64,000 nucleotides of DNA. Source: a virus. Its lineage: Duplodnaviria > Caudoviricetes. Position 1 is the stretch's first letter; the number at the start of each line of letters is the position of its first letter. Position numbers and translations under genes: made by a program. The notes beneath the pieces are model-generated. The model was not told the DNA's origin. It ran no database searches and saw only the letters and a list, made by a program, of their open reading frames with translations. The stretch is taken from positions 59,504 through 123,503 of IMG/VR virus record IMGVR_UViG_3300023105_001451, one strand, 5' to 3'. This document shows, in pieces, positions 1 to 64,000 of the stretch.

Positions 1-585
1 ATAATTCAAACCTTCAAACTCTCCTTCACAACTACGAGTAATGTCAAACAAATCTAGAATATCGTAATTATAGTATTGTTGTATAATCCAGTCTTTCTTA
101 GTATACACGAAAGGATGCACAATGTCAACTCCCATATGTTTCATATGTAAAGGTAATACACCTTCATCTCGTTCGGGTAATCCGCCGGGTACGTCTTCTG
201 GATTTTTAGTAACAGCAGCATACCATGCATCTAAGTTATAATTATGTATTACCCATTCGTTGTGAGCTCTAAGTATAATTCTATTGCCAGGTTTTACTGC
301 GCCGTATTCATCAGTAATAAAAGTTGTATTAGGTTCTTCCATTTCGGGCGGTATAAAGTTTTCTAAATGTTCTATACGATTAGGAAAATTATACTTAAAC
401 CATCTAACAACTTGCTGAGCAACATGACGCTGCCAAGGTCGTGTTTTCCACATTCGTATTTGTGTAGTAAAATAAATGTCTGCATTAGTTTCTTTTAATA
501 TAAGATATGCTAGTAAAGCACTGTCTGCTCCGCCGCTTAAACTAATACCTATACGCTTCCACCCAGGATTCAAGAACAAGTTCAT
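1..585 (-). CDS. QueC-like PP-loop ATPase (adenine nucleotide alpha-hydrolase); 3' end runs off the window; absent from the ORF track
   Basis: Manual translation from ATG 585: MNLFLNPGWKRIGISLSGGADSALLAY...HPFVYTKKDWII...TRSCEGEF, open to position 1. SGGxDS PP-loop and QueC-like TxSC motif. Confidence 0.75.
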   Translation of the reverse strand, partial: MNLFLNPGWKRIGISLSGGADSALLAYLILKETNADIYFTTQIRMWKTRPWQRHVAQQVVRWFKYNFPNRIEHLENFIPPEMEEPNTTFITDEYGAVKPGNRIILRAHNEWVIHNYNLDAWYAAVTKNPEDVPGGLPERDEGVLPLHMKHMGVDIVHPFVYTKKDWIIQQYYNYDILDLFDITRSCEGEFEGLNY

Positions 586-590
586 GCTTA

Positions 591-607
591 TACTTATTCG
601 TTAAATA
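591..607. promoter_or_regulatory. Back-to-back late promoters: TAAGTA (-, 591-596) and TAAATA (+, 602-607)
   Basis: Each box resembles the T4 late TATAAATA core and lies exactly 5 nt before an ATG (585 and 613). Confidence 0.7.
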
Positions 608-612
608 TCTGT

Positions 613-1266
613 ATGCTAGAGAGAACTGAATATACTGTAAAAGTTCCTAAAATTAACGAAGATTTTGAAAATTTTAAAACTACGTTAAATCAGCCAACTG
701 GAGATTTTTTCTACGATCCGTGGGAAATTAAACCAGAGTATAAAGGAACAGTTTGGGAAAAATTGCTTAAGAGCTTGCCTGAGCCTCACGGCGAAGCTCG
801 TGTAATTGTAATGCAACCTGGTACTACTTATATGGCTCATGCTGATATTGATAATCGTTGGCATCTAAATTTACAAAGCGAACAGGCTTATCTAATTAAT
901 TTAGTTTCTCAAGATATGCATTTATTAGAAAAAGACGGATACTGGTATTATATGGATGCAGGAAATATACACACTGCGTCAAACTATGGTAGTATTCCTA
1001 GAATACAGTTAGTTGTAAGAGAACTATTAACAGCAACAGAAATAGAAGAACTTGCACAAGTTACAATTAAACCGGCAATGCCGCAATATGATTATAGATA
1101 TAAATTTGACAATATAATTAGCCCATGGCTTAATACTGCTAATAAAGATGGTGTTATAAAAGATTTTGAGGTTGACGGCGAAGTTGTTAAATTTAAAATA
1201 CCAATTACAGAATTAAGTTTAAAATTGCCAAAGGAGTTTCGCATTGAAGTGGAAACCATATCTTAA
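613..1266 (+). CDS. Asp/Asn beta-hydroxylase-like Fe(II)/2OG oxygenase
   Basis: HAD motif, distal HTASN, then RIQLVV; cupin-type pattern. Confidence 0.7.
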   Translation: MLERTEYTVKVPKINEDFENFKTTLNQPTGDFFYDPWEIKPEYKGTVWEKLLKSLPEPHGEARVIVMQPGTTYMAHADIDNRWHLNLQSEQAYLINLVSQDMHLLEKDGYWYYMDAGNIHTASNYGSIPRIQLVVRELLTATEIEELAQVTIKPAMPQYDYRYKFDNIISPWLNTANKDGVIKDFEVDGEVVKFKIPITELSLKLPKEFRIEVETIS

Positions 1267-1918
1267 ACTAAGCGAAGAAGGCAATCCGTGCATGGCTCAA
1301 CAAACTTACGAGCCTTTAGTTAGTGAAGACGGAAAAACTTTCTGTAAAAATTATGCTTGGCCGAATGATTATCAATATATGGAAACAAAAGATCGTCCGT
1401 TATATACTGACGAAGTTGTTGAATGGTTTTGGTTTAATGAACTTACTTATTTAGAGGTCTTTAAAGATAAACCTTACGCACCTGAAGTTACTGATATTGA
1501 TTATGTTAACAGAAAAATATATCTTAAATGGAATGAGGCAAGTTGTAATCAAATAATTTATAGTGGGCTGCCTTGGCCGCAAAATGTTTGGCGTCAACAA
1601 ATTAAAGATATTATGCTTGACATTTACAATGAGGGCGTATATAAATTAACAATGTATCCTCACTGTCATTATATAAGCAGTGAAGGAAACATGCGAGCAA
1701 TTGACTGGTACGGATGTGTACCTGTTGAAGAGCCTTACATCGAAGAAAAATATATGCAAGGCATAATTCATGAAACTGCTCAATTTCGTTTAGAAGAAAC
1801 AGGTGCAGCGGTAGACAATGTTTTAAATTTAGAGACTATGTTTAAGAGAAGTTTAGGCACTCATGTAAAATGGGGAGACCAAGATATGAGCTACATATAC
1901 AAGGAAATTTTTAAATGA
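1244..1918 (+). CDS. Protein-kinase-like fold protein (divergent)
   Basis: FCK..NELTYL..APEV..IDWYG pattern; TTG start after AAGGAG; paralogue of 7955-8644. Confidence 0.45.
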   Translation: MKWKPYLKLSEEGNPCMAQQTYEPLVSEDGKTFCKNYAWPNDYQYMETKDRPLYTDEVVEWFWFNELTYLEVFKDKPYAPEVTDIDYVNRKIYLKWNEASCNQIIYSGLPWPQNVWRQQIKDIMLDIYNEGVYKLTMYPHCHYISSEGNMRAIDWYGCVPVEEPYIEEKYMQGIIHETAQFRLEETGAAVDNVLNLETMFKRSLGTHVKWGDQDMSYIYKEIFK

Positions 1919-2772
1919 ATATTGTAGTGTTTGGACATAGTATTGGATTAGACGACGGAGTTCAAGAAGATCATTGGACTCGTTATTTAGAAAAAAGACT
2001 TAGTACAAATGTAGTTAATAAATGTGTAGCACAATGTAGCGAAGAACGCATTTTGTTTAATTTGAAAAAAACAAAAAATATTGATTTGGCAATAATTATT
2101 CATACTCCTCCTTGGGCAATATTTGTTCCAACATGGGACAGAGACATACAAAACGTAGACAAGGATAGTTTTAATAGTAAAGTTGATATTTTAAAATTTT
2201 TAGATAGTGCAGGAATTACAGGTACTGAAGAAATAGATGAAGCTGTTGATTGGTATTCCGTAGTATCTAACGGAATGATACAAGAATTGTTTAAACGCTA
2301 TGGTATTGAATTTGAAGAGATGACTCCTGGTATACAAGAGTTTTTAGATAATGGAAATACTACAATTATTAAACAAGAATTTTTAGAACTAGTTGAAAAG
2401 AGTAAAGGAGATGTAGAATACTATAATAGTTTATTTGATGCATTAACTTTATTTAGAAAACATTTATATCATCCGGATTTGGCAATGAATAGATATTACG
2501 GAGCTCTAATACAAATTGATCAATATATAACAGCAATGAATATACCGTGTATTCATTTGCTAGATAATCCTGCTTGGTATCCTAAATGGTTTAAATTTAC
2601 ATCAGGTATTGTTGATACAGAATTACAAAAAACAAAACGAGAAACAGGACCTTATTATGTTGGGTATAATAAATCCTGTAATGCATTAAACAAGGAAGGT
2701 AACGAACTAATATATAATAAAATAGTTGAATTGGCTGCGGGGGCAGGATTCGAACCTGCATTCACGAGTTAA
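1915..2772 (+). CDS. SGNH/GDSL-like protein (degenerate)
   Basis: N-terminal VVFGHS; C-terminal xxLNKEGNELIY; last 13 aa are read antisense over the tRNA-like element. Confidence 0.45.
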   Translation: MNIVVFGHSIGLDDGVQEDHWTRYLEKRLSTNVVNKCVAQCSEERILFNLKKTKNIDLAIIIHTPPWAIFVPTWDRDIQNVDKDSFNSKVDILKFLDSAGITGTEEIDEAVDWYSVVSNGMIQELFKRYGIEFEEMTPGIQEFLDNGNTTIIKQEFLELVEKSKGDVEYYNSLFDALTLFRKHLYHPDLAMNRYYGALIQIDQYITAMNIPCIHLLDNPAWYPKWFKFTSGIVDTELQKTKRETGPYYVGYNKSCNALNKEGNELIYNKIVELAAGAGFEPAFTS

Positions 2773-2808
2773 CCGCCCGCTGCTTTACCAACTGTTAGCT
2801 ACCCCGAC
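2732..2808 (-). tRNA. Aberrant or pseudo tRNA-Asn(GTT) with encoded CCA
   Basis: Minus strand: GTCGGGG TA GCT AACAGTTGGTAA AGC A GCGGG CGGTTAA CTCGT GAAT GCAGG TTCGAAT CCTGC CCCCGCA G CCA. Perfect T arm and G73, but G at position 33 and the first two acceptor pairs mismatched. Confidence 0.75.
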
Positions 2809-2846
2809 TTCCGGAATGGGTCATAAGACTCCGTAGACCGGCATAT

Positions 2847-2854
2847 TATTTATA
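2847..2854 (-). promoter_or_regulatory. T4-type late promoter TATAAATA pointing at the tRNA-like element
   Basis: Exact TATAAATA on the minus strand, 38 nt upstream of the tRNA-like 5' end. Confidence 0.65.
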
Positions 2855-2867
2855 GAAGGAAAATGAA

Positions 2868-3443
2868 TTGGCAACGTATTTAGGAACAACAGACGGCATC
2901 ATTGACTGGGATCCTATTGTAGAGATTTGTAAGGATTGTACAACAGGAGACTACAATTCAGTTAAATCAGTTGTTGAACGATCTGAAGGCAATTGGCGTG
3001 ATAATCCAGAGCTACTAGGAAGGTACCATGAGATTATTAATACCTGGGATGATGCTGGATATAACTTAGAAGAAATTGAATGGTGGGACTATTATCCCGG
3101 TGAACATTTTGATATAGAAATACAAAACAAATTTGCAAAAATAGTAAATGCAGAACCGTTAAGAGTTTTTGTAAGTGATGTACGTCCTGGAACAAACGTA
3201 CCATATCATTGGGACGTTGAAGACAATGAAGAAGAATGGTTAGCACAAGGAGAACTAAAACGCTGGGTTTGCTTTATGGATAAGCCTCGCTGGGGTAGTG
3301 TGTTAATATTAGAAGACAAAGCATTTCATAATGTGCCACAAGGTGAAATATGGGAATGGGATAATTACAGAAGTTATCACGCAGGAACAAGTTGCGGTAT
3401 ACATCATCAATATTTGTTTCATTTTTTAGGGAGACCCAAATAA
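2868..3443 (+). CDS. Cupin-fold Fe(II)/2OG oxygenase
   Basis: PYHWD...YHAGT; paralogue of the next gene; TTG start after GAAGGA. Confidence 0.65.
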   Translation: MATYLGTTDGIIDWDPIVEICKDCTTGDYNSVKSVVERSEGNWRDNPELLGRYHEIINTWDDAGYNLEEIEWWDYYPGEHFDIEIQNKFAKIVNAEPLRVFVSDVRPGTNVPYHWDVEDNEEEWLAQGELKRWVCFMDKPRWGSVLILEDKAFHNVPQGEIWEWDNYRSYHAGTSCGIHHQYLFHFLGRPK

Positions 3444-3973
3444 TGGTAAGAAGCATTGGAGTATGTAACACAATCAACTGGGATGCAGTAATTAAAGACT
3501 GCGAAAATTCAAATCCTGAGTATGTAGGACCTAGTCATAAGCGTGGAGATAATATACCTGGTTTAGATCCTATATTAGACATGTGGGAAGAAGCAGGATA
3601 TAAAACTGTACACGAAGGTGGAACTGCTGGATGGGATATGTTTATTCCAGGTAAACAATTTGACACAAGCATAGTAGATGCTTGGAACGAACACTACAAT
3701 TTAGACTGTAAAAATGTTTGGATAAGCAGAGTATGGCCCGGACGGTTTGCTCCTATACATTGGGACGTACACGATGACGAAGAAAACTTACCCGAATGTG
3801 CAAGATATCACTCGCATATTGGTAAGCCTCAGTGGGGACATATTTTTATTGTAGACGATAAATGTTTGTATAATAGAACACAAGGTGAAACGTTTAGATG
3901 GGAAAATAGAAAATTATGGCATGCAGGAACTAACTGTGGTACAACACCTAAATATATATGGAATGCTTGGTAA
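3443..3973 (+). CDS. Cupin-fold Fe(II)/2OG oxygenase
   Basis: PIHWD...WHAGT; start reassigned to the ATG at 3443 (TAATG overlap). Confidence 0.65.
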   Translation: MVRSIGVCNTINWDAVIKDCENSNPEYVGPSHKRGDNIPGLDPILDMWEEAGYKTVHEGGTAGWDMFIPGKQFDTSIVDAWNEHYNLDCKNVWISRVWPGRFAPIHWDVHDDEENLPECARYHSHIGKPQWGHIFIVDDKCLYNRTQGETFRWENRKLWHAGTNCGTTPKYIWNAW

Positions 3974-3982
3974 GGAGAAAAG

Positions 3983-4579
3983 ATGGAAAAAGTATTATCA
4001 GAGATGCCTAGAATATCAGTTTTTACTGATGTACTTACAGATGAAGAATCAGATTACTATGTAAAAAAATACAGTGAACTAGGAATGAATCCTGATGCAG
4101 GATTAGAATCACGAGAGCAAACAAATGGGCAAATCACAGAAGAAGTAGAACAGCGTAGTATTAGCTGGGATACTGATAACGAAGATAGAGAGTTTTTTAA
4201 AAAACGTCTTGCAGAAACAGTTGGATTTCCGATTGAACATATAGAAGCAGGCGATATTTATAGATATCAACCTGGACAGTATTTTGGTCTGCATCACGAC
4301 TTTCCTTACACTCCAGAAGAAATTGCATATTATGAAAAAGGTGGTGACAGAAAAGCAACAGGTATTTTTTGGTTAACAGGTGACTTCGAAGGCGGTACTT
4401 GTGATTTTCCTGAACTAGATGTATCAGTAAAGCCTGTAAAAAATGGTATGTTTTATTTTGAATATGACTACGAAGATGAAGCAATTAATCAGTCAACTAT
4501 ACACGAAGCAATGCCCATAACAAAGGGAGAAAAATGGATCGCAGCATTTTTTATTGCTAATGGTCCAAGAGTAGAATGA
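3983..4579 (+). CDS. Prolyl 4-hydroxylase-like 2OG-Fe(II) oxygenase
   Basis: RYQPGQYFGLHHD, GGTCDFP, HEAMPITKGEKWI are typical P4H motifs. Confidence 0.85.
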   Translation: MEKVLSEMPRISVFTDVLTDEESDYYVKKYSELGMNPDAGLESREQTNGQITEEVEQRSISWDTDNEDREFFKKRLAETVGFPIEHIEAGDIYRYQPGQYFGLHHDFPYTPEEIAYYEKGGDRKATGIFWLTGDFEGGTCDFPELDVSVKPVKNGMFYFEYDYEDEAINQSTIHEAMPITKGEKWIAAFFIANGPRVE

Positions 4580-5019
4580 AGTTTTATATAACAGGTAGTA
4601 CAAAGGGGCTAGGAGAATATCTAGCAAAATATTTTCATTGTAAGAGCTTTAACAAGCCTCTTGCATTGAATGAAGATATTGATTTAATTTGTGATAGTAT
4701 TGATGAAGGTAGCACTGTTATATTAAATGCACATGCAAGTCAATTAGAGTATGTAGAACGTTTGAAAGATAAGTGTAAACTAGTTGTTATGGGCAGTATT
4801 GCAGCAGTAAATTTTGATCCTGAAATGGCAGAATACAGCAAAGAAAAATGGGAACTGGAAAAAAACGTACAACAGTTAGCATTACACAACAAGTATCCTA
4901 TGTTGTATTTACAGTTAACGAGTAGCAGTTATCGTGATTACCAAATGATTGCAAACAGTATAAAGTTTTGGTTAGAAAATCCAGACATAACTTTTATAGG
5001 GTATAATATAAATGACTAA
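4576..5019 (+). CDS. Short SDR/Rossmann-fold protein
   Basis: ITGSTKGLG, LNA, GS, YxxxK (YSKEK). Confidence 0.7.
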   Translation: MKFYITGSTKGLGEYLAKYFHCKSFNKPLALNEDIDLICDSIDEGSTVILNAHASQLEYVERLKDKCKLVVMGSIAAVNFDPEMAEYSKEKWELEKNVQQLALHNKYPMLYLQLTSSSYRDYQMIANSIKFWLENPDITFIGYNIND

Positions 5020-5608
5020 GAAAATAGTAATTACAGGACATACCGGCGGCATTGGTAAAGCAATATATGATAAATTTACAGAAGTAAGTTGTCATGAAAT
5101 TATAGGTATGAGTCGCAGCAATGGTTATGACATCGAATCAGACTTTGACAAAGTTGTAGAAGAAGCAATTGGTGCAGAAATTTTTATTAACAATGCTTAT
5201 AGAGACGAACAGCAACTAAAACTGTTTCATGCACTTAAAGATAAAGTTGATATGATGGTTGTTATGGGCAGTGTAAGTAGACATTATCCCGAACTTATTC
5301 CTACAGATTATGTGCATGACAAACAAGAACTAGCAGAAGCATGTCGTTTAGAAAGCATCAATCCAAACGGTATTCCTATATTACATTTAGATTTAAGTTT
5401 TATCGAAGGCACTGAAATAAACAACAATGACCCTACAGCATTTAAAAGCGATTATAATACTAGTTTTGAAGATATAGTTGACACAATTATATTTTGGGCT
5501 CAAAAGCCGAGCATACGTCAAGTCGAATTTCGTTGGAAGTTAACTGAACAAGTACGTGCAGAATTAGAACGCATTAATCCAAATGTAGATTTTTCAAGAG
5601 TCGAATAA
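5012..5608 (+). CDS. SDR family oxidoreductase
   Basis: ITGHTGGIG, INNA, YVHDK. Confidence 0.75.
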   Translation: MTKKIVITGHTGGIGKAIYDKFTEVSCHEIIGMSRSNGYDIESDFDKVVEEAIGAEIFINNAYRDEQQLKLFHALKDKVDMMVVMGSVSRHYPELIPTDYVHDKQELAEACRLESINPNGIPILHLDLSFIEGTEINNNDPTAFKSDYNTSFEDIVDTIIFWAQKPSIRQVEFRWKLTEQVRAELERINPNVDFSRVE

Positions 5609-6268
5609 ATGTCGTTCTAATCTAATACAAATAAAAAGCCAATCTTCGTCTGACGGGTTCCATAATGCATGTGGACTATTTGTTGCATCAAATATGTATG
5701 CATCATACAATCCCATATTATCGACTCTATCGTCTACTTTTAACTTAACTACGTCATTAGACTTTATGTTGACTAACAATGAATAGTTAGGACGTCCATC
5801 GTCTCCGTCAGTGTGCGTTGGCAATATACTAGAAGGAGAAAACCAAAAAATTAATGCTTCTCTAGCAATATCACATTTATCTAGATAAAGATTTTGTTCT
5901 TTTAATAAATTTTTTACATACGGGTGCGGCCAATCATAATCTGCATGATATGAATAAATTACCCTCCATTCGGATTCTTGTTTTAATAAGTATTGACTTT
6001 CTTTAGGAAAACGGCATAACAACTCTTCTGTTAGTTCGTCACTTGCTGTTTCGCATGATGAAGTAAGATGTGCTATATTGTCTTTATAATGTAAAAAACT
6101 CCAAGATTCAAAATCATCATATGTTGGATTTTTTAATATGTTTTCTTTAATGTCATCAACATCTAAGTTTTTAAAGTGTGATTTTACATACGTTACTAAT
6201 TCTTTTACTTTAGATAACGCATCACCTTCTAAAACTTTTTTAACTCCGATATCTTGTTTTATATCCAT
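5594..6268 (-). CDS. Asp/Asn beta-hydroxylase-like oxygenase
   Basis: LPTHTD...FDATNSPHALWNPSDEDW. Confidence 0.7.
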   Translation of the reverse strand: MDIKQDIGVKKVLEGDALSKVKELVTYVKSHFKNLDVDDIKENILKNPTYDDFESWSFLHYKDNIAHLTSSCETASDELTEELLCRFPKESQYLLKQESEWRVIYSYHADYDWPHPYVKNLLKEQNLYLDKCDIAREALIFWFSPSSILPTHTDGDDGRPNYSLLVNIKSNDVVKLKVDDRVDNMGLYDAYIFDATNSPHALWNPSDEDWLFICIRLERHLFDS

Positions 6269-6816
6269 CGTTCAAATCTTTCTAAATTAGCAAAAAACTT
6301 TTCTGGATGTATTTCCCATACAGTTTGATCTGTGTGTCTATAGTGTACATCTTTAATTTTAGATACAATACCTAGTTTAGCAAGTGTAGGAAAGTAATAG
6401 CTATGCACAAGGCGTTGACTTGCTTCTTTACTAGCATTTGATGTAGCAAACATTCGTCCACGTCCTGCAACCCATTCTATGCACTGCGGCAGCAAAAATT
6501 GGTCTGTTAAATTTTGATGTTCTGCTACAAGACGTTTAGGAGTAATTAATCCTGCGCCCTTTCGTTCTTCTGCAAACGTACACACACGAGTTAGTATGCG
6601 ATATCCGCCTGGCATAACATCATCAAAAGAGTGTGCAGCAACACTACCTACAGCATTATTGTTATTGTAAAGTATCCAAGCATTCCATTCACGTTCATTA
6701 CGAAAGCAATCTATCATTGCTTTTTGACTAGAGTTATTAACAAACCCTCGACGACTTGCTTCGTTATAAAAATTAGTTAAGTCTAAACCTTCGTGCCATT
6801 CAACAGTTTTATACAT
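6259..6816 (-). CDS. Hypothetical protein, possible GNAT-fold acyltransferase
   Basis: WILY..AVGSVAAH..RILTRVC pattern is GNAT-like; weak. Confidence 0.35.
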   Translation of the reverse strand: MYKTVEWHEGLDLTNFYNEASRRGFVNNSSQKAMIDCFRNEREWNAWILYNNNNAVGSVAAHSFDDVMPGGYRILTRVCTFAEERKGAGLITPKRLVAEHQNLTDQFLLPQCIEWVAGRGRMFATSNASKEASQRLVHSYYFPTLAKLGIVSKIKDVHYRHTDQTVWEIHPEKFFANLERFERWI

Positions 6817-7958
6817 TAGAATGCTTCCTTCTTTTGTAATAGCAGCTCGTCAACAACAGGAATATAATCGTAATTGTTTATAAGTTCGTTTAGTTTTGGA
6901 TTTAATTTTTCAAAGTCTGCGTTTGTTACTTTTAATAATTTTTTATGCCAAGCAACAAAATAGTTGAACAAGTTTTTACTGTCTTGCTCCATATAACCTA
7001 GTAAATCATTATAGCCATATTCTAACAAATAAGATTTTACATATTCTTTATAGTCAGTGGGCATCGCAATTAACGACATAAAATCAGGAGTAATTAATGC
7101 ATCTTTACTTCTAGTAAATTTTGGAAAGTTTTCGTCTAAAAATTTATCAAGTAAATGCAAGTAATTTACGTTATAAGGAGTTACTACACAATGTATTACA
7201 ATGTTAGTTTCTCCTTTTCTGTTGTCGTACAGATCATGAAAGTATTTTAAATTTTCTTTAACTTTATTCCATTCTGCACCAATTCGAATAAATTCAAACA
7301 ATCCTTCAACAGCATCGATGCTTATATTTAAATCAAGATATTTACAGTTTAAGAAAACATCTTCAACTACTCCGTTAGGAATAAGTGTTCCATTAGTTGA
7401 GCCCACTACCTTTAAATTTTCGAGTTCGCCTGATTCTTTAACTCTGTTACATATATCTGTAATATTTTTACTAAGTAATGGTTCTCCGCCAATTAACTTT
7501 ATAGTATCTAATTTTGAAAAGTCAACATTTTTATATAGAGTAGTATTGTATGCAGGAGACGAAGCACGACCAAACAAATTTATTTCTTCTTTAATCCATG
7601 CTGTGCTTCTTCCTGATGAACAAATATTACATTTTAGATTACACGTATTGTCTAATTCAAATTCCATAAATGTTAATTTTGGTTCAGTAAGTACTCCATA
7701 ATGTTCGATTGATTTTTGACGCATTGATTTCACACCAACATCTTCTTTAACCCAACATTCGTGACATTCGTCAACACGTTCTCCACTATCTAAACGCTTT
7801 CGTAAAGTATCCATTTCTCCGTGTAAATACTCGTTTTCAATATCGTCAGTTTTTAATCTAATATTACCTCGATACAAACAACATGGTAAAATATCATGAT
7901 TGTCACCGTCGTCTGGTAATAATACTACACTATTATAAGTTAGTGGACAGTGTTTCAT
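6816..7958 (-). CDS. Radical SAM protein with N-terminal SPASM/twitch-like Cys cluster
   Basis: CNLKCNIC, GGEPLL, TNG, SID; N-terminal C..PCC..CxxC. Confidence 0.9.
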   Translation of the reverse strand: MKHCPLTYNSVVLLPDDGDNHDILPCCLYRGNIRLKTDDIENEYLHGEMDTLRKRLDSGERVDECHECWVKEDVGVKSMRQKSIEHYGVLTEPKLTFMEFELDNTCNLKCNICSSGRSTAWIKEEINLFGRASSPAYNTTLYKNVDFSKLDTIKLIGGEPLLSKNITDICNRVKESGELENLKVVGSTNGTLIPNGVVEDVFLNCKYLDLNISIDAVEGLFEFIRIGAEWNKVKENLKYFHDLYDNRKGETNIVIHCVVTPYNVNYLHLLDKFLDENFPKFTRSKDALITPDFMSLIAMPTDYKEYVKSYLLEYGYNDLLGYMEQDSKNLFNYFVAWHKKLLKVTNADFEKLNPKLNELINNYDYIPVVDELLLQKKEAF

Positions 7959-8644
7959 TTATAAATCTCTTTAGCAGCTTCCATAACATCGTCTCGAAAG
8001 TTTGTTTTAAAACTTTCAAATGCTAGTAGTTGTATTTCTTTATGCGGTGTAGGTGCTTCTACATCAATGCCCATAGAAGCCATTTTAGGAAATAAGTCTG
8101 CTTGTCTATCTTCACTAATATGACTCATTACACTACGCAAACTTATATCATTATCAGCTTGATCATAAGTAAAGAAATAATTCATACTTTTAAGTTTACC
8201 GTTTATAATAAAGTAACTTGACGGATGCAAACTGTATTTGGTTAATCCTAAGTCTTTGTGTGCTTGTAGTATTTCGAGCATCTGTTTATCCCAGTCAGGC
8301 AATACCTGTGAGTAGTCTGTTCCTACACAGCCGGCAAGTTCCCACATATCAGGTCCATCTATTTCTAAATAAACTTTTCGTTCCTTTTCGTCGATACTAA
8401 ACTTAGGAATATGTTCAGGATAGTGTGTTTTCATTATCCTTAAAAATTTAACCTCACGTTCAAATTTTTCATCCATCAACGACGGGTCAACAACTTGATT
8501 ATGCCCACCGTGATAATTTTCGTCGTTGTAGTACCATTGACAAAAAAGTCCGTTTTTTGAAATTAAGCTAGTATAAATTAGATTATTTCTACATAACCCT
8601 TTGCCAGGAACGTTGTTGTAATAATATTCATAATTCCCGTTCAT
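7955..8644 (-). CDS. Protein-kinase-like fold protein (divergent)
   Basis: FEREVKFL..HIPK..KYSLHPSSYF; similar to 1244-1918. Confidence 0.45.
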   Translation of the reverse strand: MNGNYEYYYNNVPGKGLCRNNLIYTSLISKNGLFCQWYYNDENYHGGHNQVVDPSLMDEKFEREVKFLRIMKTHYPEHIPKFSIDEKERKVYLEIDGPDMWELAGCVGTDYSQVLPDWDKQMLEILQAHKDLGLTKYSLHPSSYFIINGKLKSMNYFFTYDQADNDISLRSVMSHISEDRQADLFPKMASMGIDVEAPTPHKEIQLLAFESFKTNFRDDVMEAAKEIYK

Positions 8645-8649
8645 GCAAA

Positions 8650-8666
8650 TACTTATCTGGTAAGTA
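8650..8666. promoter_or_regulatory. Back-to-back late promoters TAAGTA (-, 8650-8655) and TAAGTA (+, 8661-8666)
   Basis: Each is 5 nt before an ATG (8644 and 8672); same geometry as 591-607. Confidence 0.7.
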
Positions 8667-8671
8667 TATGT

Positions 8672-9487
8672 ATGATTAGAGGAATTGGTGGCAAACCATA
8701 CATTAACTTAGATCCTTATTTAGACATAAAGGGTTTTAGGAATCTGCATCCAGAAATTTGCAAAGGTTTTGCATTAGCAAGAGATTATGCAAAAGAAGGA
8801 ACGTGGATGGCTCCTGGCTTTGACTGGAAGGACGCTTCTTATATTTTAAATTGGAAACCGATTTATCAAGCGTGGGATGACTATCAGTCATTGCCAGACG
8901 ACCACCCTATTAAGGTAGAAGGCAATAAAATATTACCAACAGACTTTGGCGACTATAGGCAACGAAACATTTTTACAAGATATTTAAAAACAACTATGGG
9001 TGCAAATGACCCATACATATATTATTTTTTATGGAATGAAGGAGATTGGAATGAAAGGAACGCTGAACGTCAAAAGACTGAAGAAGCGATTTTCTTTCCG
9101 GGTGTCGTTAAGTGGGTTGAAAGCCTCCAAGAAGAAGGTATCATTAGCCAAATCGGAAGGGTAATATTTTTCCACTGTGATCACAACGGTAGAGCATTTG
9201 AACATAGAGACTTAGATGCAAATAACGGAGTAATGGATGATAAGCAATATAGTCCGCACAATAATGAATTTATACATATACGCTATCGCACAAAAAGAGG
9301 ATTTTATATTTGGGATCCTGAAAGCGAAAATAAACATTACTTGAATTGTAATGCAGCGTTTTGGAATGATCAAGATTGGCACGGCGGAGAAAGTAGTGCT
9401 GAAGTAGAATACGGATTAAGAGTCGATTGTAAATTTACTCCTGAATTTAGAAAAGTGTTAGGCATAAGTCATTTAGAGAATTACTAA
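8672..9487 (+). CDS. Putative Fe(II)/2OG oxygenase-like protein
   Basis: EHRD...WHGG...LRVD facial-triad-like pattern. Confidence 0.5.
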   Translation: MIRGIGGKPYINLDPYLDIKGFRNLHPEICKGFALARDYAKEGTWMAPGFDWKDASYILNWKPIYQAWDDYQSLPDDHPIKVEGNKILPTDFGDYRQRNIFTRYLKTTMGANDPYIYYFLWNEGDWNERNAERQKTEEAIFFPGVVKWVESLQEEGIISQIGRVIFFHCDHNGRAFEHRDLDANNGVMDDKQYSPHNNEFIHIRYRTKRGFYIWDPESENKHYLNCNAAFWNDQDWHGGESSAEVEYGLRVDCKFTPEFRKVLGISHLENY

Positions 9488-10170
9488 TGAATATCGGGTT
9501 TTTTGGCGATAGCTTTAGCCACGAAAACAATAAGATTATTCAGATTGCAGATGGCTATAAAACTTATATACACCTCTTAGAAAAAGAGTTTAAAACAAAA
9601 ATATCAATAAAAAGTAGAGGAGGCTGTTCGCACTGGGACATCATCTTAAATCAGTTCTTGCCAAACAAAGACAACTTGCCTGATATTTGTATTTTTACTT
9701 GGCCTGATAAAAACAGATTTTTTCATAGAAAAATTAGGCATATACGCAGACAAGAAGCGTTAGAGTATTCAAATACAAAAAACAAATTTTTAAATATAAA
9801 TTATAGTAATGGTTTATACAAGAAGCAATGGAAAGCAGCAGAACTTTACTATAAAGATTTATTTGATGAAGAAAAAAATGATTTAGAATATCTTTCTTCA
9901 TTATACTATTTTGATAATGTAATTTTAAAAAATATTCAAAACAAAAAATTTATACATTTATGGAGTTTTGAAAATGTTTATAATTGGAATAATAATATTA
10001 CATTAAAAACTCCTTTAGTTAAAATTGCAGAAAGTGTAATACCTAATTATCACGAAGGACCGAGAGAAACAAATAAAAATTATCTAGCAATGAATCATTT
10101 ACCTGGACAAGAATTAAATGATATTGTGTTTGAAAAAGTGAAAGGATTAATAAATGAAGTATGTAAATAA
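9487..10170 (+). CDS. SGNH/GDSL-like protein
   Basis: FFGDSF, GGCS, C-terminal NHL. Confidence 0.6.
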   Translation: MNIGFFGDSFSHENNKIIQIADGYKTYIHLLEKEFKTKISIKSRGGCSHWDIILNQFLPNKDNLPDICIFTWPDKNRFFHRKIRHIRRQEALEYSNTKNKFLNINYSNGLYKKQWKAAELYYKDLFDEEKNDLEYLSSLYYFDNVILKNIQNKKFIHLWSFENVYNWNNNITLKTPLVKIAESVIPNYHEGPRETNKNYLAMNHLPGQELNDIVFEKVKGLINEVCK

Positions 10171-10642
10171 TTGGAAATACAATATTCATCCTTTACTTAG
10201 GCAACGTGTATTAGATACCGAAGGACAGGCCCGGCCTAGAGATTGGCCTCCAGCATTTGCAGTTGAGAGTGATGAATACAAACGTGCTGAAGAAGCAGGT
10301 TACGATTTATCGGCTGTACACTGGTGGGTTTATGAACAAGAAAACTTAGGTCCTGTAGTACTACCTTTAGAAAATAATTATCATTGGTGGATTACTAAAC
10401 TATATCCAGGACAGTTTATGCCAATGCACAGTGATCCGCACACACACGAAAGTCCTTGTAAACGTTATTGGATTCCGTTACAAGATTACGAACCAGGACA
10501 TATTTTTATATATAAGAAACACTTAATGACTGACTATAAAGCATTTGATGTTTTTACTTACGATAAAAGTACAGATATGCACGGAGCAGCTAACATAGGG
10601 CATACTCCGAGGGTAGTTTTACAAGTTACAGAATACGTATAA
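10154..10642 (+). CDS. Cupin-fold Fe(II)/2OG oxygenase
   Basis: PMHSD...MHGAANIGHTPRVVLQ. Confidence 0.7.
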   Translation: MKYVNNWKYNIHPLLRQRVLDTEGQARPRDWPPAFAVESDEYKRAEEAGYDLSAVHWWVYEQENLGPVVLPLENNYHWWITKLYPGQFMPMHSDPHTHESPCKRYWIPLQDYEPGHIFIYKKHLMTDYKAFDVFTYDKSTDMHGAANIGHTPRVVLQVTEYV

Positions 10643-11618
10643 ATTCTTTATTTTTTGGTAAAACGTTAAGTTCGTTTTTAATAACCTCAACATTATTTTT
10701 AGGACACATACTGCATTCGTCTATATGACAATATATGTTAGACATAAATTTATCAATTTCTTCGTCTGTACAATTAGCTAAGTCTAATCCTTTATATTTT
10801 AAATACTTTTGCCAATCTGGATCATCTAAAGATCCGTGTCTTGCCAAAAATGTTTCAAGTGTACCTAAAGCTGCACACTTATAAATTCTGCCGTCTCTAA
10901 GCAAAGCACAAAAATTACTAGGGCAACTGTTCCAGTAAGAAGATTTCGGATCGCCTTCGTCATAAGGTTTTGGCTTTCCGTCTACAAATTTTGTAATAGT
11001 ACTAAAATAGTCTGACTGAATGTAATACACACCGTATCCGTGATCTCCCATCCAAGCTCTGTCATTACCGTCTAAGTCGTCAGGAGTAAAATTAGTAGTG
11101 TCTAACCATTGTCGCCATTCGGGACCACCATCTTCTCTGCTGATAATTTTTCTCCACCATTCTTCGGCAGTACTTTCTTTTAAATCAAGTTTATCAGCTA
11201 AGTCTAATGTAGCCTGTATAATTCTGTTAGAATAACTTTTATCGTTAAATGCAGAAGTATGATCGCATACTTGTATACACATGTTATATTGTTTAGCTAA
11301 GTCTGCTACTAAATCTAAATTTTTACTTAGTAACATGCCGTTTGTAGGAAAAATTATTTTTGAATCAGGTTCCAATGATCTAAGATAGTCTAATATTGCC
11401 TTACACTTATCAATATATAATAAAGGTTCACCACCTAGTACTCCCCAGATGTCTACATTAAATTTTTCGTGAGCTAGTCTTATACTTTCTTTTATACCTT
11501 CTAATTCAGGATCGTCAGAAGTGCCTCTTACATGATCACTCCTTGTGTCGCATTGACTACAAGCTAAGTTGCACTTGTTTCCATAAAATATGTCAAGTAT
11601 TTTAATTTCTCTTTTCAT
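10626..11618 (-). CDS. Radical SAM protein with C-terminal Cys cluster
   Basis: CNLACSQC, GGEPLL, TNG; C-terminal C..C..IYKC..CSMCP. Confidence 0.9.
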   Translation of the reverse strand: MKREIKILDIFYGNKCNLACSQCDTRSDHVRGTSDDPELEGIKESIRLAHEKFNVDIWGVLGGEPLLYIDKCKAILDYLRSLEPDSKIIFPTNGMLLSKNLDLVADLAKQYNMCIQVCDHTSAFNDKSYSNRIIQATLDLADKLDLKESTAEEWWRKIISREDGGPEWRQWLDTTNFTPDDLDGNDRAWMGDHGYGVYYIQSDYFSTITKFVDGKPKPYDEGDPKSSYWNSCPSNFCALLRDGRIYKCAALGTLETFLARHGSLDDPDWQKYLKYKGLDLANCTDEEIDKFMSNIYCHIDECSMCPKNNVEVIKNELNVLPKNKEFIRIL

Positions 11619-12339
11619 ACTGTTTCCTGTAGCTATTAGCTACTAAATCTATAAAATCATACTTTCTATTGCCAGGTATACCATGTGCAATTAAATGTGT
11701 GCGTGGGTACATACTTTGATTTATTACACTATGATATTTACGAATATTTATTATAAATGCCTTTCCGGCTAAAAACGGAACTATGCCCTCTCCTTCTAAC
11801 GTCATTTTACACATAGGGGGATGTGTAATTGCTACATTAATAGGTACACCAAAGTCCAACATATCTATGCCTTGCTCTCCTGGTAGTCGCCCCGGAGCAT
11901 CACTATGAGGAGATATTTCTCCTCGTCCTTCTAGTTGCATAAATCTAATACGTCTATATGTTTGATACGGAAAGTCTTCCCAAAACTTTTTTATATGGGG
12001 CGTTTTTTCACTTAGACTTGTCCATTTGTACGGCACTTCTGATTCGTCTTTCCAGTCTCCGTAATTAGTCCATGCTCCTGTTTTGTCTACATCAATTCCG
12101 TGTATACAAGAACTCCTCCAGCCAGGATGTTCACTACCTCTATGATCTACATATTCAGCAAATCGAGTTTCGCTTTCCCACAGCTTATGCGGAATGTCTA
12201 TATCTAATTCTAGCCAAGCAAAGTCGCTTCTGTTCAACAACCAACTAGCAATATCGTAATTAGTTGAACAATATCGAGGTGCTTCTGGAAGTGTTGCGTT
12301 AAAATCTTTGTTTGCGTTATAGAATTCCAAGGCATTCAT
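11602..12339 (-). CDS. Asp/Asn beta-hydroxylase-like oxygenase
   Basis: ISPHSD...YHSVIN..RTHLI; start set at the ATG 5 nt after TAAATA (12345-12350). Confidence 0.75.
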   Translation of the reverse strand: MNALEFYNANKDFNATLPEAPRYCSTNYDIASWLLNRSDFAWLELDIDIPHKLWESETRFAEYVDHRGSEHPGWRSSCIHGIDVDKTGAWTNYGDWKDESEVPYKWTSLSEKTPHIKKFWEDFPYQTYRRIRFMQLEGRGEISPHSDAPGRLPGEQGIDMLDFGVPINVAITHPPMCKMTLEGEGIVPFLAGKAFIINIRKYHSVINQSMYPRTHLIAHGIPGNRKYDFIDLVANSYRKQYEKRN

Positions 12340-12344
12340 AAACA

Positions 12345-12373
12345 TATTTATGTGCGTATATTACTGATAAGTA
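12345..12373. promoter_or_regulatory. Divergent late promoters TAAATA (-, 12345-12350) and TAAGTA (+, 12368-12373)
   Basis: Each is 5 nt before an in-frame ATG (12339 and 12379). Confidence 0.65.
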
Positions 12374-12378
12374 TGTAT

Positions 12379-13209
12379 ATGGTTAAGCTAAAAATTCCAC
12401 ATTTAGAGTGGCACGTTGCTCACGCTTGTAATTTTACGTGCGAAGGGTGCTGCCATTTTTCTAATATGGGTCCAACTACTCCTATAAGTTTTGAAGATAT
12501 AAAAGATTGGTATAATACTTGGGCGCCTAGACTTGCTCCAAAAACTATAGATATATTAGGTGGTGAGCCGCTATTGAACAAACGTATTGTAGATATTGTA
12601 GAACTAACAAGAAACAAATGGGACGATCCTTATTTAGAAAGACTTGACATAACCACTAATGGTGTGCTATTATATAAGTATCCTGATTTGCCTAAAGTGC
12701 TTAGTGACAATAATTGTGGTTTAAAAATATCAAAGCATGGAACAAACACTGAGTATAATGAGCTTTGGAAAAGCATAGAAAGTATTGCATTAGAATGGAA
12801 AGAGAAATATAATATTAATGTAGACTTTTGGAAATCAGACGTTGTGTGGTTTGAGATGTACAAAGGGTTTGGCAATAGCATGGAACCTTTTGAAGATAAT
12901 AACCCAGAAGAAAGTTGGAATAATTGTGTAACAGGACAAGATTGTTTTCAAATACATGAAGGCAATATTTACAAATGCGCACCGCTTGCATACTTACCGA
13001 TGACAGGACAAATGTATAATTTGTCAGATAAATGGGATCATTATTTAACTTACAAACCAATTACACCAAATTGTACAGATAAAGAATTAGAAGATTTCTT
13101 TAATCGTAAAGCAGAAAGTTATTGTGGAATGTGTCCTAAGAATCCAAAAATTTTAAATAGAAAAAATGATCCACGCCTATCAAAAATACATTACGAGGAA
13201 ATAAAATGA
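12379..13209 (+). CDS. Radical SAM protein with C-terminal Cys cluster
   Basis: CNFTCEGC, GGEPLL, TTNG, IYKC, CGMCP; start reassigned to 12379. Confidence 0.9.
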   Translation: MVKLKIPHLEWHVAHACNFTCEGCCHFSNMGPTTPISFEDIKDWYNTWAPRLAPKTIDILGGEPLLNKRIVDIVELTRNKWDDPYLERLDITTNGVLLYKYPDLPKVLSDNNCGLKISKHGTNTEYNELWKSIESIALEWKEKYNINVDFWKSDVVWFEMYKGFGNSMEPFEDNNPEESWNNCVTGQDCFQIHEGNIYKCAPLAYLPMTGQMYNLSDKWDHYLTYKPITPNCTDKELEDFFNRKAESYCGMCPKNPKILNRKNDPRLSKIHYEEIK

Positions 13210-14462
13210 AAAAAGGTAAAATTATTATTATGGAATGGATGTGTGACTACAACTATTTCGACGATGAAACTTTTGCACCTGTTAGGGAAGCATTGGTTAA
13301 AAGAGATTTAGATCAAGCAGCAGCCGAAGGATGTAATACAGTTTTAGGCATTTTATTTTTAGACGGGTTTTTGCCTATTAAAGACAAACAGGCATTTATT
13401 GATTATATTCAAGAATTAAAAGATTATGCTGAATCTGTTGGAATAACTGATATGAGACTTGCAAGCGGCCACGGCGAAGACTTTGAAGGCTTGCCTGTGC
13501 CACATTACTTTTTTGACAATGTATTTAGAATCACATTTAATGCATACAGAAACTTGATGGATCGACTGCCTCAGTCTTGGGATACTTCACAGACTAGAGC
13601 ATTGATGCTAGGTGGTATGCCTGATCGCTGCAATCGAATTGGATTGCTTGCTAGATTTTACGATGAAGGTATGGTAGGTAAGGATCTTGAGTGGAGTTTC
13701 TTTCCACCTTGGGCACCATTGGATCAGCAGTGGTGCAGAGACTATATGCGAGAAACTTTTCCAGATTGGACAGACGAAAAGTATGAAAAGTTTCTTAAAG
13801 ATTGTGAAAAAAGATTTGACGATAGATACTTAACTTGTATGCCTTGGTATGGAAATTATACTACAGAAGAATTTGACGAGCCTTGGTATACAGTTAGAGA
13901 TACTGAGTGGGTTCATAATCCTACGCTAATTGATATTGGTGTTTACGAAAATTGTTTGTTTGACGTAGTAGCAGAAGGTCCTAATTATTGGGGCACTGGT
14001 AATTATCAATTTTTAACAGAAAAGATATGGCGTCCTATTATGCATAGACGTCCTTTTATACTTGCAGGTTGGCCCGGACAATGGGAGTATTTAGAAAGAT
14101 TAGGTTATAAAACATTCAAAGAATATTTGCCAATACCTGATTACGGAATGATAGAAGATGACGAAGAACGTATGGCGGCAGTAGTAGAAAATACAAAATA
14201 TCTACTAACACATAGAGAGCATGATGAAAAAATTCGTGAAGATGTAGAATACAATTATAACTTAATACTGCAAAAAAATGAATACCAGAAAAAAATGTGG
14301 CGTCATTGGCACGATGACTTAGGAATCGATTGGTGGCAATTAGAAAAATTTATTGTTAACAGAATCGGTTATTCGGATATTATTATACCTGTTCCTGAAG
14401 AGTTTTTGCCAGAACGTATTGAAGGTAGAGATAGAGTTTATGGAGGTGGCGGCGCAACGTGA
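13206..14462 (+). CDS. Putative glycosyltransferase (GT10/exostosin-like GT-B fold)
   Basis: VVAE..FLTEKIWRPI..PFILAG..LGYKTF..YG signature. Confidence 0.55.
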   Translation: MKKGKIIIMEWMCDYNYFDDETFAPVREALVKRDLDQAAAEGCNTVLGILFLDGFLPIKDKQAFIDYIQELKDYAESVGITDMRLASGHGEDFEGLPVPHYFFDNVFRITFNAYRNLMDRLPQSWDTSQTRALMLGGMPDRCNRIGLLARFYDEGMVGKDLEWSFFPPWAPLDQQWCRDYMRETFPDWTDEKYEKFLKDCEKRFDDRYLTCMPWYGNYTTEEFDEPWYTVRDTEWVHNPTLIDIGVYENCLFDVVAEGPNYWGTGNYQFLTEKIWRPIMHRRPFILAGWPGQWEYLERLGYKTFKEYLPIPDYGMIEDDEERMAAVVENTKYLLTHREHDEKIREDVEYNYNLILQKNEYQKKMWRHWHDDLGIDWWQLEKFIVNRIGYSDIIIPVPEEFLPERIEGRDRVYGGGGAT

Positions 14463-15376
14463 AGAAATGTTCTGCATTTTGGAAGCATACTAATGTAAGA
14501 GGCGATAACAGAGTATTTCCTTGTTGTCGTTTTAAAAAGCCTGTTGACACCTTTAAAGGTAGTTTGGAGGATATTCTTATATCAGATGTATACGAAGAAC
14601 TTAGGAATACTGATGTATCTAAAATGCCTGAGTGTGCTAAGTGTATGTACGAAGAACACAAAGGAAGAAAAAGTTTACGACAAAAATTTAACGAAGCATA
14701 TGATACTGATACAGTAGGGTTAGAATATTTAGAAATTGGGTTTGACAATATATGTAATCTAACCTGTGACGGTTGTTGGGGAGAGTTTAGTAGTGCGTGG
14801 AGTAAAAAACTCAATCCTGATGCGCCTAAAAGTCTACATTATACAAGTATTGATGAAATTACTTCAGTTCCAGATACAATAAAAAAAGTAGTATTTTTAG
14901 GTGGTGAACCGTTAATGACTTCACGCCACGAAAAGTTTTTAAATTTAGTAAAAGATCCTAGCAAAGTTGAAATAACTTATAACACTAACGCAACATTTAT
15001 GTTATCTGAGCAACTTATAAGTTTATTAAAACAGTTCAAAAATGTACATTTTATTGTTAGTATTGATGGATATAAAGAGCTAAATGAAAAAGTTCGTAGC
15101 GGAACAAAATGGATCGATGTATTAAACTTTATTGAACAAGTAAAAGATAATAATTTTTCGATGAGTATTAATAGTGTGTTACATTTAAACAACTGGCACG
15201 GAATGCCCGAGCTAGAAAGTTTTGTAAAAACCTTAAATGTTGATTGGGAATTAAATATATTAACTTATCCTTTACATCTAGATGTTAAAAATTATAGTGA
15301 CAAAGAAGAAGTAAAAACAATTATTAACGCTACAAATATACCAAACAAAGAATATGTCCTCAACCATTTATCATAA
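14459..15376 (+). CDS. Radical SAM protein with N-terminal SPASM/twitch-like Cys cluster
   Basis: CNLTCDGC, GGEPL, SIDG; paralogue of 6816-7958. Confidence 0.9.
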   Translation: MKKCSAFWKHTNVRGDNRVFPCCRFKKPVDTFKGSLEDILISDVYEELRNTDVSKMPECAKCMYEEHKGRKSLRQKFNEAYDTDTVGLEYLEIGFDNICNLTCDGCWGEFSSAWSKKLNPDAPKSLHYTSIDEITSVPDTIKKVVFLGGEPLMTSRHEKFLNLVKDPSKVEITYNTNATFMLSEQLISLLKQFKNVHFIVSIDGYKELNEKVRSGTKWIDVLNFIEQVKDNNFSMSINSVLHLNNWHGMPELESFVKTLNVDWELNILTYPLHLDVKNYSDKEEVKTIINATNIPNKEYVLNHLS

Positions 15377-15854
15377 TATACAACAGATTGCTACACAAGA
15401 GGCAAAGTCTATCGAAAACTTATTACAGCATTTTACAAATGTAATTGAAGTTGACGATAGCCCAGACTTAACGGATATCCATCCGCGTGATCGTAATGAT
15501 ATTAATTTAAATTTTATAGTTGTAGATGACACGCTATTTCCAAAAACTTATAAATTATTAAAAACAATACCAGAATTTATTGATGCAAACATAATCGGGT
15601 TTGGGCCACAGTCTCAATTATATCCACATGTTGATACTGTAGAATTAGAACCGTATGCAGAAATAGATTGGCTTAGTGTGTATATAGGATTGTTTGTTCC
15701 TAGTTACGATGCAGATAAAGTTGGAGTTAAAGTAGGAAAAACTGTTTACAATCATAAAAATACTATTATCTTTGATACACAAATTCCTCATAGTGCTTGG
15801 AACTGGACAGACGACTGGTGGGTGTCAATTAGAATTGCTGTCAGAAAGTGTTAG
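15354..15854 (+). CDS. Asp/Asn beta-hydroxylase-like oxygenase
   Basis: LYPHVD...IFDTQIPHSAWN. Confidence 0.75.
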   Translation: MSSTIYHNIQQIATQEAKSIENLLQHFTNVIEVDDSPDLTDIHPRDRNDINLNFIVVDDTLFPKTYKLLKTIPEFIDANIIGFGPQSQLYPHVDTVELEPYAEIDWLSVYIGLFVPSYDADKVGVKVGKTVYNHKNTIIFDTQIPHSAWNWTDDWWVSIRIAVRKC

Positions 15855-16688
15855 TACTTTAATCTTTTTAGTTTTAGAAACTTCTGGAAGTGTAATTTTT
15901 TCAGCCCATGGACAAAAAGCACATTGTGATTGTGGCTCTAATCTAGTTTTAACCCACTCGTTAAATTCGTCAATTGTACAACCTAAATCTACACTTGCTA
16001 AGTCTTTGTACTTTCCGTCTATCTGAAAAGTTTTTGATAATTGTGGCAATATTGCTTGTCTAGCACATCTATAAAATCTTCCTTCTAAGAAGTACATACA
16101 TTCTGAAGCAATACATTTTTTATGTGACTCTTTTGGATCATAAAGTTTATCCCAAGTAAGTTTCTGTCCTGGTTTTGCAATTAAGCTCTCTTTATAAAAC
16201 AACCAAGACTCGCTTATTTTCCCCATATACTTTCCATCTAGTGAAAGTTCGTAATGCCATACTGCGTCTTCGTGTGAATCGTCAAAATACTTTTTCCACG
16301 TAATCTTAGGAAAATTGTTATTAAACCAAGCAAGTGTACAACTCAAATCTTTAGGTGAATGTGCAGATATTTCTAAACGCCAATTTCTTTCTGGCCAGTC
16401 ACTGGGAATTCTGTCCAAGTTTCTTCCATTCGTAACTATCCATTTATTATCATGATTAGGCCAAACAGTTTCTACTTGTTTCATCCAATCATTCAGATAC
16501 GGATTAGTAGTAGGCTCACCACCTAAGATTGTTATCCAGTCAAAGTAAACTTTGTCTTTTAATTTATACAAATCTTCATGTGGCTTAAAATGTCCGCCCC
16601 AATTTAAGTTATTGTAGGTAAAACAACTATCACAGCCAATGTCGCATGTATGACTGATGTACAAACTAAGTTCCGGTAATGTAATCAT
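15825..16688 (-). CDS. Radical SAM protein with C-terminal Cys cluster
   Basis: CDIGCDSC, GGEPT, TNG, FYRC, CAFCP; TAAATA 7 nt upstream of the ATG. Confidence 0.9.
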   Translation of the reverse strand: MITLPELSLYISHTCDIGCDSCFTYNNLNWGGHFKPHEDLYKLKDKVYFDWITILGGEPTTNPYLNDWMKQVETVWPNHDNKWIVTNGRNLDRIPSDWPERNWRLEISAHSPKDLSCTLAWFNNNFPKITWKKYFDDSHEDAVWHYELSLDGKYMGKISESWLFYKESLIAKPGQKLTWDKLYDPKESHKKCIASECMYFLEGRFYRCARQAILPQLSKTFQIDGKYKDLASVDLGCTIDEFNEWVKTRLEPQSQCAFCPWAEKITLPEVSKTKKIKVLTLSDSNSN

Positions 16689-16769
16689 TATTACATATTT
16701 AACCAGGACTAGTCTTTTTTACTGTAGAGATGATTAAATACATTAATATTAGCAGTAAAGGAGAACGAA

Positions 16770-17846
16770 TTGAAGGTAACTGAAATACCAGGGCTTGGGT
16801 CATTTGGGCATTATATTGACGATGTTGACTTTGATAATTTGTCTCGAGAAGAATGGTTTGAAATTGGTAAATTACATTTAAAAGGTTTAGTAACAATACT
16901 TAGAAATGTAAAAATTTCTAGAGATGACTACGTAGATAGAATAAGACAATGGGGGCCGGGAAAAGGAACACGTAATTCAAGAGCACATTTTAAAATGAAA
17001 TATGGAGAAGATTTTGATCCAAAAGATGAAGGTGCTTTTGACAAATTTAATGTAAGTGAAGAAGATAGAAAATATTTAATTTTTAAAAGACATTTTGTTG
17101 ATAAGACAGAAGGTGGAAACTTTCTTACTCGTGTTAGTGGAGAAAAAGATGCTGACGGTAATTCACTAGGTGCGTTTTCTGATGGTGAGTTGCTTTGGCA
17201 TAGTAATGAGTCGAGCGAATTAACTTTTGCTCCTGAAGTAGCATTATTAGGTTTTCAACACATGAAAGGCAGTAGTACCGGATTTGTACAAAGCGTTGAT
17301 TTATATCATTCATTTAGTGAAAGTTTCCGTAGTGAGTTAGACGAAATGGTTATAATTCACGAATATATTCCAGGCGGCATCAACGACAGAGAACTTACTG
17401 ATCCTAATTTAGCTCATGTTCTTAGAATGGAATTTTGTCAATTTGATGGCGCAGAAGTTCCTATGGTACTAACAAGTCCAGGAGGTAATAAAGGATTACA
17501 TTATACTACAAATACTGCAACAGGTATAAAAGGAATGAGTAAACAAGAATCAGATAAGATTTTTAAAATTATCGATGAAGCATTGTTTACAGAAAAATAT
17601 GTTTATGACCACAAATATGAATCAGACAGCGACTTATGTTTATTTGACAATAGTGTTACATTACATAGACGTAAAGATCCAGGACATCCTAACAGATTAG
17701 CATATAGAATACAATATGATCCTTCTAATTTACTAGATAGTCCGTGGTATCCGTACAATCACTTTCCTGAATATGCAGAAAAATATAAACAACAAACACA
17801 CGAACTTATAGAACTTACTGGTCTTAAGGATTTTAAACTACCATAA
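16770..17846 (+). CDS. TauD/TfdA family dioxygenase
   Basis: LLWHSNE, STGF, LFDNSVTLHRR..RLAYRI; TTG start after AAGGAG; upstream TAAATA at 16735-16740. Confidence 0.8.
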   Translation: MKVTEIPGLGSFGHYIDDVDFDNLSREEWFEIGKLHLKGLVTILRNVKISRDDYVDRIRQWGPGKGTRNSRAHFKMKYGEDFDPKDEGAFDKFNVSEEDRKYLIFKRHFVDKTEGGNFLTRVSGEKDADGNSLGAFSDGELLWHSNESSELTFAPEVALLGFQHMKGSSTGFVQSVDLYHSFSESFRSELDEMVIIHEYIPGGINDRELTDPNLAHVLRMEFCQFDGAEVPMVLTSPGGNKGLHYTTNTATGIKGMSKQESDKIFKIIDEALFTEKYVYDHKYESDSDLCLFDNSVTLHRRKDPGHPNRLAYRIQYDPSNLLDSPWYPYNHFPEYAEKYKQQTHELIELTGLKDFKLP

Positions 17847-19762
17847 TGAAAAAACGAGTATACCTATTTCAAGTGAACTACCAAATGGGTCACGGACAAT
17901 ATACTAGTCTGTGGCTTCCGTATAGCGTTGCGTCTGTATGGACATATGTAAATCAGTTTAAAGAAATACAAGATAACTTTGAAGTACAAGAATGCATTTT
18001 TATGCGTGAAGAATTTGAAGATGTATTAGCTAGATTAGATAATCCTGAGTTATGCTTGTTTAGTCACTACTTGTGGAATGATAACTATAATTTAGAATTA
18101 GCAAAGCGCATCAAAAATAAATGGCCCGAATGTATAATTATATTCGGTGGTCCGCAGGTTGATGAAATAGGGTTTAACTTTACAATGGCAAATCCTTTTG
18201 TAGACAGTATTGTAATTAATGAAGGTGAAGTAAGTCTGCATCATTTGCTAAACGATTATTTAAAAGATGATCTACGTCCGATTTATCAAATTGTAAAAAG
18301 AGTAGATCCAGCTGGGTTGCCTAGTCCTTTTGTTGACGGAGATATTTTACAAAAAGTGGTAGATGACAATCCGGGCATCAAATGGGCAACTTGTTTAGAG
18401 ACAAATAGAGGTTGTCCTTTTAAGTGTAGTTTTTGTGATTGGGGAAGTTTAACGCAATCAAAAATTAAACAATTTGATCTTACAAAGGTTTACAGAGAAT
18501 GGGACTGGATTGTTAATAACGGTATCGAATATGTACATATTGCAGATGCTAATTTTGGTGTATTCTATGACAGAGACAAAGAAATAGTTGATTACATAGT
18601 CAAAAAGAAAAAAGAAACAGACTATCCGCACAATGTAAGTGCTACATGGTACAAAAACAGTGCAGCAAAAATGATTGGACTTGCAAAAATACTCGAAGAA
18701 GTAAATCTTAATAAAGGATTTACGCTAAGTGTTCAAAGTATGAATGAAGAAACTCTTGAGTCTATTGAACGTAAAAATATGGAAATGTCTAAACTAGCAG
18801 ATATGTATGCAGAATGTGACAAGCAAGATGTTGCATACTATACTGAATTTATTTTAGGATTACCTTTTGAAACAAGACAAACTTGGCGCGAAGGATTATG
18901 TGCTGCTATAGAAGCAGGATGTCATTTCTTTATTGATGTGCATCCTTTAGAAGTTTTAAAGAACAGTAGATTTGCAAAACAAGTAACAGAGTTTAATTAC
19001 GAAGTGTTTAAGTTTACAGTTGTAATGCCTAATCAAATATCACGTATTCCTGAAATGCACAATTATGTTATTGCTAGTGAGTTTATGTCAAGGCAAGACT
19101 ATATTGATAGTTGGATGTGGGCATGGAATGTGTTACATTTCCATCATTATGCGTGGACACAAGGAATAGCAAAATTTGCACGTAATCACTTAGGTATTTC
19201 TTACTTAGACTTTTATGAAGACTTGCTTGAAAATTGCATTAAAAAAGATGAGTTCTTGAATATGCTATATGAGCAACAAGAGCATCAATTAAAAGACTTT
19301 TTCTGGAATACAGAAAGTGATGTTGTATTTGATAACGATAATGTGATTGTTGTACTAAATCAAATCGAATGGCACAAAAATAGAGAGCGAGTACTTGATA
19401 CTATACAAACATGGGCTAGAGAATATCTAAAAGACTTACCAAACGATCTAGTGGAAGAAGTACTTAAATTTTCTGAACTGTATCTTGTTAACAAAGAAAG
19501 AGTTGTTGACATATCCGGAGATTTCAGCTATAATATAAATGAAGTTTGTAATGAAGGTGCTACATTAATTAAAGAAGATGTGTCGTATACATTTAAAAAT
19601 AAGTTAACTTGGGTAGATGATAAAGACTTTAAAGATAAACTGTTTTATAAAAATAGAAACGGATTTAGCATCCTAAAAGTGGAAAGACAAAATAATGCCG
19701 GAATACGTAAAGACAATAAAAAACTTTTGGAAACAAGAATTAGCCAGCCACAAGTATGCTAG
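17846..19762 (+). CDS. Cobalamin-binding radical SAM protein
   Basis: N-terminal B12 domain (FSHYLWN..FGGPQ..EGE), ETNRGCPFKCSFCDW, DANFG, ILGLPFET. Confidence 0.9.
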   Translation: MKKRVYLFQVNYQMGHGQYTSLWLPYSVASVWTYVNQFKEIQDNFEVQECIFMREEFEDVLARLDNPELCLFSHYLWNDNYNLELAKRIKNKWPECIIIFGGPQVDEIGFNFTMANPFVDSIVINEGEVSLHHLLNDYLKDDLRPIYQIVKRVDPAGLPSPFVDGDILQKVVDDNPGIKWATCLETNRGCPFKCSFCDWGSLTQSKIKQFDLTKVYREWDWIVNNGIEYVHIADANFGVFYDRDKEIVDYIVKKKKETDYPHNVSATWYKNSAAKMIGLAKILEEVNLNKGFTLSVQSMNEETLESIERKNMEMSKLADMYAECDKQDVAYYTEFILGLPFETRQTWREGLCAAIEAGCHFFIDVHPLEVLKNSRFAKQVTEFNYEVFKFTVVMPNQISRIPEMHNYVIASEFMSRQDYIDSWMWAWNVLHFHHYAWTQGIAKFARNHLGISYLDFYEDLLENCIKKDEFLNMLYEQQEHQLKDFFWNTESDVVFDNDNVIVVLNQIEWHKNRERVLDTIQTWAREYLKDLPNDLVEEVLKFSELYLVNKERVVDISGDFSYNINEVCNEGATLIKEDVSYTFKNKLTWVDDKDFKDKLFYKNRNGFSILKVERQNNAGIRKDNKKLLETRISQPQVC

Positions 19763-20180
19763 AGTTGTTCCATTTGTTGCCAAAAACTTTGATCATTTAG
19801 ATAGAGAATATTACAATAAAGATCATTTGTTACAAAGTTTTAATGAAGAACTATCCTGTGCCGATGAATTTAAAGGCGCCTTAGACGCTGTACAAGCGTC
19901 TGTAAGCTGGACTAATATACTACCTAATGTAATACTACCTACGCATAAAGATACCTTTTATACGCTACGACAGGAGCATAATGTAGAATTAGATGACTGT
20001 TTTCGTTATTTAATTTTTTTAGAAGACTGGGTATTTGGACATTATGTAGGTTTTGAAAAGAAAAACATCACACACTGGAGAGCTGGTGATGTGTGGAAAT
20101 TTACAGGACATGAAATGCATTACGGAGTAAATGCAAGCAATGTTTCGTTTCATACTTGTCAAGTGAGTACGTTTGAATGA
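19695..20180 (+). CDS. Cupin-fold Fe(II)/2OG oxygenase
   Basis: LPTHKD...MHYGVN..TCQV. Confidence 0.65.
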   Translation: MPEYVKTIKNFWKQELASHKYARVVPFVAKNFDHLDREYYNKDHLLQSFNEELSCADEFKGALDAVQASVSWTNILPNVILPTHKDTFYTLRQEHNVELDDCFRYLIFLEDWVFGHYVGFEKKNITHWRAGDVWKFTGHEMHYGVNASNVSFHTCQVSTFE

Positions 20181-20914
20181 AATTTGGAATCTTAGGCTAC
20201 GGATATGTAGGCAAAGCAACACACAAAGGTTTGCTAAAAGATGAAAAGTGCATAGTGTACGATACTATGTTTGATGTAGATAAAAGTATTATCTACGAAG
20301 CAGACACTGTTTTTATATGTATTCCTACAATTACAGATAAAGATATTAATATTATTATTGACGAGATTAAAGACCTACAAGAACACAATCCCGATGTGCA
20401 AATTGTTATACGCAGTACATTGCCTTTGGGTGCATGTGATAAAATACAAGTAGAAGTAGGACCTATTATCTATATTCCAGAATTTTTACGTGAACGCTAT
20501 TGGGATACAGATTGTTTAAAACGTCCTTTAGTTGTAGGCTGTGACGTTGCGAACTTTTTACCAGACTGGCTATTGGAAGAAGAAATACACGAGTGTTGTA
20601 CTAACGAAGCAGAGCTAGTAAAGATGTTTGCTAATAACTTTGCTATAATGCGTATTGCATTTGCAAACGTATTTTATGATTTATCTGAAAGCGTAGGTGC
20701 AGATTATAATGTCGTAAAAGATATGTTTTTTAAAATACAACAAGATCAAACATACATGGAAGTACCAGGACATGACGGTACAAGAGGTTTCGGCGGCAAA
20801 TGCTTGCCCAAAGACTTAGACTTTCTTATCGAAACATTAGATAAACACAATATAGATCAAAATTGGTTTAAGCACATTAGAGAGTTGAACAAGGGATGGA
20901 AAGAAAAGTTCTAG
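20177..20914 (+). CDS. ugd: UDP-glucose/GDP-mannose 6-dehydrogenase (short form)
   Basis: GYGYVG, ICIPT, RST, PEFLRE, AELVK, GFGGKCLPKD. Confidence 0.9.
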   Translation: MKFGILGYGYVGKATHKGLLKDEKCIVYDTMFDVDKSIIYEADTVFICIPTITDKDINIIIDEIKDLQEHNPDVQIVIRSTLPLGACDKIQVEVGPIIYIPEFLRERYWDTDCLKRPLVVGCDVANFLPDWLLEEEIHECCTNEAELVKMFANNFAIMRIAFANVFYDLSESVGADYNVVKDMFFKIQQDQTYMEVPGHDGTRGFGGKCLPKDLDFLIETLDKHNIDQNWFKHIRELNKGWKEKF

Positions 20915-21780
20915 TAACAGGCGCCAGCGGACTAATTGGCAGAGAACTATGCAAGCAACTTATAAAAGATTTTTATGTTGTTGCACTAGATAATGGGTTT
21001 AGATCTACGGCTATACCTAAGTGTAATGAATTTATAAAAGAAGATATTAATACATATGTATCTTACGTAGCCAATGACTTTGATTACATCTTTCATATGG
21101 GAAACATAAATGGTACAAAGTATTTCTACGAAATACCTAATAAACTTATAGAAAATAATATACGTGCAGACTTTTCTATATTTAAATTTGCAGAGTTAAA
21201 CACTAGCTGTAAGCTAATATACGCTTCGTCTAGCGAAGTTGTAGCAGGTACAGACACTTATCCTACAGTAGAAGAAACAGACGTTACAATACGCAATATA
21301 CAAAACCCTAGATGGAGTTATAGACTAGGCAAACTCGTAGGTGAAAACTATCTTGCTAATAGCTCTATAGATAATCTTATAGTAAGATTCTTTAACGTAT
21401 ACAGTGAACATAGTTTTAGTGGACATTTTGTTGCAGACATTGCAGAAAAGATTAAGAATGACAATTATGAACTTATTGGTGCAAATGAAACTCGTAGTTT
21501 TTGTTATGTCGAAGATGCTGTTGACGCTGTAATTAATTTAAAAGATGTTTCGAACGAAGTCATTAATGTAGGTTCTGATGAAGAAATACAAATATTAGAT
21601 GCTGCAAATATTATTGCAGAATCTTTAGGCAAGTTAAATGTACCTTGGATTATTAAAGAAGGACTTACTGGAAGTGTAAAAAGAAGAAACCCGGATGTAA
21701 GTTTACTTAAAAAACATTACCCCGGGTTTAAACCTCAAAAATTTAAAGATGTATTAGTTAAAATAGATCTTGCCAAGTAG
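20896..21780 (+). CDS. NAD-dependent epimerase/dehydratase
   Basis: VTGASGLIG, ASSSEV, YRLGK, RFFNVY, RSFCYVED. Confidence 0.9.
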   Translation: MERKVLVTGASGLIGRELCKQLIKDFYVVALDNGFRSTAIPKCNEFIKEDINTYVSYVANDFDYIFHMGNINGTKYFYEIPNKLIENNIRADFSIFKFAELNTSCKLIYASSSEVVAGTDTYPTVEETDVTIRNIQNPRWSYRLGKLVGENYLANSSIDNLIVRFFNVYSEHSFSGHFVADIAEKIKNDNYELIGANETRSFCYVEDAVDAVINLKDVSNEVINVGSDEEIQILDAANIIAESLGKLNVPWIIKEGLTGSVKRRNPDVSLLKKHYPGFKPQKFKDVLVKIDLAK

Positions 21781-23200
21781 TGCCATCATAACACTGTGCT
21801 TTATTAGTTGAAGCAAGATAAATCATCATTCCAGCTGCTGGTGCAGTAATAGCTGCATCTCTTGCTGTTGGATCAGCATATGTAAATAAAGTTGCTGCGC
21901 CAAAGAAATTTGTTTGCTGTGCTGAATTAACAACTATACCTGGAACAACGTTACCTGTTCCGTCTCCAACACCAAAGATAAGTCTTCCTGGAATACCGCC
22001 TGCTAATGGAGTGTCGTCTACCTGGGCACTCATTGCTGCTACACCCGCTGATGCGCCATTTGCGTCAGCACCAAACCACGAAAGTGTAACTACTTCGTCG
22101 TCTGCTTGTAATGCAGCTGGAGAACCTTGTGTTCCTCTTGATCTTTGAAGTATTAGCTGTTGTCCAACATCACTATCATTAAAGCCTTCGATATTAAACA
22201 ATGCATATGCATCATCAGCACTGCCGTCTGTAATTATTCTTATGCCTGCTTTTTCACCGTCTCTGTTATCACCTTGTAATAATATTGTACTTCCGGAAAA
22301 AACACTTGTAGTTATTTCTTCATTGTTAATACGTCCAACAATAGTACTTGATGTATCATCAATAATTATAGACGAATCACCTCCGAATACTGTTCCTTGT
22401 ATAGAACCGTAAACATCGCCTACTACTCTACCAAAGTGTGTTCCGTTAGTGTTTCCGTAAAATGCACCGTTTGCAGTAATATCTCTACCAGTAATGTCAG
22501 CAGCTGGGATATTGGTATCGCTACCAATAACTACACCATCTAGTGTACCGCCTGAAATCGTAGCACTATCTGCTTCAAGTTGTGTAAATGTTGATGTTCC
22601 TGTTGATGCAATATCACCTTGTACATCGCCTGTAACATCTCCAACAAGATTACCTTGTATAGAACCAGTAGCACTAATAATTGTTGCACTTAATGTATCA
22701 GTTAACGAATCGTAAATTATTGTACTGTCTGTACTAACAATTTGTGAGGTAGAAATAGAATCAGCAGTAAATTGTCCTGAAATTTCGCCGCCTTCTGCAA
22801 ATATAGCATTCCATCTTCTGTTAGTAGACCCTAAGTTGAATTGTCCGTCTAGTGCTGGTCTAAGTGAGGAGTTAATCACACCAGCTACATTGACTACATC
22901 TGCATCTTCGTCACCTAAGTTAATTGTACCTGTTGCAGTAATAGTACCATCAATATTAATATTACCTACGCCGACAATGTTATTGTTATTTAGGTCTAAG
23001 TTGCCACCCAATTGTGGAGATGTATCACCGACAACTTCTGTAAAAGCATCTGCATCTGTTGGTCCTACCAGTACACCTCCAACTGTAGCACCGTCACCGA
23101 CAAACAACTTTTTAGTATCTGTTGTGTATATCAGTTCACCTTGTAACGGTGTTACAATCAATCTATCTGCATCTGGACCACGTCTTACTAGTAAAGCCAT
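21758..23200 (-). CDS. Tail-fibre-like virion protein with Mtd-N-type N-terminus
   Basis: GELIYTTDTKKLFVGDG, DTSPQLGGNLDLN, G/T/D-rich beta repeats, C-terminal GMMIY..QCYDGTTW; late promoter at 23235-23240 and GGAG RBS. Confidence 0.7.
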   Translation of the reverse strand: MALLVRRGPDADRLIVTPLQGELIYTTDTKKLFVGDGATVGGVLVGPTDADAFTEVVGDTSPQLGGNLDLNNNNIVGVGNINIDGTITATGTINLGDEDADVVNVAGVINSSLRPALDGQFNLGSTNRRWNAIFAEGGEISGQFTADSISTSQIVSTDSTIIYDSLTDTLSATIISATGSIQGNLVGDVTGDVQGDIASTGTSTFTQLEADSATISGGTLDGVVIGSDTNIPAADITGRDITANGAFYGNTNGTHFGRVVGDVYGSIQGTVFGGDSSIIIDDTSSTIVGRINNEEITTSVFSGSTILLQGDNRDGEKAGIRIITDGSADDAYALFNIEGFNDSDVGQQLILQRSRGTQGSPAALQADDEVVTLSWFGADANGASAGVAAMSAQVDDTPLAGGIPGRLIFGVGDGTGNVVPGIVVNSAQQTNFFGAATLFTYADPTARDAAITAPAAGMMIYLASTNKAQCYDGTTWQDLF

Positions 23201-23257
23201 GTTTATTTAACTCCTGGAATCATTTTATTATATGTATTTATGCCAGATGTCAGAAAG

Positions 23258-23578
23258 CTACTTCCTTTTCTTTAGGAACTTTCTTGTTCTCTGTTGTATA
23301 TCTTTTTTTAATCGAGGTGTGTCAAGACGGAAGTCTATATTAGTAATATAGTCTTCGTATTCTTTGAATAAGTCTTCTAGGATATCTTCTAACGGTTCGT
23401 CTGGGCTATTTTCTTTAGTTTTATTAAGATCGATATCCCAGACCTTACCGTCATTAAATGCAACAATAACAGAACTTACATAATCCAAGGGGATTGCTTG
23501 CACATCTAAATCTGCAAGTACTTCTGGCCAATGTTCTACTACTTCTGAAGGTAATCCTTTATCGGATTTTTTAGACAC
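23258..23578 (-). CDS. Hypothetical phage protein
   Basis: ORF in operon; GTG start at 23578 chosen to minimise overlap. Confidence 0.55.
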   Translation of the reverse strand: MSKKSDKGLPSEVVEHWPEVLADLDVQAIPLDYVSSVIVAFNDGKVWDIDLNKTKENSPDEPLEDILEDLFKEYEDYITNIDFRLDTPRLKKDIQQRTRKFLKKRK

Positions 23579-24200
23579 TTTCTGCTGTTTTACTCTTTGC
23601 CTGGGCTTTCTTCTTAGTAGGAACAAGTGCTTCAGCTTGCTCTCTTAATGATTTTGCTTCTTTAAATAGTGCATCTGCTTGCGAACGATATTGTGCAGCC
23701 AGCTCTTCGTCTGACAATGGTTGTTCGTCTATTGTTTGTACATCATCAAGATATACATTTTCTGCTGGTGCTGGAGTTGCTTCTGGTGTTACTGCTGGTT
23801 GATCATTAGTACCTGAAGGCTTAATAGCTAAATCAGCAACACTTACACCTTTTTGCTCTGCAATGATTTCGTTTAGTTTGTCTAGCATAACAGTTGTCTT
23901 TGTGTCAGGCGTCATTTCTACACTGGTAGTTGGAACTTTAATCATTTTACCAGTTGTATGAAATCCTGCTAACATGTTTCTTCCGTCAGGCAGACGAGTA
24001 CGTGCCATAGCTTCTGCTAATTCGTATGCACTTTGTCCAGCATCAGATTCTACTAACTTTATTAAAGCGTCATGTTCTTCTGCCATTAAATTTTCTGTAG
24101 TTACTACGATTGCATTTTCGGGTTCGTTTGGAACCACTCTGTATGCAACAATAACTTTTCTTTTATTAGACGCAATGCGTCCTATATGTTTGATAGCCAT
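23571..24200 (-). CDS. Hypothetical phage protein
   Basis: AAGGAG RBS before ATG 24200 (MAIKHIG). Confidence 0.65.
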   Translation of the reverse strand: MAIKHIGRIASNKRKVIVAYRVVPNEPENAIVVTTENLMAEEHDALIKLVESDAGQSAYELAEAMARTRLPDGRNMLAGFHTTGKMIKVPTTSVEMTPDTKTTVMLDKLNEIIAEQKGVSVADLAIKPSGTNDQPAVTPEATPAPAENVYLDDVQTIDEQPLSDEELAAQYRSQADALFKEAKSLREQAEALVPTKKKAQAKSKTAESV

Positions 24201-24201
24201 A

Positions 24202-24444
24202 TTATGCTCCTTGTTGCTCCGCCGGTTGCGCAGCCTGTTGTTTTTGGATTTCACCTAGAAATGCTTCTAGTTTTCCATATGTATTACCTACAACAGTCAT
24301 TTCATTTGGCTTAAATGCACCACGTTGACTTGCAACGTCGATAATTTGTTTTAAGGCTGCCAAATCTTGGACTGTTAACTCAGCACCGGTTGCTTCAGGT
24401 GCAGGTGCTTCAGTTGTTTCAGGTGCTTTTGCTTCTTCGCTCAT
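24202..24444 (-). CDS. Hypothetical phage protein
   Basis: AGGAG RBS; upstream TAAATA near 24482-24487. Confidence 0.65.
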   Translation of the reverse strand: MSEEAKAPETTEAPAPEATGAELTVQDLAALKQIIDVASQRGAFKPNEMTVVGNTYGKLEAFLGEIQKQQAAQPAEQQGA

Positions 24445-24484
24445 TATTATCTCCTGTAGTTAATTAAATGCGCTGTTAATATAT

Positions 24485-24763
24485 TTACACATATTTCAAG
24501 TGAGGACATGCCAAAGTGAAATAAACACACTCTTTTGGGTTTTCGAATCCTACTTTTATATATGTTTCTAATTGATTGTCTTCGCTGATTATGAGAGAAT
24601 CGTTTATATAAAATCTTCCTTTTAGATTAAACTCTATCCATTTGCATAAAGAATCTTCAAGATTAAATTTCTTAGGCATGGTAATATATTCGAAATGTTC
24701 GATAGGAGTATCGACTCTACGTAAGCCAAACAGATTTAAAGGATTTACTTTATTGTTCTTCAT
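24485..24763 (-). CDS. Hypothetical phage protein
   Basis: ATGA overlap with the upstream gene. Confidence 0.6.
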   Translation of the reverse strand: MKNNKVNPLNLFGLRRVDTPIEHFEYITMPKKFNLEDSLCKWIEFNLKGRFYINDSLIISEDNQLETYIKVGFENPKECVYFTLACPHLKYV

Positions 24764-26115
24764 GCCGCATCGTAGTGTACAGTAGTTCCGAAAGGTGCTT
24801 GTAAATTTTTGTCAGCATGACTGTGAATAAGAAATACGGTATCACAGTAATCTTCTTCGCCCCAGCTATCCCAAGCATAGCCATCTGTAAACATAATAAA
24901 TTTCTTAGGTTGAATGTCGTTGTCTTTCATGTACTGCCAGTTCACCATAAAGTCAGTACCGCCGCCCCCGGCAATCTCATATTCTGTAATTTCTCTACCA
25001 TCGTCAGCACTAAAGTCATCTTCATTATAAACTTCAGTATCAAAGCACCAAATTTTAATATTATAGTCTTTGTATTCGTCCATAATACCTTTAACTTCTC
25101 CTAAAAAGTCTTGTGCTTGAACGTTACCAATTGAGCCACTCATATCTAAACTAATTGCAACATCGATAGTAGTATCAAAATTCATACCCGGTAATACTGC
25201 ACCAGTGTGCCAGCCTTTGCGGCTAGGACGCATAAATGTGTAGTCGCTTTTGATAGTGCTTTGGATTTGCTGACGTAGTATTTCACGCCAATTCATTTTA
25301 GGCTCTGTAATTTCTTTGATTAAACGTTCAACGCCTGCAGGCACATTACCAGCGCCAGCTGCCTGTGCCGCATTAATCATTGCTTCTTTGATTTCGTCTT
25401 TGATTTGTTTTAGCTCACCTTTTGTATATTTTGCAGGTTTTTTGCTAATTTTGTTGCCGTTAGCATCGACGCCTTCTTCGCCTTCTTCGCCTTGATCACT
25501 TTCGTTGTCAAGATGTTCATCGAGCATTTCGCCTTCGTTTTCTAATTGCTCAAGAAGTTCTTGTAATTCTTCACCACGTTTTTTAGCGTCTTCAAATAGT
25601 TTATCGTAAATTTCTTCAGAAGTATCTAAGTCATATGTGAAGTCTTGGAAACAGTCTACAATCTTAGGTTTCTCGCCAATACGATCTCGTACAAGCAAGT
25701 TATTAACTTTGTAGTCTGCGGCAATGTTATACAACATTGGATGACGATCACCCCGACGTCCTAAGTGATCAAATACCATGTGTAGTATTTCGTGTGCAAC
25801 AACAAACTCAATTTCTTTGTTTGACATTGCATTAAAGAACTGCGTATTGTAATAAAGATTTCTGCCATCTACTGCGGCGGTCATTAACCAGTCATCTGCG
25901 GCTAAAATACGCAAACGAGTTGCCATATTACCAAAGAAAGGATGGCGCAAAAGTAAACCGATTCGAGCAGTAATGATTCGATCCATAACATCTACACGCA
26001 TTTCTTCTAACTGCTCTGGTGTAATGTTTGGGTCTGGTTGCCAATGCTTTAATTTAGTTTGAGTGTCTTTAGTACTCATTTGCATTACAACATAATCTGA
26101 TATAAAATCTAACAT
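24760..26115 (-). CDS. Metallopeptidase-like (HExxH) plus vWA-domain protein, DUF2201-type
   Basis: AHEILH; MIDAS DMSGS, GGGGTDF, FTDG. Confidence 0.85.
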   Translation of the reverse strand: MLDFISDYVVMQMSTKDTQTKLKHWQPDPNITPEQLEEMRVDVMDRIITARIGLLLRHPFFGNMATRLRILAADDWLMTAAVDGRNLYYNTQFFNAMSNKEIEFVVAHEILHMVFDHLGRRGDRHPMLYNIAADYKVNNLLVRDRIGEKPKIVDCFQDFTYDLDTSEEIYDKLFEDAKKRGEELQELLEQLENEGEMLDEHLDNESDQGEEGEEGVDANGNKISKKPAKYTKGELKQIKDEIKEAMINAAQAAGAGNVPAGVERLIKEITEPKMNWREILRQQIQSTIKSDYTFMRPSRKGWHTGAVLPGMNFDTTIDVAISLDMSGSIGNVQAQDFLGEVKGIMDEYKDYNIKIWCFDTEVYNEDDFSADDGREITEYEIAGGGGTDFMVNWQYMKDNDIQPKKFIMFTDGYAWDSWGEEDYCDTVFLIHSHADKNLQAPFGTTVHYDAA

Positions 26116-26143
26116 ACTTTTGCCCTTTCCTAACTATACATAT

Positions 26144-26172
26144 ATTATAGCAATATTTAATAGATTTGTCAA
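26144..26172 (-). promoter_or_regulatory. Sigma70-type promoter TTGACA-N17-TATAAT
   Basis: Perfect consensus upstream of the vWA gene. Confidence 0.85.
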
Positions 26173-26178
26173 GACCTA

Positions 26179-27258
26179 TTATGCTGCCGCTTTAATATAC
26201 TTACCGTAACGTGAATAAAACTCATCAAAGCATTCTACTTCATCGGGATCGATTGGAAGTGAGTATTGTGTAACAGCAAGTTTAACACCCATAACAACTA
26301 ATTCCGTGTCAAAGTTATCCATTGCAAAGCGTAGGAAGTTGTTGACTTTGTCATCAAACGACTTATCTTTCTTTTCATCTGCTTCTTTAAGCTCGTAGCA
26401 TAGTGATACAGTCAATGAGTACATTGCACTAATTTCTTGCGTTCTAAGTTCTTTTACTTTACCTTCAAGAATGTCTGTTGGGTTAGGCATAGAACTTGCA
26501 ACTTTACGATGTGCCATAAACTTAACAGCAATACCTTCGCCAACTGAACCTGCAACAAGATCTGTTGTTGTGTTTTCATCAACATCATCTTCAAGTAGTT
26601 CTGATACAAACGACCAACTACGAGGTGTTGCAAACGAACGGCTTGGTGACTTCGGATCAAAGTCGTACAAGTCTTTCTTAGCAAATGTAATGTAACCTAG
26701 TACGTCTTTATGAATACGGTTATCAGCAGCCCACTGAAACCAGTCATCAAAGTCAACACGTAACTCTAAGTGAACAAAGCGGTTAGCAAGTGGAGCAGGC
26801 ATACGGTAAGTAACACCTTTGTCTGCTTCGCGGTTACCTGCCGCAACAATCATTACATTGTCTGGAAGGTTATAACTACCAACTCGACGATTAAGAATAA
26901 GTTGATAAGCTGCCGCTTGTACAGCCGGCGATGCTGAGTTCATTTCGTCTAAGAACAAAACGATATGCTTAAATTGTTTTGCCATTTCTTCGTCTGGAAG
27001 TTCTACTGGCGGCGCCCATTTCATTGTGTTATCGTTTGCGGCATAATAAGGCATGCCTTTAATATCTGTTGGATCCCACAAAGACAGTCGAATGTCAATA
27101 AGATGTGAGTTTTCGAAAGAGTTAGTAATCTGTTCAACAATGTCAGATTTACCAATGCCTGGAGGTCCCCATAAAAAGATAGGACGTTTTTTCTGCATTG
27201 CAAGTTTAATGCTTGTTTTAGCAGCGTTTGGACTAACTGTACGAGTTACTTCTGACAT
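26179..27258 (-). CDS. MoxR-like AAA+ ATPase
   Basis: GPPGIGKS, LFLDEMN, AAGN, PLANRF; adjacent vWA partner. Confidence 0.9.
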   Translation of the reverse strand: MSEVTRTVSPNAAKTSIKLAMQKKRPIFLWGPPGIGKSDIVEQITNSFENSHLIDIRLSLWDPTDIKGMPYYAANDNTMKWAPPVELPDEEMAKQFKHIVLFLDEMNSASPAVQAAAYQLILNRRVGSYNLPDNVMIVAAGNREADKGVTYRMPAPLANRFVHLELRVDFDDWFQWAADNRIHKDVLGYITFAKKDLYDFDPKSPSRSFATPRSWSFVSELLEDDVDENTTTDLVAGSVGEGIAVKFMAHRKVASSMPNPTDILEGKVKELRTQEISAMYSLTVSLCYELKEADEKKDKSFDDKVNNFLRFAMDNFDTELVVMGVKLAVTQYSLPIDPDEVECFDEFYSRYGKYIKAAA

Positions 27259-27293
27259 AGTATATTTCCCTCTGTTTTTCTAACTATGTATAT

Positions 27294-27322
27294 ATAATAC
27301 GTTCAATAGCATCAAATGTCAA
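27294..27322 (-). promoter_or_regulatory. Sigma70-type promoter TTGACA-N17-TATTAT
   Basis: Upstream of the MoxR gene. Confidence 0.8.
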
Positions 27323-27360
27323 CCGTTTTTAGTAGAAAGATCTTGTTTTAAAACAATAAC

Positions 27361-27744
27361 TTAGGAATTTTCTTGTCTTTTCATGGCCTTTATTAAGCCA
27401 TATTTTCTTACATCGCCACTAAAAAGTGTTAGTTCTACTGCCTTTCGTTGATCAGTAACTACAATACTTCGATTATTTAAGTAGTACGGACAGTTTATAA
27501 ACTTATCTAAAAACACTATTATTTGTGCAGTAATTATCATATCTGGCGGATATGGTATATCATAGACTTCTATGCCTATATCTTGTAATACATTGTATCC
27601 AGCTTCTGTTAAACGTAATCCTCCAGATGACTTTGTTCGAGTGTTTTGCCACCAGAGATACATATACTGTTGTACAGTTGCTTCGTCTGTGCTTTTTTCT
27701 AACTGTTTTAGAAAAACTTTAGTGTATGTCTCTTTCCAATTCAT
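27361..27744 (-). CDS. Hypothetical phage protein
   Basis: 127-aa ORF; TAAATA upstream at 27771-27776. Confidence 0.65.
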   Translation of the reverse strand: MNWKETYTKVFLKQLEKSTDEATVQQYMYLWWQNTRTKSSGGLRLTEAGYNVLQDIGIEVYDIPYPPDMIITAQIIVFLDKFINCPYYLNNRSIVVTDQRKAVELTLFSGDVRKYGLIKAMKRQENS

Positions 27745-27792
27745 AATAAATATTAACTACGTATATAATATATTTATGTAAGGCAGTATAGT

Positions 27793-28728
27793 ATGCAGTA
27801 TATTTGGAAAGTTTGGGAAAAAGAAATGCATCTTAGCGAAGCATGTAAGTGTTATTCTGATATATTAATACTAAGTCCTGAAGAAGCTCAAATAACTAGA
27901 TTTAATACAAAAGAATTAAAAAAGAAAAAGATAACTGCGGTAATGGGCGGCTATGATTCTAAGTGGTATAAAACATATTTTAAATCAAAAGTAAACTTAC
28001 ATCTTTGGCCTAATTTCTTTTTGTATCATATGATAGCAATGAACAAAGAATTTGACACACCAGATACAGAAATCAAATATCTTTTTACTTGTTTAAATGC
28101 TAGACCGCATTTACATAGAGTAATAATGCTTGACACTTTAAAAAAATATAATTTATTAGATACAAACATATATTCTTGGAACGATAAAGACCCAAAGAAT
28201 GTTAATAAACATTTTAATGACTACGTTCCTAAGTATTGGAGATACAAACACGTTACAATTGATAATTATAATCAAGACCCTGAAGTTAAGTTAAGAACAT
28301 TGCCCTTAGAAGTGCATCAAAGTTTAATTAATCTAGTTACAGAAACTTTTACTGATGTTCCTTTTATAACTGAAAAGACATATAAGAATTTTATTTTTGG
28401 AAAGCCTTTTTTAGTTTTCGGTTTTCCAGGAATACATAATCATCTAAAATATATGGGGTTTAAATTGTACGATAGTATTATTGATTATTCGTTTGATAAA
28501 GAACAAGATGATATTAAAAGATGCAATATGATTGTAGAGCAATTAGCTAAGTTGTCAAATAAAGATTTAAACGTTCTAAATCAACAAATGAAAGAGGTTA
28601 CAATATATAATAAACAACATGCAATAGATATTGTAAAATCAGAAATAGGCATCCCTGATATAGTTAGAGACTATCAAAAATATATAGATATTATAGATAA
28701 AACTAAAATTAATCTTCAGACTCTATAG
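27793..28728 (+). CDS. Putative glycosyltransferase (same family as 13206-14462)
   Basis: CLNARPHLHR, LVTET..FITEKTYK..PFLVFG..GFKLY..IDYSFD. Confidence 0.55.
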   Translation: MQYIWKVWEKEMHLSEACKCYSDILILSPEEAQITRFNTKELKKKKITAVMGGYDSKWYKTYFKSKVNLHLWPNFFLYHMIAMNKEFDTPDTEIKYLFTCLNARPHLHRVIMLDTLKKYNLLDTNIYSWNDKDPKNVNKHFNDYVPKYWRYKHVTIDNYNQDPEVKLRTLPLEVHQSLINLVTETFTDVPFITEKTYKNFIFGKPFLVFGFPGIHNHLKYMGFKLYDSIIDYSFDKEQDDIKRCNMIVEQLAKLSNKDLNVLNQQMKEVTIYNKQHAIDIVKSEIGIPDIVRDYQKYIDIIDKTKINLQTL

Positions 28729-28999
28729 TTCCAGAAGTTAAACGATATACTTCGAACTCGTCTGTGTTGAACATGTCGTTAAGTTTTTTTGCTAAATTGT
28801 GTGCATGTCCTGGGTTTGAAAAACTTGTCTTCTTATACTTAGGTCCGGGGTAGTTTGTAAGAATATTTGAGCTTTTAAGATTAAATGGCTCACTTCTATA
28901 AAATACAGCCCATATGGCTTCTGACTTTAAAACTTGTTCGCTTTTGTATGTCTTCTTATCGATATTTTCAAGAAGCACCGTTGGTTTAGGTCTGCTCAT
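28709..28999 (-). CDS. Hypothetical phage protein
   Basis: Start MSRPKP at 28999 after AAGGA; TAAATA at 29031-29036. Confidence 0.65.
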   Translation of the reverse strand: MSRPKPTVLLENIDKKTYKSEQVLKSEAIWAVFYRSEPFNLKSSNILTNYPGPKYKKTSFSNPGHAHNLAKKLNDMFNTDEFEVYRLTSGTIESED

Positions 29000-29062
29000 A
29001 AATGCGTATCCTTTAAATAATATACGCATATATTTATCTCTTTTAGAGGTTATCTACGTAGT

Positions 29063-29299
29063 TTACTTCCAATCAGAAGTAGTGCTGCCTAACTGTACTA
29101 CTACAGTTTCGTCTTGATTTTGCTTCTGTTGAAGAAGTTTTTCTAAATCACCGTTTAATCTAGCCATAACTTCTCCTAAAGCAAACGCAAGTCGTTTAGA
29201 TGTTTGTATATCTAATTTAATTTCTCTTGCATTTTTAGCATCTGCAGATTTTACACTAGCAATAAATTGTTGTATAGGTTGTGTATTAATAGGATCCAT
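29063..29299 (-). CDS. Hypothetical phage protein
   Basis: GGAG RBS; operon-packed. Confidence 0.6.
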   Translation of the reverse strand: MDPINTQPIQQFIASVKSADAKNAREIKLDIQTSKRLAFALGEVMARLNGDLEKLLQQKQNQDETVVVQLGSTTSDWK

Positions 29300-30092
29300 T
29301 TAATAACTCCGGTATAAAATGTTTTGCAATTAGCTCATGAACTTCAGTAGTATAATGTTCTTCGTCTAACTTCATGTCTTCGATATTAATATTTAAGTTT
29401 TCTTGGATCCATACATTAGCTGGTGTCCTAAAAACCTTAGTATTAGGTAAGTTTGAGTAAGTTTTAAAATTATCAGGAAATTGTACACGATCGTTTATAC
29501 GCCATACATATACAGGAACATCACTCATAAAGTCTATTAAAGCAATATCCTTACAGTATTCTTCGTGTTTAAGATGTGTACCTACTTCAGTATGAAACTT
29601 CATGTGCATATAGTTAGTATCAAAGCCTGGCCAGTCATATCCACCGTTTAGTTCGGGATAACCTTCATCATACATACCAATACTTTCCCATTTTGCCTTT
29701 TCGTTCCACTCTATGGCTTTATAGTCTTTAGTATTAAAGTCGTCGTATAAAATATATTTTTCGTCTTCTTTGTATGTACGAGTAAAATGGTCTACATCTA
29801 GCTGTCTAAACTGTAGATCTGTATTATTACCCATTATCCATCTATCCCAGTACGTAGATTGAATTACAATACCAGAAACTAAATGGTTATTAAGAACGTG
29901 TTTAATCCATCTCGGATATTTGTTATTAGGCGCACCTGAAGAAGAATAGATATAGCACTGCTGATCTGCTAAAGATTCAGCATAAATTTGTGCATAATTA
30001 TTATCGTCCCATATATGCTTATCGCCTGTTGTAGGATCTTGCCAAAAACCGTTTGTATGACTACATCCTACAAATAACAAATTACCTTGCAT
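29286..30092 (-). CDS. SGNH-like protein
   Basis: FVGCSHT, GAPN, DEEH; paralogue of 35128-35952 (IQSTYWxRW). Confidence 0.55.
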   Translation of the reverse strand: MQGNLLFVGCSHTNGFWQDPTTGDKHIWDDNNYAQIYAESLADQQCYIYSSSGAPNNKYPRWIKHVLNNHLVSGIVIQSTYWDRWIMGNNTDLQFRQLDVDHFTRTYKEDEKYILYDDFNTKDYKAIEWNEKAKWESIGMYDEGYPELNGGYDWPGFDTNYMHMKFHTEVGTHLKHEEYCKDIALIDFMSDVPVYVWRINDRVQFPDNFKTYSNLPNTKVFRTPANVWIQENLNINIEDMKLDEEHYTTEVHELIAKHFIPELLNGSY

Positions 30093-30555
30093 TTGCTTTA
30101 CTTAGTTCCTGGCGCATTTCTAAATCTGTTTTAAATGGACCTCGAGTTTCGTAACGTTCTACAGTGATGAGTTTAGGACAAAAAGATTTAACCCAACCTT
30201 TTTCGAATTTAATAATAAAATATCCTGCACAATACAGGCTCTTAGACTTTTCACTTTTTGTAAAAAGAGGTAACTTAGCTTGAACATTAAACAACGGATT
30301 ATAAGGTGTACAGCTAGTAGGATAGCCATATACTTCTTTATCTGCATCGTTAATTGTTGTTTTATTATCTTTAACCCAATCAATTTCGCCTAAGTTGTTT
30401 TTAAGATGTTTTGCATTTTTAAAAAATACTGTACCTTTAGTATTAGTAAACATAAATTGTTTCTCTTCATTAACGGTTAGAGTTCCTACACGTTCGCCCT
30501 GAGATTCAACAATCCAAAACTTGTCTTTTAATACTTCTTTTGCATTTACTGTCAT
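30082..30555 (-). CDS. Hypothetical phage protein
   Basis: ATGA-type overlap in operon. Confidence 0.65.
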   Translation of the reverse strand: MTVNAKEVLKDKFWIVESQGERVGTLTVNEEKQFMFTNTKGTVFFKNAKHLKNNLGEIDWVKDNKTTINDADKEVYGYPTSCTPYNPLFNVQAKLPLFTKSEKSKSLYCAGYFIIKFEKGWVKSFCPKLITVERYETRGPFKTDLEMRQELSKANAR

Positions 30556-31535
30556 TTAATATACCTCGCTTGTAAAGGAACTGAATATTGTTGTGCTTGA
30601 TCTGCAATACGTTGCATATCCCACTTAGCGCAGAATTTCATAAGACGCATACCAACTTGTGTAATGTCTTTAGGTTCTACTTCTTTAACTGTATTATTAA
30701 TTATCTCTCTTATTTCTGCTGGCTGTGCAGATAAGTCACATAGTGTTACATTGCGGTTGTAGTCGTCCAAAACACGGTGCTCAACACCATTATGATCAAC
30801 CCAACGCTGTAGCATAAGATTATTCCAGTTATAACCTTTCGTGGACTTATCGTCAAATGCTTCCAATAAGCCAACTTTATTCTTTGTACCTTTCTTTCGA
30901 ACGCCCGGATAAGCGGAGAAAACATTGTCACTTGTATCACCTCGCATACATTTTTCAAACAACATATATTCAGGATTAGGTGCTGCCTTAGGCTCACCTG
31001 TCTTTTTATCTACTACAGGCTTACCTTTGTCGTCAAAGTAACCTTCGTGTGTAATTGTAACGTTTTGTATACCGTTGTACTGACGTACATTAGGAGCAAT
31101 TAGTTGTGCAAAGTCACCGTCGGTACTGATAATAACATGATTGTCATTAGGATGTGCTTGCACCCAGCCAGCAATTAAGTCATCTGCTTCTAGTTGCGGA
31201 TGACGCATAACTGTACAGTTAGTCTTAGTACTAACAAAGTCTTTAAACTCGTCAAAGATTTCCCAAAACACAGTATCTTCTTCTTGCTGTGCCGGAGTCA
31301 TTGCGTCTCGTGTTTCTTGTCTGTTACGCTTATAAGGCTCGTAGTAGTCTTTACGCCAGCTACGTCCTTCTAAGCAGAAAACAACATGATCTGCGTCGAA
31401 GTCTTGCCATGCCTTTTTAACACCACTAAGCGTAATGTGTAATGCCATACCTACCTTTGTATCAATGTCGCCACGTACTACGTGTCGAGCTCTAAAGAAA
31501 GTGTTAGCAGTATCTACAAGTATATAAGTTGCCAT
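30552..31535 (-). CDS. rnh: T4-type RNase H / 5'-3' exonuclease
   Basis: ILVD, SWRKDYY.PYK.NR, LEADDLIA, STDGDF.QL, GDTSDN. Confidence 0.9.
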   Translation of the reverse strand: MATYILVDTANTFFRARHVVRGDIDTKVGMALHITLSGVKKAWQDFDADHVVFCLEGRSWRKDYYEPYKRNRQETRDAMTPAQQEEDTVFWEIFDEFKDFVSTKTNCTVMRHPQLEADDLIAGWVQAHPNDNHVIISTDGDFAQLIAPNVRQYNGIQNVTITHEGYFDDKGKPVVDKKTGEPKAAPNPEYMLFEKCMRGDTSDNVFSAYPGVRKKGTKNKVGLLEAFDDKSTKGYNWNNLMLQRWVDHNGVEHRVLDDYNRNVTLCDLSAQPAEIREIINNTVKEVEPKDITQVGMRLMKFCAKWDMQRIADQAQQYSVPLQARYIK

Positions 31536-31568
31536 ATGTTATTGCCTATATTATCAGTTACAATATAC

Positions 31569-31597
31569 ATTATTGCATATATATTTTAATTTGTCAA
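31569..31597 (-). promoter_or_regulatory. Sigma70-type promoter TTGACA-N17-AATAAT
   Basis: Upstream of rnh. Confidence 0.7.
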
Positions 31598-32277
31598 CCA
31601 AAATTATTCATAATCTCTTGGTTCATAAATGTCTCAAGATTTGGATTATTTTTCCAAGATTCAATGCCTGGTAGTCTTAAATCAAATGCAATACTTAATC
31701 TTAACTGCTCTTTTTCATTCTTATTAACACCGTGCGGAACATAGCTTGGAAACAATGTTAGTCCGCCTTTTTTGTTTTCAGCAGGAAAAATTTGTGTGTC
31801 GTCAATTGGAGCTCTATAATATGTAGTGGTATGCGGATAATCATCTAAATGCATGTTGCCACTTAGATATACATCAGGACCTGCACCGTGTTTATGTTCG
31901 TCAATACCATGTCCTTGACGAACGATATTATACCATAATGTCATTTCTAATTCTTGTACTTCTAGATGTTCTAAATGACAAAAATTTAAATAACTAGCTC
32001 TTAAAAAATTTAAAAGATCGTTTAACTCAGGACATTCGTTTGCAAAGTCAAATAGGTTGTATAAACTAAATCTGCTTGTAACACTATCTTCTCCTAATCC
32101 TGTAGCAGCATCATGGTGAGTTTCGATAGCTAATATTCTAGGTTCGATTTCAATTAAAAAATTTCTAATTTTATCAATTTTTTCTACGTCATTCCATTGA
32201 GTTTGAAATATGGGAATATCCCATTGAGGGCTAATATCTGTAATAGGGTGTAAACTTTTTAATCTTTCTACAATCAT
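31594..32277 (-). CDS. 2OG-Fe(II) oxygenase (TIGR02466-like)
   Basis: WYN..EHKH..LSG..LFPSYVPHGV..RLSIAFD. Confidence 0.8.
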   Translation of the reverse strand: MIVERLKSLHPITDISPQWDIPIFQTQWNDVEKIDKIRNFLIEIEPRILAIETHHDAATGLGEDSVTSRFSLYNLFDFANECPELNDLLNFLRASYLNFCHLEHLEVQELEMTLWYNIVRQGHGIDEHKHGAGPDVYLSGNMHLDDYPHTTTYYRAPIDDTQIFPAENKKGGLTLFPSYVPHGVNKNEKEQLRLSIAFDLRLPGIESWKNNPNLETFMNQEIMNNFG

Positions 32278-32678
32278 GAAACTTCGCTTTTACCTTTATC
32301 AATCGGAACAACATTTATGTAGCCCATATTTCTATCGGTAGCTTGGCCATCTTCGTCTAGCATTTGCATTACAATAGTTCTAAACCAAGCGTCTACAATT
32401 TGTTCTTGTGTTTCGCCTTTGTATCCAGCATCAAGTAACTGTTCAATAAACTCGTTATTCCAGTCGAGCTCAAAGAAACCGTTTCGAATGTTATCTGGAT
32501 TAATTTGTGTGTCTAAAACAGCAACCCAAGGTTCGCCAGCTTTTGTAGCAGCTTCTTTTTCTGCGTCTAGTGCTTCTCGACGAATATCTTCTTGTGTCTT
32601 TACAACTTCAGGTTCTTGTTCTTCGACAATCTTAGGAGTAACTCCTAAAAGTTGTTTAATCTTTTCCCATTGTGTCAT
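32274..32678 (-). CDS. Hypothetical phage protein
   Basis: Operon-packed ORF with RBS. Confidence 0.65.
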   Translation of the reverse strand: MTQWEKIKQLLGVTPKIVEEQEPEVVKTQEDIRREALDAEKEAATKAGEPWVAVLDTQINPDNIRNGFFELDWNNEFIEQLLDAGYKGETQEQIVDAWFRTIVMQMLDEDGQATDRNMGYINVVPIDKGKSEVS

Positions 32679-32783
32679 AGTCCTGCCTCCCTGGCACGTT
32701 TTTCTAAGTCTACATCTAGCTCTTTATCTTTAGTAATAGGAGCAGTCATAGCCTTTTGATGTTGTTTATTTTTATACACGATC

Positions 32784-33677
32784 TTAGGTCCCCCATGCAT
32801 TTCCGAATAATGATATGTGGAGTCTTGGGGTAAATCGCCATCCTCTTTCCATACACGCTTCGGCAACGTCTTTAACATTGAGACTGTATTCTTCACTGCG
32901 TCCGCCCAGCGGCATAAGATATACCGGACATTGAACCCCGGCGTCTCTGTAAGCGTCCACAGCTCTTGTAACTTCGTCAAAGTCATCTTGAGTAGCCACA
33001 ACAAACTTAAGATAAATGTCACTGCCGTCAACAAGGCTGTACTCGCGAGCAACATTAGGCAATATAGCAGTTTCCCAAGGTTCTCCTGAGACACTAAGTT
33101 TTGGGGAACAACTCCAAGTGACTTCAAATCTGTTTTGATCTGTGAGATAGTTGTAGAAGTCGTCATGTAAAGATTGTGTAGTATTTGTTTCAAATGTAAC
33201 ATTTTTTAAATCCTGCATCTTTGGATGCTCAAATAAATCAATATAAAGCTTCTGCCATGCAAGCAAAGGCTCACCACCAGTCATGATCAAATGAATATCT
33301 TGACCGTTATCTTGCGTCCATTTACCATTTGGAGTAAGTGATAGCAAGTGTTCAACAACTTCGTCTACTTCTTTAAGCATATTAAAATGCTTAAATTCAG
33401 GATAGATACTTGCATAAGTGTCGCAGCCTGTATGTATAATAGGTAAGTCGTTAAATTCTTTTGTAGTCTTATGAACATCTTTAGCAATTAGATCTGCAAC
33501 TTCGGCATTATGTTTAATGCCTTCTTTGTGAAGTGTCCAACGATCCTTTGTTTCGCCAGTACCAAAGTTCATACAGCGGAAGTTACAACCAAATGTACGT
33601 AGGAATACACTAGGTACTCCTACAAACTTGCCTTCGCCTTGCACACTGTAAAATGCTTCACTATAGCGTAGTTTCAT
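32784..33677 (-). CDS. queE: 7-carboxy-7-deazaguanine synthase
   Basis: EAFYSVQGEG, FLRTFGCNFRC...CDT (split CxxxC..C), TGGEP, ETN, SPK, PRLH; start reassigned to 33677. Confidence 0.9.
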   Translation of the reverse strand: MKLRYSEAFYSVQGEGKFVGVPSVFLRTFGCNFRCMNFGTGETKDRWTLHKEGIKHNAEVADLIAKDVHKTTKEFNDLPIIHTGCDTYASIYPEFKHFNMLKEVDEVVEHLLSLTPNGKWTQDNGQDIHLIMTGGEPLLAWQKLYIDLFEHPKMQDLKNVTFETNTTQSLHDDFYNYLTDQNRFEVTWSCSPKLSVSGEPWETAILPNVAREYSLVDGSDIYLKFVVATQDDFDEVTRAVDAYRDAGVQCPVYLMPLGGRSEEYSLNVKDVAEACMERGWRFTPRLHISLFGNAWGT

Positions 33678-33841
33678 TAAAATATCTCCTCTGCAATGCC
33701 AATAAATTCTGCAATAGCAAATAGTAATGCAAACAGAACTAATGAGCCAGTGGCTGCGGCAACTAGACATGCTCCTAATCTAATAATACTTTTCACCATG
33801 CTTAAATAAAAATGTGTTTTACCCGGATCTTTATTTAACAT
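33677..33841 (-). CDS. 54-aa membrane protein between folE and queE (not in ORF track)
   Basis: MLNKDPGKTHFYLSMVKSIIRLGACLVAAATGSLVLFALLFAIAEFIGIAEEIF; overlaps both neighbours and fills the gap exactly. Confidence 0.7.
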   Translation of the reverse strand: MLNKDPGKTHFYLSMVKSIIRLGACLVAAATGSLVLFALLFAIAEFIGIAEEIF

Positions 33842-34518
33842 GCGAACTCCTGTTGCAGTTTAATGTTATCAAAAAACTCTTTCTTTGTACCAGGGTCGTC
33901 TTTAAACGCACCTTTTAGTACAGTTGTTTGTGTAAGTGAACTATGTGCCATAATGCCACGATTCTCACAACAGCCGTGTGTTGCTTGAATATAAACACCT
34001 AAGTGTTCTGCACCTGTTGCTTTAGCAATCTCACGTGCAATATCATTTGCAAGTTCTTCTTGCAGTGTGCCACGTCGAGCGCACCACTGTGCAATGCGTG
34101 TGTACTTAGATAGTCCGATAAGTTTTTCTGCGGCAATAATACCAATGTATGCTGTACCAGTCACTGGCTGGTGATGATGCGAACACATTGATTTTAGTTC
34201 TGAACGAACAACTAACATACCTTCGTAGCGTTCATCTGAATCATTTGGAAATGCTGTTGCACTTGGAATAGGATCATAACGTCCTGCCATAATCTCATTA
34301 AAATACATTTTAGCAAGACGTCTTGCTGTACCTTGTGAGTTAGGATCATTATGTCGATCAATAACTAGTGCATCTAGTACACCTTCAAATGCTTCGGTTG
34401 CATCTTCAATAAGTGCTTCTTTGTCGCCTGCTTGTAAGACTTCTGAAATATTATCGCCTGCCCAATAGCGAATGTTTGCATCTTGCAAACGGGCTGTAAT
34501 TTGTTTTGCTTTGCTCAA
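33835..34518 (-). CDS. folE: GTP cyclohydrolase I
   Basis: SMCSHH, IGLSK..R, LQE, ATHGC..RG. Confidence 0.95.
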   Translation of the reverse strand: MSKAKQITARLQDANIRYWAGDNISEVLQAGDKEALIEDATEAFEGVLDALVIDRHNDPNSQGTARRLAKMYFNEIMAGRYDPIPSATAFPNDSDERYEGMLVVRSELKSMCSHHHQPVTGTAYIGIIAAEKLIGLSKYTRIAQWCARRGTLQEELANDIAREIAKATGAEHLGVYIQATHGCCENRGIMAHSSLTQTTVLKGAFKDDPGTKKEFFDNIKLQQEFAC

Positions 34519-34559
34519 TTTTATTCTCCGAGTTAAAGACGAGGATGTCTTATTGTTTA

Positions 34560-34588
34560 AGTATACATGATTATTTAGGTCTTGTCAA
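34560..34588 (-). promoter_or_regulatory. Sigma70-type promoter TTGACA-N17-TATACT with TAAATA inside the spacer
   Basis: Upstream of folE. Confidence 0.75.
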
Positions 34589-35141
34589 CCTTTTCTTTCC
34601 AAAAGAAAGTTGAAATACTAAATCTATATTTGGGTGCAGTTGGACTTGGTCCGTTGAATCTATGTACAAGTTCACCATCAAACACAACCATTCTGTTAGG
34701 AGTATACGGTAATGCACAAATTATGTCTTTGCCGTTTTCGTCATAAAACATAGTTTCGCCGCTCCATCCATCTTTCCATTCTTTATTAGCATAATATAAG
34801 ATGACATCTTGATCTTTATGTATATGATGTGTATGAGAGTCGGCTATAGTATCGCAATTAATAACAGTTTTTTCTATAGCACGTTCTTTAAATTCTTGAA
34901 ACGGTTGTGCTTTTGTTAATATATTTAAAAAATCATTTAAACTGTCATTTGTGTGTGCATGTTCCCACATATCTGTAGTAATTTCACTATGAAAATATGC
35001 TTCTTTTTCAAATACACTATCAGCCCAGCCAATCTGATAAGGAGCATTCATGCATTTACCGTATAAAAGGGTTTGATCATCCCAATTGAATACATTGTCA
35101 TAGACTTTTATTTGTGGGTGAGGCTGACTAACTTGTAACAT
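34575..35141 (-). CDS. 2OG-Fe(II) oxygenase
   Basis: HIHKD, LYYAN.EW...WSGET, NRMVVFDG..H, RFSI. Confidence 0.85.
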   Translation of the reverse strand: MLQVSQPHPQIKVYDNVFNWDDQTLLYGKCMNAPYQIGWADSVFEKEAYFHSEITTDMWEHAHTNDSLNDFLNILTKAQPFQEFKERAIEKTVINCDTIADSHTHHIHKDQDVILYYANKEWKDGWSGETMFYDENGKDIICALPYTPNRMVVFDGELVHRFNGPSPTAPKYRFSISTFFWKEKVDKT

Positions 35142-35952
35142 TCACTAATCCTTGTATATAAGGTATATATTCTTTACCAATTATTTCATGTATATGTTTT
35201 GGATAATGTTCGCCGTCTATGGTATCATCCTCAATATTTAGATCTTTGTGTTCTAGAACCCAATTTTTAGCACTTTGTTTAACAATATTAATGTTAGTTA
35301 AGTCACCATATAAATTAAACTCTTCAGGCATGTATACTCTATCATTAATCCTCCATAAATGACACTGAATGTTGTGTTCTTTACATAGAGTATTGATAAT
35401 ATATAAGTTACTTAAATATTCTCTGTATTGTAAATGTGTAAGACTTTCATGATACAGCCGAGTATACGGATATTTTTCATGGAAAGGAGCCCAGTCTGGA
35501 CTTATATCATGCGGATCATATGTTAACCCTTTAAACTGCTCGAACAGTTCTTTCCTACATTGTTCGACTAATTCTACATGATCGTCAGTGTGTTTCCAAT
35601 CAGTATAATATTTGATACGTGGATTCCTTGGACATACATATCTATCATCTAAAAATAAATCACTTTTGGTGCCATCACCGTATTCGAGCGTACGACTAGC
35701 AGCCATTAGCCATCTATTCCAGTAAGTAGACTGAATAAACACATGATCAACATTGTGTCTGTCTATAATAGATTTTAACCAAATAGGATATTTTTGATTA
35801 GACGCACCTGGTAATGCATAAACAACTACATCCTTATTAAAATGCATTGAGTATACATCTGCATAATTATTATCTTGCCACTGCTGTACCTTTTCGTCTA
35901 TACAAACGTATCCTGTTGTATGACTATCTCCCAAAAACGCAGTAACAGACAT
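35128..35952 (-). CDS. SGNH-like protein
   Basis: FLGDSHT, PGASN, DGEH. Confidence 0.6.
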   Translation of the reverse strand: MSVTAFLGDSHTTGYVCIDEKVQQWQDNNYADVYSMHFNKDVVVYALPGASNQKYPIWLKSIIDRHNVDHVFIQSTYWNRWLMAASRTLEYGDGTKSDLFLDDRYVCPRNPRIKYYTDWKHTDDHVELVEQCRKELFEQFKGLTYDPHDISPDWAPFHEKYPYTRLYHESLTHLQYREYLSNLYIINTLCKEHNIQCHLWRINDRVYMPEEFNLYGDLTNINIVKQSAKNWVLEHKDLNIEDDTIDGEHYPKHIHEIIGKEYIPYIQGLVNVTS

Positions 35953-36377
35953 TATGCATCCTCAAGTGCATTATATGCCTCAGTTGTTCCTTCTGACAGT
36001 TTAGTATAGTCACCTTTACCTGGAACACAGTGTCTAATACCGCCTGCAGGATTTTTGCAATCATTATTTCTACGGAAGATCAAGTGTACATGGGGATACA
36101 TGCAAGTTTGTCCTGCACTTTGCCCCATATTAATACCTACATTATAGCCTGTAATATTGTTTGCAAGACTAGATACATTTTGTTCTCCCATAGAAACAGC
36201 AAACTTAAAGCATCTCATTAGATTATCCTCGTGGTTTACTTTTGGAACAACAAGTGTATGTCCTTCGGTTACTGGATATTTGTCGTTGTAAACAACAAAA
36301 TCTCTAGTATCAAGCTCAACATCTGTCCAAGGAGCTCGTCAGTCCTTTTGTGCTTGTTCTAATGTATCAAGATACAT
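35952..36377 (-). pseudogene. HIT-family nucleotide hydrolase interrupted by an in-frame TGA at codon 13
   Basis: MYLDTLEQAQKD*RAPW...DKYPVTEGHTLVVPK...GYNVGINMG.SAGQT..YPHVHLI; TGA at 36339-36341. Confidence 0.8.
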
Positions 36378-36762
36378 AAACTTCCTCCTCGATATATCGT
36401 TTTAATTCTTTATCTTCTACATCATTTGGAATATCATTTTTGTAAAAGATTCTATAGCTGTCACTACCGTACTTACCAATGCCACAGAGTTTAGTAGCAT
36501 CTTCTCCGTCCCAATCTAACCACTGTTGTGACATTTTGTAAATGCGTTTTGCACGAACATTTTGCATACCCAACGGCTTTAGCATTTCTGCAATTTCGTC
36601 TACAGTTGCAAATAGTAGAAATCCAGCAGTAGGCCAGCGTTTAAAGAATTCTTTTAGTACAGGCTTAGTTTGACGCCTGTCTACTTGATTTAAACAGATG
36701 ACACCAACCATATGCTGCCAGCTATCTTCAACTTGCTGTTGTACCATCAAGTCGTCTCTCAT
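36367..36762 (-). CDS. MBD4-like HhH-GPD DNA glycosylase
   Basis: W..MVGVICLN, LKPLG...RAK, LCGIGKYGSDSYRIF, EDKEL closely match the MBD4 catalytic domain. Confidence 0.8.
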   Translation of the reverse strand: MRDDLMVQQQVEDSWQHMVGVICLNQVDRRQTKPVLKEFFKRWPTAGFLLFATVDEIAEMLKPLGMQNVRAKRIYKMSQQWLDWDGEDATKLCGIGKYGSDSYRIFYKNDIPNDVEDKELKRYIEEEVYVS

Positions 36763-37310
36763 TGTCCTACATTCTCCCAAGGGTAAACAAGCCAAACATC
36801 TTCTTCTGCTTTGTTTACTTCGTGTACTGAGTAATTCACTCCGCCAAACTCGCTTGATAAGTTTTCTGTAATAACTGCAAAGCGGACATTGTTACCCCAT
36901 ACAGTATTCCAATTAGGATTGTCAGGTAAACAAGAGCTTTGCCAATCTTGTTTAATCCAATTAAATGTTGCACCAGTATCGTTTATATCATCTACAATTA
37001 AGATATTTTTCTTTTCAAAAGAATCACTAGTTTTGTAATCATGCCCTGAAATATAACCAAACGCATCTTCACTCATCCAGCAGTTACTTTCACTACCGTG
37101 TCCTTCTCTATCGTCACGCAAGCTAACCTTTAGTGCTTCACAACGAATGTTTAACATATTACTAAGAATAGTTGCAGGAACATTGCCACCTCTTGTAATA
37201 CCTACAATGTAGTCAGGCTTCCAGTTGTCGTTATACATTTGTAGTGCAATGTTTAGACATGCTCTTTCGATGTCTGCCCAATCATAATATTGTTTTTTAA
37301 TCATCTTCAT
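36759..37310 (-). CDS. Type I phosphoribosyltransferase (Gpt-like)
   Basis: VGITRGG, ILIVDDINDTGAT, WLVYPWE. Confidence 0.9.
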   Translation of the reverse strand: MKMIKKQYYDWADIERACLNIALQMYNDNWKPDYIVGITRGGNVPATILSNMLNIRCEALKVSLRDDREGHGSESNCWMSEDAFGYISGHDYKTSDSFEKKNILIVDDINDTGATFNWIKQDWQSSCLPDNPNWNTVWGNNVRFAVITENLSSEFGGVNYSVHEVNKAEEDVWLVYPWENVGQ

Positions 37311-37854
37311 TCCTTAGAAATTTAAATGCTATTGTATGTCTATGTTTGTCATAAAACGAAGTTGCTGAATGCAAAACATCACCATTAAATATTACTAGCC
37401 TATTAGGAATAGGAGCAATAGAAATCATAATAGGCATATCTTCGCCTTGTGTTTTTATTATACTATCAAATTTATTTTCTGTAAAGAAAAATTTTGTTTC
37501 GCCACCATCATTTAACCCCCAATTTTGATTAGGATAGTATAAGACTGTATATGTTGTAAAGTCGTGATGAAAATATGTTCGTTCATTTGGAGCATATAAA
37601 TTAACATATGAACGATCAAGGTAACAATCTTTTAAATTATCAAAATGTTGTAGTTTAGAGTACAATGATTTAAATGTAACACTGTCGATTGGTAATTCGC
37701 TTACAAGACCACTCGGCGGAGTATTTGACTCGTCTGTTTCGCCTAACAAAAATTGCAGTGAAGACAGCTCTTTTTCGATTTGATGGAACTCACTTACAGA
37801 AAGGAACTGATCGTATGTTTGGATAAATCCATTAGCATAATCAGTAACAGTCAT
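37297..37854 (-). CDS. 2OG-Fe(II) oxygenase
   Basis: FHHD, VLYYPN..W...GGET, NRLVIFNG..H, RHTIAFK; paralogue of 34575-35141. Confidence 0.85.
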   Translation of the reverse strand: MTVTDYANGFIQTYDQFLSVSEFHQIEKELSSLQFLLGETDESNTPPSGLVSELPIDSVTFKSLYSKLQHFDNLKDCYLDRSYVNLYAPNERTYFHHDFTTYTVLYYPNQNWGLNDGGETKFFFTENKFDSIIKTQGEDMPIMISIAPIPNRLVIFNGDVLHSATSFYDKHRHTIAFKFLRNEDD

Positions 37855-38351
37855 TCTCCTTTTGCACCTCGTGCTAAATATTCTTCGTTGTGTATCCAAC
37901 GGTATCCTTCACGCTGTACAAAACGCATAAAGCCCCACTCTTTTTGTTTACGTCCCATAAAGAACAAACTCCAGCACGGAATCTCATTACCGTCTGCATC
38001 TTTAGCAAGTTCTAACCAATGCAAATCATCTGCTGAACGCATACGGAAGTGTCCTGGTCCACGCCATACTCGTGTAGCACCGCATACATTTCCTTCTTGT
38101 GAAATAACTGGGATATGTTCCCAGTACCCGCCTTTTAAAATAAATGTAGCATATCCCCAAGGATGATCGTGCAGTGTAGGTTCATCGCTTACAAGAACTT
38201 TGTGTAGTGTAATGTTAAAAGGAAAGCGTTTACGTTCTTTTAAAAATACATAATAACGGATAAGGTAAGGTACCTTTCCGTCTCTATCTGTAATTACTCG
38301 ACGTCTGCCGAGCTTGTCCATTAATTTAGAAAGGAATTTCGTCATCGTCAT
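37851..38351 (-). CDS. Cupin-like phage protein
   Basis: LH....D..LHDHPW, GGYWE, distal H. Confidence 0.55.
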   Translation of the reverse strand: MTMTKFLSKLMDKLGRRRVITDRDGKVPYLIRYYVFLKERKRFPFNITLHKVLVSDEPTLHDHPWGYATFILKGGYWEHIPVISQEGNVCGATRVWRGPGHFRMRSADDLHWLELAKDADGNEIPCWSLFFMGRKQKEWGFMRFVQREGYRWIHNEEYLARGAKGE

Positions 38352-38694
38352 TTCTGCCTTTCCAGTCTTGATGTACCATTGCATATATTGTTTTAAATTT
38401 TTCGTATGCTTGTGCTAGTGCAGGATAGTCATTGCACATATCTTCTACTTTAGAAACACTCGGCATATGATCTTCAAACTCAACCGGTTCATTTAATGTA
38501 ATACTGTATGGTTCAACATCATCCCATTTGAACTCGCTACCTATTGTAGTGGTTGTAATTGAACTTATATCAATAGTGTCTGTCATATAGTCATTCATAT
38601 TAATAGTAACATTATCACCAGTATTATTTACAAAATCGTCCAACTTTAAATCACTTATATCGATAGTAAAACTATCATCCTTTGATTGCGTCAT
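38326..38694 (-). CDS. Hypothetical protein ending in DDDEIPF
   Basis: Operon-packed ORF. Confidence 0.6.
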   Translation of the reverse strand: MTQSKDDSFTIDISDLKLDDFVNNTGDNVTINMNDYMTDTIDISSITTTTIGSEFKWDDVEPYSITLNEPVEFEDHMPSVSKVEDMCNDYPALAQAYEKFKTIYAMVHQDWKGRNDDDEIPF

Positions 38695-39730
38695 ACAATG
38701 CTGCTCCGCTAAAAAATTCTTTGTTTAACTTTGTACGTTGTTTATCTAAACTTACAAGATAGTCTTCATAGTTTTCTACATAATCTCGAATCTTGTCAAC
38801 TATCAAACCTCTATACTTTCTATAAGCAAAGTAATCTTCAGTCCATGCACTTGGATATTTAAATTCAGGCAGCGCCATTTCACTGTAGCTCAATCGATCT
38901 GGAACCATAGGAATAGCATTTACAAGTGCGCCTTCGTACCAACTAATACCAAGTGTTTCTTGTAGATTAGCACTAAACACTAGTTTAGCTTCTCCTAACA
39001 AATTATGGTATTCGTTTTTAGTAAGAGTTCGCTCTTGACATACAACAAATTCATAATCTGGTAGTTGTTCTGCTAAGTCACGAAATATATCTACTTGTTT
39101 TTCTGGAGCAACACGATGAGGGAAAAGAATAAGATTACGCTTTTCCATACCTTTGTAACTGTCTAAACTATTCTTTAGATACTCCATAGGCCAACCTACA
39201 CGATGTATTCTATTCCAGTCAACTGCATAGTCTTCGTCAAATACATCTGTAAACATATCAATGTGAAAGTCACTTGCAAAGAAGTTGTCATCATAACATT
39301 CAAACATTGACATCTCTGCATGACGTACCCAAGGTTTGTCCCCAATTAGTCTACCAAGGAAATCATGAGGATCATAAGAACCAGCATGCCAAAGGCCACC
39401 GACTCTAATATCCACGGATAAAAGACTAGCCATGTAACGAAGTTGTATAACCGTCGGATTCCACGCATCAGTATATAAGAAATAGTCTCCATCTTTAATT
39501 TCTCCTTTGCAAAACATTTCACCGATAGTTTCTAATTGCTTACTTTTGTAAACATTCGTACCGCCAAAGTTAAGGAAAGCCCCAGGCGTTGTAGCCTGAG
39601 GCGTTTCCCCACCGCTAATAACTTTTACTTGTTCATTTGTAGCACGTTGAAGCTGTCGTGGTAAATACTCTTTCCACTGTTTAGTGTAGCGTGTATCTAC
39701 TGCTTCAATGTCTACAATGTAAATAGTCAT
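38675..39730 (-). CDS. Glycosyltransferase (GT-B, GT4-like)
   Basis: ILFPHR..PEK, QETLGISWYEG (ExxGxxxxE), PDRLSY.E. Confidence 0.75.
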   Translation of the reverse strand: MTIYIVDIEAVDTRYTKQWKEYLPRQLQRATNEQVKVISGGETPQATTPGAFLNFGGTNVYKSKQLETIGEMFCKGEIKDGDYFLYTDAWNPTVIQLRYMASLLSVDIRVGGLWHAGSYDPHDFLGRLIGDKPWVRHAEMSMFECYDDNFFASDFHIDMFTDVFDEDYAVDWNRIHRVGWPMEYLKNSLDSYKGMEKRNLILFPHRVAPEKQVDIFRDLAEQLPDYEFVVCQERTLTKNEYHNLLGEAKLVFSANLQETLGISWYEGALVNAIPMVPDRLSYSEMALPEFKYPSAWTEDYFAYRKYRGLIVDKIRDYVENYEDYLVSLDKQRTKLNKEFFSGAALYDAIKG

Positions 39731-39936
39731 TAGTTCCTCCGTTTATTAATATTACGTCCTGCATTACGAGATTTTGCACGAAGCCAATTTTGATGTTTTT
39801 TATATGCTTCCCAAACATTCGAACCATCTTTATATAGATCAGCCTCGTTAAAGACTTTACCTTCAAAGCGACAATAGTCGCGGAACTTGTCCAAATCGTC
39901 AAAAATTTTGTTGACTGGTGGAAAATTGTTAGCCAT
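39730..39936 (-). CDS. Hypothetical protein
   Basis: GAGG RBS; TAATG overlap with the glycosyltransferase. Confidence 0.65.
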   Translation of the reverse strand: MANNFPPVNKIFDDLDKFRDYCRFEGKVFNEADLYKDGSNVWEAYKKHQNWLRAKSRNAGRNINKRRN

Positions 39937-39952
39937 TTAAATAATCCTCTTA

Positions 39953-40405
39953 TCATGACCTAGGGTAAAAAATAGAACAACCGTTTTCGTTGTCCTCAGC
40001 GACACTAATTTCTACAAATCGGTTTGGATACTTTGTAGAAATTTGTTGATACAAGTCATCTGCAATCATTTCACATGACTTGTGGTTTAACTCTAGTACG
40101 CCTTCGACGTCATAGAGTCGTTGCATCCAGCGTTTAAACTGAATGAATTCAATATCGCGATCGTTATGAAATACTTCAATACGAACACGAAAGTGAAAGA
40201 TATGACGATGTGGAATACCTAAAAAACTTACGTCATCCCAATCGCCGGTTGCTAGTGCAGGATCTTTGTCAGCACCTGGATACATATGTACACCTTCTTT
40301 TTGAAAGGTTACCCAAATACTTCGTTCTGCGGTTTTCATACGATCATTCATATCTTCTTCTTTCATTCTACGACCCATATAATTCCAGTAAGATTCTCGT
40401 TGCAT
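39953..40405 (-). CDS. QueD/PTPS paralogue of the DpdL type (putative CDG decarboxylase)
   Basis: T-fold-like; LGIPHRHIF (LxxxHRHxF) replaces the QueD CxxxHGH motif; SCEMIA..V.ED.ENG. Confidence 0.65.
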   Translation of the reverse strand: MQRESYWNYMGRRMKEEDMNDRMKTAERSIWVTFQKEGVHMYPGADKDPALATGDWDDVSFLGIPHRHIFHFRVRIEVFHNDRDIEFIQFKRWMQRLYDVEGVLELNHKSCEMIADDLYQQISTKYPNRFVEISVAEDNENGCSIFYPRS

Positions 40406-40411
40406 TGTTAT

Positions 40412-40440
40412 ATAATACTTTCATTTCATTCATTTGTCAA
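40412..40440 (-). promoter_or_regulatory. Sigma70-type promoter TTGACA-N17-TATTAT, ATG 6 nt downstream
   Basis: Direct motif match; implies a leaderless mRNA if 40405 is the start. Confidence 0.75.
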
Positions 40441-40443
40441 GTG

Positions 40444-41166
40444 TTAAAACTGAAATTTCCTAAAATATTGGCGCACTAGATCTGCTTCCATTGGTTTTTG
40501 TTCAAGTTGCCAGTGTTTAATAATAGGATGCATAGGTTTCTTTTCAACCCATGCTGCTTCTCCTGCCATGCCGAAGTCTTGATATTCATCTGATTCTTGC
40601 CATAATCCTATACAAGCTCTCGGAGCAAGCATTCCATACTGAAAGTGTATAGGACTCATTGCAAAATCTAGAATATATTTACCAGATACAACAATAACAT
40701 GAGTATCGATAGTATTATCATCCATGGATCTACCGTTACCAAACCCATTAGTAGCACCAGTACTAGTAAATTGTCCTTTTTCTTCGTTTTGCCAATATGA
40801 TGTCACTTGCACTAATCGTGATTTAATATTATGATGTGCAAGTACTTTACGTAGAACACTACTCATTAAAATACAATGTGTTCCCCATTGATCAATAAAT
40901 CCTAAATTTAAAAATCTAAAATAAACTTCTTGAAACTTAGCAATGTCTGCACGGTTTATTGATTTTTCAATACCTAAAGCAACATCTTCGGGCCAATTAA
41001 AATTAAAATTCCTAGTCCAAGGCTCTCTTCTAAGATGATCTGACGGATTATTTAAACTATCATAGCTATGAACTCTTTTTTTAGGCTTAATAATAATTTC
41101 TGAATCTTGTGGAAGTTCAAATGCTTGGTTAGTTAAGTGAACTGGAAGTTCTGGGTTTTTCTTCAT
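40444..41166 (-). CDS. Hypothetical protein (possible papain/transglutaminase-like C-H-D triad)
   Basis: HCILMS...THVIV...ILD. Confidence 0.4.
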   Translation of the reverse strand: MKKNPELPVHLTNQAFELPQDSEIIIKPKKRVHSYDSLNNPSDHLRREPWTRNFNFNWPEDVALGIEKSINRADIAKFQEVYFRFLNLGFIDQWGTHCILMSSVLRKVLAHHNIKSRLVQVTSYWQNEEKGQFTSTGATNGFGNGRSMDDNTIDTHVIVVSGKYILDFAMSPIHFQYGMLAPRACIGLWQESDEYQDFGMAGEAAWVEKKPMHPIIKHWQLEQKPMEADLVRQYFRKFQF

Positions 41167-41699
41167 TTGATAACCTTATCTTTTCCGTAAGAGTACCAAT
41201 CTGTAAATTTTTCTCTATCTAACAGATCGTGCAAACTATGGCACCAAACGCCTGGGTTTGTTGCTTTAAAATCTTTATCGTCAATTTTAACCATTGCGTT
41301 GTAGTTCCACAGTTTCGTGTAAGGCAATGGAACACGGATTTGTGGAATAAAGTTATCATACTCGCAAAGTCCGCCATCGTGAAAACTACCGTTTGCGGCA
41401 CTTAGTGGAATATCAAGCGTACACAGGTAACCTTCTTTAAGAAATGTTTCTATCATATCATCCCATTTCTTATAATAATTATATAAGTTTTCACCTGAAC
41501 CTTCAGGATCAAAACTATGATTGGCGCCAAAGAAAATATGCTTACAGTTGTTTTCGTTATAGTAATGCAAGATTGTTTCCCAGTCATGCACACCTACAAC
41601 AAACAATGTTTGTAAACCGTAAGCAGGAGTTTTTTCAACTTCTATTCCTGTAAATATAGTAGGAGTATCACTTACTCCTGTTTCGTAGTCTCTTTTCAT
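41163..41699 (-). CDS. Hypothetical phage protein
   Basis: Start MKRDYE at 41699 via ATGA overlap. Confidence 0.65.
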   Translation of the reverse strand: MKRDYETGVSDTPTIFTGIEVEKTPAYGLQTLFVVGVHDWETILHYYNENNCKHIFFGANHSFDPEGSGENLYNYYKKWDDMIETFLKEGYLCTLDIPLSAANGSFHDGGLCEYDNFIPQIRVPLPYTKLWNYNAMVKIDDKDFKATNPGVWCHSLHDLLDREKFTDWYSYGKDKVIK

Positions 41700-41869
41700 T
41701 TTAAACTCGGTTGATTCTCTAATAGCCAAACACATTCACCAATATCTTCTGGATTTGTATATCCTTTGTCTACAGTGCATCTTTCATATGGATGTATTTG
41801 ATAAGCAAACTCAAAACCTAACCCAAACGCACCTGTCATTAGTACAAGTATAAGTAAAAACAGTTTCAT
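41696..41869 (-). CDS. 57-aa exported or membrane protein (not in ORF track)
   Basis: MKLFLLILVLMTGAFGLGFEF...C...C; ATGA overlaps at both ends. Confidence 0.65.
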   Translation of the reverse strand: MKLFLLILVLMTGAFGLGFEFAYQIHPYERCTVDKGYTNPEDIGECVWLLENQPSLK

Positions 41870-42057
41870 CCTTGCTTTGCCTTATGCTGTGCAATACTTG
41901 CTGCTTTAGCAAGTTCTGAGAAACGATCTGCTGTTTGACGAATCTCACTTGCATCAATATTAGATGTACCATATGACTCTACTGTACGTGCCATGTTATG
42001 TAGCAATATAACCATATCGCCGTCTGTTAGTGCTTTTCTTCCTTCAGGTAGTGGCAT
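41866..42057 (-). CDS. Hypothetical protein
   Basis: Overlapping start and stop with neighbours. Confidence 0.6.
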   Translation of the reverse strand: MPLPEGRKALTDGDMVILLHNMARTVESYGTSNIDASEIRQTADRFSELAKAASIAQHKAKQG

Positions 42058-42266
42058 TACTCTAAACCTTTCTGTATCAAATATGCATTAATTCTATGCA
42101 TTTCGTCTTTCAAATAAAGTTTCATAGTTTTCATTCTGCGAACTTCTTCGGTAACTGTCATATTATTATACTTGGTTTCAAGCTCTTCGTCAAGCTCTCG
42201 ATGTTTCCGTTTTAGCTCGTCGTAGTGCGCTCGAAGTTTATCTTCGACTGAATCATAATTGCTCAT
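42057..42266 (-). CDS. DUF465/YdcH-like coiled-coil protein
   Basis: LKRKHRELDEE...MKTMKLYLKDEM. Confidence 0.65.
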   Translation of the reverse strand: MSNYDSVEDKLRAHYDELKRKHRELDEELETKYNNMTVTEEVRRMKTMKLYLKDEMHRINAYLIQKGLE

Positions 42267-43947
42267 CCTCGAGTTCCTCCAATCTATGTTCTTGTTCTTC
42301 TGTAAACTCACCATCGTCTAATTCTTCCTCAAGTGTTTCTTCCACTTCAAACAAGTTATTGAAAAATGTACTTGCATTCACAGTCTTTTTACCAACTGCT
42401 CCTCTAGTACCTGGAATAGCCATCCAAAACTTAGAATATTCATCTACTTTTTGTAGGGCTTCGTCTCTGTCTGTAATTGCGAATATTTCTTCCACAACAT
42501 CTCTAAATAGTATCCTGTCAAAACGCTCTTGAACAAGCATTGCCGGAATGACTCCATTGTCGTATTGTCTGTTTGCTTCTTGTACTGCATTAATGTGACT
42601 CCATACGTTATGACCCATTTGGATCGCATACGAAAAACTATCCCACGATGTTTTTCCTTCTTTGCCGATTTTATTTAAGTCTCCTGGAGCATAAGTGCAA
42701 ACATCTGATACTTTAAGTTCGGCAGTGATTGGGCTGTCTTCAAAGTTTTTAAATATCCCATCTGATATAACAGCATCTCTAAAGAGACGGTTGTCTGTAG
42801 CATATTTCTTATCGTCAACACTCGGCACCATTCGATATGTCCATTTCGACCTGTCCGCAGTTTCATTTTGTATGTAAATCTGTCCGTTTGCGGTTGCAAG
42901 GAAAGGACTAGCACAGTCAAAAGTGATAGTGAAGTTTTCATTGTAATTTTTCCGTACTGCTCTTTGAACGTCTGTAAGCAAACAAGCCCACTCTAATTTT
43001 GATGTACCTAAGAAGTGCATAACATCGTGTACGCCCTTTTCTAGTAGTCCGTCAAAATGTAGTGTAACAAGGCGTCTAAGCACCAAGTGAACATCACACA
43101 TGTTCTGTCCGCCCATAGCCCAGCCGTTAAAGTGATTGTCTGGATACTGTTTTGGATCACAAAAGTCTTTCATTTGTTCGTACCAATCATCAGCCTCGTC
43201 GTGTGTTTCGCCTTGCAATACGTTTAAGAACTTACAAGCGCCTGTACGATGCTTCATCCAGTATTCGTTATTATATTTAGATGCATTAACTGCATCTTGG
43301 TATGTGCTAATACCTGTTTTTTCACGTCCGGCAGGTGAACGACAAACCCAAGCAGGAATATCAAGGATCATGCCGTAATCCATATAAGCATCCATCCAAC
43401 GGAGAACAGCATCACGCTTTTGTTGCGCTGCATCTAGTCGTGCTTGATACTGCTTTGCATGATCAATTTTAGTTGTTTTAGGATTACCGTTTTTATCTAG
43501 TTTAGGATTACCAGATTCGTCTAGTTGTGTTACTAGTTCTATGCCTTTTGCTTTTGCTTTCGCCATACGAGCAGCAACTTCTGGACCATTCGGGTCACGC
43601 CATTCACCTTCCCAAACACCTTTACCAATTTGGAAACCACCTGAGTCTCCAAGTATCCAACTGTTTTCGCGATCTCTATTACGTACCATATCTTCTTTAG
43701 GCACTTCTTTAGTAGTATCTAAGTCTGCGTGTCCTGCTGAATACAGTGTCCATTGATATTGAAATGCACCTTCTTTGGTGTTAAGATAGTTAAGGCTTTC
43801 AACGCCATTAGCAAAGTTACTTGGGATACGTGACTTGTCTACATACTCGTCAAAACGCTGTTTACCTACATAAGTTGCATAAAAGCCACTTAGTGCAGGT
43901 AGGAATCTAGCGTAATCTTTTTGTTCAGCAGTTAAGTCTTTACGCAT
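42253..43947 (-). CDS. TGT-family guanine transglycosylase (DpdA/TGT-like)
   Basis: GDSGGFQ, LDIP, VLQG, GWAMGG, HFLG, TFDCASP. Confidence 0.8.
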   Translation of the reverse strand: MRKDLTAEQKDYARFLPALSGFYATYVGKQRFDEYVDKSRIPSNFANGVESLNYLNTKEGAFQYQWTLYSAGHADLDTTKEVPKEDMVRNRDRENSWILGDSGGFQIGKGVWEGEWRDPNGPEVAARMAKAKAKGIELVTQLDESGNPKLDKNGNPKTTKIDHAKQYQARLDAAQQKRDAVLRWMDAYMDYGMILDIPAWVCRSPAGREKTGISTYQDAVNASKYNNEYWMKHRTGACKFLNVLQGETHDEADDWYEQMKDFCDPKQYPDNHFNGWAMGGQNMCDVHLVLRRLVTLHFDGLLEKGVHDVMHFLGTSKLEWACLLTDVQRAVRKNYNENFTITFDCASPFLATANGQIYIQNETADRSKWTYRMVPSVDDKKYATDNRLFRDAVISDGIFKNFEDSPITAELKVSDVCTYAPGDLNKIGKEGKTSWDSFSYAIQMGHNVWSHINAVQEANRQYDNGVIPAMLVQERFDRILFRDVVEEIFAITDRDEALQKVDEYSKFWMAIPGTRGAVGKKTVNASTFFNNLFEVEETLEEELDDGEFTEEQEHRLEELEDEQL

Positions 43948-43950
43948 ATG

Positions 43951-44679
43951 TTACTTGCTCTGTGCTGGTAGAATATAATCGTATGTTGCCATACCTGAGT
44001 TAACACTAATTTTCATAGCACCTTGATCTGAAATGCTCATAGTCAAATCGCCATCTAAACTCAAAATACTTTGTACTTGTGCTACTGGCCAACTCCAAGT
44101 ATGCTGTAGCGCACCTTCAACACCGTGTTGGAATACAAACTCGCCTGCGTGTGTGCTTGCATCACCAAAGCTAAACACTAGGTTGCCGTCTTTAGTTGTA
44201 ACATTAAATGTTGGCTCTTCTGAGTGTGCCGCTGCCATTAACTTCATACGTGCAATACTTGCAACACTAGGAGCAAACTCTACATTCCAGCTTGCACCTT
44301 TAAACTTAACAGTCTTTAGTTTCTCTTCGATAATTGCCTTATTCATAAAGCGATAATCATTTTGGAAGTCACCACTTGCATTTTCAAAATGAATATGTGT
44401 TGGAACTGTTTCACCATTGCGCTCTGCTTGTACAACATCAATTTTTGCATTGTCTTTGTACTCTGGATTTTTCAAATGCAATGCAAGTTTATCTAAGTTA
44501 GGCATACCAAAAGTGCCTACAAACTCTGCTACTGGATTTGCTGTTTCTGCTGACATAATAACAGAACGATCTTCTGCCATTGAGTCGATTTGTGTGCTTT
44601 CATCATTAGTAACCTTTACTAATGATAAGAAGCCTAGTGCGTGAGTATGTGCTACTACGTCTTGTAAGATATCTTTCAT
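43951..44679 (-). CDS. Probable sliding clamp (gp45-like)
   Basis: 242 aa, two-domain clamp-like size, C-terminal YDYILPA, replication context. Confidence 0.5.
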   Translation of the reverse strand: MKDILQDVVAHTHALGFLSLVKVTNDESTQIDSMAEDRSVIMSAETANPVAEFVGTFGMPNLDKLALHLKNPEYKDNAKIDVVQAERNGETVPTHIHFENASGDFQNDYRFMNKAIIEEKLKTVKFKGASWNVEFAPSVASIARMKLMAAAHSEEPTFNVTTKDGNLVFSFGDASTHAGEFVFQHGVEGALQHTWSWPVAQVQSILSLDGDLTMSISDQGAMKISVNSGMATYDYILPAQSK

Positions 44680-45446
44680 GTTATAGTTTCTCCATCGAAT
44701 AAGTTTATTATATTGCCTAAGTTGTTGTTTGTCAAGAACTTTTCTACTGTGTATTTAGGTTTAAATCCTAGTGCCTTCATTTTTTCCATGTTAGCACAAG
44801 TCCATTCTCGTTCTCCTGGGGTATTTAGACGCACCGGTAAGTCTGGTGCTAGGTCTTGGATCCGTACTGGACGCCCCGTACCAATATCAACTACTCCGTT
44901 TACATGAGTATTTCTAATAAGAATGTCAATTGCATCTAGTAGATCAAATAAATGAATAAAGTCTCTGTAATGTTTAGTGGTGTATTCTAGTGTACCGTTG
45001 CGTAGTTTGTTAAAGAACATATTTTCTCTAGGACAACTATCACTATACACTGTATGAAAACGCATACCTAACATTGTACCTGCATTGTAACGTTCTGCAA
45101 GTTCTTCTAGTATGAACTTAGACGCCGCATAAGGGTTCAAATCGGGCTCGTATGCGCTCGAACTGCTTGCATATAGTATACGTGTACCTTCATAGCGTTC
45201 GAACAGTCTACGACTCGCTTCTACATTGTTCATCCAATATGAAGCAGGATCACTTAAACTTTCTCTTACACCACTTTTACCTGCTAAGTGTATAATTAAA
45301 TCAAAATCTTCTTTAAATTCACAAGTTAATAAATCTTGATCTAAACCGTCTTTAATATCTAGCCCTATTATTCGATTGTTTTTCTTTAACCGTTCTAGTA
45401 ATGCTGAACCAATAAAGCCTCTATGTCCTGTTAATAAAATATTCAT
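44676..45446 (-). CDS. NAD-dependent epimerase/dehydratase
   Basis: LTGHRGFIG, HLA, YASSS, PYAASK, RFHTVY, RDFIH. Confidence 0.9.
   Translation of the reverse strand: MNILLTGHRGFIGSALLERLKKNNRIIGLDIKDGLDQDLLTCEFKEDFDLIIHLAGKSGVRESLSDPASYWMNNVEASRRLFERYEGTRILYASSSSAYEPDLNPYAASKFILEELAERYNAGTMLGMRFHTVYSDSCPRENMFFNKLRNGTLEYTTKHYRDFIHLFDLLDAIDILIRNTHVNGVVDIGTGRPVRIQDLAPDLPVRLNTPGEREWTCANMEKMKALGFKPKYTVEKFLTNNNLGNIINLFDGETIT
44707..44735 (-). promoter_or_regulatory. Sigma70-type promoter TTGACA-N17-TATAAT
   Basis: Perfect consensus, upstream of the clamp-TGT genes. Confidence 0.85.
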
Positions 45447-46159
45447 GATGCTATTCCTTGCTCTTGAAACCATGTGAGGAATTCCCATGTGTTGCGCCAG
45501 TTTAATACGTGCCTATGATGATGAACTACTTTTGCCAATGGCAAATCATTGCCGCCTTCGTGCATTGCATCACCAAAGAACCAAAGTACATCTTCTGGGT
45601 CAAAGTCTTTTACAATTTGACTTTTATCAAATCCTTTAGGTGAAATATCAATACCAGTTTCACCACCTACTTTTGCTTCGAGTTCTGGAAATAGTAGGTT
45701 AAAGTTGTGAGCAATATAAACACGTTCGTCATGTTCTGTGTCCCACGTAACATATTTTGCACGTTCTATTTTATCTGCGTTACGTCCTACAATACTAAAG
45801 TTACACATGCCTGGACGATGTTCAAAGTGTAATCCTGTGCGAATACTAAACGCACTTGCAGTTAATTGTTCACTTAACCAATTGTGTGCATCTTCAGGAA
45901 GTATCCATTCATTACGTCTAATATTCTTTTTACTTTGCCAAACGTCATTGCCCGAACAGTTATATACTGTATGAGCTAAATTATAAGTATCTTCACCTAT
46001 CTGTTCTACTGTTTTAGGTTTATCGCTACCTGTAACTAAAAACACTTGATTACTACGACAAAACGTATTAAAGAACTCTTTAAACTTTGAATCGATAATA
46101 CCTCTACTAGGAGTAAGTGTTCCGTCTACATCAAAAATGAATTTAGCGTTAGGGGACAT
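45443..46159 (-). CDS. HAD-IIB phosphomannomutase-like protein
   Basis: FDVDGTLT, TGSD, NFS.VGR, GG..GIDI.PKG.DK, FFGD...GGND. Confidence 0.85.
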   Translation of the reverse strand: MSPNAKFIFDVDGTLTPSRGIIDSKFKEFFNTFCRSNQVFLVTGSDKPKTVEQIGEDTYNLAHTVYNCSGNDVWQSKKNIRRNEWILPEDAHNWLSEQLTASAFSIRTGLHFEHRPGMCNFSIVGRNADKIERAKYVTWDTEHDERVYIAHNFNLLFPELEAKVGGETGIDISPKGFDKSQIVKDFDPEDVLWFFGDAMHEGGNDLPLAKVVHHHRHVLNWRNTWEFLTWFQEQGIAS

Positions 46160-46163
46160 AGTA

Positions 46164-46343
46164 TTACCTCTCTACCAAAGGCTTACTGTTGTTTGTATCG
46201 TGATAGTCACCTGACTTGTAGTAATCACGGCTTGCTTCTTCTTTAACTAAGATTCCGTTTTTGTAACGATATGTTACAATCTCACGACGAACTACTCCGT
46301 CTGTATCTGCATCGAACGCTGCTTTAAATGGACCGTCAGTCAT
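46164..46343 (-). CDS. 59-aa hypothetical protein (not in ORF track)
   Basis: MTDGPFKAAFDADTDGVVRREIVTYR...; fills the gap in the operon. Confidence 0.6.
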   Translation of the reverse strand: MTDGPFKAAFDADTDGVVRREIVTYRYKNGILVKEEASRDYYKSGDYHDTNNSKPLVER

Positions 46344-46755
46344 TGTTTTCCCTTTCTGTTACTCGCTTACGCAAGTCTGATGATGAGAAGCGGTGATCTC
46401 TTTTGTTGAAGTGTAGCTGGATACCCCGCTTCTTGCAAATATCCTTGCCCGTAAAATCCTTTTCACGATACTCTTCTCCTAGTACTCTAACATCTATGTG
46501 ATACATTGTCAAGATGTCTTCTAGGTCTTGTTCAGTGCCGTAAGGGATAATTTCGTCTACATATCCTACTGCTTTAAGTTGTGTATAACGTTCTACAATA
46601 GTTTGTATAGGAGAGTTTTTCTCCGGTCTATCTGCACTTGGATCTATTTGCAACCCACATATAAGATAGTCACAGTTTTCTTTTGCTTCACGCAACATTT
46701 GTACGTGTCCTGCGTGTAACAAATCAAAAGTACTACAAGTAAAGCCTACTTTCAC
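46336..46755 (-). CDS. Cytidylyltransferase (TagD-like)
   Basis: FDLLHAGH, ER, VD, G, FSSS. Confidence 0.9.
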   Translation of the reverse strand: MKVGFTCSTFDLLHAGHVQMLREAKENCDYLICGLQIDPSADRPEKNSPIQTIVERYTQLKAVGYVDEIIPYGTEQDLEDILTMYHIDVRVLGEEYREKDFTGKDICKKRGIQLHFNKRDHRFSSSDLRKRVTERENND

Positions 46756-47081
46756 TGGTCTCTCCCTCCATCAAATACACAAATAAATTCTAATCCAAAG
46801 TCGGTATTATTGTGTACTTTGTGAAATACATTATCTTCAACTAGTACAGTATCGCCTTCTTTAACATCAAATATTTTGTAATCTAATTCCATTTGTCCGT
46901 TACCTTTTGTAAAGATATAAACTTCTTCTTGTCCTGCATGTCTGTGACCAGTTGTGCTTTTATGCGCTCTTAGTTGTGTAGAACTAACAACTAAGTTTTT
47001 AAGATGAGTGTTGTCTTTTACAGTGTAACGTTCATCTTGCTTAACAACTTCTCCACCAATGTCCCAATTGCTGTATTTCAT
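46752..47081 (-). CDS. Cupin (sugar isomerase-like)
   Basis: GHRH..QEEVY..G.G..GD....FHKVHN. Confidence 0.75.
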   Translation of the reverse strand: MKYSNWDIGGEVVKQDERYTVKDNTHLKNLVVSSTQLRAHKSTTGHRHAGQEEVYIFTKGNGQMELDYKIFDVKEGDTVLVEDNVFHKVHNNTDFGLEFICVFDGGRDQ

Positions 47082-47329
47082 TTGTCATCTTCCGGCAATT
47101 TAATTACATTATTTTCATTAGCAAGCATTTGTTCTTTAATGTCGTAAACTTGCTCATGCTTTATCATGTTGATAATAGTATTGGTTAAATCAACTTCTCT
47201 ACGCAACCAACCAATCTTACGCTGCAATTCTTCTAGCTCTTGTAGATAAAAATCTAATTCTTGTTCTTTACGTAATTTTTGCTCAATAAAGTCTGATATA
47301 AGAATTAATTTTTGTTCATCACTCATCAT
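47078..47329 (-). CDS. Hypothetical coiled-coil protein
   Basis: Operon-packed. Confidence 0.6.
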   Translation of the reverse strand: MMSDEQKLILISDFIEQKLRKEQELDFYLQELEELQRKIGWLRREVDLTNTIINMIKHEQVYDIKEQMLANENNVIKLPEDDK

Positions 47330-47432
47330 GCATCCTTTCAGCTAACTCTTTTAACATTGCTATAAGTTCTTCAATAGTATTTAGGTCTGAAGAATTATCA
47401 GTGTCGATTTCTAGTTCAAGTTTTACTTTCAT
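47319..47432 (-). CDS. 37-aa hypothetical protein (not in ORF track)
   Basis: MKVKLELEIDTDNSSDLNTIEELIAMLKELAERMHDE; GGAG upstream; fills the gap. Confidence 0.55.
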   Translation of the reverse strand: MKVKLELEIDTDNSSDLNTIEELIAMLKELAERMHDE

Positions 47433-47437
47433 ACATT

Positions 47438-50110
47438 TTAATCTCCAAAGTCAAACAAACTGTTGAACGTAGTATGTTGTTTAGTATCCTCTAGTGGATA
47501 GTTAAGCACACCAATCAAGTTGTCTAACTTATTATCAATAATAGTTTCTGCCATTGCTGCATCATCAAATGGCAGTTCCTTAAACCACTCTGGCAAGCGT
47601 AGCTCATCTGTTGGATATGCAACACTTGTATAGCCTAGTGGATTTTGTTTTAGTTTACAAACAATAACTTTCATACCGTCTACAATCTCTTGCGAGTATT
47701 TGTCGCCATTCATGCGCTTTAGTGTATTCCAGTTAATGCTTGCCCGCACGTGGCCTGGCATATTTGCCTTGCCTTGTTTTTGTTCAAGACGCTGATAGTG
47801 TCCAATCTTGTTTGCACGTTTAGGCGAACCTTTTTCCCAACCGGGCATTTCTTGAAACTCTTTACGGAACACTGTAATACGTTCTAGTACATCTTCTTGA
47901 GATACATCTGTAAGCACCATTAGCAGTAGTTCGCTAAGAAACTTTTGCATAAACACCGGCGTATCTGAACGGCGCAAGTCCAAGCCCATTGCTTTTACTT
48001 TACCTGGCTTGCCATCTACATCTGTTCTAAAACCTTCGTTATCAATTACTAGTGCCGCATAACGCTTCTTGGTAATGTACAAGCCTGACTGTGCAACAAT
48101 TTCTCTACCTGCTGCAATAACATCGCTTCGTGTTTTAGGACAATGAAATGCTTGCGCCATAAACTTTTCAAATGTAGTATTAGCTTGTTCAGCTACTTGA
48201 TCGTATAATGCAATAGCTTTTTCAGCACTCCATTCTAGTTTACCTGACTCTATGTCATCTTGAAGTACTGGCCAAGCACTAAAGTATACAGAGTCAGTAT
48301 CGCCATAGATAACACTTTTACCTACGTGATCATATTCGCCTGTAATAACATTATTAACTTCTGCACTCATGTGTTTAACAATTTGTCTGCCTGTTAACGT
48401 GGTACTCTGTCCTATACGTTTGTCAAAAAATCTGCAACCAGGATTAAGAATGGCCCCATAAAGAGAGTTAAGATTAATCTTCTTAACAAGTTGTCGTTTG
48501 TCCCAATACTCAATCTCCGCATCAAGGCCTGCGTCTTTGGCCTTCTTAAGTTTCTTCTGAAGTTCTTTTCGTTCTGCATACCACCTCTTTAGAATACCAG
48601 GAATAACTCCTTCAAATTCTGTTGTAAAAATAGTACCGTTAGCACTAAGCATCCACGGCATTTGACTGTCAAAGATAAGTTGATAAATCTCTGCACCACT
48701 TAGTACATCTGAACGTCCATCTTCCCAGTCCACAGTAAGTGCAACATCTTTACGTTGATCCATAACTGCTTCATATTCTTCTGTACTAAAGCGTCCTTCC
48801 CAACTACCTGCAAATGACTTTTTCTTTAGCGTCATGTCTTCGTGTACACGGGCATCTGAAATCTCTGGACGTATCTGTCCTACGATAGTTTCTGGAGCCA
48901 TATTCAATGCACGAATCACACTTGGATACAGTGAGTTTAAGTCCATTGAAGCAATCCACTTGTGCAATCCTTTTTTAGGAAATGCAACATATGCACCTGC
49001 CGCCTGTGTACTTTCAGTGTCGTCACGCTTTGGACGATTAGGAACACGTAAATCTCTGTTGTGTGCTTCATTAATAATGCCTTGCTCTGTTACAGCAACA
49101 GCACCCATTGTTGTTTGCAGTAGAACAGTGTTCTCGTGTGCAATGCTGTTAGACAAATCAATAAAGCGTAGCTTCTTGTCTAGTTTATCAAGCAATGCAG
49201 TATCCTGAATGTTATATTCAATAAACTTGCGGAAGTCATTATTGTATAATTGATCCAAGGTACCTTCATATGGCACCTTGTTTTCGCCAACTTCAATTTC
49301 ACCAATTGCATCTAGTCGATATGAATGTCGTTCTTCATATGTGTACTTACGATAAAGTTCAAGACTGTCTAAATGCACACGACCTACTAAATCAAATGTA
49401 ACTGCTTGCTTCCCGTATTTTTCATACTCACGCTTCTTAGGCAATTGACCCCACAAGCAGAAACGCCTTGTATCATCTTTACTCAATACTCGTGAAACAC
49501 GATTTACAGTGTACGGAATATCGTAACCTTCACTGTTCCAACCACTTAGTATGTCTGCATCTTGTATCAAGTCCAAGAACGTGTTTAGCATTTCGCCTTC
49601 GTCCTCAAACAATACAACACCGTCTAAGCCTTCTACTTCTTTTTGTGCCTGCTCCATTGTGAGTGTCTTTGGTGGAACAGCAAGACACACCATTGTTTCT
49701 AACCATTGCAAGTATACAGACACTGACGTAATGGGCATAAAGGGATCCGCTGGATCAGCAAAACCTCTATCAGGATCAAAGTCTGTCTCAATATCGAAAA
49801 ATGCAATGTTTAGTTTAGGTGCGTCTTGGTTAAGATAGTTTTCACTTAAACATTGGAAGATTGGATTAATATCGCTTTCAAACAAGTCCTTGCCTTTGTT
49901 GATAGCAACTTCTTTGCGAAAGTCTTTTGTATTTTTACATACAATACGGCTTAGTGGATCACCGTACACACTCTTGTATTTGCCTTTAGGGTCTTTGTAA
50001 TAAAATGTATATTTTGCAGGATATTCTGTAAACAATCGTTTACCTTCGCGTCTTTCAACGACACGGATAATATCTTGATCACGATCAAACATCGCGTCTA
50101 CGTATGGCAT
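47438..50110 (-). CDS. Family B DNA polymerase (gp43-like)
   Basis: FDIET, GWN...YD, DLNSLYPS, K..LNSLYG, YGDTDS, KKRY. Confidence 0.97.
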   Translation of the reverse strand: MPYVDAMFDRDQDIIRVVERREGKRLFTEYPAKYTFYYKDPKGKYKSVYGDPLSRIVCKNTKDFRKEVAINKGKDLFESDINPIFQCLSENYLNQDAPKLNIAFFDIETDFDPDRGFADPADPFMPITSVSVYLQWLETMVCLAVPPKTLTMEQAQKEVEGLDGVVLFEDEGEMLNTFLDLIQDADILSGWNSEGYDIPYTVNRVSRVLSKDDTRRFCLWGQLPKKREYEKYGKQAVTFDLVGRVHLDSLELYRKYTYEERHSYRLDAIGEIEVGENKVPYEGTLDQLYNNDFRKFIEYNIQDTALLDKLDKKLRFIDLSNSIAHENTVLLQTTMGAVAVTEQGIINEAHNRDLRVPNRPKRDDTESTQAAGAYVAFPKKGLHKWIASMDLNSLYPSVIRALNMAPETIVGQIRPEISDARVHEDMTLKKKSFAGSWEGRFSTEEYEAVMDQRKDVALTVDWEDGRSDVLSGAEIYQLIFDSQMPWMLSANGTIFTTEFEGVIPGILKRWYAERKELQKKLKKAKDAGLDAEIEYWDKRQLVKKINLNSLYGAILNPGCRFFDKRIGQSTTLTGRQIVKHMSAEVNNVITGEYDHVGKSVIYGDTDSVYFSAWPVLQDDIESGKLEWSAEKAIALYDQVAEQANTTFEKFMAQAFHCPKTRSDVIAAGREIVAQSGLYITKKRYAALVIDNEGFRTDVDGKPGKVKAMGLDLRRSDTPVFMQKFLSELLLMVLTDVSQEDVLERITVFRKEFQEMPGWEKGSPKRANKIGHYQRLEQKQGKANMPGHVRASINWNTLKRMNGDKYSQEIVDGMKVIVCKLKQNPLGYTSVAYPTDELRLPEWFKELPFDDAAMAETIIDNKLDNLIGVLNYPLEDTKQHTTFNSLFDFGD

Positions 50111-50186
50111 TCATTTCTCCTCGTTGCTTGTGGCCAACTTAACCATCTACTTGCCCAGCTATTGCTATTGGCGTTATAATTATATA

Positions 50187-50411
50187 TCAGAATAAAATTC
50201 CTGCAACATAAATTACGGTTAATCCTGCGTTCATCACTATTAAACTTTTTTCCTTCCAGAGTACGCCTACAAGTATCCATAAGCTATTACTGACTATAAA
50301 TGCCCAAATATATAAAGGGTATATATTAAATGCAGCAAGAAGGGCAGCACCTAATAGACATACTGTTGCTATCCAACTTAGCCATTGATACGGTTTTTGT
50401 TCTACCACCAT
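50187..50411 (-). CDS. Small 3-TM membrane protein
   Basis: Hydrophobic helices; reminiscent of PnuC/SemiSWEET half-transporters. Confidence 0.55.
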   Translation of the reverse strand: MVVEQKPYQWLSWIATVCLLGAALLAAFNIYPLYIWAFIVSNSLWILVGVLWKEKSLIVMNAGLTVIYVAGILF

Positions 50412-50686
50412 TGTGCTGCTACTCCAAAACCTACAATATTGATACAGCTAAAGTAAAAAGTTAGTAATAGAATCCAAGGCAATCCACGTCTATAACTTGC
50501 ATAACATTGTGTGCTACTACCTATAAAAAAGCCTGGATAAACAATCATCATGTTAGGATTGTCTGCATTTAACGCTAGTGTCATACTAGCGGATACTGTA
50601 AATATAAAACTTACTAGTTCAAACCAAAATGCAATCTTATCACTACGATAGCTGTCTAACCAATAACTTTTTATTTTAACAATCAC
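50402..50686 (-). CDS. Small 3-TM membrane protein
   Basis: Hydrophobic helices. Confidence 0.55.
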   Translation of the reverse strand: MIVKIKSYWLDSYRSDKIAFWFELVSFIFTVSASMTLALNADNPNMMIVYPGFFIGSSTQCYASYRRGLPWILLLTFYFSCINIVGFGVAAQWW

Positions 50687-50943
50687 TTATCATATCCTAG
50701 TGTAGTAATAATAGTTTCTAAATCGTCAAACTCATCATAATGACGATCCCAGTCGCGATTTTTAGCAACCTTGATTGCTTTGTTAATAAGACTTGGCTTA
50801 ATATCCATTTCTTCTGCAACAGCTTTTACAGTTTCTTTTAACCCTGTTTGTAAATCTTCTACTTCTTGAAGTACAGTTACACCTTCTCGAACTAGTTTTT
50901 CTAATTTTGCTTTTTCTTCAGCACCATATGTACGGTCACCCAT
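50683..50943 (-). CDS. T4 DsbA/GapR-like dsDNA-binding protein
   Basis: Helical 86 aa, LKETVKAVAEEMDIKPSLINKAIK; AGGAGG RBS. Confidence 0.55.
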   Translation of the reverse strand: MGDRTYGAEEKAKLEKLVREGVTVLQEVEDLQTGLKETVKAVAEEMDIKPSLINKAIKVAKNRDWDRHYDEFDDLETIITTLGYDK

Positions 50944-50969
50944 AGGTTCCTCCTGTTAATTTAGTTTAT

Positions 50970-50998
50970 ATTATATGATATTTTTAGATGTTTGTCAA
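50970..50998 (-). promoter_or_regulatory. Sigma70-type promoter TTGACA-N17-TATAAT
   Basis: Perfect consensus heading the polymerase operon. Confidence 0.85.
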
Positions 50999-51633
50999 GT
51001 AGAAAATACTTTTTTATTGTCAAAAGCACGATGCCATCCAAAAAACTGTGCTTTATAATCTGAATGATCATCTGATGATAAGTTGATCCATTCATCCTTG
51101 CGTTGCCATAAACGCATTGCACCGTCATACCAATCGGTATTATCGATGATTTGTTCAAGTCTTTCTTTTGCTTGTGTTGCTTCGTCAACGTTATCAAAAT
51201 CTTGTTCGATATGTATCACTTCCATAACAACTTCATGTGTTACATAATCAAGACTAAAGTCTATTCCCCACTTGGGTTTGATATTTAACAATTTTTGTAG
51301 TATAGGTCTTGTTTTTGATACTTCGATAATTTGATCTCTAGCTTCACCTGCGAATGCATAACGTGTTAACAACATACAATGATCTAAAACTAAGCCGTGT
51401 TCGCTTTGTTCTACATCATGATACCATTCTTGCACTGGCGCAATATGAAACTGTATTTCTCTGTTTAATTCAATACCGTTAGCTTCGTAGTGTAGGTGTT
51501 CTAAAGGAGTCGGAACTTCATATCCATCCTTGTCAAAGTCTTTGAAAGGAAGAGTCTCAACTAGTTGTCTTTGAATAGGTTTGCGAAGATAAGGATCACT
51601 GTTAAATCTAGGATATACATTTACTAGATTCAA
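50995..51633 (-). CDS. Hypothetical protein
   Basis: 212-aa ORF. Confidence 0.65.
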   Translation of the reverse strand: MNLVNVYPRFNSDPYLRKPIQRQLVETLPFKDFDKDGYEVPTPLEHLHYEANGIELNREIQFHIAPVQEWYHDVEQSEHGLVLDHCMLLTRYAFAGEARDQIIEVSKTRPILQKLLNIKPKWGIDFSLDYVTHEVVMEVIHIEQDFDNVDEATQAKERLEQIIDNTDWYDGAMRLWQRKDEWINLSSDDHSDYKAQFFGWHRAFDNKKVFST

Positions 51634-52382
51634 CTGCTATTTTCCTTCCAATCCTTATAAGACATGTCAGCAAATTTTAGCCAATTAAATAATGCTCTAT
51701 CAACATCCAATTTGCTTATTGTTCCGTCTTCTTCAAGTTTTTTATAGATGTTACCGTCAGGAAAACTAAACTGTTGATACATTCTATCTAAATGTCGATT
51801 TGTTCGAGTAGCACTTCCTGATTGTCCGTTAAGCCAATCCCACCACTCTGAATCTCTAGCAGTATTTTGTAGGTGAGTTAACCATGGTTTAATATAATTG
51901 TCACGTAACTCTTGTGCGTCTGTCCATTCAGTAACATCAACATTAACCCAGCTACCGATTTCTGTAGGACCTTCTTCTTGTGTATCGTCTAGATCAAACT
52001 GTCCGCCAGTTTCGCCTTGGTCCATATTCGGAGGTAAATCAAATTCTATCCCTCTTGATAATTCAAAGTAAATGTCGTTCCAAGTTGGCACGCCAGGGGT
52101 ATTTAGTCGTATACCGTATCTTGATGCTTTTCGCTGCCAGGTTCTAGTATCTTGGAGTGGCTGATCGGCTCCGACTGTTCTTTGAAATTGTGCAAGATTT
52201 CTATTAATACGATTTGCATTGTCACCAAAAGAACCAAAGTCAGAACTTGCTCCGCCCCTAACGCCAGAGCGTCTTAACCAATAGTGTGCAATTCGCATCC
52301 ATTCTTCTCTGTCAAACGCATTTGCTAATTGTTGCGAAGTTCTAATAAATCCTGGTTCGTCTTCAAAAAATATGTATCTCAT
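51630..52382 (-). CDS. Hypothetical protein
   Basis: 250-aa ORF with TAATG coupling. Confidence 0.65.
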   Translation of the reverse strand: MRYIFFEDEPGFIRTSQQLANAFDREEWMRIAHYWLRRSGVRGGASSDFGSFGDNANRINRNLAQFQRTVGADQPLQDTRTWQRKASRYGIRLNTPGVPTWNDIYFELSRGIEFDLPPNMDQGETGGQFDLDDTQEEGPTEIGSWVNVDVTEWTDAQELRDNYIKPWLTHLQNTARDSEWWDWLNGQSGSATRTNRHLDRMYQQFSFPDGNIYKKLEEDGTISKLDVDRALFNWLKFADMSYKDWKENSS

Positions 52383-55099
52383 TACAGTTTGCTCATTCTT
52401 TTATATAACGATAGTACTTCACTTTCTACAGTTGCACCTGGAGTTATAACACCAATACGTCTTAAATGATCTCTTAAAGCGTTCATGTTGCTAAATGTCC
52501 AAGTACTTTCGAGATCTATAAAAATACTTCTACCGCTCGACAGACTTTCATATCCGCGATTTATCTTTTCATATGCTTCTTTAGTACGTATTTGTTGTAT
52601 AGCATTTAATATTCTATTGTCATCAGACCCAAAGTTTCTGTCAACTTCTTGCCAAATTGCAATAATGATATTTTGTTCTTGCGGAGTGTAGCCTGTTAAG
52701 CGTGATCTAAGTTCTCCTTGATCAACTGTATCTGCTCCGTCTCTTGTATCTTCTACTTCTTGTAAAAATGCATTAATGTTCCTACTAACTTCATCTTTTT
52801 GCGCTTGTCTGTTTTGGAGATCTTGAACAGGATCGTCAACATTTGGATTTACTTCTAATCTAGGATTTATAAACCCTGGGAAAGTTATTGTTTCATTACC
52901 TCTAAAAGTTCTTCCAAAATCAAGAACTTGCATATATAATTCTTGTAAGTCTTCTTGACTAGCACTACTCATTTGTTCTCTAGTATATTCTAAAAGTCTT
53001 TCTAGTTCTTGTAAACTCTGAGAAGTTCTAAACCATAATTTTGCATTTTCTACAAATGTGCCACTATAGTTTGGATTTATTAAACGCTCTTGAGCTGTTG
53101 CTCTTTCAAGCGGCACAGCATCACCATTTATAAGGAAACTTGCTCTTAAAACATTAGCCAATCTTTGACTAATAGATTCGATTTCTAACAAAGATTTTTC
53201 TTTTGTTTGATCCGTTGTAACTTGTCCATTTATAACAGGAAAGAACATATATGTGTCTTGTCGAGATATTTTAGAAACATAAACTGAATTTACGGTCACT
53301 GTTTCTCCCATTAGTTCTAGTTGAATTAAGTCATTATTATCACCAGCTAATGGTACTCTGTTAATCTCAGTCTCATTATTAATGCCAAAGAATGAACTTT
53401 CTTGTTCTCCAATTTCTTCTGGTGTTGGTACTCCATCAACTAAAGGAATCCAAGCATCTAACAGTTCGACCCAAGGTTCAGCGTAATTAATTTGTAAAAA
53501 AGTATTACCTTGTTGTTCTTCTTCTAAATCTGCTTTATACTTGACTGGATCTCTGTTAGCTACACTTAATGAGTCTAAAACAAACACAAACTCTGCACCT
53601 GAAGGTGCTGTAACATTTACTCTGTTATTCGGCTCATCAATTGACCAACCTTTATCGTCGTCAACTGTTTCTTCATCACTTCCGGGTCTTTGAATACCAC
53701 GGCGTTCTAATTCTGCTTCTATGTCGTCTATTAATGCATCACCTACTACGGCTGATTCAGGAAACCCATCTCCTTCGGTTCCGATTCGATAATTTATTTC
53801 GTTATCTAATTGATACTCGGGAGCAACTACAATGTATTCTTCACCTTCTGGATATTGTAATAATACTATATTTCTAGGTTCGCCTACTGCACGTTGCTCT
53901 GATTCTCTAGAAACTGTAACATCGTTCCAGGGTATTTCTGTTTCACCAGCTACTTCGTCACCTTGTTCAACATCATCTACACCTTGTTCGTCACCTTGTT
54001 CAACATCATCTACACCTTGTTCGTCACCTTGTTCAACATCATCTACACCTTGTTCACCGTCAACTACTGTACGTGCTTGAGTAACTGTATCTTGTTGATA
54101 ATTAGGAAACGCTTCAATGAACCCGTCGTATTTGTTTAATAATTGTTCTAGTCTAGTGCGTTCTTCTTGTGTTAGTTCTCTTTCGAGTAGCACCGAAATA
54201 CTGCTTTTATAGAATACAGGAATTGTGCCTTCCTCGACATTATTGTCATTTAGAATTTCTAGAAGTTCTTCTATTTCTTGGAAATCGTTATGTACTTCTA
54301 TAATGGCAGCAATAGTGTTTGGACCTGCATCACCGTCTTGTGCAAGATCAATTACTTCTGATTGAAATTGTCTAACAGCGGCAGTAGTAGCAGGGCCATA
54401 TTTGCCGTCTACACCATTGCGGCCTACATTTAATCCAAGTGAAACTAAAAATGTTTGGAGCTCATTAATTGCTTCTACTTCGTCTGGATCGTTTGCAAGT
54501 CCTCTTTTGCCGCTATTTGCAAATGCAGATAAGTTTTCAAATCCTGTAACATTAGAGGTTGTAACTTCGTTTTCGTCACTAGTATCATCTATTTCTGTTT
54601 CGTCACTAGTATCATCTATTTCTGTTTCGTCACTAGTATCATCTATTTCTGTTTCGTCACTAGTGCCTTCTATTATATCTTTTTGTATTTTGGCTACTCT
54701 ATAAAAAAGTGTTTCTTCATCTTCAGTTAACCAGTCTTCCATGATAACAGCTGGCAGCATAGAAGCATTTGCTTGAGCAGTTAATATTTCTTCAGTATTA
54801 TCACGATTGTCCCAGTTTCTAGTATAGCCTACAAATCCGTCATCGTCTGCAGGCGTTATCACTACCATTCTAAATTCGCCAGAAACGCCAACTTCTTTGT
54901 ATACACCGCCGATCAAGTTCTTTTTCTCGAACCACTGCGCTGCTGCACTTTCCATATCTCTTCGAATTTCTCTTCTAGATAAGCGAGCATCAAAAAGCAT
55001 ATTACGAACAATTCGAAGACCTTGCTGAAATTCACCACCCCACGCAGGGACGTTTTCTTCTACATATGCTTGTACTTGTGATGCAGAAATCTCACGCAT
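52382..55099 (-). CDS. Large acidic protein with peptidoglycan-binding domain (putative virion or internal protein)
   Basis: ELQTFLVSLG...VDGKYGPATTAAVRQFQ...DGDAGPNT; C-terminal GSDDNRI annexin-like pattern. Confidence 0.7.
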   Translation of the reverse strand: MREISASQVQAYVEENVPAWGGEFQQGLRIVRNMLFDARLSRREIRRDMESAAAQWFEKKNLIGGVYKEVGVSGEFRMVVITPADDDGFVGYTRNWDNRDNTEEILTAQANASMLPAVIMEDWLTEDEETLFYRVAKIQKDIIEGTSDETEIDDTSDETEIDDTSDETEIDDTSDENEVTTSNVTGFENLSAFANSGKRGLANDPDEVEAINELQTFLVSLGLNVGRNGVDGKYGPATTAAVRQFQSEVIDLAQDGDAGPNTIAAIIEVHNDFQEIEELLEILNDNNVEEGTIPVFYKSSISVLLERELTQEERTRLEQLLNKYDGFIEAFPNYQQDTVTQARTVVDGEQGVDDVEQGDEQGVDDVEQGDEQGVDDVEQGDEVAGETEIPWNDVTVSRESEQRAVGEPRNIVLLQYPEGEEYIVVAPEYQLDNEINYRIGTEGDGFPESAVVGDALIDDIEAELERRGIQRPGSDEETVDDDKGWSIDEPNNRVNVTAPSGAEFVFVLDSLSVANRDPVKYKADLEEEQQGNTFLQINYAEPWVELLDAWIPLVDGVPTPEEIGEQESSFFGINNETEINRVPLAGDNNDLIQLELMGETVTVNSVYVSKISRQDTYMFFPVINGQVTTDQTKEKSLLEIESISQRLANVLRASFLINGDAVPLERATAQERLINPNYSGTFVENAKLWFRTSQSLQELERLLEYTREQMSSASQEDLQELYMQVLDFGRTFRGNETITFPGFINPRLEVNPNVDDPVQDLQNRQAQKDEVSRNINAFLQEVEDTRDGADTVDQGELRSRLTGYTPQEQNIIIAIWQEVDRNFGSDDNRILNAIQQIRTKEAYEKINRGYESLSSGRSIFIDLESTWTFSNMNALRDHLRRIGVITPGATVESEVLSLYKRMSKL
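53954..54055. repeat. 3 x 33-bp perfect in-frame tandem repeat (DEQGVDDVEQG)
   Basis: Unit ttcgtcaccttgttcaacatcatctacaccttg. Confidence 0.95.
54571..54664. repeat. About 3.5 x 27-bp perfect in-frame tandem repeat (DETEIDDTS)
   Basis: Unit tttcgtcactagtatcatctatttctg. Confidence 0.95.
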
Positions 55100-55108
55100 T
55101 TATGCACC

Positions 55109-55444
55109 TCAGTTTTTTAGTGATTCTAGCTTTTGTGCTAACTTTTCTTTATAAGACTCTGTAGCCATTTCTGGGTTTACAACACCGGCTTGTCCATTAC
55201 CAAATTTTAGTTCGTATTCTAAGTTGTGAAATACACTACCTAAATAGTCTGCTGCTTTAGTGATTTTAGCCTGTTGCCAACCTTCAAGTCCTTCTGCTTC
55301 TGTAACATTTTTCATCATGTCGTGTAATTGAATTGCATATTTTGCAATTTTATACAGATCGGCACGAGCCATTTGCACTTCATGGTCACGTTCTGCCATG
55401 TGCGCCATATCGCCTAAGCCTTCTTTAAATTCTTCTTTTCTCAT
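55109..55444 (-). CDS. Hypothetical protein (putative internal head protein)
   Basis: WQQAKITKAADYL module; late promoter TAAATA at about 55474-55479. Confidence 0.6.
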   Translation of the reverse strand: MRKEEFKEGLGDMAHMAERDHEVQMARADLYKIAKYAIQLHDMMKNVTEAEGLEGWQQAKITKAADYLGSVFHNLEYELKFGNGQAGVVNPEMATESYKEKLAQKLESLKN

Positions 55445-55479
55445 TAGAGCTGCTCCAAAATACTGTTATAACGTATTTA

Positions 55480-55770
55480 TCAGTTTTCTTTTTTCTTCTT
55501 ACGCTTTTTGTTTACAGTACCGGCTCTACTAATAGTGCCAATTCCGCCACTTGCAAATCCATTTGATGTACCAGCAATTCCACCAGCACTTGTACCACCA
55601 GCTGTGGCAGTTTCGTTAACTTTAACTTCTTTAATCATGTTGCCGCAGCAAGAGCATTTTTGTCCAACTTCATCAAGTGTATGTTTACCTGCACAGTGCG
55701 AACAACTATCTGCAGAACAACCACAACTTGCTTTGGTTTGTGCCTCTGCTAATATTTCATTTATTTTCAT
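55480..55770 (-). CDS. Small Cys-rich protein with ETATAGGTSAG module and basic tail
   Basis: MKINEIL start; GGAGG RBS; TAAGTA at about 55804-55809. Confidence 0.6.
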   Translation of the reverse strand: MKINEILAEAQTKASCGCSADSCSHCAGKHTLDEVGQKCSCCGNMIKEVKVNETATAGGTSAGGIAGTSNGFASGGIGTISRAGTVNKKRKKKKEN

Positions 55771-55851
55771 AATAATTCCTCCAATATTCGTTGCGCTTAT
55801 TAGTACTTAGCCGTTTTTCTTCATGCTCTTTAATTTTAGTAACATAATGTG

Positions 55852-56862
55852 TTACTTCTTCTTCCGTCCTGATTTCATATTTGCGCACCAATGATACATC
55901 CTCGCTTTCTCACCACTTGCATTTTTAGCTCTTTTACGTAATGCAGTTACACTACCATTGCAACTAGCACCTGAACGCTTTACACGCCCTGGTCTGCTTT
56001 TGCCCTTTACCTTACCATCAGCAAAGTTTTCGTCAACTTGTGTTAGCATAGATGCTAAGTATTCCTTATGCTTAGTATTTCCAAATGTTGCTTGTGCTTT
56101 TTTAGGATCTACTTTGTACATTCTAAGCCAGGCTTTAAACTGTGGATCTGGATTAAATGTTCTTTTAAACCAGTCTGCTACTGATTCGTTTTTCTTGCGT
56201 CCTGCACAATGCGCCTTTTGTGAGAAGCCTTTAGGATTATTACAGTTAATTGAACGCTTATATTTTTGACTCCACTTTTCGTTTACTTCTACACTTTCAC
56301 ATATACAAGGGTCTGCATAACATTTCCCACAAACCCAGTCTTCTATGCTGTGTCCGCCCTCCATAAGAGCTAATTGCATAGGTGTAAACTTATCTTCAGT
56401 TTGTAAGACATCTTGTGCTGTGCGTATAGCACGAGTACCTTGTGGATGATTAGGATTGATGCTTACAGTTTCTCCGTTTATCAATTCGCTAATATTCGCT
56501 GCTTTACCGACACTATCTAATACTTGATGTAGTTTATCTTGTGGATCGTAATTGCCGCTTTCGTAACCTTTCTTACCACGAACCTCTACACGATGTTTTT
56601 CTTTAGTATCCATAACGTGCAGAACGTCCATATGCTTGTCACGTTCTAAACGAAGTATAATACCTTCTGCAAGTCCTAAGTTAAATAAGACATTGGTTTT
56701 TGATCCTTTTACTTTTTTACTAAGTGTAGGCGGCTTACCGTCTTTGTCAACAGTATTACCAAACTTTGCAGTTTGTACTTTAATTTCGTCAGTATCAACA
56801 TCTGGTGTAGTATTAACACCTTTAACAATACGCCCCCATTCATTTAGATCAATTAACTTCAT
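55852..56862 (-). CDS. Modular hypothetical protein (putative internal head polyprotein)
   Basis: Short basic Cys/His modules separated by Glu-ending motifs. Confidence 0.6.
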   Translation of the reverse strand: MKLIDLNEWGRIVKGVNTTPDVDTDEIKVQTAKFGNTVDKDGKPPTLSKKVKGSKTNVLFNLGLAEGIILRLERDKHMDVLHVMDTKEKHRVEVRGKKGYESGNYDPQDKLHQVLDSVGKAANISELINGETVSINPNHPQGTRAIRTAQDVLQTEDKFTPMQLALMEGGHSIEDWVCGKCYADPCICESVEVNEKWSQKYKRSINCNNPKGFSQKAHCAGRKKNESVADWFKRTFNPDPQFKAWLRMYKVDPKKAQATFGNTKHKEYLASMLTQVDENFADGKVKGKSRPGRVKRSGASCNGSVTALRKRAKNASGEKARMYHWCANMKSGRKKK

Positions 56863-57077
56863 TTTCTTTTGCGTCCTCTAAATGCTGGTGCATTACCTGT
56901 AAGACCTGGCAAGCTAAACCATAGCTTAAACCATTCGTCAGTACCGGGTTGGATATTCTTTTCGCGCTCGATGCGCTTTTTTTCTGTGCCTGTTACAGAT
57001 ACATTTTCGTTGTATGGCTTATAGCCTTGGAATTCGTTTATACCTGCTAGTTTTTTAATATAGTCAAGTTCATCCAC
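56859..57077 (-). CDS. Hypothetical protein
   Basis: GTG start: (M)DELDYIKKLAGINE...IQPGTDEWFKLWFS. Confidence 0.55.
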   Translation of the reverse strand: MDELDYIKKLAGINEFQGYKPYNENVSVTGTEKKRIEREKNIQPGTDEWFKLWFSLPGLTGNAPAFRGRKRK

Positions 57078-57885
57078 GGCTTTTCCTTCTCGGCTTGCCG
57101 TGTTTGTTATGTTGTGCCCAAGCAATAGCATAAGGTGCTCCAGGATCGTCAAACTTTTTCTTTAGTGCTTTAACTTGTTTTTCTCTACCCGGAGGTGCAT
57201 CTTCTTGTTTTTTTCTTTTCATTTTCTTTTCGTCGCTGCTGTGACCAAAAGTTTGATGTACTAAGTTGTCTAACTTACGGTGGAATTCGTCTTCTTCGTC
57301 TGGACTTGCATCTTCAGCTGCTACTGGCTCTTGTATTCCCATACCTTGACGAACTGCTGCATACATTTCGTCTGCAAGTTCTGGATTAGGAACACCTTGT
57401 TTAAATGAATCTAAATCACCAGCTGCTGCCGCTGCTCGCATTTTGCTTGCACTCATTCCTTCTGCACCGTCTGCATCTGGATCACGCTCGCCTGCGCTTA
57501 CTACTTGTATACTATTAAAGTTATAGTCTTTGCCATTATATTTGTTAATTAATTCTTCAAATGCTTGTACTCTATCTGAACCTGCTACATAGATTAAATT
57601 TTCATAACCTAGTTCATTAATTTTTTGCAGAGCTTGTATAACAGTTTTTACTTCAGGATGTCCGATAGTAATTCCTGGAAAAAAGAATTTTGCATAACGT
57701 AGTTTTTCTGTAAATGGTAAAGGATCTGTTTTTGGTTTCTGAGATTGGCTTAAAAATACATAAGGATCGCCGCCTTGACTTTTTACTGCATCAACTAATT
57801 TAGCATGTCCAATAGTAGGAGGGTTCATTCTTCCGAATGCCATTACCGCAGTTCGAGGTGATTCAAAAAGCTGGCGCAGTCTCAT
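57070..57885 (-). CDS. HxGH-type nucleotidyltransferase-like protein with C-terminal extra modules
   Basis: FGRMNPPTIGH, VAGSDR, SAGERDPD, MSASKMR. Confidence 0.8.
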   Translation of the reverse strand: MRLRQLFESPRTAVMAFGRMNPPTIGHAKLVDAVKSQGGDPYVFLSQSQKPKTDPLPFTEKLRYAKFFFPGITIGHPEVKTVIQALQKINELGYENLIYVAGSDRVQAFEELINKYNGKDYNFNSIQVVSAGERDPDADGAEGMSASKMRAAAAAGDLDSFKQGVPNPELADEMYAAVRQGMGIQEPVAAEDASPDEEDEFHRKLDNLVHQTFGHSSDEKKMKRKKQEDAPPGREKQVKALKKKFDDPGAPYAIAWAQHNKHGKPRRKSRG

Positions 57886-58217
57886 TTGTATTCGCCTTTT
57901 TTAATTTGTTCCATCTCTTCAGAAAATATCTTATCAATGATTTGTCCTCTATCATCGTTTGTAAATATTTCGTCTGGTATCTGTGCAATGTCATATTTTT
58001 TGCAGTATGCACCTAGTGCATTTTCTACCATACTGCCTAAGCATTTGTTTTTATCAAGTTCTTTCCCTTCGCGATGCATGTCAGCCATATGAGTAACAGC
58101 AGGAAAAAACGACTTACGATAAAACATAGGATCATTGCGCATAAAAACGCAAACGTCATCGACTACATCAAAATCGAATTTATTTTCAGGTTGTTGACTA
58201 AATTCATCTATTCGCAT
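57882..58217 (-). CDS. Hypothetical protein
   Basis: Start reassigned to MRIDEF at 58217. Confidence 0.6.
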   Translation of the reverse strand: MRIDEFSQQPENKFDFDVVDDVCVFMRNDPMFYRKSFFPAVTHMADMHREGKELDKNKCLGSMVENALGAYCKKYDIAQIPDEIFTNDDRGQIIDKIFSEEMEQIKKGEYK

Positions 58218-58218
58218 A

Positions 58219-58776
58219 CTACCACTTCCTACATGACCAATAGCGTGCCTTATGACGTGGACCTGGATTATCGCAGTTGTGTCTAGCACGGAAACTTTTA
58301 CGTCTTTTTGGATTAGACTTTTTAATTCTTGATTTCTTATCACCAAAGTTAACTTTAACTACATTGCCCTTTGGATTTTTTACATATACTTTAAACTTTT
58401 TAACATCGCCTTGCATAGGCTTGCCTAGTTTAACTTTGCGTCCTTGATATTCTGCCTCATCAACTTCGTCGTCTTCGTTGAACCACAGTACACCGTATTG
58501 CTCAAAAAACTCGTCATCGTCATCGTATGTTTCTTCAATAACATTATCGTCTTCACCTATAATAATATCAAAGTCGTCGTAACCTTCTTCAAACATATAG
58601 TTTGCAAGATGTTCTGCATATTCATTTGATTCATCTTCAGATAGCTCTTTAGGCAACGGAATCTGTAAAACAGTTACATCCTGTTCTGTTGTGTATGATT
58701 CATAAATGGGAAAAACTGATTCGTTTAATTTAGCGTTTTCCTGTTTTTCCATTACTATTCTTACAAAATGTTCCAT
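58219..58776 (-). CDS. Hypothetical protein with acidic N-half and basic C-terminal domain (DUF6321-like)
   Basis: EAEYQGRKV...VKVNFGD...RKSFRARHNC...ARYWSC. Confidence 0.6.
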   Translation of the reverse strand: MEHFVRIVMEKQENAKLNESVFPIYESYTTEQDVTVLQIPLPKELSEDESNEYAEHLANYMFEEGYDDFDIIIGEDDNVIEETYDDDDEFFEQYGVLWFNEDDEVDEAEYQGRKVKLGKPMQGDVKKFKVYVKNPKGNVVKVNFGDKKSRIKKSNPKRRKSFRARHNCDNPGPRHKARYWSCRKW

Positions 58777-58786
58777 TGTTCCTACC

Positions 58787-59149
58787 CTAGTGATTTAATT
58801 GTATGCTGTTTACTGTACCGTCTGTCCAGTCGCTTATGTACGCTCTAACCCAAACATAGTTACCTGTAAAGTTGTATATAAACGATCCGTTAGCATAGTC
58901 ACTGCTGTCGTCAGTACTTGTTAAATTTGTGCTCGAAAGTGTAAACCAATCAGCATCTCCAGGATCAACAGCTAGTGTCGCCTGGATATCTATAGTTCCT
59001 ATAAACCCTGTTACATTGTATTGAACAGTATGAAACCCGTCACTACGACCGTAGTAACCGTCCCCTTTGTACTTTTCTCCGGTTATAGTCTCGTTTGTAC
59101 TATCGCCCGGGTGTGATTGTGCTGATAATATTGTTTCACTGTTTGCCAT
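58787..59149 (-). CDS. Hypothetical beta-rich protein (likely virion-associated)
   Basis: TAAATA (59155-59160) exactly 5 nt before the ATG. Confidence 0.6.
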   Translation of the reverse strand: MANSETILSAQSHPGDSTNETITGEKYKGDGYYGRSDGFHTVQYNVTGFIGTIDIQATLAVDPGDADWFTLSSTNLTSTDDSSDYANGSFIYNFTGNYVWVRAYISDWTDGTVNSIQLNH

Positions 59150-59153
59150 ATAA

Positions 59154-59831
59154 CTATTTATCTATATCGGGCTTGACTATTAGTTTATCAATTCTTCTTA
59201 TGTTTGATGTTATAAGAGTGCATAAATTTAAAACTTTTTCATCTCTAGCATAAAAATACATTCCGTTTACATACCCACGGCATCTGAGCTCTTCTTTTAA
59301 AACTGGACCTAATTTTATTAATTTAGGATTTGATTCTGCCCATTTAAGAAACTCGGGTTCACCTTCTTTAGTACCAAATGTAACTCTATATTCGTAACCT
59401 ATATCGTTTTCAATTACAATAGTATTAGAAGTTAATAATTTTTTGTACGATTCGTCTGGCTGCCACAAACTACTAACTCTGTCAGGACTAACTTGTTTTA
59501 TAATATTTTTAAGCCATGATAAATCATTTGCATAGATGTTAATGTAATTTGTTTGTACACGTAGTTTATAATCGTCCATTTTTACAAATGCACTATATAG
59601 TTTAACAGCATCAAAAAACTCTGTTTCAGTTATAATTTGATGACGCAACCCTCTGTGTACGAATAATTGCTTAGCCTCTAAATCATATTGACTATGCAGC
59701 GAATCAAGAGTTGATCTTGCAAGCGGAAGATTTTTTTCTCTAAAAAACGCTGCTAAAGAATTTCTTATTTCTAATCGATAAAGATATTTGCCATAAAATA
59801 ATTTATAACTTTTTTCATGCCTGTGACTCAA
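59154..59831 (-). CDS. Hypothetical phage protein
   Basis: ORF in operon; start uncertain. Confidence 0.6.
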   Translation of the reverse strand: MSHRHEKSYKLFYGKYLYRLEIRNSLAAFFREKNLPLARSTLDSLHSQYDLEAKQLFVHRGLRHQIITETEFFDAVKLYSAFVKMDDYKLRVQTNYINIYANDLSWLKNIIKQVSPDRVSSLWQPDESYKKLLTSNTIVIENDIGYEYRVTFGTKEGEPEFLKWAESNPKLIKLGPVLKEELRCRGYVNGMYFYARDEKVLNLCTLITSNIRRIDKLIVKPDIDK

Positions 59832-62058
59832 CGATTTCCTCCACTTCGCAATCTAATATAAATTTATCTTCACGGAAGTCGATGTTTAGTTTTCCTCCAT
59901 CTTTTAGTTCTCCGAAAAGGAGTAATCTAGAAAGAGGTCGTTTAATTTCTTTATCAATCACACGTTGCAATGGACGAGCACCGTTTTTAGGGTCAAAGCC
60001 TTTATCAACTAGTGCATCGATTGCTTCGTCAGTAACTTTAATAGAAACATCTTTTGCAGCAACCATATCTTTAAGTTCAACAAGGAACTTGCCAACAATC
60101 TTAATCATTACTTCTTTACCTAGTTTAGCAAATGTAATTACACCGTCGAGTCTATTACGGAACTCTGGACTAAAGAACTTTTTAAGTTCTGTATCTGCAT
60201 ATGAATTTGATTCAAAATCTTCATCAAATCCTATAGTGTTTTTTTCTGCTGCTTGAGCACCTAAGTTAGTTGTAAGGATTAATATGCTATTACGTGCATC
60301 TGCTTCTTTACCTTGTGATCCTGTAATTTTACCATTATCCATAATCTGTAGTAAGATTTGAGAAACGTCAGGATGGGCTTTTTCAATTTCGTCAAGTAGT
60401 AGAACACAGTTAGGATGTTCCTGTAATTTTTCAATCAACAGTCCTGATGATTCTTCGTGTCCTACATAACCTGGAGGAGAACCAATTAGTTTTGCAACAC
60501 TATGTTTCTCCATATATTCACTCATATCAAAACGTACAAGTTCTACACCTAATTGACTTGCAAGTTGCTTTGCTGTTTCTGTTTTACCTGTGCCTGTTGG
60601 ACCCATAAATACAAAACTACCAATTGGTTTGTCATCGGGTTTAAGTCCTGCTTGACTAACAAGAATCTTATCTACAATACTTTCAATTGCTTCGTCTTGT
60701 CCGTAAACACTACCTTTAAGATTATGTTCAAGATTTGCAAGGTTATCTGTTTCTTTCTGACTAACTTGCTCAGGAGGTAACTTAACTACTTTTGCAAGTT
60801 CATATTCAATTTTCTCTGCTGTTACAATTTTATCTGTTTCTTGTGTAATTTTAAATCTTGAACATGCTAGATCAATTAAGTCGATTGCTTTGTCAGGAAG
60901 TTTTTTATCACTTTGATATTTTACACTTAATTTTACAGCTTTGTCAATTGCATCTTCGGTAATTATTGTACCATGATAATCTTCATAGTAGCGTTTAATA
61001 CCTTGTAAAATATCTTTAGTCACTTCCGGAGACGGCTCGTCAACAGTTACACGTTGGAATCGACGCATAAGAGCACGATCCTTTTCAAAGTACTTACGAT
61101 ATTCTTCCCAAGTAGTTGAAGCAACAACTTTAATATTGCCTTTACTTAGTGCAGGTTTTAGCATATTTGCTAAATCATTAGAGTTGTTTGATCCGCCTGC
61201 TCCAGCACCATTAATCATATGTGCTTCGTCAATAAACATAATTGTCTTACCTTTTTTCTGTAAGCCAGAAAGCACAAGTTTTAGTCTTTCTTCAAAATCT
61301 CCTCTGTACTTTGAACCAGCGAGCATAGCGCCAATGTCTAACATGTAAACTTCGTAATCTTTAAGAAACTCAGGAACGTTGTCATTTACAATATTAAACG
61401 CCATTCCTTCTGCAATAGCAGTCTTACCTACACCCGGATCACCTACAAGTATTACATTATTTTTATTTCTACGACCTAATGAAAGTGCAATGCTTTCAAG
61501 TTCTTCAGAACGTCCAATAATTGGATCAATTTTATTTTTCTTAGCTTCGTTGTTAAGATTGGTTGTGAAAGAACGAAGTGCTCTCTGTGCTTGACCTGAT
61601 AGCTCTGTATCTTCTGCAGCTTCCTCTACTTCGGCACTAATATAATCAGAAAATGGTTCTTTAGAAATTCCTGCTTTTTCACAGTAGTATGTAGCATAAC
61701 TTTTCTTTTCACTAAGCACACTCAACAAAATATCACTAAGATCAATCTCTGAACGTCCAGCAAACAAAGTTTGTGTAAATGCTCGATTTAATACTCGTTC
61801 AACTGCTTGAGTTTTTTTAGGTTTATATTTTGTGTCTGCTATTTTAATTTCTTCAAGATTATTTTTTAGATAATGTTCTAAATTAGATTTCAAAAAATCA
61901 ACGTCTGCTCCAAACCCTTTTAATAAATTAAAAAAGTTAGTAGAACACATCATTGCAAAGAGCAAATGTTCTATAGTTACATATTCGTGTTGTAGTTTTT
62001 TAGCGTCTTTAATTGCTTTATCGAAAACTAATTGTAACTCTTTGCTTGGTTCAACCAT
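59815..62058 (-). CDS. clpA: ATP-dependent Clp protease ATP-binding subunit
   Basis: Clp-N domain (EHLL), two AAA modules (GDPGVGKT, GPTGTGKT), GSPPGYVG, IGF loop, no ClpB middle domain. Confidence 0.92.
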   Translation of the reverse strand: MVEPSKELQLVFDKAIKDAKKLQHEYVTIEHLLFAMMCSTNFFNLLKGFGADVDFLKSNLEHYLKNNLEEIKIADTKYKPKKTQAVERVLNRAFTQTLFAGRSEIDLSDILLSVLSEKKSYATYYCEKAGISKEPFSDYISAEVEEAAEDTELSGQAQRALRSFTTNLNNEAKKNKIDPIIGRSEELESIALSLGRRNKNNVILVGDPGVGKTAIAEGMAFNIVNDNVPEFLKDYEVYMLDIGAMLAGSKYRGDFEERLKLVLSGLQKKGKTIMFIDEAHMINGAGAGGSNNSNDLANMLKPALSKGNIKVVASTTWEEYRKYFEKDRALMRRFQRVTVDEPSPEVTKDILQGIKRYYEDYHGTIITEDAIDKAVKLSVKYQSDKKLPDKAIDLIDLACSRFKITQETDKIVTAEKIEYELAKVVKLPPEQVSQKETDNLANLEHNLKGSVYGQDEAIESIVDKILVSQAGLKPDDKPIGSFVFMGPTGTGKTETAKQLASQLGVELVRFDMSEYMEKHSVAKLIGSPPGYVGHEESSGLLIEKLQEHPNCVLLLDEIEKAHPDVSQILLQIMDNGKITGSQGKEADARNSILILTTNLGAQAAEKNTIGFDEDFESNSYADTELKKFFSPEFRNRLDGVITFAKLGKEVMIKIVGKFLVELKDMVAAKDVSIKVTDEAIDALVDKGFDPKNGARPLQRVIDKEIKRPLSRLLLFGELKDGGKLNIDFREDKFILDCEVEEIVESQA

Positions 62059-62560
62059 TCTGCTTTTTCCTCATTTTATTTTGTTTTTTCTTTGCACGGT
62101 CAAGTTTAAGTTTACTAACTCTGTCAGTAAATTCAATTCCGTACAAGTGATCATATTCGTGTAAGAAACATCTAGCGTCGATGTCATTAAGTTCTATTAT
62201 ACACTCATTTTTGTCAGTGTCAAGAAATTTTGCGATTATAGTTCTTGGGCGTTTCACTGTTAAATATAAATCAGGATGACTTAAACATCCTTCCGGCATT
62301 ATTTCTTGCTCTTCAGAAATTCTTAAAATTTCTGGATTAATTACAGCAAAAGGTGTTTTTACTTCTGCTAGATAAGGCTTCATAACAAAAATTTGAGCAT
62401 CGAGTGCAACTTGATTTGCACTAAGTCCAATACCGCCTTCTTTTATCATCAATTCGATCATTTGCTTTTCAACTTCTTTTGCATTTAAGAAATTAAAACT
62501 AAAAGGAGACACTTGCTTTTCTAACCAAGGACTAGGAGATTTTACTAATTTAAGATCCAT
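62051..62560 (-). CDS. def: Peptide deformylase
   Basis: GIGLSANQ, EGCLS, HEYDHL.G. Confidence 0.95.
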   Translation of the reverse strand: MDLKLVKSPSPWLEKQVSPFSFNFLNAKEVEKQMIELMIKEGGIGLSANQVALDAQIFVMKPYLAEVKTPFAVINPEILRISEEQEIMPEGCLSHPDLYLTVKRPRTIIAKFLDTDKNECIIELNDIDARCFLHEYDHLYGIEFTDRVSKLKLDRAKKKQNKMRKKQNG

Positions 62561-63341
62561 TTAAAATTCCTCTTATTTGTTCAATTTGTGTATTGTTTAA
62601 ATTCCTTGGTATTTCAGCTTCAATTTTAATATACATATTTCCTCGTTGTCTACTTTGTAAATTAGGAAATCCGTATCCTGGCATACTAAATGTTGTTCCA
62701 TTTTTTGTATTTGGAGGTATATTTAAATTTATTTGTTTACCATCTAGTGTGAGTATATGGATTTTTGTTCCTACGATCATTTCTAAGCAATTTACTTTCT
62801 TAGTAGTATACACGTTATCTAACTGTCTGTCAAACTCTTTATCGCCTTTTACTGAAATTGTTACAAATAAATCTCCTCGCCTTCCAGGAATACTATTGTC
62901 GCCTAAACCACTAAATCTAATTTGATCTCCATGATTTGCTCCTGGCGGTATATCTAAATCTACAGTTTGTTCTTGTCCATTTCTTAATCTATATGTTACT
63001 AGTACCTTTTTTCCAGTAAACACTTCTCTTAAATTTAATTCTACTTTAATATTAATATTAGGGTTTCTAGGTTGTTGTTGTCTAAAGTTTGCAAAAAAAT
63101 CATCGAATGGATTTTTACCGTTAAAGCTACTGCTGTTAAAATTAAACTGCGGTTGCGGATTATCGTACTCTGCACGTTTTTGCGGATCTTTTAGCGTTTG
63201 ATACGCTTCGTTAATTTGTTTGAACTTTTCTTCATTGCCGCCACGATCAGGATGGTGTTGCATACTTTGTTTTTTGTATGCTTTACGAATAGTAGATTCG
63301 TCGGCGTTTTTAGGTACACCTAGTATAGAGTAATAGTCCAT
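62550..63341 (-). CDS. dnaJ: Type II DnaJ/CbpA-like co-chaperone
   Basis: DYYSILG, HPD, C-terminal domain, no zinc finger. Confidence 0.9.
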   Translation of the reverse strand: MDYYSILGVPKNADESTIRKAYKKQSMQHHPDRGGNEEKFKQINEAYQTLKDPQKRAEYDNPQPQFNFNSSSFNGKNPFDDFFANFRQQQPRNPNINIKVELNLREVFTGKKVLVTYRLRNGQEQTVDLDIPPGANHGDQIRFSGLGDNSIPGRRGDLFVTISVKGDKEFDRQLDNVYTTKKVNCLEMIVGTKIHILTLDGKQINLNIPPNTKNGTTFSMPGYGFPNLQSRQRGNMYIKIEAEIPRNLNNTQIEQIRGILNGS

Positions 63342-63368
63342 GTTAGTATTTACCGCATGGACTATTAC
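63330..63368 (-). promoter_or_regulatory. 13-bp hairpin covering the dnaJ start codon, with late promoter TAAATA in the loop
   Basis: gtaatagtccatg (63330-63342) / catggactattac (63356-63368); TAAATA at 63347-63352, 5 nt before ATG 63341. Confidence 0.8.
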
Positions 63369-63384
63369 ATAAAGTTAGTAGTGA

Positions 63385-63729
63385 TTACTTCTTAGAATCA
63401 GCGTATGCATTACCACCAATGAACGCCATTACAATCGCTGCTACTGAAACAAAGTATGTAGCTGCCATATCACCTAAGATTTTACCTGCTGTATCTAATC
63501 CAATTAAACTTGCAAGCACAACAGCAAATGGATATAGTAGCATACCAAATAGTGCAAACCAAGCCATGTTACGCATTGCATCTCTACGTGCGTCAGCGTC
63601 TTCAAAAGCCTTACGCTTAAACTCTAGTTCCATTGCTGCTTCTTCGGCACTAATATGTCCGTCACCATTAGTGTCCATTTTAGCTGCTACATCTGGATCA
63701 ACTGTTACTGTTTTCTTTTCTTCTGCCAT
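63385..63729 (-). CDS. Two-TM membrane protein with N-terminal EF-hand (holin-like topology)
   Basis: DTNGDGHISAEE, two hydrophobic helices; GAGGGG RBS before ATG 63729. Confidence 0.6.
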   Translation of the reverse strand: MAEEKKTVTVDPDVAAKMDTNGDGHISAEEAAMELEFKRKAFEDADARRDAMRNMAWFALFGMLLYPFAVVLASLIGLDTAGKILGDMAATYFVSVAAIVMAFIGGNAYADSKK

Positions 63730-63744
63730 TTTATTTCCCCTCAA

Positions 63745-64000
63745 TTACCAGAATTTTAATTTCTTTGCCGCGCCTGAAATAGCATCACCTGCGGCAGATG
63801 CTCCGTCACTAATAGCATTACCTATTTGATTAACACTTTCACCCATTGCATCCCAAGTGGATTTGCTGCTCACTTCCTTTAGCATGTTGTCTCCTACACA
63901 TTCCCATTCAGCAGGATCATATACTTGACCGCCACATTTATACTGTTTGCTTTCATCAGCAAATGCAGTAGTAGATGCTATAAGCATCATTGCGATTAAC
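63745..64000 (-). CDS. Small secreted protein, 5' end probably outside the window
   Basis: Signal-peptide-like ..STTAFA-DE, two Cys. Confidence 0.5.
   Translation of the reverse strand, partial: LIAMMLIASTTAFADESKQYKCGGQVYDPAEWECVGDNMLKEVSSKSTWDAMGESVNQIGNAISDGASAAGDAISGAAKKLKFW

What the first reader, a model, noticed from the sequence alone, without database searches (positions are those of the whole stretch)
1..23200. Late-expressed 22-kb phage tailoring-enzyme island next to a tail-fibre gene: candidate virion post-translational decoration or biosynthetic system
Seen: about 28 consecutive enzyme-like genes, with no replication or structural gene among them. They comprise about 10 Fe(II)/2OG or cupin oxygenases (AspH-like, P4H-like, TauD), 5 radical SAMs with auxiliary Cys clusters, a B12 radical SAM, 2 kinase-like, 2 SDR, 2 SGNH, GNAT-like, GT-like, Ugd, epimerase and a PP-loop ATPase. 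Every divergent operon head carries a late-type TAARTA box, and I noticed no sigma70 consensus at those heads, unlike the replication region. The island converges on an Asp/Thr/Ser/Gly-rich fibre gene. Known: AspH and P4H enzymes hydroxylate protein residues; B12 radical SAMs are often methyltransferases; SPASM/twitch radical SAMs often act on peptides or sugars. Inference: a pathway acting during morphogenesis that hydroxylates virion proteins and adds a heavily tailored glycan or small molecule. Alternatives are host-surface remodelling or a metabolite. No precursor peptide was evident.
Basis: partly seen in the sequence, partly recalled or inferred. Interest (0 to 1): 0.85.

Follow-up and report, generated by a model that had tools for sequence, protein, structure and literature searches.

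The report
Phage radical-enzyme tailoring island beside fibre genes
An abundant, uncultured marine jumbo phage carries a conserved ~43-kb block of about 49 soluble enzymes (16 radical SAM, at least 11 iron/2-oxoglutarate oxygenases, sugar-type enzymes) between its tail-fibre genes; it most likely builds a heavily modified carbohydrate, but the product and its target are unknown.

Summary
Window 1-21780 is the right half of a ~43-kb island (genome 38024-81283) in a 123.5-kb fragment of a T4-related jumbo phage of about 360 kb.

The window part has 28 consecutive genes:
- 6 radical SAM enzymes: 2 N-terminal-twitch NF033640 members, 1 B12 type, 3 others.
- 11 Fe/2OG-fold oxygenases, five of them shown only by structure models or profile comparison.
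- 2 kinase-like proteins and 2 short Rossmann proteins.
- A PP-loop ATPase, a short Ugd-like protein and an epimerase.
- Not confirmed beyond motifs or weak leads: SGNH, GNAT-like and GT-like labels.

TAARTA-N5-ATG boxes sit on both strands of the three compact divergent heads; the fourth head has the box at other spacings. At the one head checked in relatives (7955/8672) the box is conserved. No gene of the replication block has one.

The island is a conserved but mosaic pathway. It is found in at least 175 IMG/VR contigs and lies between fibre genes in close relatives. In one complete distant genome it has no recognisable fibre neighbour.

The best cellular homologues are radical SAM arrays in Bdellovibrionota. 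There they sit beside GT2 glycosyltransferases, a carbamoyltransferase, AsnB, Ugd and an MFS transporter.

My reading is carbohydrate tailoring on a cytoplasmic acceptor, possibly virion fibres. Direct protein hydroxylation is not supported. The scan noted this same island in overlapping windows.

The parts
1..585 (-). g040: PP-loop ATP pyrophosphatase (ORF begins 89 nt before the window start); operon head
   Evidence: SGGADS motif and a C-terminal CxxCxxC. The profile hits ThiI, Asn synthetase and TtuA only weakly. The QueC hit is sub-threshold. Present in 61 of 80 relatives.
583..615 (.). Bidirectional head with TAARTA-N5-ATG on both strands
613..1266 (+). g041: AspH-family Fe/2OG oxygenase
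   Evidence: PF05118, 24.1 bits against a cut-off of 22.6.
1244..1918 (+). g042: minimal protein-kinase-like fold, paralogue of g052
   Evidence: hhalign 98.6% to the g052 family. The merged profile hits Bud32 and TTK weakly.
1915..2772 (+). g043: unknown; SGNH-like N-terminal motif only; no homologue in the 80 related loci compared
   Evidence: No Pfam or PHROG hit. 0 of 80 relatives. Sequence.
2732..2808 (-). tRNA-Asn(GTT) inside the island
   Evidence: ARAGORN; Rfam RF00005, 39.2 bits.
2868..3443 (+). g044: Fe/2OG oxygenase fold (g045 family)
   Evidence: Alignment A5, HxD...H; model and Foldseek.
3392..3973 (+). g045: Fe/2OG oxygenase fold
   Evidence: AF2 pLDDT 91. Top hits are vCPH 5c5t, 7v4o, P4H, AlkB and AspH.
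3983..4579 (+). g046: 2OG-Fe(II) oxygenase
   Evidence: PF13640, E=3.7e-10.
4576..5608 (+). g047 and g048: two short Rossmann/SDR-like paralogues
   Evidence: hhalign 99.9% to each other and about 90% to the epimerase g067. Weak PF01370 hit.
5594..6268 (-). g049: AspH-like oxygenase
   Evidence: hhalign 96% to the g061 profile.
6259..6816 (-). g050: conserved core protein of unknown fold
   Evidence: 62 of 80 relatives. No Pfam or PDB hit.
6816..7958 (-). g051: N-terminal-twitch radical SAM
   Evidence: NF033640, 190 bits against a cut-off of 170.
7955..8644 (-). g052: kinase-like, core gene
   Evidence: The profile hits TTK kinase at E=6.5e-4. 74 of 80 relatives.
8642..8674 (.). Bidirectional head with TAARTA-N5-ATG on both strands; conserved in relatives
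   Evidence: Forward box in 54 of 81 and reverse box in 49 of 81 relatives, with a variable N5.
8672..9487 (+). g053: probable Fe/2OG oxygenase; the gene used to find relatives and the best conserved among them (mean 79% identity)
   Evidence: AF2 pLDDT 70; Foldseek hits PHD2, ALKBH5 and AspH. 175 IMG/VR relatives.
9487..10170 (+). g054: unknown, with an FFGDSFS (GDSL block I) motif
   Evidence: Sequence only. No Pfam hit.
10154..10642 (+). g055: Fe/2OG oxygenase fold (g045 family)
10626..11618 (-). g056: radical SAM
   Evidence: PF04055, 40.6 bits.
11602..12345 (-). g057: AspH-family oxygenase
   Evidence: PF05118, 26.9 bits.
12337..12381 (.). Bidirectional head with TAARTA-N5-ATG on both strands; implies starts at 12339 (minus strand) and 12379 (plus strand)
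12352..13209 (+). g058: radical SAM
   Evidence: PF04055, 34.6 bits.
13206..14462 (+). g059: unknown; possible GT-B/GT10-like glycosyltransferase (lead only)
   Evidence: Atlas nearest named clusters carry PF00852, score 0.77. The PF00852 HMM finds nothing. No PDB hit.
14459..15376 (+). g060: N-terminal-twitch radical SAM
   Evidence: NF033640, 197 bits. Pfam places SPASM at residues 4-62, ahead of rSAM at 97-251.
15354..15854 (+). g061: AspH-family oxygenase
   Evidence: PF05118, 32.5 bits.
15825..16688 (-). g062: radical SAM-like
   Evidence: CxxxCxxC at residue 15. PF04055 is sub-threshold. Paralogue of g056 and g058.
16770..17846 (+). g063: TauD/TfdA-family dioxygenase
   Evidence: PF02668, E=3.5e-20.
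17846..19762 (+). g064: B12-binding radical SAM, probably a C-methyltransferase
   Evidence: PF04055 plus PF02310. The nearest NCBIfam model is KedN5, 187 bits against a cut-off of 700.
19695..20180 (+). g065: Fe/2OG oxygenase fold (g045 family)
20177..20914 (+). g066: short UDP-glucose/GDP-mannose dehydrogenase-like protein; no C-terminal-domain hit
   Evidence: PF00984, 63 bits, and PF03721, 27 bits. Absent from L006-L012.
20896..21780 (+). g067: NAD-dependent NDP-sugar epimerase/dehydratase
   Evidence: PF01370, E=5.7e-29.
21758..23200 (-). g068: fibre-like protein; the right border of the island in this phage and in close relatives
   Evidence: Mtd_N domain. G/T/A/D-rich. Homologues sit at the same border in L006-L012, L024, L034, L048 and G001.

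Best explanation
The island is one conserved, co-transcribed, entirely cytoplasmic tailoring pathway.

Shown:
- About 49 soluble enzymes are dominated by two C-H-activating superfamilies: 16 radical SAM enzymes and at least 11 Fe/2OG oxygenases.
- The remaining genes include a Ugd-like protein, an epimerase, short SDR-like proteins, kinase-like proteins, a PP-loop ATPase and a MCD/GNAT-fold protein; glycosyltransferase-like proteins rest on leads only.
- Operons start at conserved TAARTA-N5-ATG boxes.

Inferred:
- The genes are transcribed late, partly as leaderless mRNAs and partly as a continuation of the fibre operon.
- The substrate is carbohydrate-type: NDP-sugars or a growing glycan.
- The twitch rSAMs and the B12 rSAM epimerise, dehydrate or C-methylate it. 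The oxygenases hydroxylate it. The kinase-like, PP-loop and acyl enzymes add phosphate, amide and acyl groups.
- There is no membrane, polyprenol or export component, so the product stays in the cytoplasm on a soluble acceptor.
- My best guess for the acceptor is the virion's fibres, as in chlorovirus, mimivirus and mycobacteriophage virion glycosylation.
- Gain and loss of paralogues between relatives would then diversify the virion surface.
For: - Enzyme families.
- No predicted TM segment in any island protein.
- A conserved core (g031, 32, 34, 36, 37, 39-42, 44-46, 48, 51-53, 55, 57, 59) is kept at 30-74% identity even in the complete 364-kb relative G002. It is present in at least 175 IMG/VR contigs.
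- Layout is fibre genes, island, fibre gene in this phage, in G001 (100% complete), in G004 and in G005. g068 homologues sit at the border in L006-L012, L024, L034 and L048.
- Promoter box: (0 of 35 replication-block genes against 22 of 91 others, p=4.6e-4).
- Carbohydrate context of the cellular homologues: the module g033-g030/23-g034-g031-g032 occurs at 30-51% identity in Bdellovibrionota chromosomes. Its neighbours there are two soluble GT2s (12-15 loci), a short SDR, a B12-rSAM, a NodU/CmcH-type carbamoyltransferase, AsnB, Ugd, PMT_2 and MFS.
- The nearest NCBIfam model to the B12 rSAM is KedN5, a family of methylcobalamin-dependent rSAM C-methyltransferases; that KedN5 acts on a sugar is my recollection, not a tool result.
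- g023 and the C-terminus of g030 are GT2-like at sub-threshold level.
Against: - No glycosyltransferase in the phage island passes a curated threshold.
- Ugd and the epimerase are accessory genes, absent from L006-L012.
- The island core in G002 is not next to recognisable fibre genes.
- Only 1 of the 75 genome loci fetched has a fibre-like protein next to the rSAM array.
- The bacterial clusters carry an MFS transporter and a carbamoyltransferase, which fits a secreted small glycoside as well as a glycan does.
- Late timing rests on analogy with the T4 late promoter only.
- The substrate of NF033640 enzymes is unknown, and I found no paper on it.
Confidence: 0.35

Rival explanations
1. The pathway makes a free small molecule in the infected cell, such as an aminoglycoside-, nucleoside- or oligosaccharide-type compound. 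Its role would be host takeover, blocking superinfection or countering a defence. It would not decorate the virion.
For: - The enzyme mix resembles aminoglycoside and nucleoside antibiotic clusters: twitch and B12 rSAMs, Fe/2OG and TauD-type oxygenases, kinase-like proteins, SDRs, GT-like proteins and an amidoligase. This resemblance is from my own knowledge.
- One of the top structural neighbours of the g045 family is a nucleoside-antibiotic hydroxylase, 7v4o.
- The bacterial homologue clusters include MFS exporters and a carbamoyltransferase.
- G002 keeps the core away from fibre genes.
Against: - The phage island has no exporter and no resistance gene.
- Late-type promoters and co-orientation with the fibre operon are odd for a takeover factor.
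- The strong mosaicism between close relatives is more typical of surface structures.
Confidence: 0.25
2. The enzymes modify protein or peptide side chains directly. Targets would be virion proteins or an unrecognised precursor. Chemistry would include hydroxylation of Asp, Asn, Pro or Lys, rSAM epimerisation, cross-linking or C-methylation, and phosphorylation. This would be a polytheonamide-like or RiPP-like logic.
For: - PF05118 AspH-family hits and P4H-like folds.
- SPASM/twitch rSAMs give weak matches to many peptide maturases.
- Bud32/TTK-like kinase fold.
- Position next to fibre genes.
Against: - No precursor-sized conserved ORF was seen in the tightly packed island, and no RRE, protease or transporter appeared in the Pfam or NCBIfam tables.
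- No collagen-like or Pro-rich repeats; fibre proteins with 0-4 Cys, which argues against EGF-type AspH sites although that motif was not searched for.
- PF05118 also contains lipid hydroxylases (LpxO, OlsC; from my own knowledge), so the family does not imply a protein substrate.
- The bacterial context is glycosyltransferase-rich.
Confidence: 0.2
3. The enzymes hypermodify the phage DNA, for example by elaborating the 7-deazaguanine base whose genes lie at window 32-47 kb, or an oxidised pyrimidine.
For: - Oxygenase, kinase, GT and PP-loop combinations occur in DNA base-modification systems (from my own knowledge).
- The complete relatives G001 and G002 have no canonical QueC, and g040 is a PP-loop enzyme with a QueC-like Cys cluster.
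Against: - The g040 profile hits ThiI, AsnB and TtuA rather than QueC.
- The island is separate from the replication and deazaguanine block, which has none of the TAARTA boxes.
- The scale (16 rSAMs) is far beyond what known DNA modification systems need.
- Bacterial homologues sit in GT2/MFS contexts.
Confidence: 0.07
4. The enzymes remodel the host surface. Modified NDP-sugars would be fed into the host's LPS or capsule machinery.
For: - Ugd-like and epimerase genes.
- The precedent of LPS-type genes in cyanomyoviruses (from my own knowledge).
Against: - No phosphoglycosyl transferase, flippase, polymerase or any membrane protein.
- Late-type promoters in a lytic T4-like phage leave little time for a benefit.
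- Ugd and the epimerase are accessory genes.
Confidence: 0.08
5. The island is a hyperplastic region that collects unrelated morons with no common function.
For: - Content is strongly mosaic between relatives, and there are unique genes such as g043.
- The position next to tail-fibre genes is a classical plastic region in T4-like phages (from my own knowledge).
Against: - About 20 core genes are kept together across 30-74% identity, even after relocation in G002.
- Operons are tightly packed, often with overlapping stop and start codons, and share conserved promoter boxes.
- The same multi-gene module occurs in Bdellovibrionota.
Confidence: 0.03

Closest known systems
Virus-encoded virion glycosylation machinery (chlorovirus PBCV-1 capsid glycans, Mimivirus fibril glycans, mycobacteriophage capsid and tail glycosylation; Freeman et al. 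2023 as cited in PMC12619734)
   Same: Soluble, virus-encoded sugar-nucleotide and transferase-type enzymes with no lipid-carrier or export step. Gene content is clade-specific and variable. The genes are linked to virion surface structures.
   Different: Those systems are built from GTs, methyltransferases and NDP-sugar enzymes. None is known to contain arrays of radical SAM and Fe/2OG enzymes. Here no GT passes a curated threshold, and no glycan has been observed.
NCBIfam NF033640, N_Twi_rSAM (twitch domain-containing radical SAM protein; uncharacterised)
   Same: Eight island proteins score above the family cut-off. They have the Cys-rich twitch domain N-terminal to CxxxCxxC.
   Different: The family has no known substrate. 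The phage carries eight diverged paralogues in one locus, which is an expansion otherwise seen here only in Bdellovibrionota arrays.
Aminoglycoside and nucleoside antibiotic biosynthetic clusters (BtrN, GenK/GenD1, KedN5, AprD4, KanJ, PolH-type chemistry)
   Same: They combine twitch and B12 rSAMs, Fe/2OG oxygenases, kinases, SDRs, GTs and carbamoyl or amide-forming enzymes acting on sugars. KedN5 is the nearest NCBIfam model to the B12 rSAM. 7v4o is among the top structural hits.
   Different: No member passes an equivalog cut-off. No aminotransferase, cyclitol or nucleoside scaffold enzyme, exporter or resistance gene was recognised. The genome is viral and the promoters are late-type.
Proteusin/polytheonamide-type RiPP clusters
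   Same: Many rSAM (including B12) and Fe/2OG enzymes acting iteratively on one substrate.
   Different: No precursor peptide, leader-recognition (RRE) domain, protease or transporter was found.
2OG-Fe(II) oxygenase-rich hyperplastic islands of T4-like cyanomyoviruses
   Same: A T4-related genome (gp23 in the relative G001; gp43-type polymerase). A plastic region near tail-fibre genes rich in 2OG oxygenases of unknown role.
   Different: The scale is about 43 kb. The radical SAM expansion, the conserved multi-gene core and the shared module with Bdellovibrionota are not described for cyanophages.

Membership tests
Radical SAM superfamily | CxxxCxxC cluster motif and a PF04055 match above the gathering score | tested here: met
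   Fifteen PF04055 matches in the genome, 14 of them above cut-off and one (g026) below it; g026 is over the NF033640 cut-off instead. All 15 lie in the island; g062, the 16th, is not among them and scores only 18 bits by hmmscan. All 16 have the motif.
NF033640 N_Twi_rSAM | Whole-protein score of at least 170 bits, with the auxiliary-cluster (twitch) Cys motif N-terminal to the rSAM core | tested here: met
   g025, 26, 27, 28, 34, 39, 51 and 60 score 190-388 bits. In g060 Pfam SPASM lies at 4-62, ahead of rSAM at 97-251.
Class B (cobalamin) radical SAM methyltransferase, KedN5 subfamily | An N-terminal B12-binding domain plus an rSAM core; NF033712 score of at least 700 | tested here: not met
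   The architecture is present (PF02310 27.6 bits, which is below its 32.1 cut-off; PF04055 41 bits). NF033712 gives only 186.6 bits. It is class-B-like but not a KedN5 member.
Fe(II)/2OG oxygenase superfamily | Double-stranded beta-helix fold with an HxD/E...H iron triad | tested here: met
   Pfam above cut-off for g041, g046, g057, g061 and g063. The g045 family has an invariant H123-x-D125...H177 and a DSBH model with pLDDT 91. g053 is weaker: pLDDT 70, TM about 0.33. 2OG-binding residues were not assigned.
AspH proper (EGF-domain Asp/Asn beta-hydroxylase) | A protein substrate with disulfide-bonded EGF-like CX[DN]X4[FY]XC sites | not tested
   The CX[DN]X4[FY]XC motif itself was never searched for. 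Indirect evidence against: fibre proteins g011-g018 and g068 have 0-4 Cys, and g012 has 9 Cys in 5333 aa.
Collagen prolyl 4-hydroxylase system (vCPH type) | Collagen-like (GXY)n or Pro-rich repeat substrates encoded by the virus | tested here: not met
   No (G..)6 or Pro-rich repeat in any ORF of the 123.5-kb fragment. The rest of the genome was not available.
RiPP biosynthetic cluster | A precursor peptide gene, a leader-recognition (RRE) domain, and usually a protease or transporter | tested here: not met
   The genes are tightly packed, many with overlapping stop and start codons, and no conserved small ORF was seen between them; ORFs under 50 aa were not scanned. The Pfam and NCBIfam tables show no RRE or peptidase. 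No TM protein.
Virus-encoded virion glycosylation system | Glycosyltransferases and NDP-sugar enzymes encoded by the virus | tested here: inconclusive
   NDP-sugar enzymes are present (g066, g067). For GTs there are only leads: g030 C-terminus PF00535 at E=1.3e-3 and 14.9 bits; Atlas leads for g023 and g059; PF00852 and PF01501 find nothing.
Virus-encoded virion glycosylation system | A glycan demonstrably attached to virion proteins | not testable with these tools
   Needs purified virions, glycan staining and MS.
Bacterial surface-polysaccharide locus (Wzx/Wzy or ABC type) | An initiating phosphoglycosyl transferase, a flippase or transporter, and a polymerase (all membrane proteins) | tested here: not met
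   No hydrophobic 19-residue segment in g019-g067, apart from one borderline window in rSAM g025.
QueC (7-cyano-7-deazaguanine synthase) | PF06508 above 22 bits | tested here: not met
   g040 scores 17.2 bits over the C-terminus only. It is not found in the genome scan. The family profile hits ThiI, AsnB and TtuA, not QueC.
T4-type late promoter | A TATAAATA-like -10 element without a -35, placed upstream of late (structural) genes | tested here: inconclusive
   TAARTA boxes lie upstream of the fibre genes and the island heads, are conserved in relatives, and are absent from the replication block. No transcript data. gp55/gp33 were not searched. No box lies within 60 nt of the gp23 gene of G001, which sits inside an operon.

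The most novel reading that the evidence does not exclude
An abundant marine jumbo-phage lineage and predatory Bdellovibrionota share a previously undescribed type of biosynthetic system. In it, arrays of N-terminal-twitch radical SAM enzymes and Fe/2OG oxygenases carry out many C-H functionalisations on a glycan. In the phage this product is attached late in infection to the tail fibres. The rapid gain and loss of paralogues then diversifies the virion surface chemically, as a second layer of host-range or anti-defence variation beside fibre sequence variation.
Probability: 0.2. Interest if true: 0.9.

Novelty: new variant of a known kind. Interest (0 to 1): 0.74.

Why it matters
- Radical SAM enzymes are rare in phages, typically only QueE or a viperin-like enzyme (from my own knowledge). 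Sixteen in one locus, together with at least 11 oxygen-dependent Fe/2OG enzymes, points to complex chemistry that no virus is known to perform.
- The lineage is common in ocean metagenomes: 3252 homologues of one enzyme, Tara samples included, and at least 175 IMG/VR contigs. Whatever is made is probably made at scale in the sea.
- The island offers a compact, syntenic set of paralogues for working out the function of NF033640, a named but uncharacterised rSAM family, and of several Pfam-less families (g036, g050, g053, g059).
- If the product decorates the virion, this would add a new kind of virion modification to phage biology.
- If the product is a free metabolite, it would be a virus-encoded natural-product pathway.
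- The shared module with Bdellovibrionota also gives a lead on host or gene-exchange partners.

Tried and rejected
- Megablast of the island and of 40-60 kb, and tblastn of the B12 rSAM and the 905-aa protein, against GenBank phages: no match. Only the DNA polymerase placed the phage, at 42-50% identity to Phosso, Atu_ph07, Vibrio 2.275.O and E. coli jumbo phages of 350-385 kb.
- PHROGs on ten Pfam-less island proteins: nothing.
- Profile-against-PDB searches for g053, g050, g059 and g036: nothing usable.
- GT8 for g020/g021 and GT10 for g059: the HMMs find nothing.
- GNAT-like g050: hhalign to the MCD/GNAT protein g024 gave under 50%.
- g040 as QueC: rejected.
- Collagen-like or Pro-rich substrates: none.
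- Fibre adjacency of the bacterial arrays: 1 of 75 loci only, a bd2133-like MAT fibre in L156. I treat this as chance.
- Riboswitch or other RNA elements: only the tRNA.
- Late-box check upstream of the gp23 gene in G001: uninformative, because the gene lies inside an operon.
- Literature searches for N-terminal twitch rSAMs, and for jumbo phages with radical SAM, found nothing relevant.
- The first genome-contig scan with a wide alignment failed for lack of a conserved stretch.
- The look-up of encoding contigs did not find two bacterial proteins. It was then closed, so the contexts of the distant B12-rSAM loci L014-L018 could not be annotated.

Full report
**Where the window lies.** The window is bases 59504-123503 of a 123,503-bp IMG/VR virus record. 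CheckV rates the record 33% complete, which implies a genome of roughly 360 kb. The family B DNA polymerase (phrog_262) is 50% identical to Sinorhizobium phage Phosso. It is 46% identical to Atu_ph07 and Vibrio phage 2.275.O, and about 42% to E. coli jumbo phages of 350-385 kb. A complete relative, G001 (357.6 kb), encodes a T4-type gp23 capsid protein. Nothing in GenBank phages matches the island at DNA level. The B12 rSAM has no match there at protein level, and the twitch rSAM g034 has only three weak ones (about 24% identity).

**Checking the observation.** My ORF map gives 28 tightly packed genes in window 1-21780, which I call g040 to g067.

Pfam, NCBIfam and genome-wide HMM scans confirm the following:
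- Five radical SAM enzymes plus one B12-binding radical SAM.
- Three AspH-family proteins.
- One 2OG-FeII_Oxy_3 protein and one TauD protein.
- A short Ugd-like protein and an NDP-sugar epimerase.

- The paralogues g044, g045, g055 and g065 align with an invariant HxD...H. Their AlphaFold model has pLDDT 91. It hits viral collagen P4H, a nucleoside-antibiotic hydroxylase, bacterial P4H, AlkB and AspH.
- g053 gives a poorer model (pLDDT 70) whose hits are all 2OG oxygenases.
- g049 matches the AspH-like profile at 96%.
- g042 and g052 are paralogues (hhalign 98.6%) with weak similarity to minimal protein kinases (TTK E=6.5e-4; Bud32 E=0.02).
- g047 and g048 are short Rossmann proteins.
- g040 has the SGGADS PP-loop motif.
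- The SGNH calls (g043, g054) rest on an N-terminal motif only.
- The GNAT-like call (g050) has no support.
- The GT-like call (g059) is only a lead.
- A tRNA-Asn gene lies on the opposite strand at 2732-2808.

**The island is twice as large as reported.** It runs from genome 38024 to 81283 (g019 to g067, about 43 kb). It starts directly after a 5333-aa protein and a set of Collar-domain fibre paralogues, g014 to g018.
- The upstream half adds ten more radical SAMs. The total is 16, of which 8 are NF033640 N-terminal-twitch enzymes above the curated cut-off.
- It also adds a MCD/GNAT-fold protein and a methyltransferase-like protein (motif only).
- It adds GT-A-like proteins. Of these, only g023 and the C-terminus of g030 get a sub-threshold GT2 signal.
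- No island protein has a predicted membrane segment, apart from one borderline window in g025.

**Promoters.**
- TAARTA-N5-ATG occurs 9 times in the window, against 3.2 expected. None of 100 shuffles reaches 9.
- Six of the nine occupy both strands of the three compact divergent heads.
- The fourth head has TAAATA at -13 and -35.
- At the g052/g053 head the two boxes are kept in most of 81 relatives while the five spacer bases vary.
- The same hexamer lies 23-32 nt upstream of fibre genes, ahead of Shine-Dalgarno sequences.
- It is absent from all 35 genes of the replication block (p=4.6e-4).
- Sigma-70-like sites are at the chance level.
- The left half of the island continues the fibre operon on the same strand.
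- By analogy with the T4 late promoter TATAAATA (my own knowledge), this supports late and partly leaderless expression. No transcript data exist.

**Relatives.**
- One enzyme (g034) has 3252 homologues in the 5.8-billion-protein set. The best 120 are at least 73% identical, and many come from Tara and other metagenome sources. One cluster reaches a 354-kb contig.
- g053 retrieves 175 IMG/VR contigs.
- Gene-by-gene comparison shows a core and a variable shell. The core genes g037, g039-g042, g045, g050, g052, g053 and g055 are present in 54-80 of 80 loci.
- The right half, g054-g067, is missing in L048 and L061. Ugd and the epimerase are missing in L006-L012.
- Other relatives add fatty-acid-desaturase-family genes or extra paralogues.
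- In G001 (complete), G004 and G005 the layout is the same as here: fibre genes, island, fibre gene.
- In the more distant complete genome G002 a 24-kb core with 10 rSAMs survives at 30-74% identity, away from recognisable fibre genes. In G003 (80% complete) the island lies about 100 kb from the g014-type fibre genes; its flanks were not examined.
- Taken together, this is a coherent pathway. Its link to fibre genes is frequent but not obligatory.

**Cellular homologues.** A scan of one genome per prokaryotic species gave 75 loci.
- Most of the loci are from Bdellovibrionota, including loci inside complete chromosomes with housekeeping neighbours.
- They hold arrays of up to 8-11 radical SAM genes.
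- They also hold the module g033 - g030/g023 - g034 - g031 - g032 at 30-51% identity, with g037-, g040-, g048- and g057-like genes nearby.
- Their recurrent neighbours are listed below:
  - two soluble GT2 glycosyltransferases;
  - a short SDR and a B12 radical SAM;
  - a NodU/CmcH-type carbamoyltransferase;
  - asparagine synthase, Ugd and a PMT_2 glycosyltransferase;
  - an MFS transporter.
- This is a carbohydrate context. It is the main new evidence on the substrate.
- Only one of the 75 loci has a fibre-like protein, a bd2133-type MAT fibre. I treat that as chance.

**Interpretation.**
The fragment has no collagen-like or Pro-rich repeats, and the fibre proteins have few or no Cys.
- PF05118 also includes lipid hydroxylases (my own knowledge).
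- The AspH-like genes accompany the rSAM arrays in bacteria.
- A RiPP reading lacks a precursor peptide, an RRE domain, a protease and a transporter.
- A DNA-modification reading is weak. g040 is not QueC by profile, and the island is promoter-wise separate from the replication and deazaguanine block.
- Host-surface remodelling lacks every membrane step.

I therefore favour a carbohydrate-type tailoring pathway whose product stays on a soluble acceptor. The virion fibres are the best guess for that acceptor (confidence 0.35). A free glycoside or nucleoside-like metabolite is the main rival (0.25), followed by direct protein modification (0.20).

**Novelty.** I found no paper in the library that describes this island or the substrate of NF033640. 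Virus-encoded glycan machinery is known. An array of 16 radical SAM and at least 11 Fe/2OG enzymes in a virus is not. I file it as a new variant of a known kind and rate it of high interest.

**Limits.**
- Only two structure predictions were available.
- The rest of this phage's genome is not in the record.
- Other first-stage notes of this scan had already flagged the same island in overlapping windows.

Noticed in passing
window 2732-2808 (-): A tRNA-Asn(GTT) gene lies inside the enzyme island on the opposite strand, between g043 and g044. ARAGORN and Rfam both call a standard tRNA.
   Followed up: partly
L123-L196 (genome-contig loci), e.g. L140, L154, L181: Bdellovibrionota chromosomes carry arrays of up to 8-11 radical SAM genes that are homologous to the phage island (g034 46-49%, g032 about 50% identity). 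This suggests gene exchange with these marine jumbo phages, or a host link. Some low-GC 'MAG' hits from other phyla (L146-L150) look like mis-binned phage contigs.
   Followed up: partly
L156:12-4277 (+): A 1421-aa T/G/A/S-rich protein matches the Bdellovibrio MAT fibre bd2133 (PDB 8ond, E=4e-12). It lies directly beside a pair of N-twitch rSAM genes in one Bdellovibrio MAG. It is the only such case among 75 loci.
   Followed up: yes
L013:13697-13921, L058:17427-17651, L144:5316-5531, L146:8675-8899, L148:114-335, L149:6461-6682: A conserved ORF of about 73 aa (consensus ...LRxLQxESARAxxTxEATNNN...FNKxAHHNS..WYKAVIxWYI..YGDLPSKxGPGK...) sits at or just upstream of the g031-like/g034-like genes, directly after the g033-like gene in L013 and L149, in several related contigs. 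It is absent from this phage and its function is unknown.
   Followed up: no
G001 and G002 (complete relatives); window 1-585 and 32784-34518: The complete relative G001 has homologues of g083 (QueE-like) and g084 but no canonical QueC; G002 also lacks one (PF06508). The island's PP-loop protein g040 does not behave as QueC by profile. The deazaguanine pathway may therefore stop at CDG or use the host enzyme.
   Followed up: partly
L025-L027: 6270-7816 (+): Closely related islands carry two adjacent FA_desaturase-family (PF00487) genes among the rSAM genes. This family is usually membrane-bound and is absent from this phage.
   Followed up: no
window 20177-20914 (+): The Ugd-like protein is only 245 aa, and Pfam reported only the N-terminal and central domains for it. 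Short forms (249-283 aa) recur in G002 and in distant phage loci (L014, L016, L017), whereas the Bdellovibrionota homologue is 412 aa. It may not be a standard UDP-glucose dehydrogenase.
   Followed up: no
genome 13688-29689, upstream of the window: A single 5333-aa ORF (g012; acidic, 9 Cys, no short internal repeats) precedes the fibre paralogues. G001 has a homologue at 42% identity.
   Followed up: no
window 59147-59160 and 63339-63352 (-): TAARTA-N5-ATG boxes also precede two genes outside the island, g121 and g125 (phrog_14336, unknown function). This suggests further leaderless late genes.
   Followed up: no
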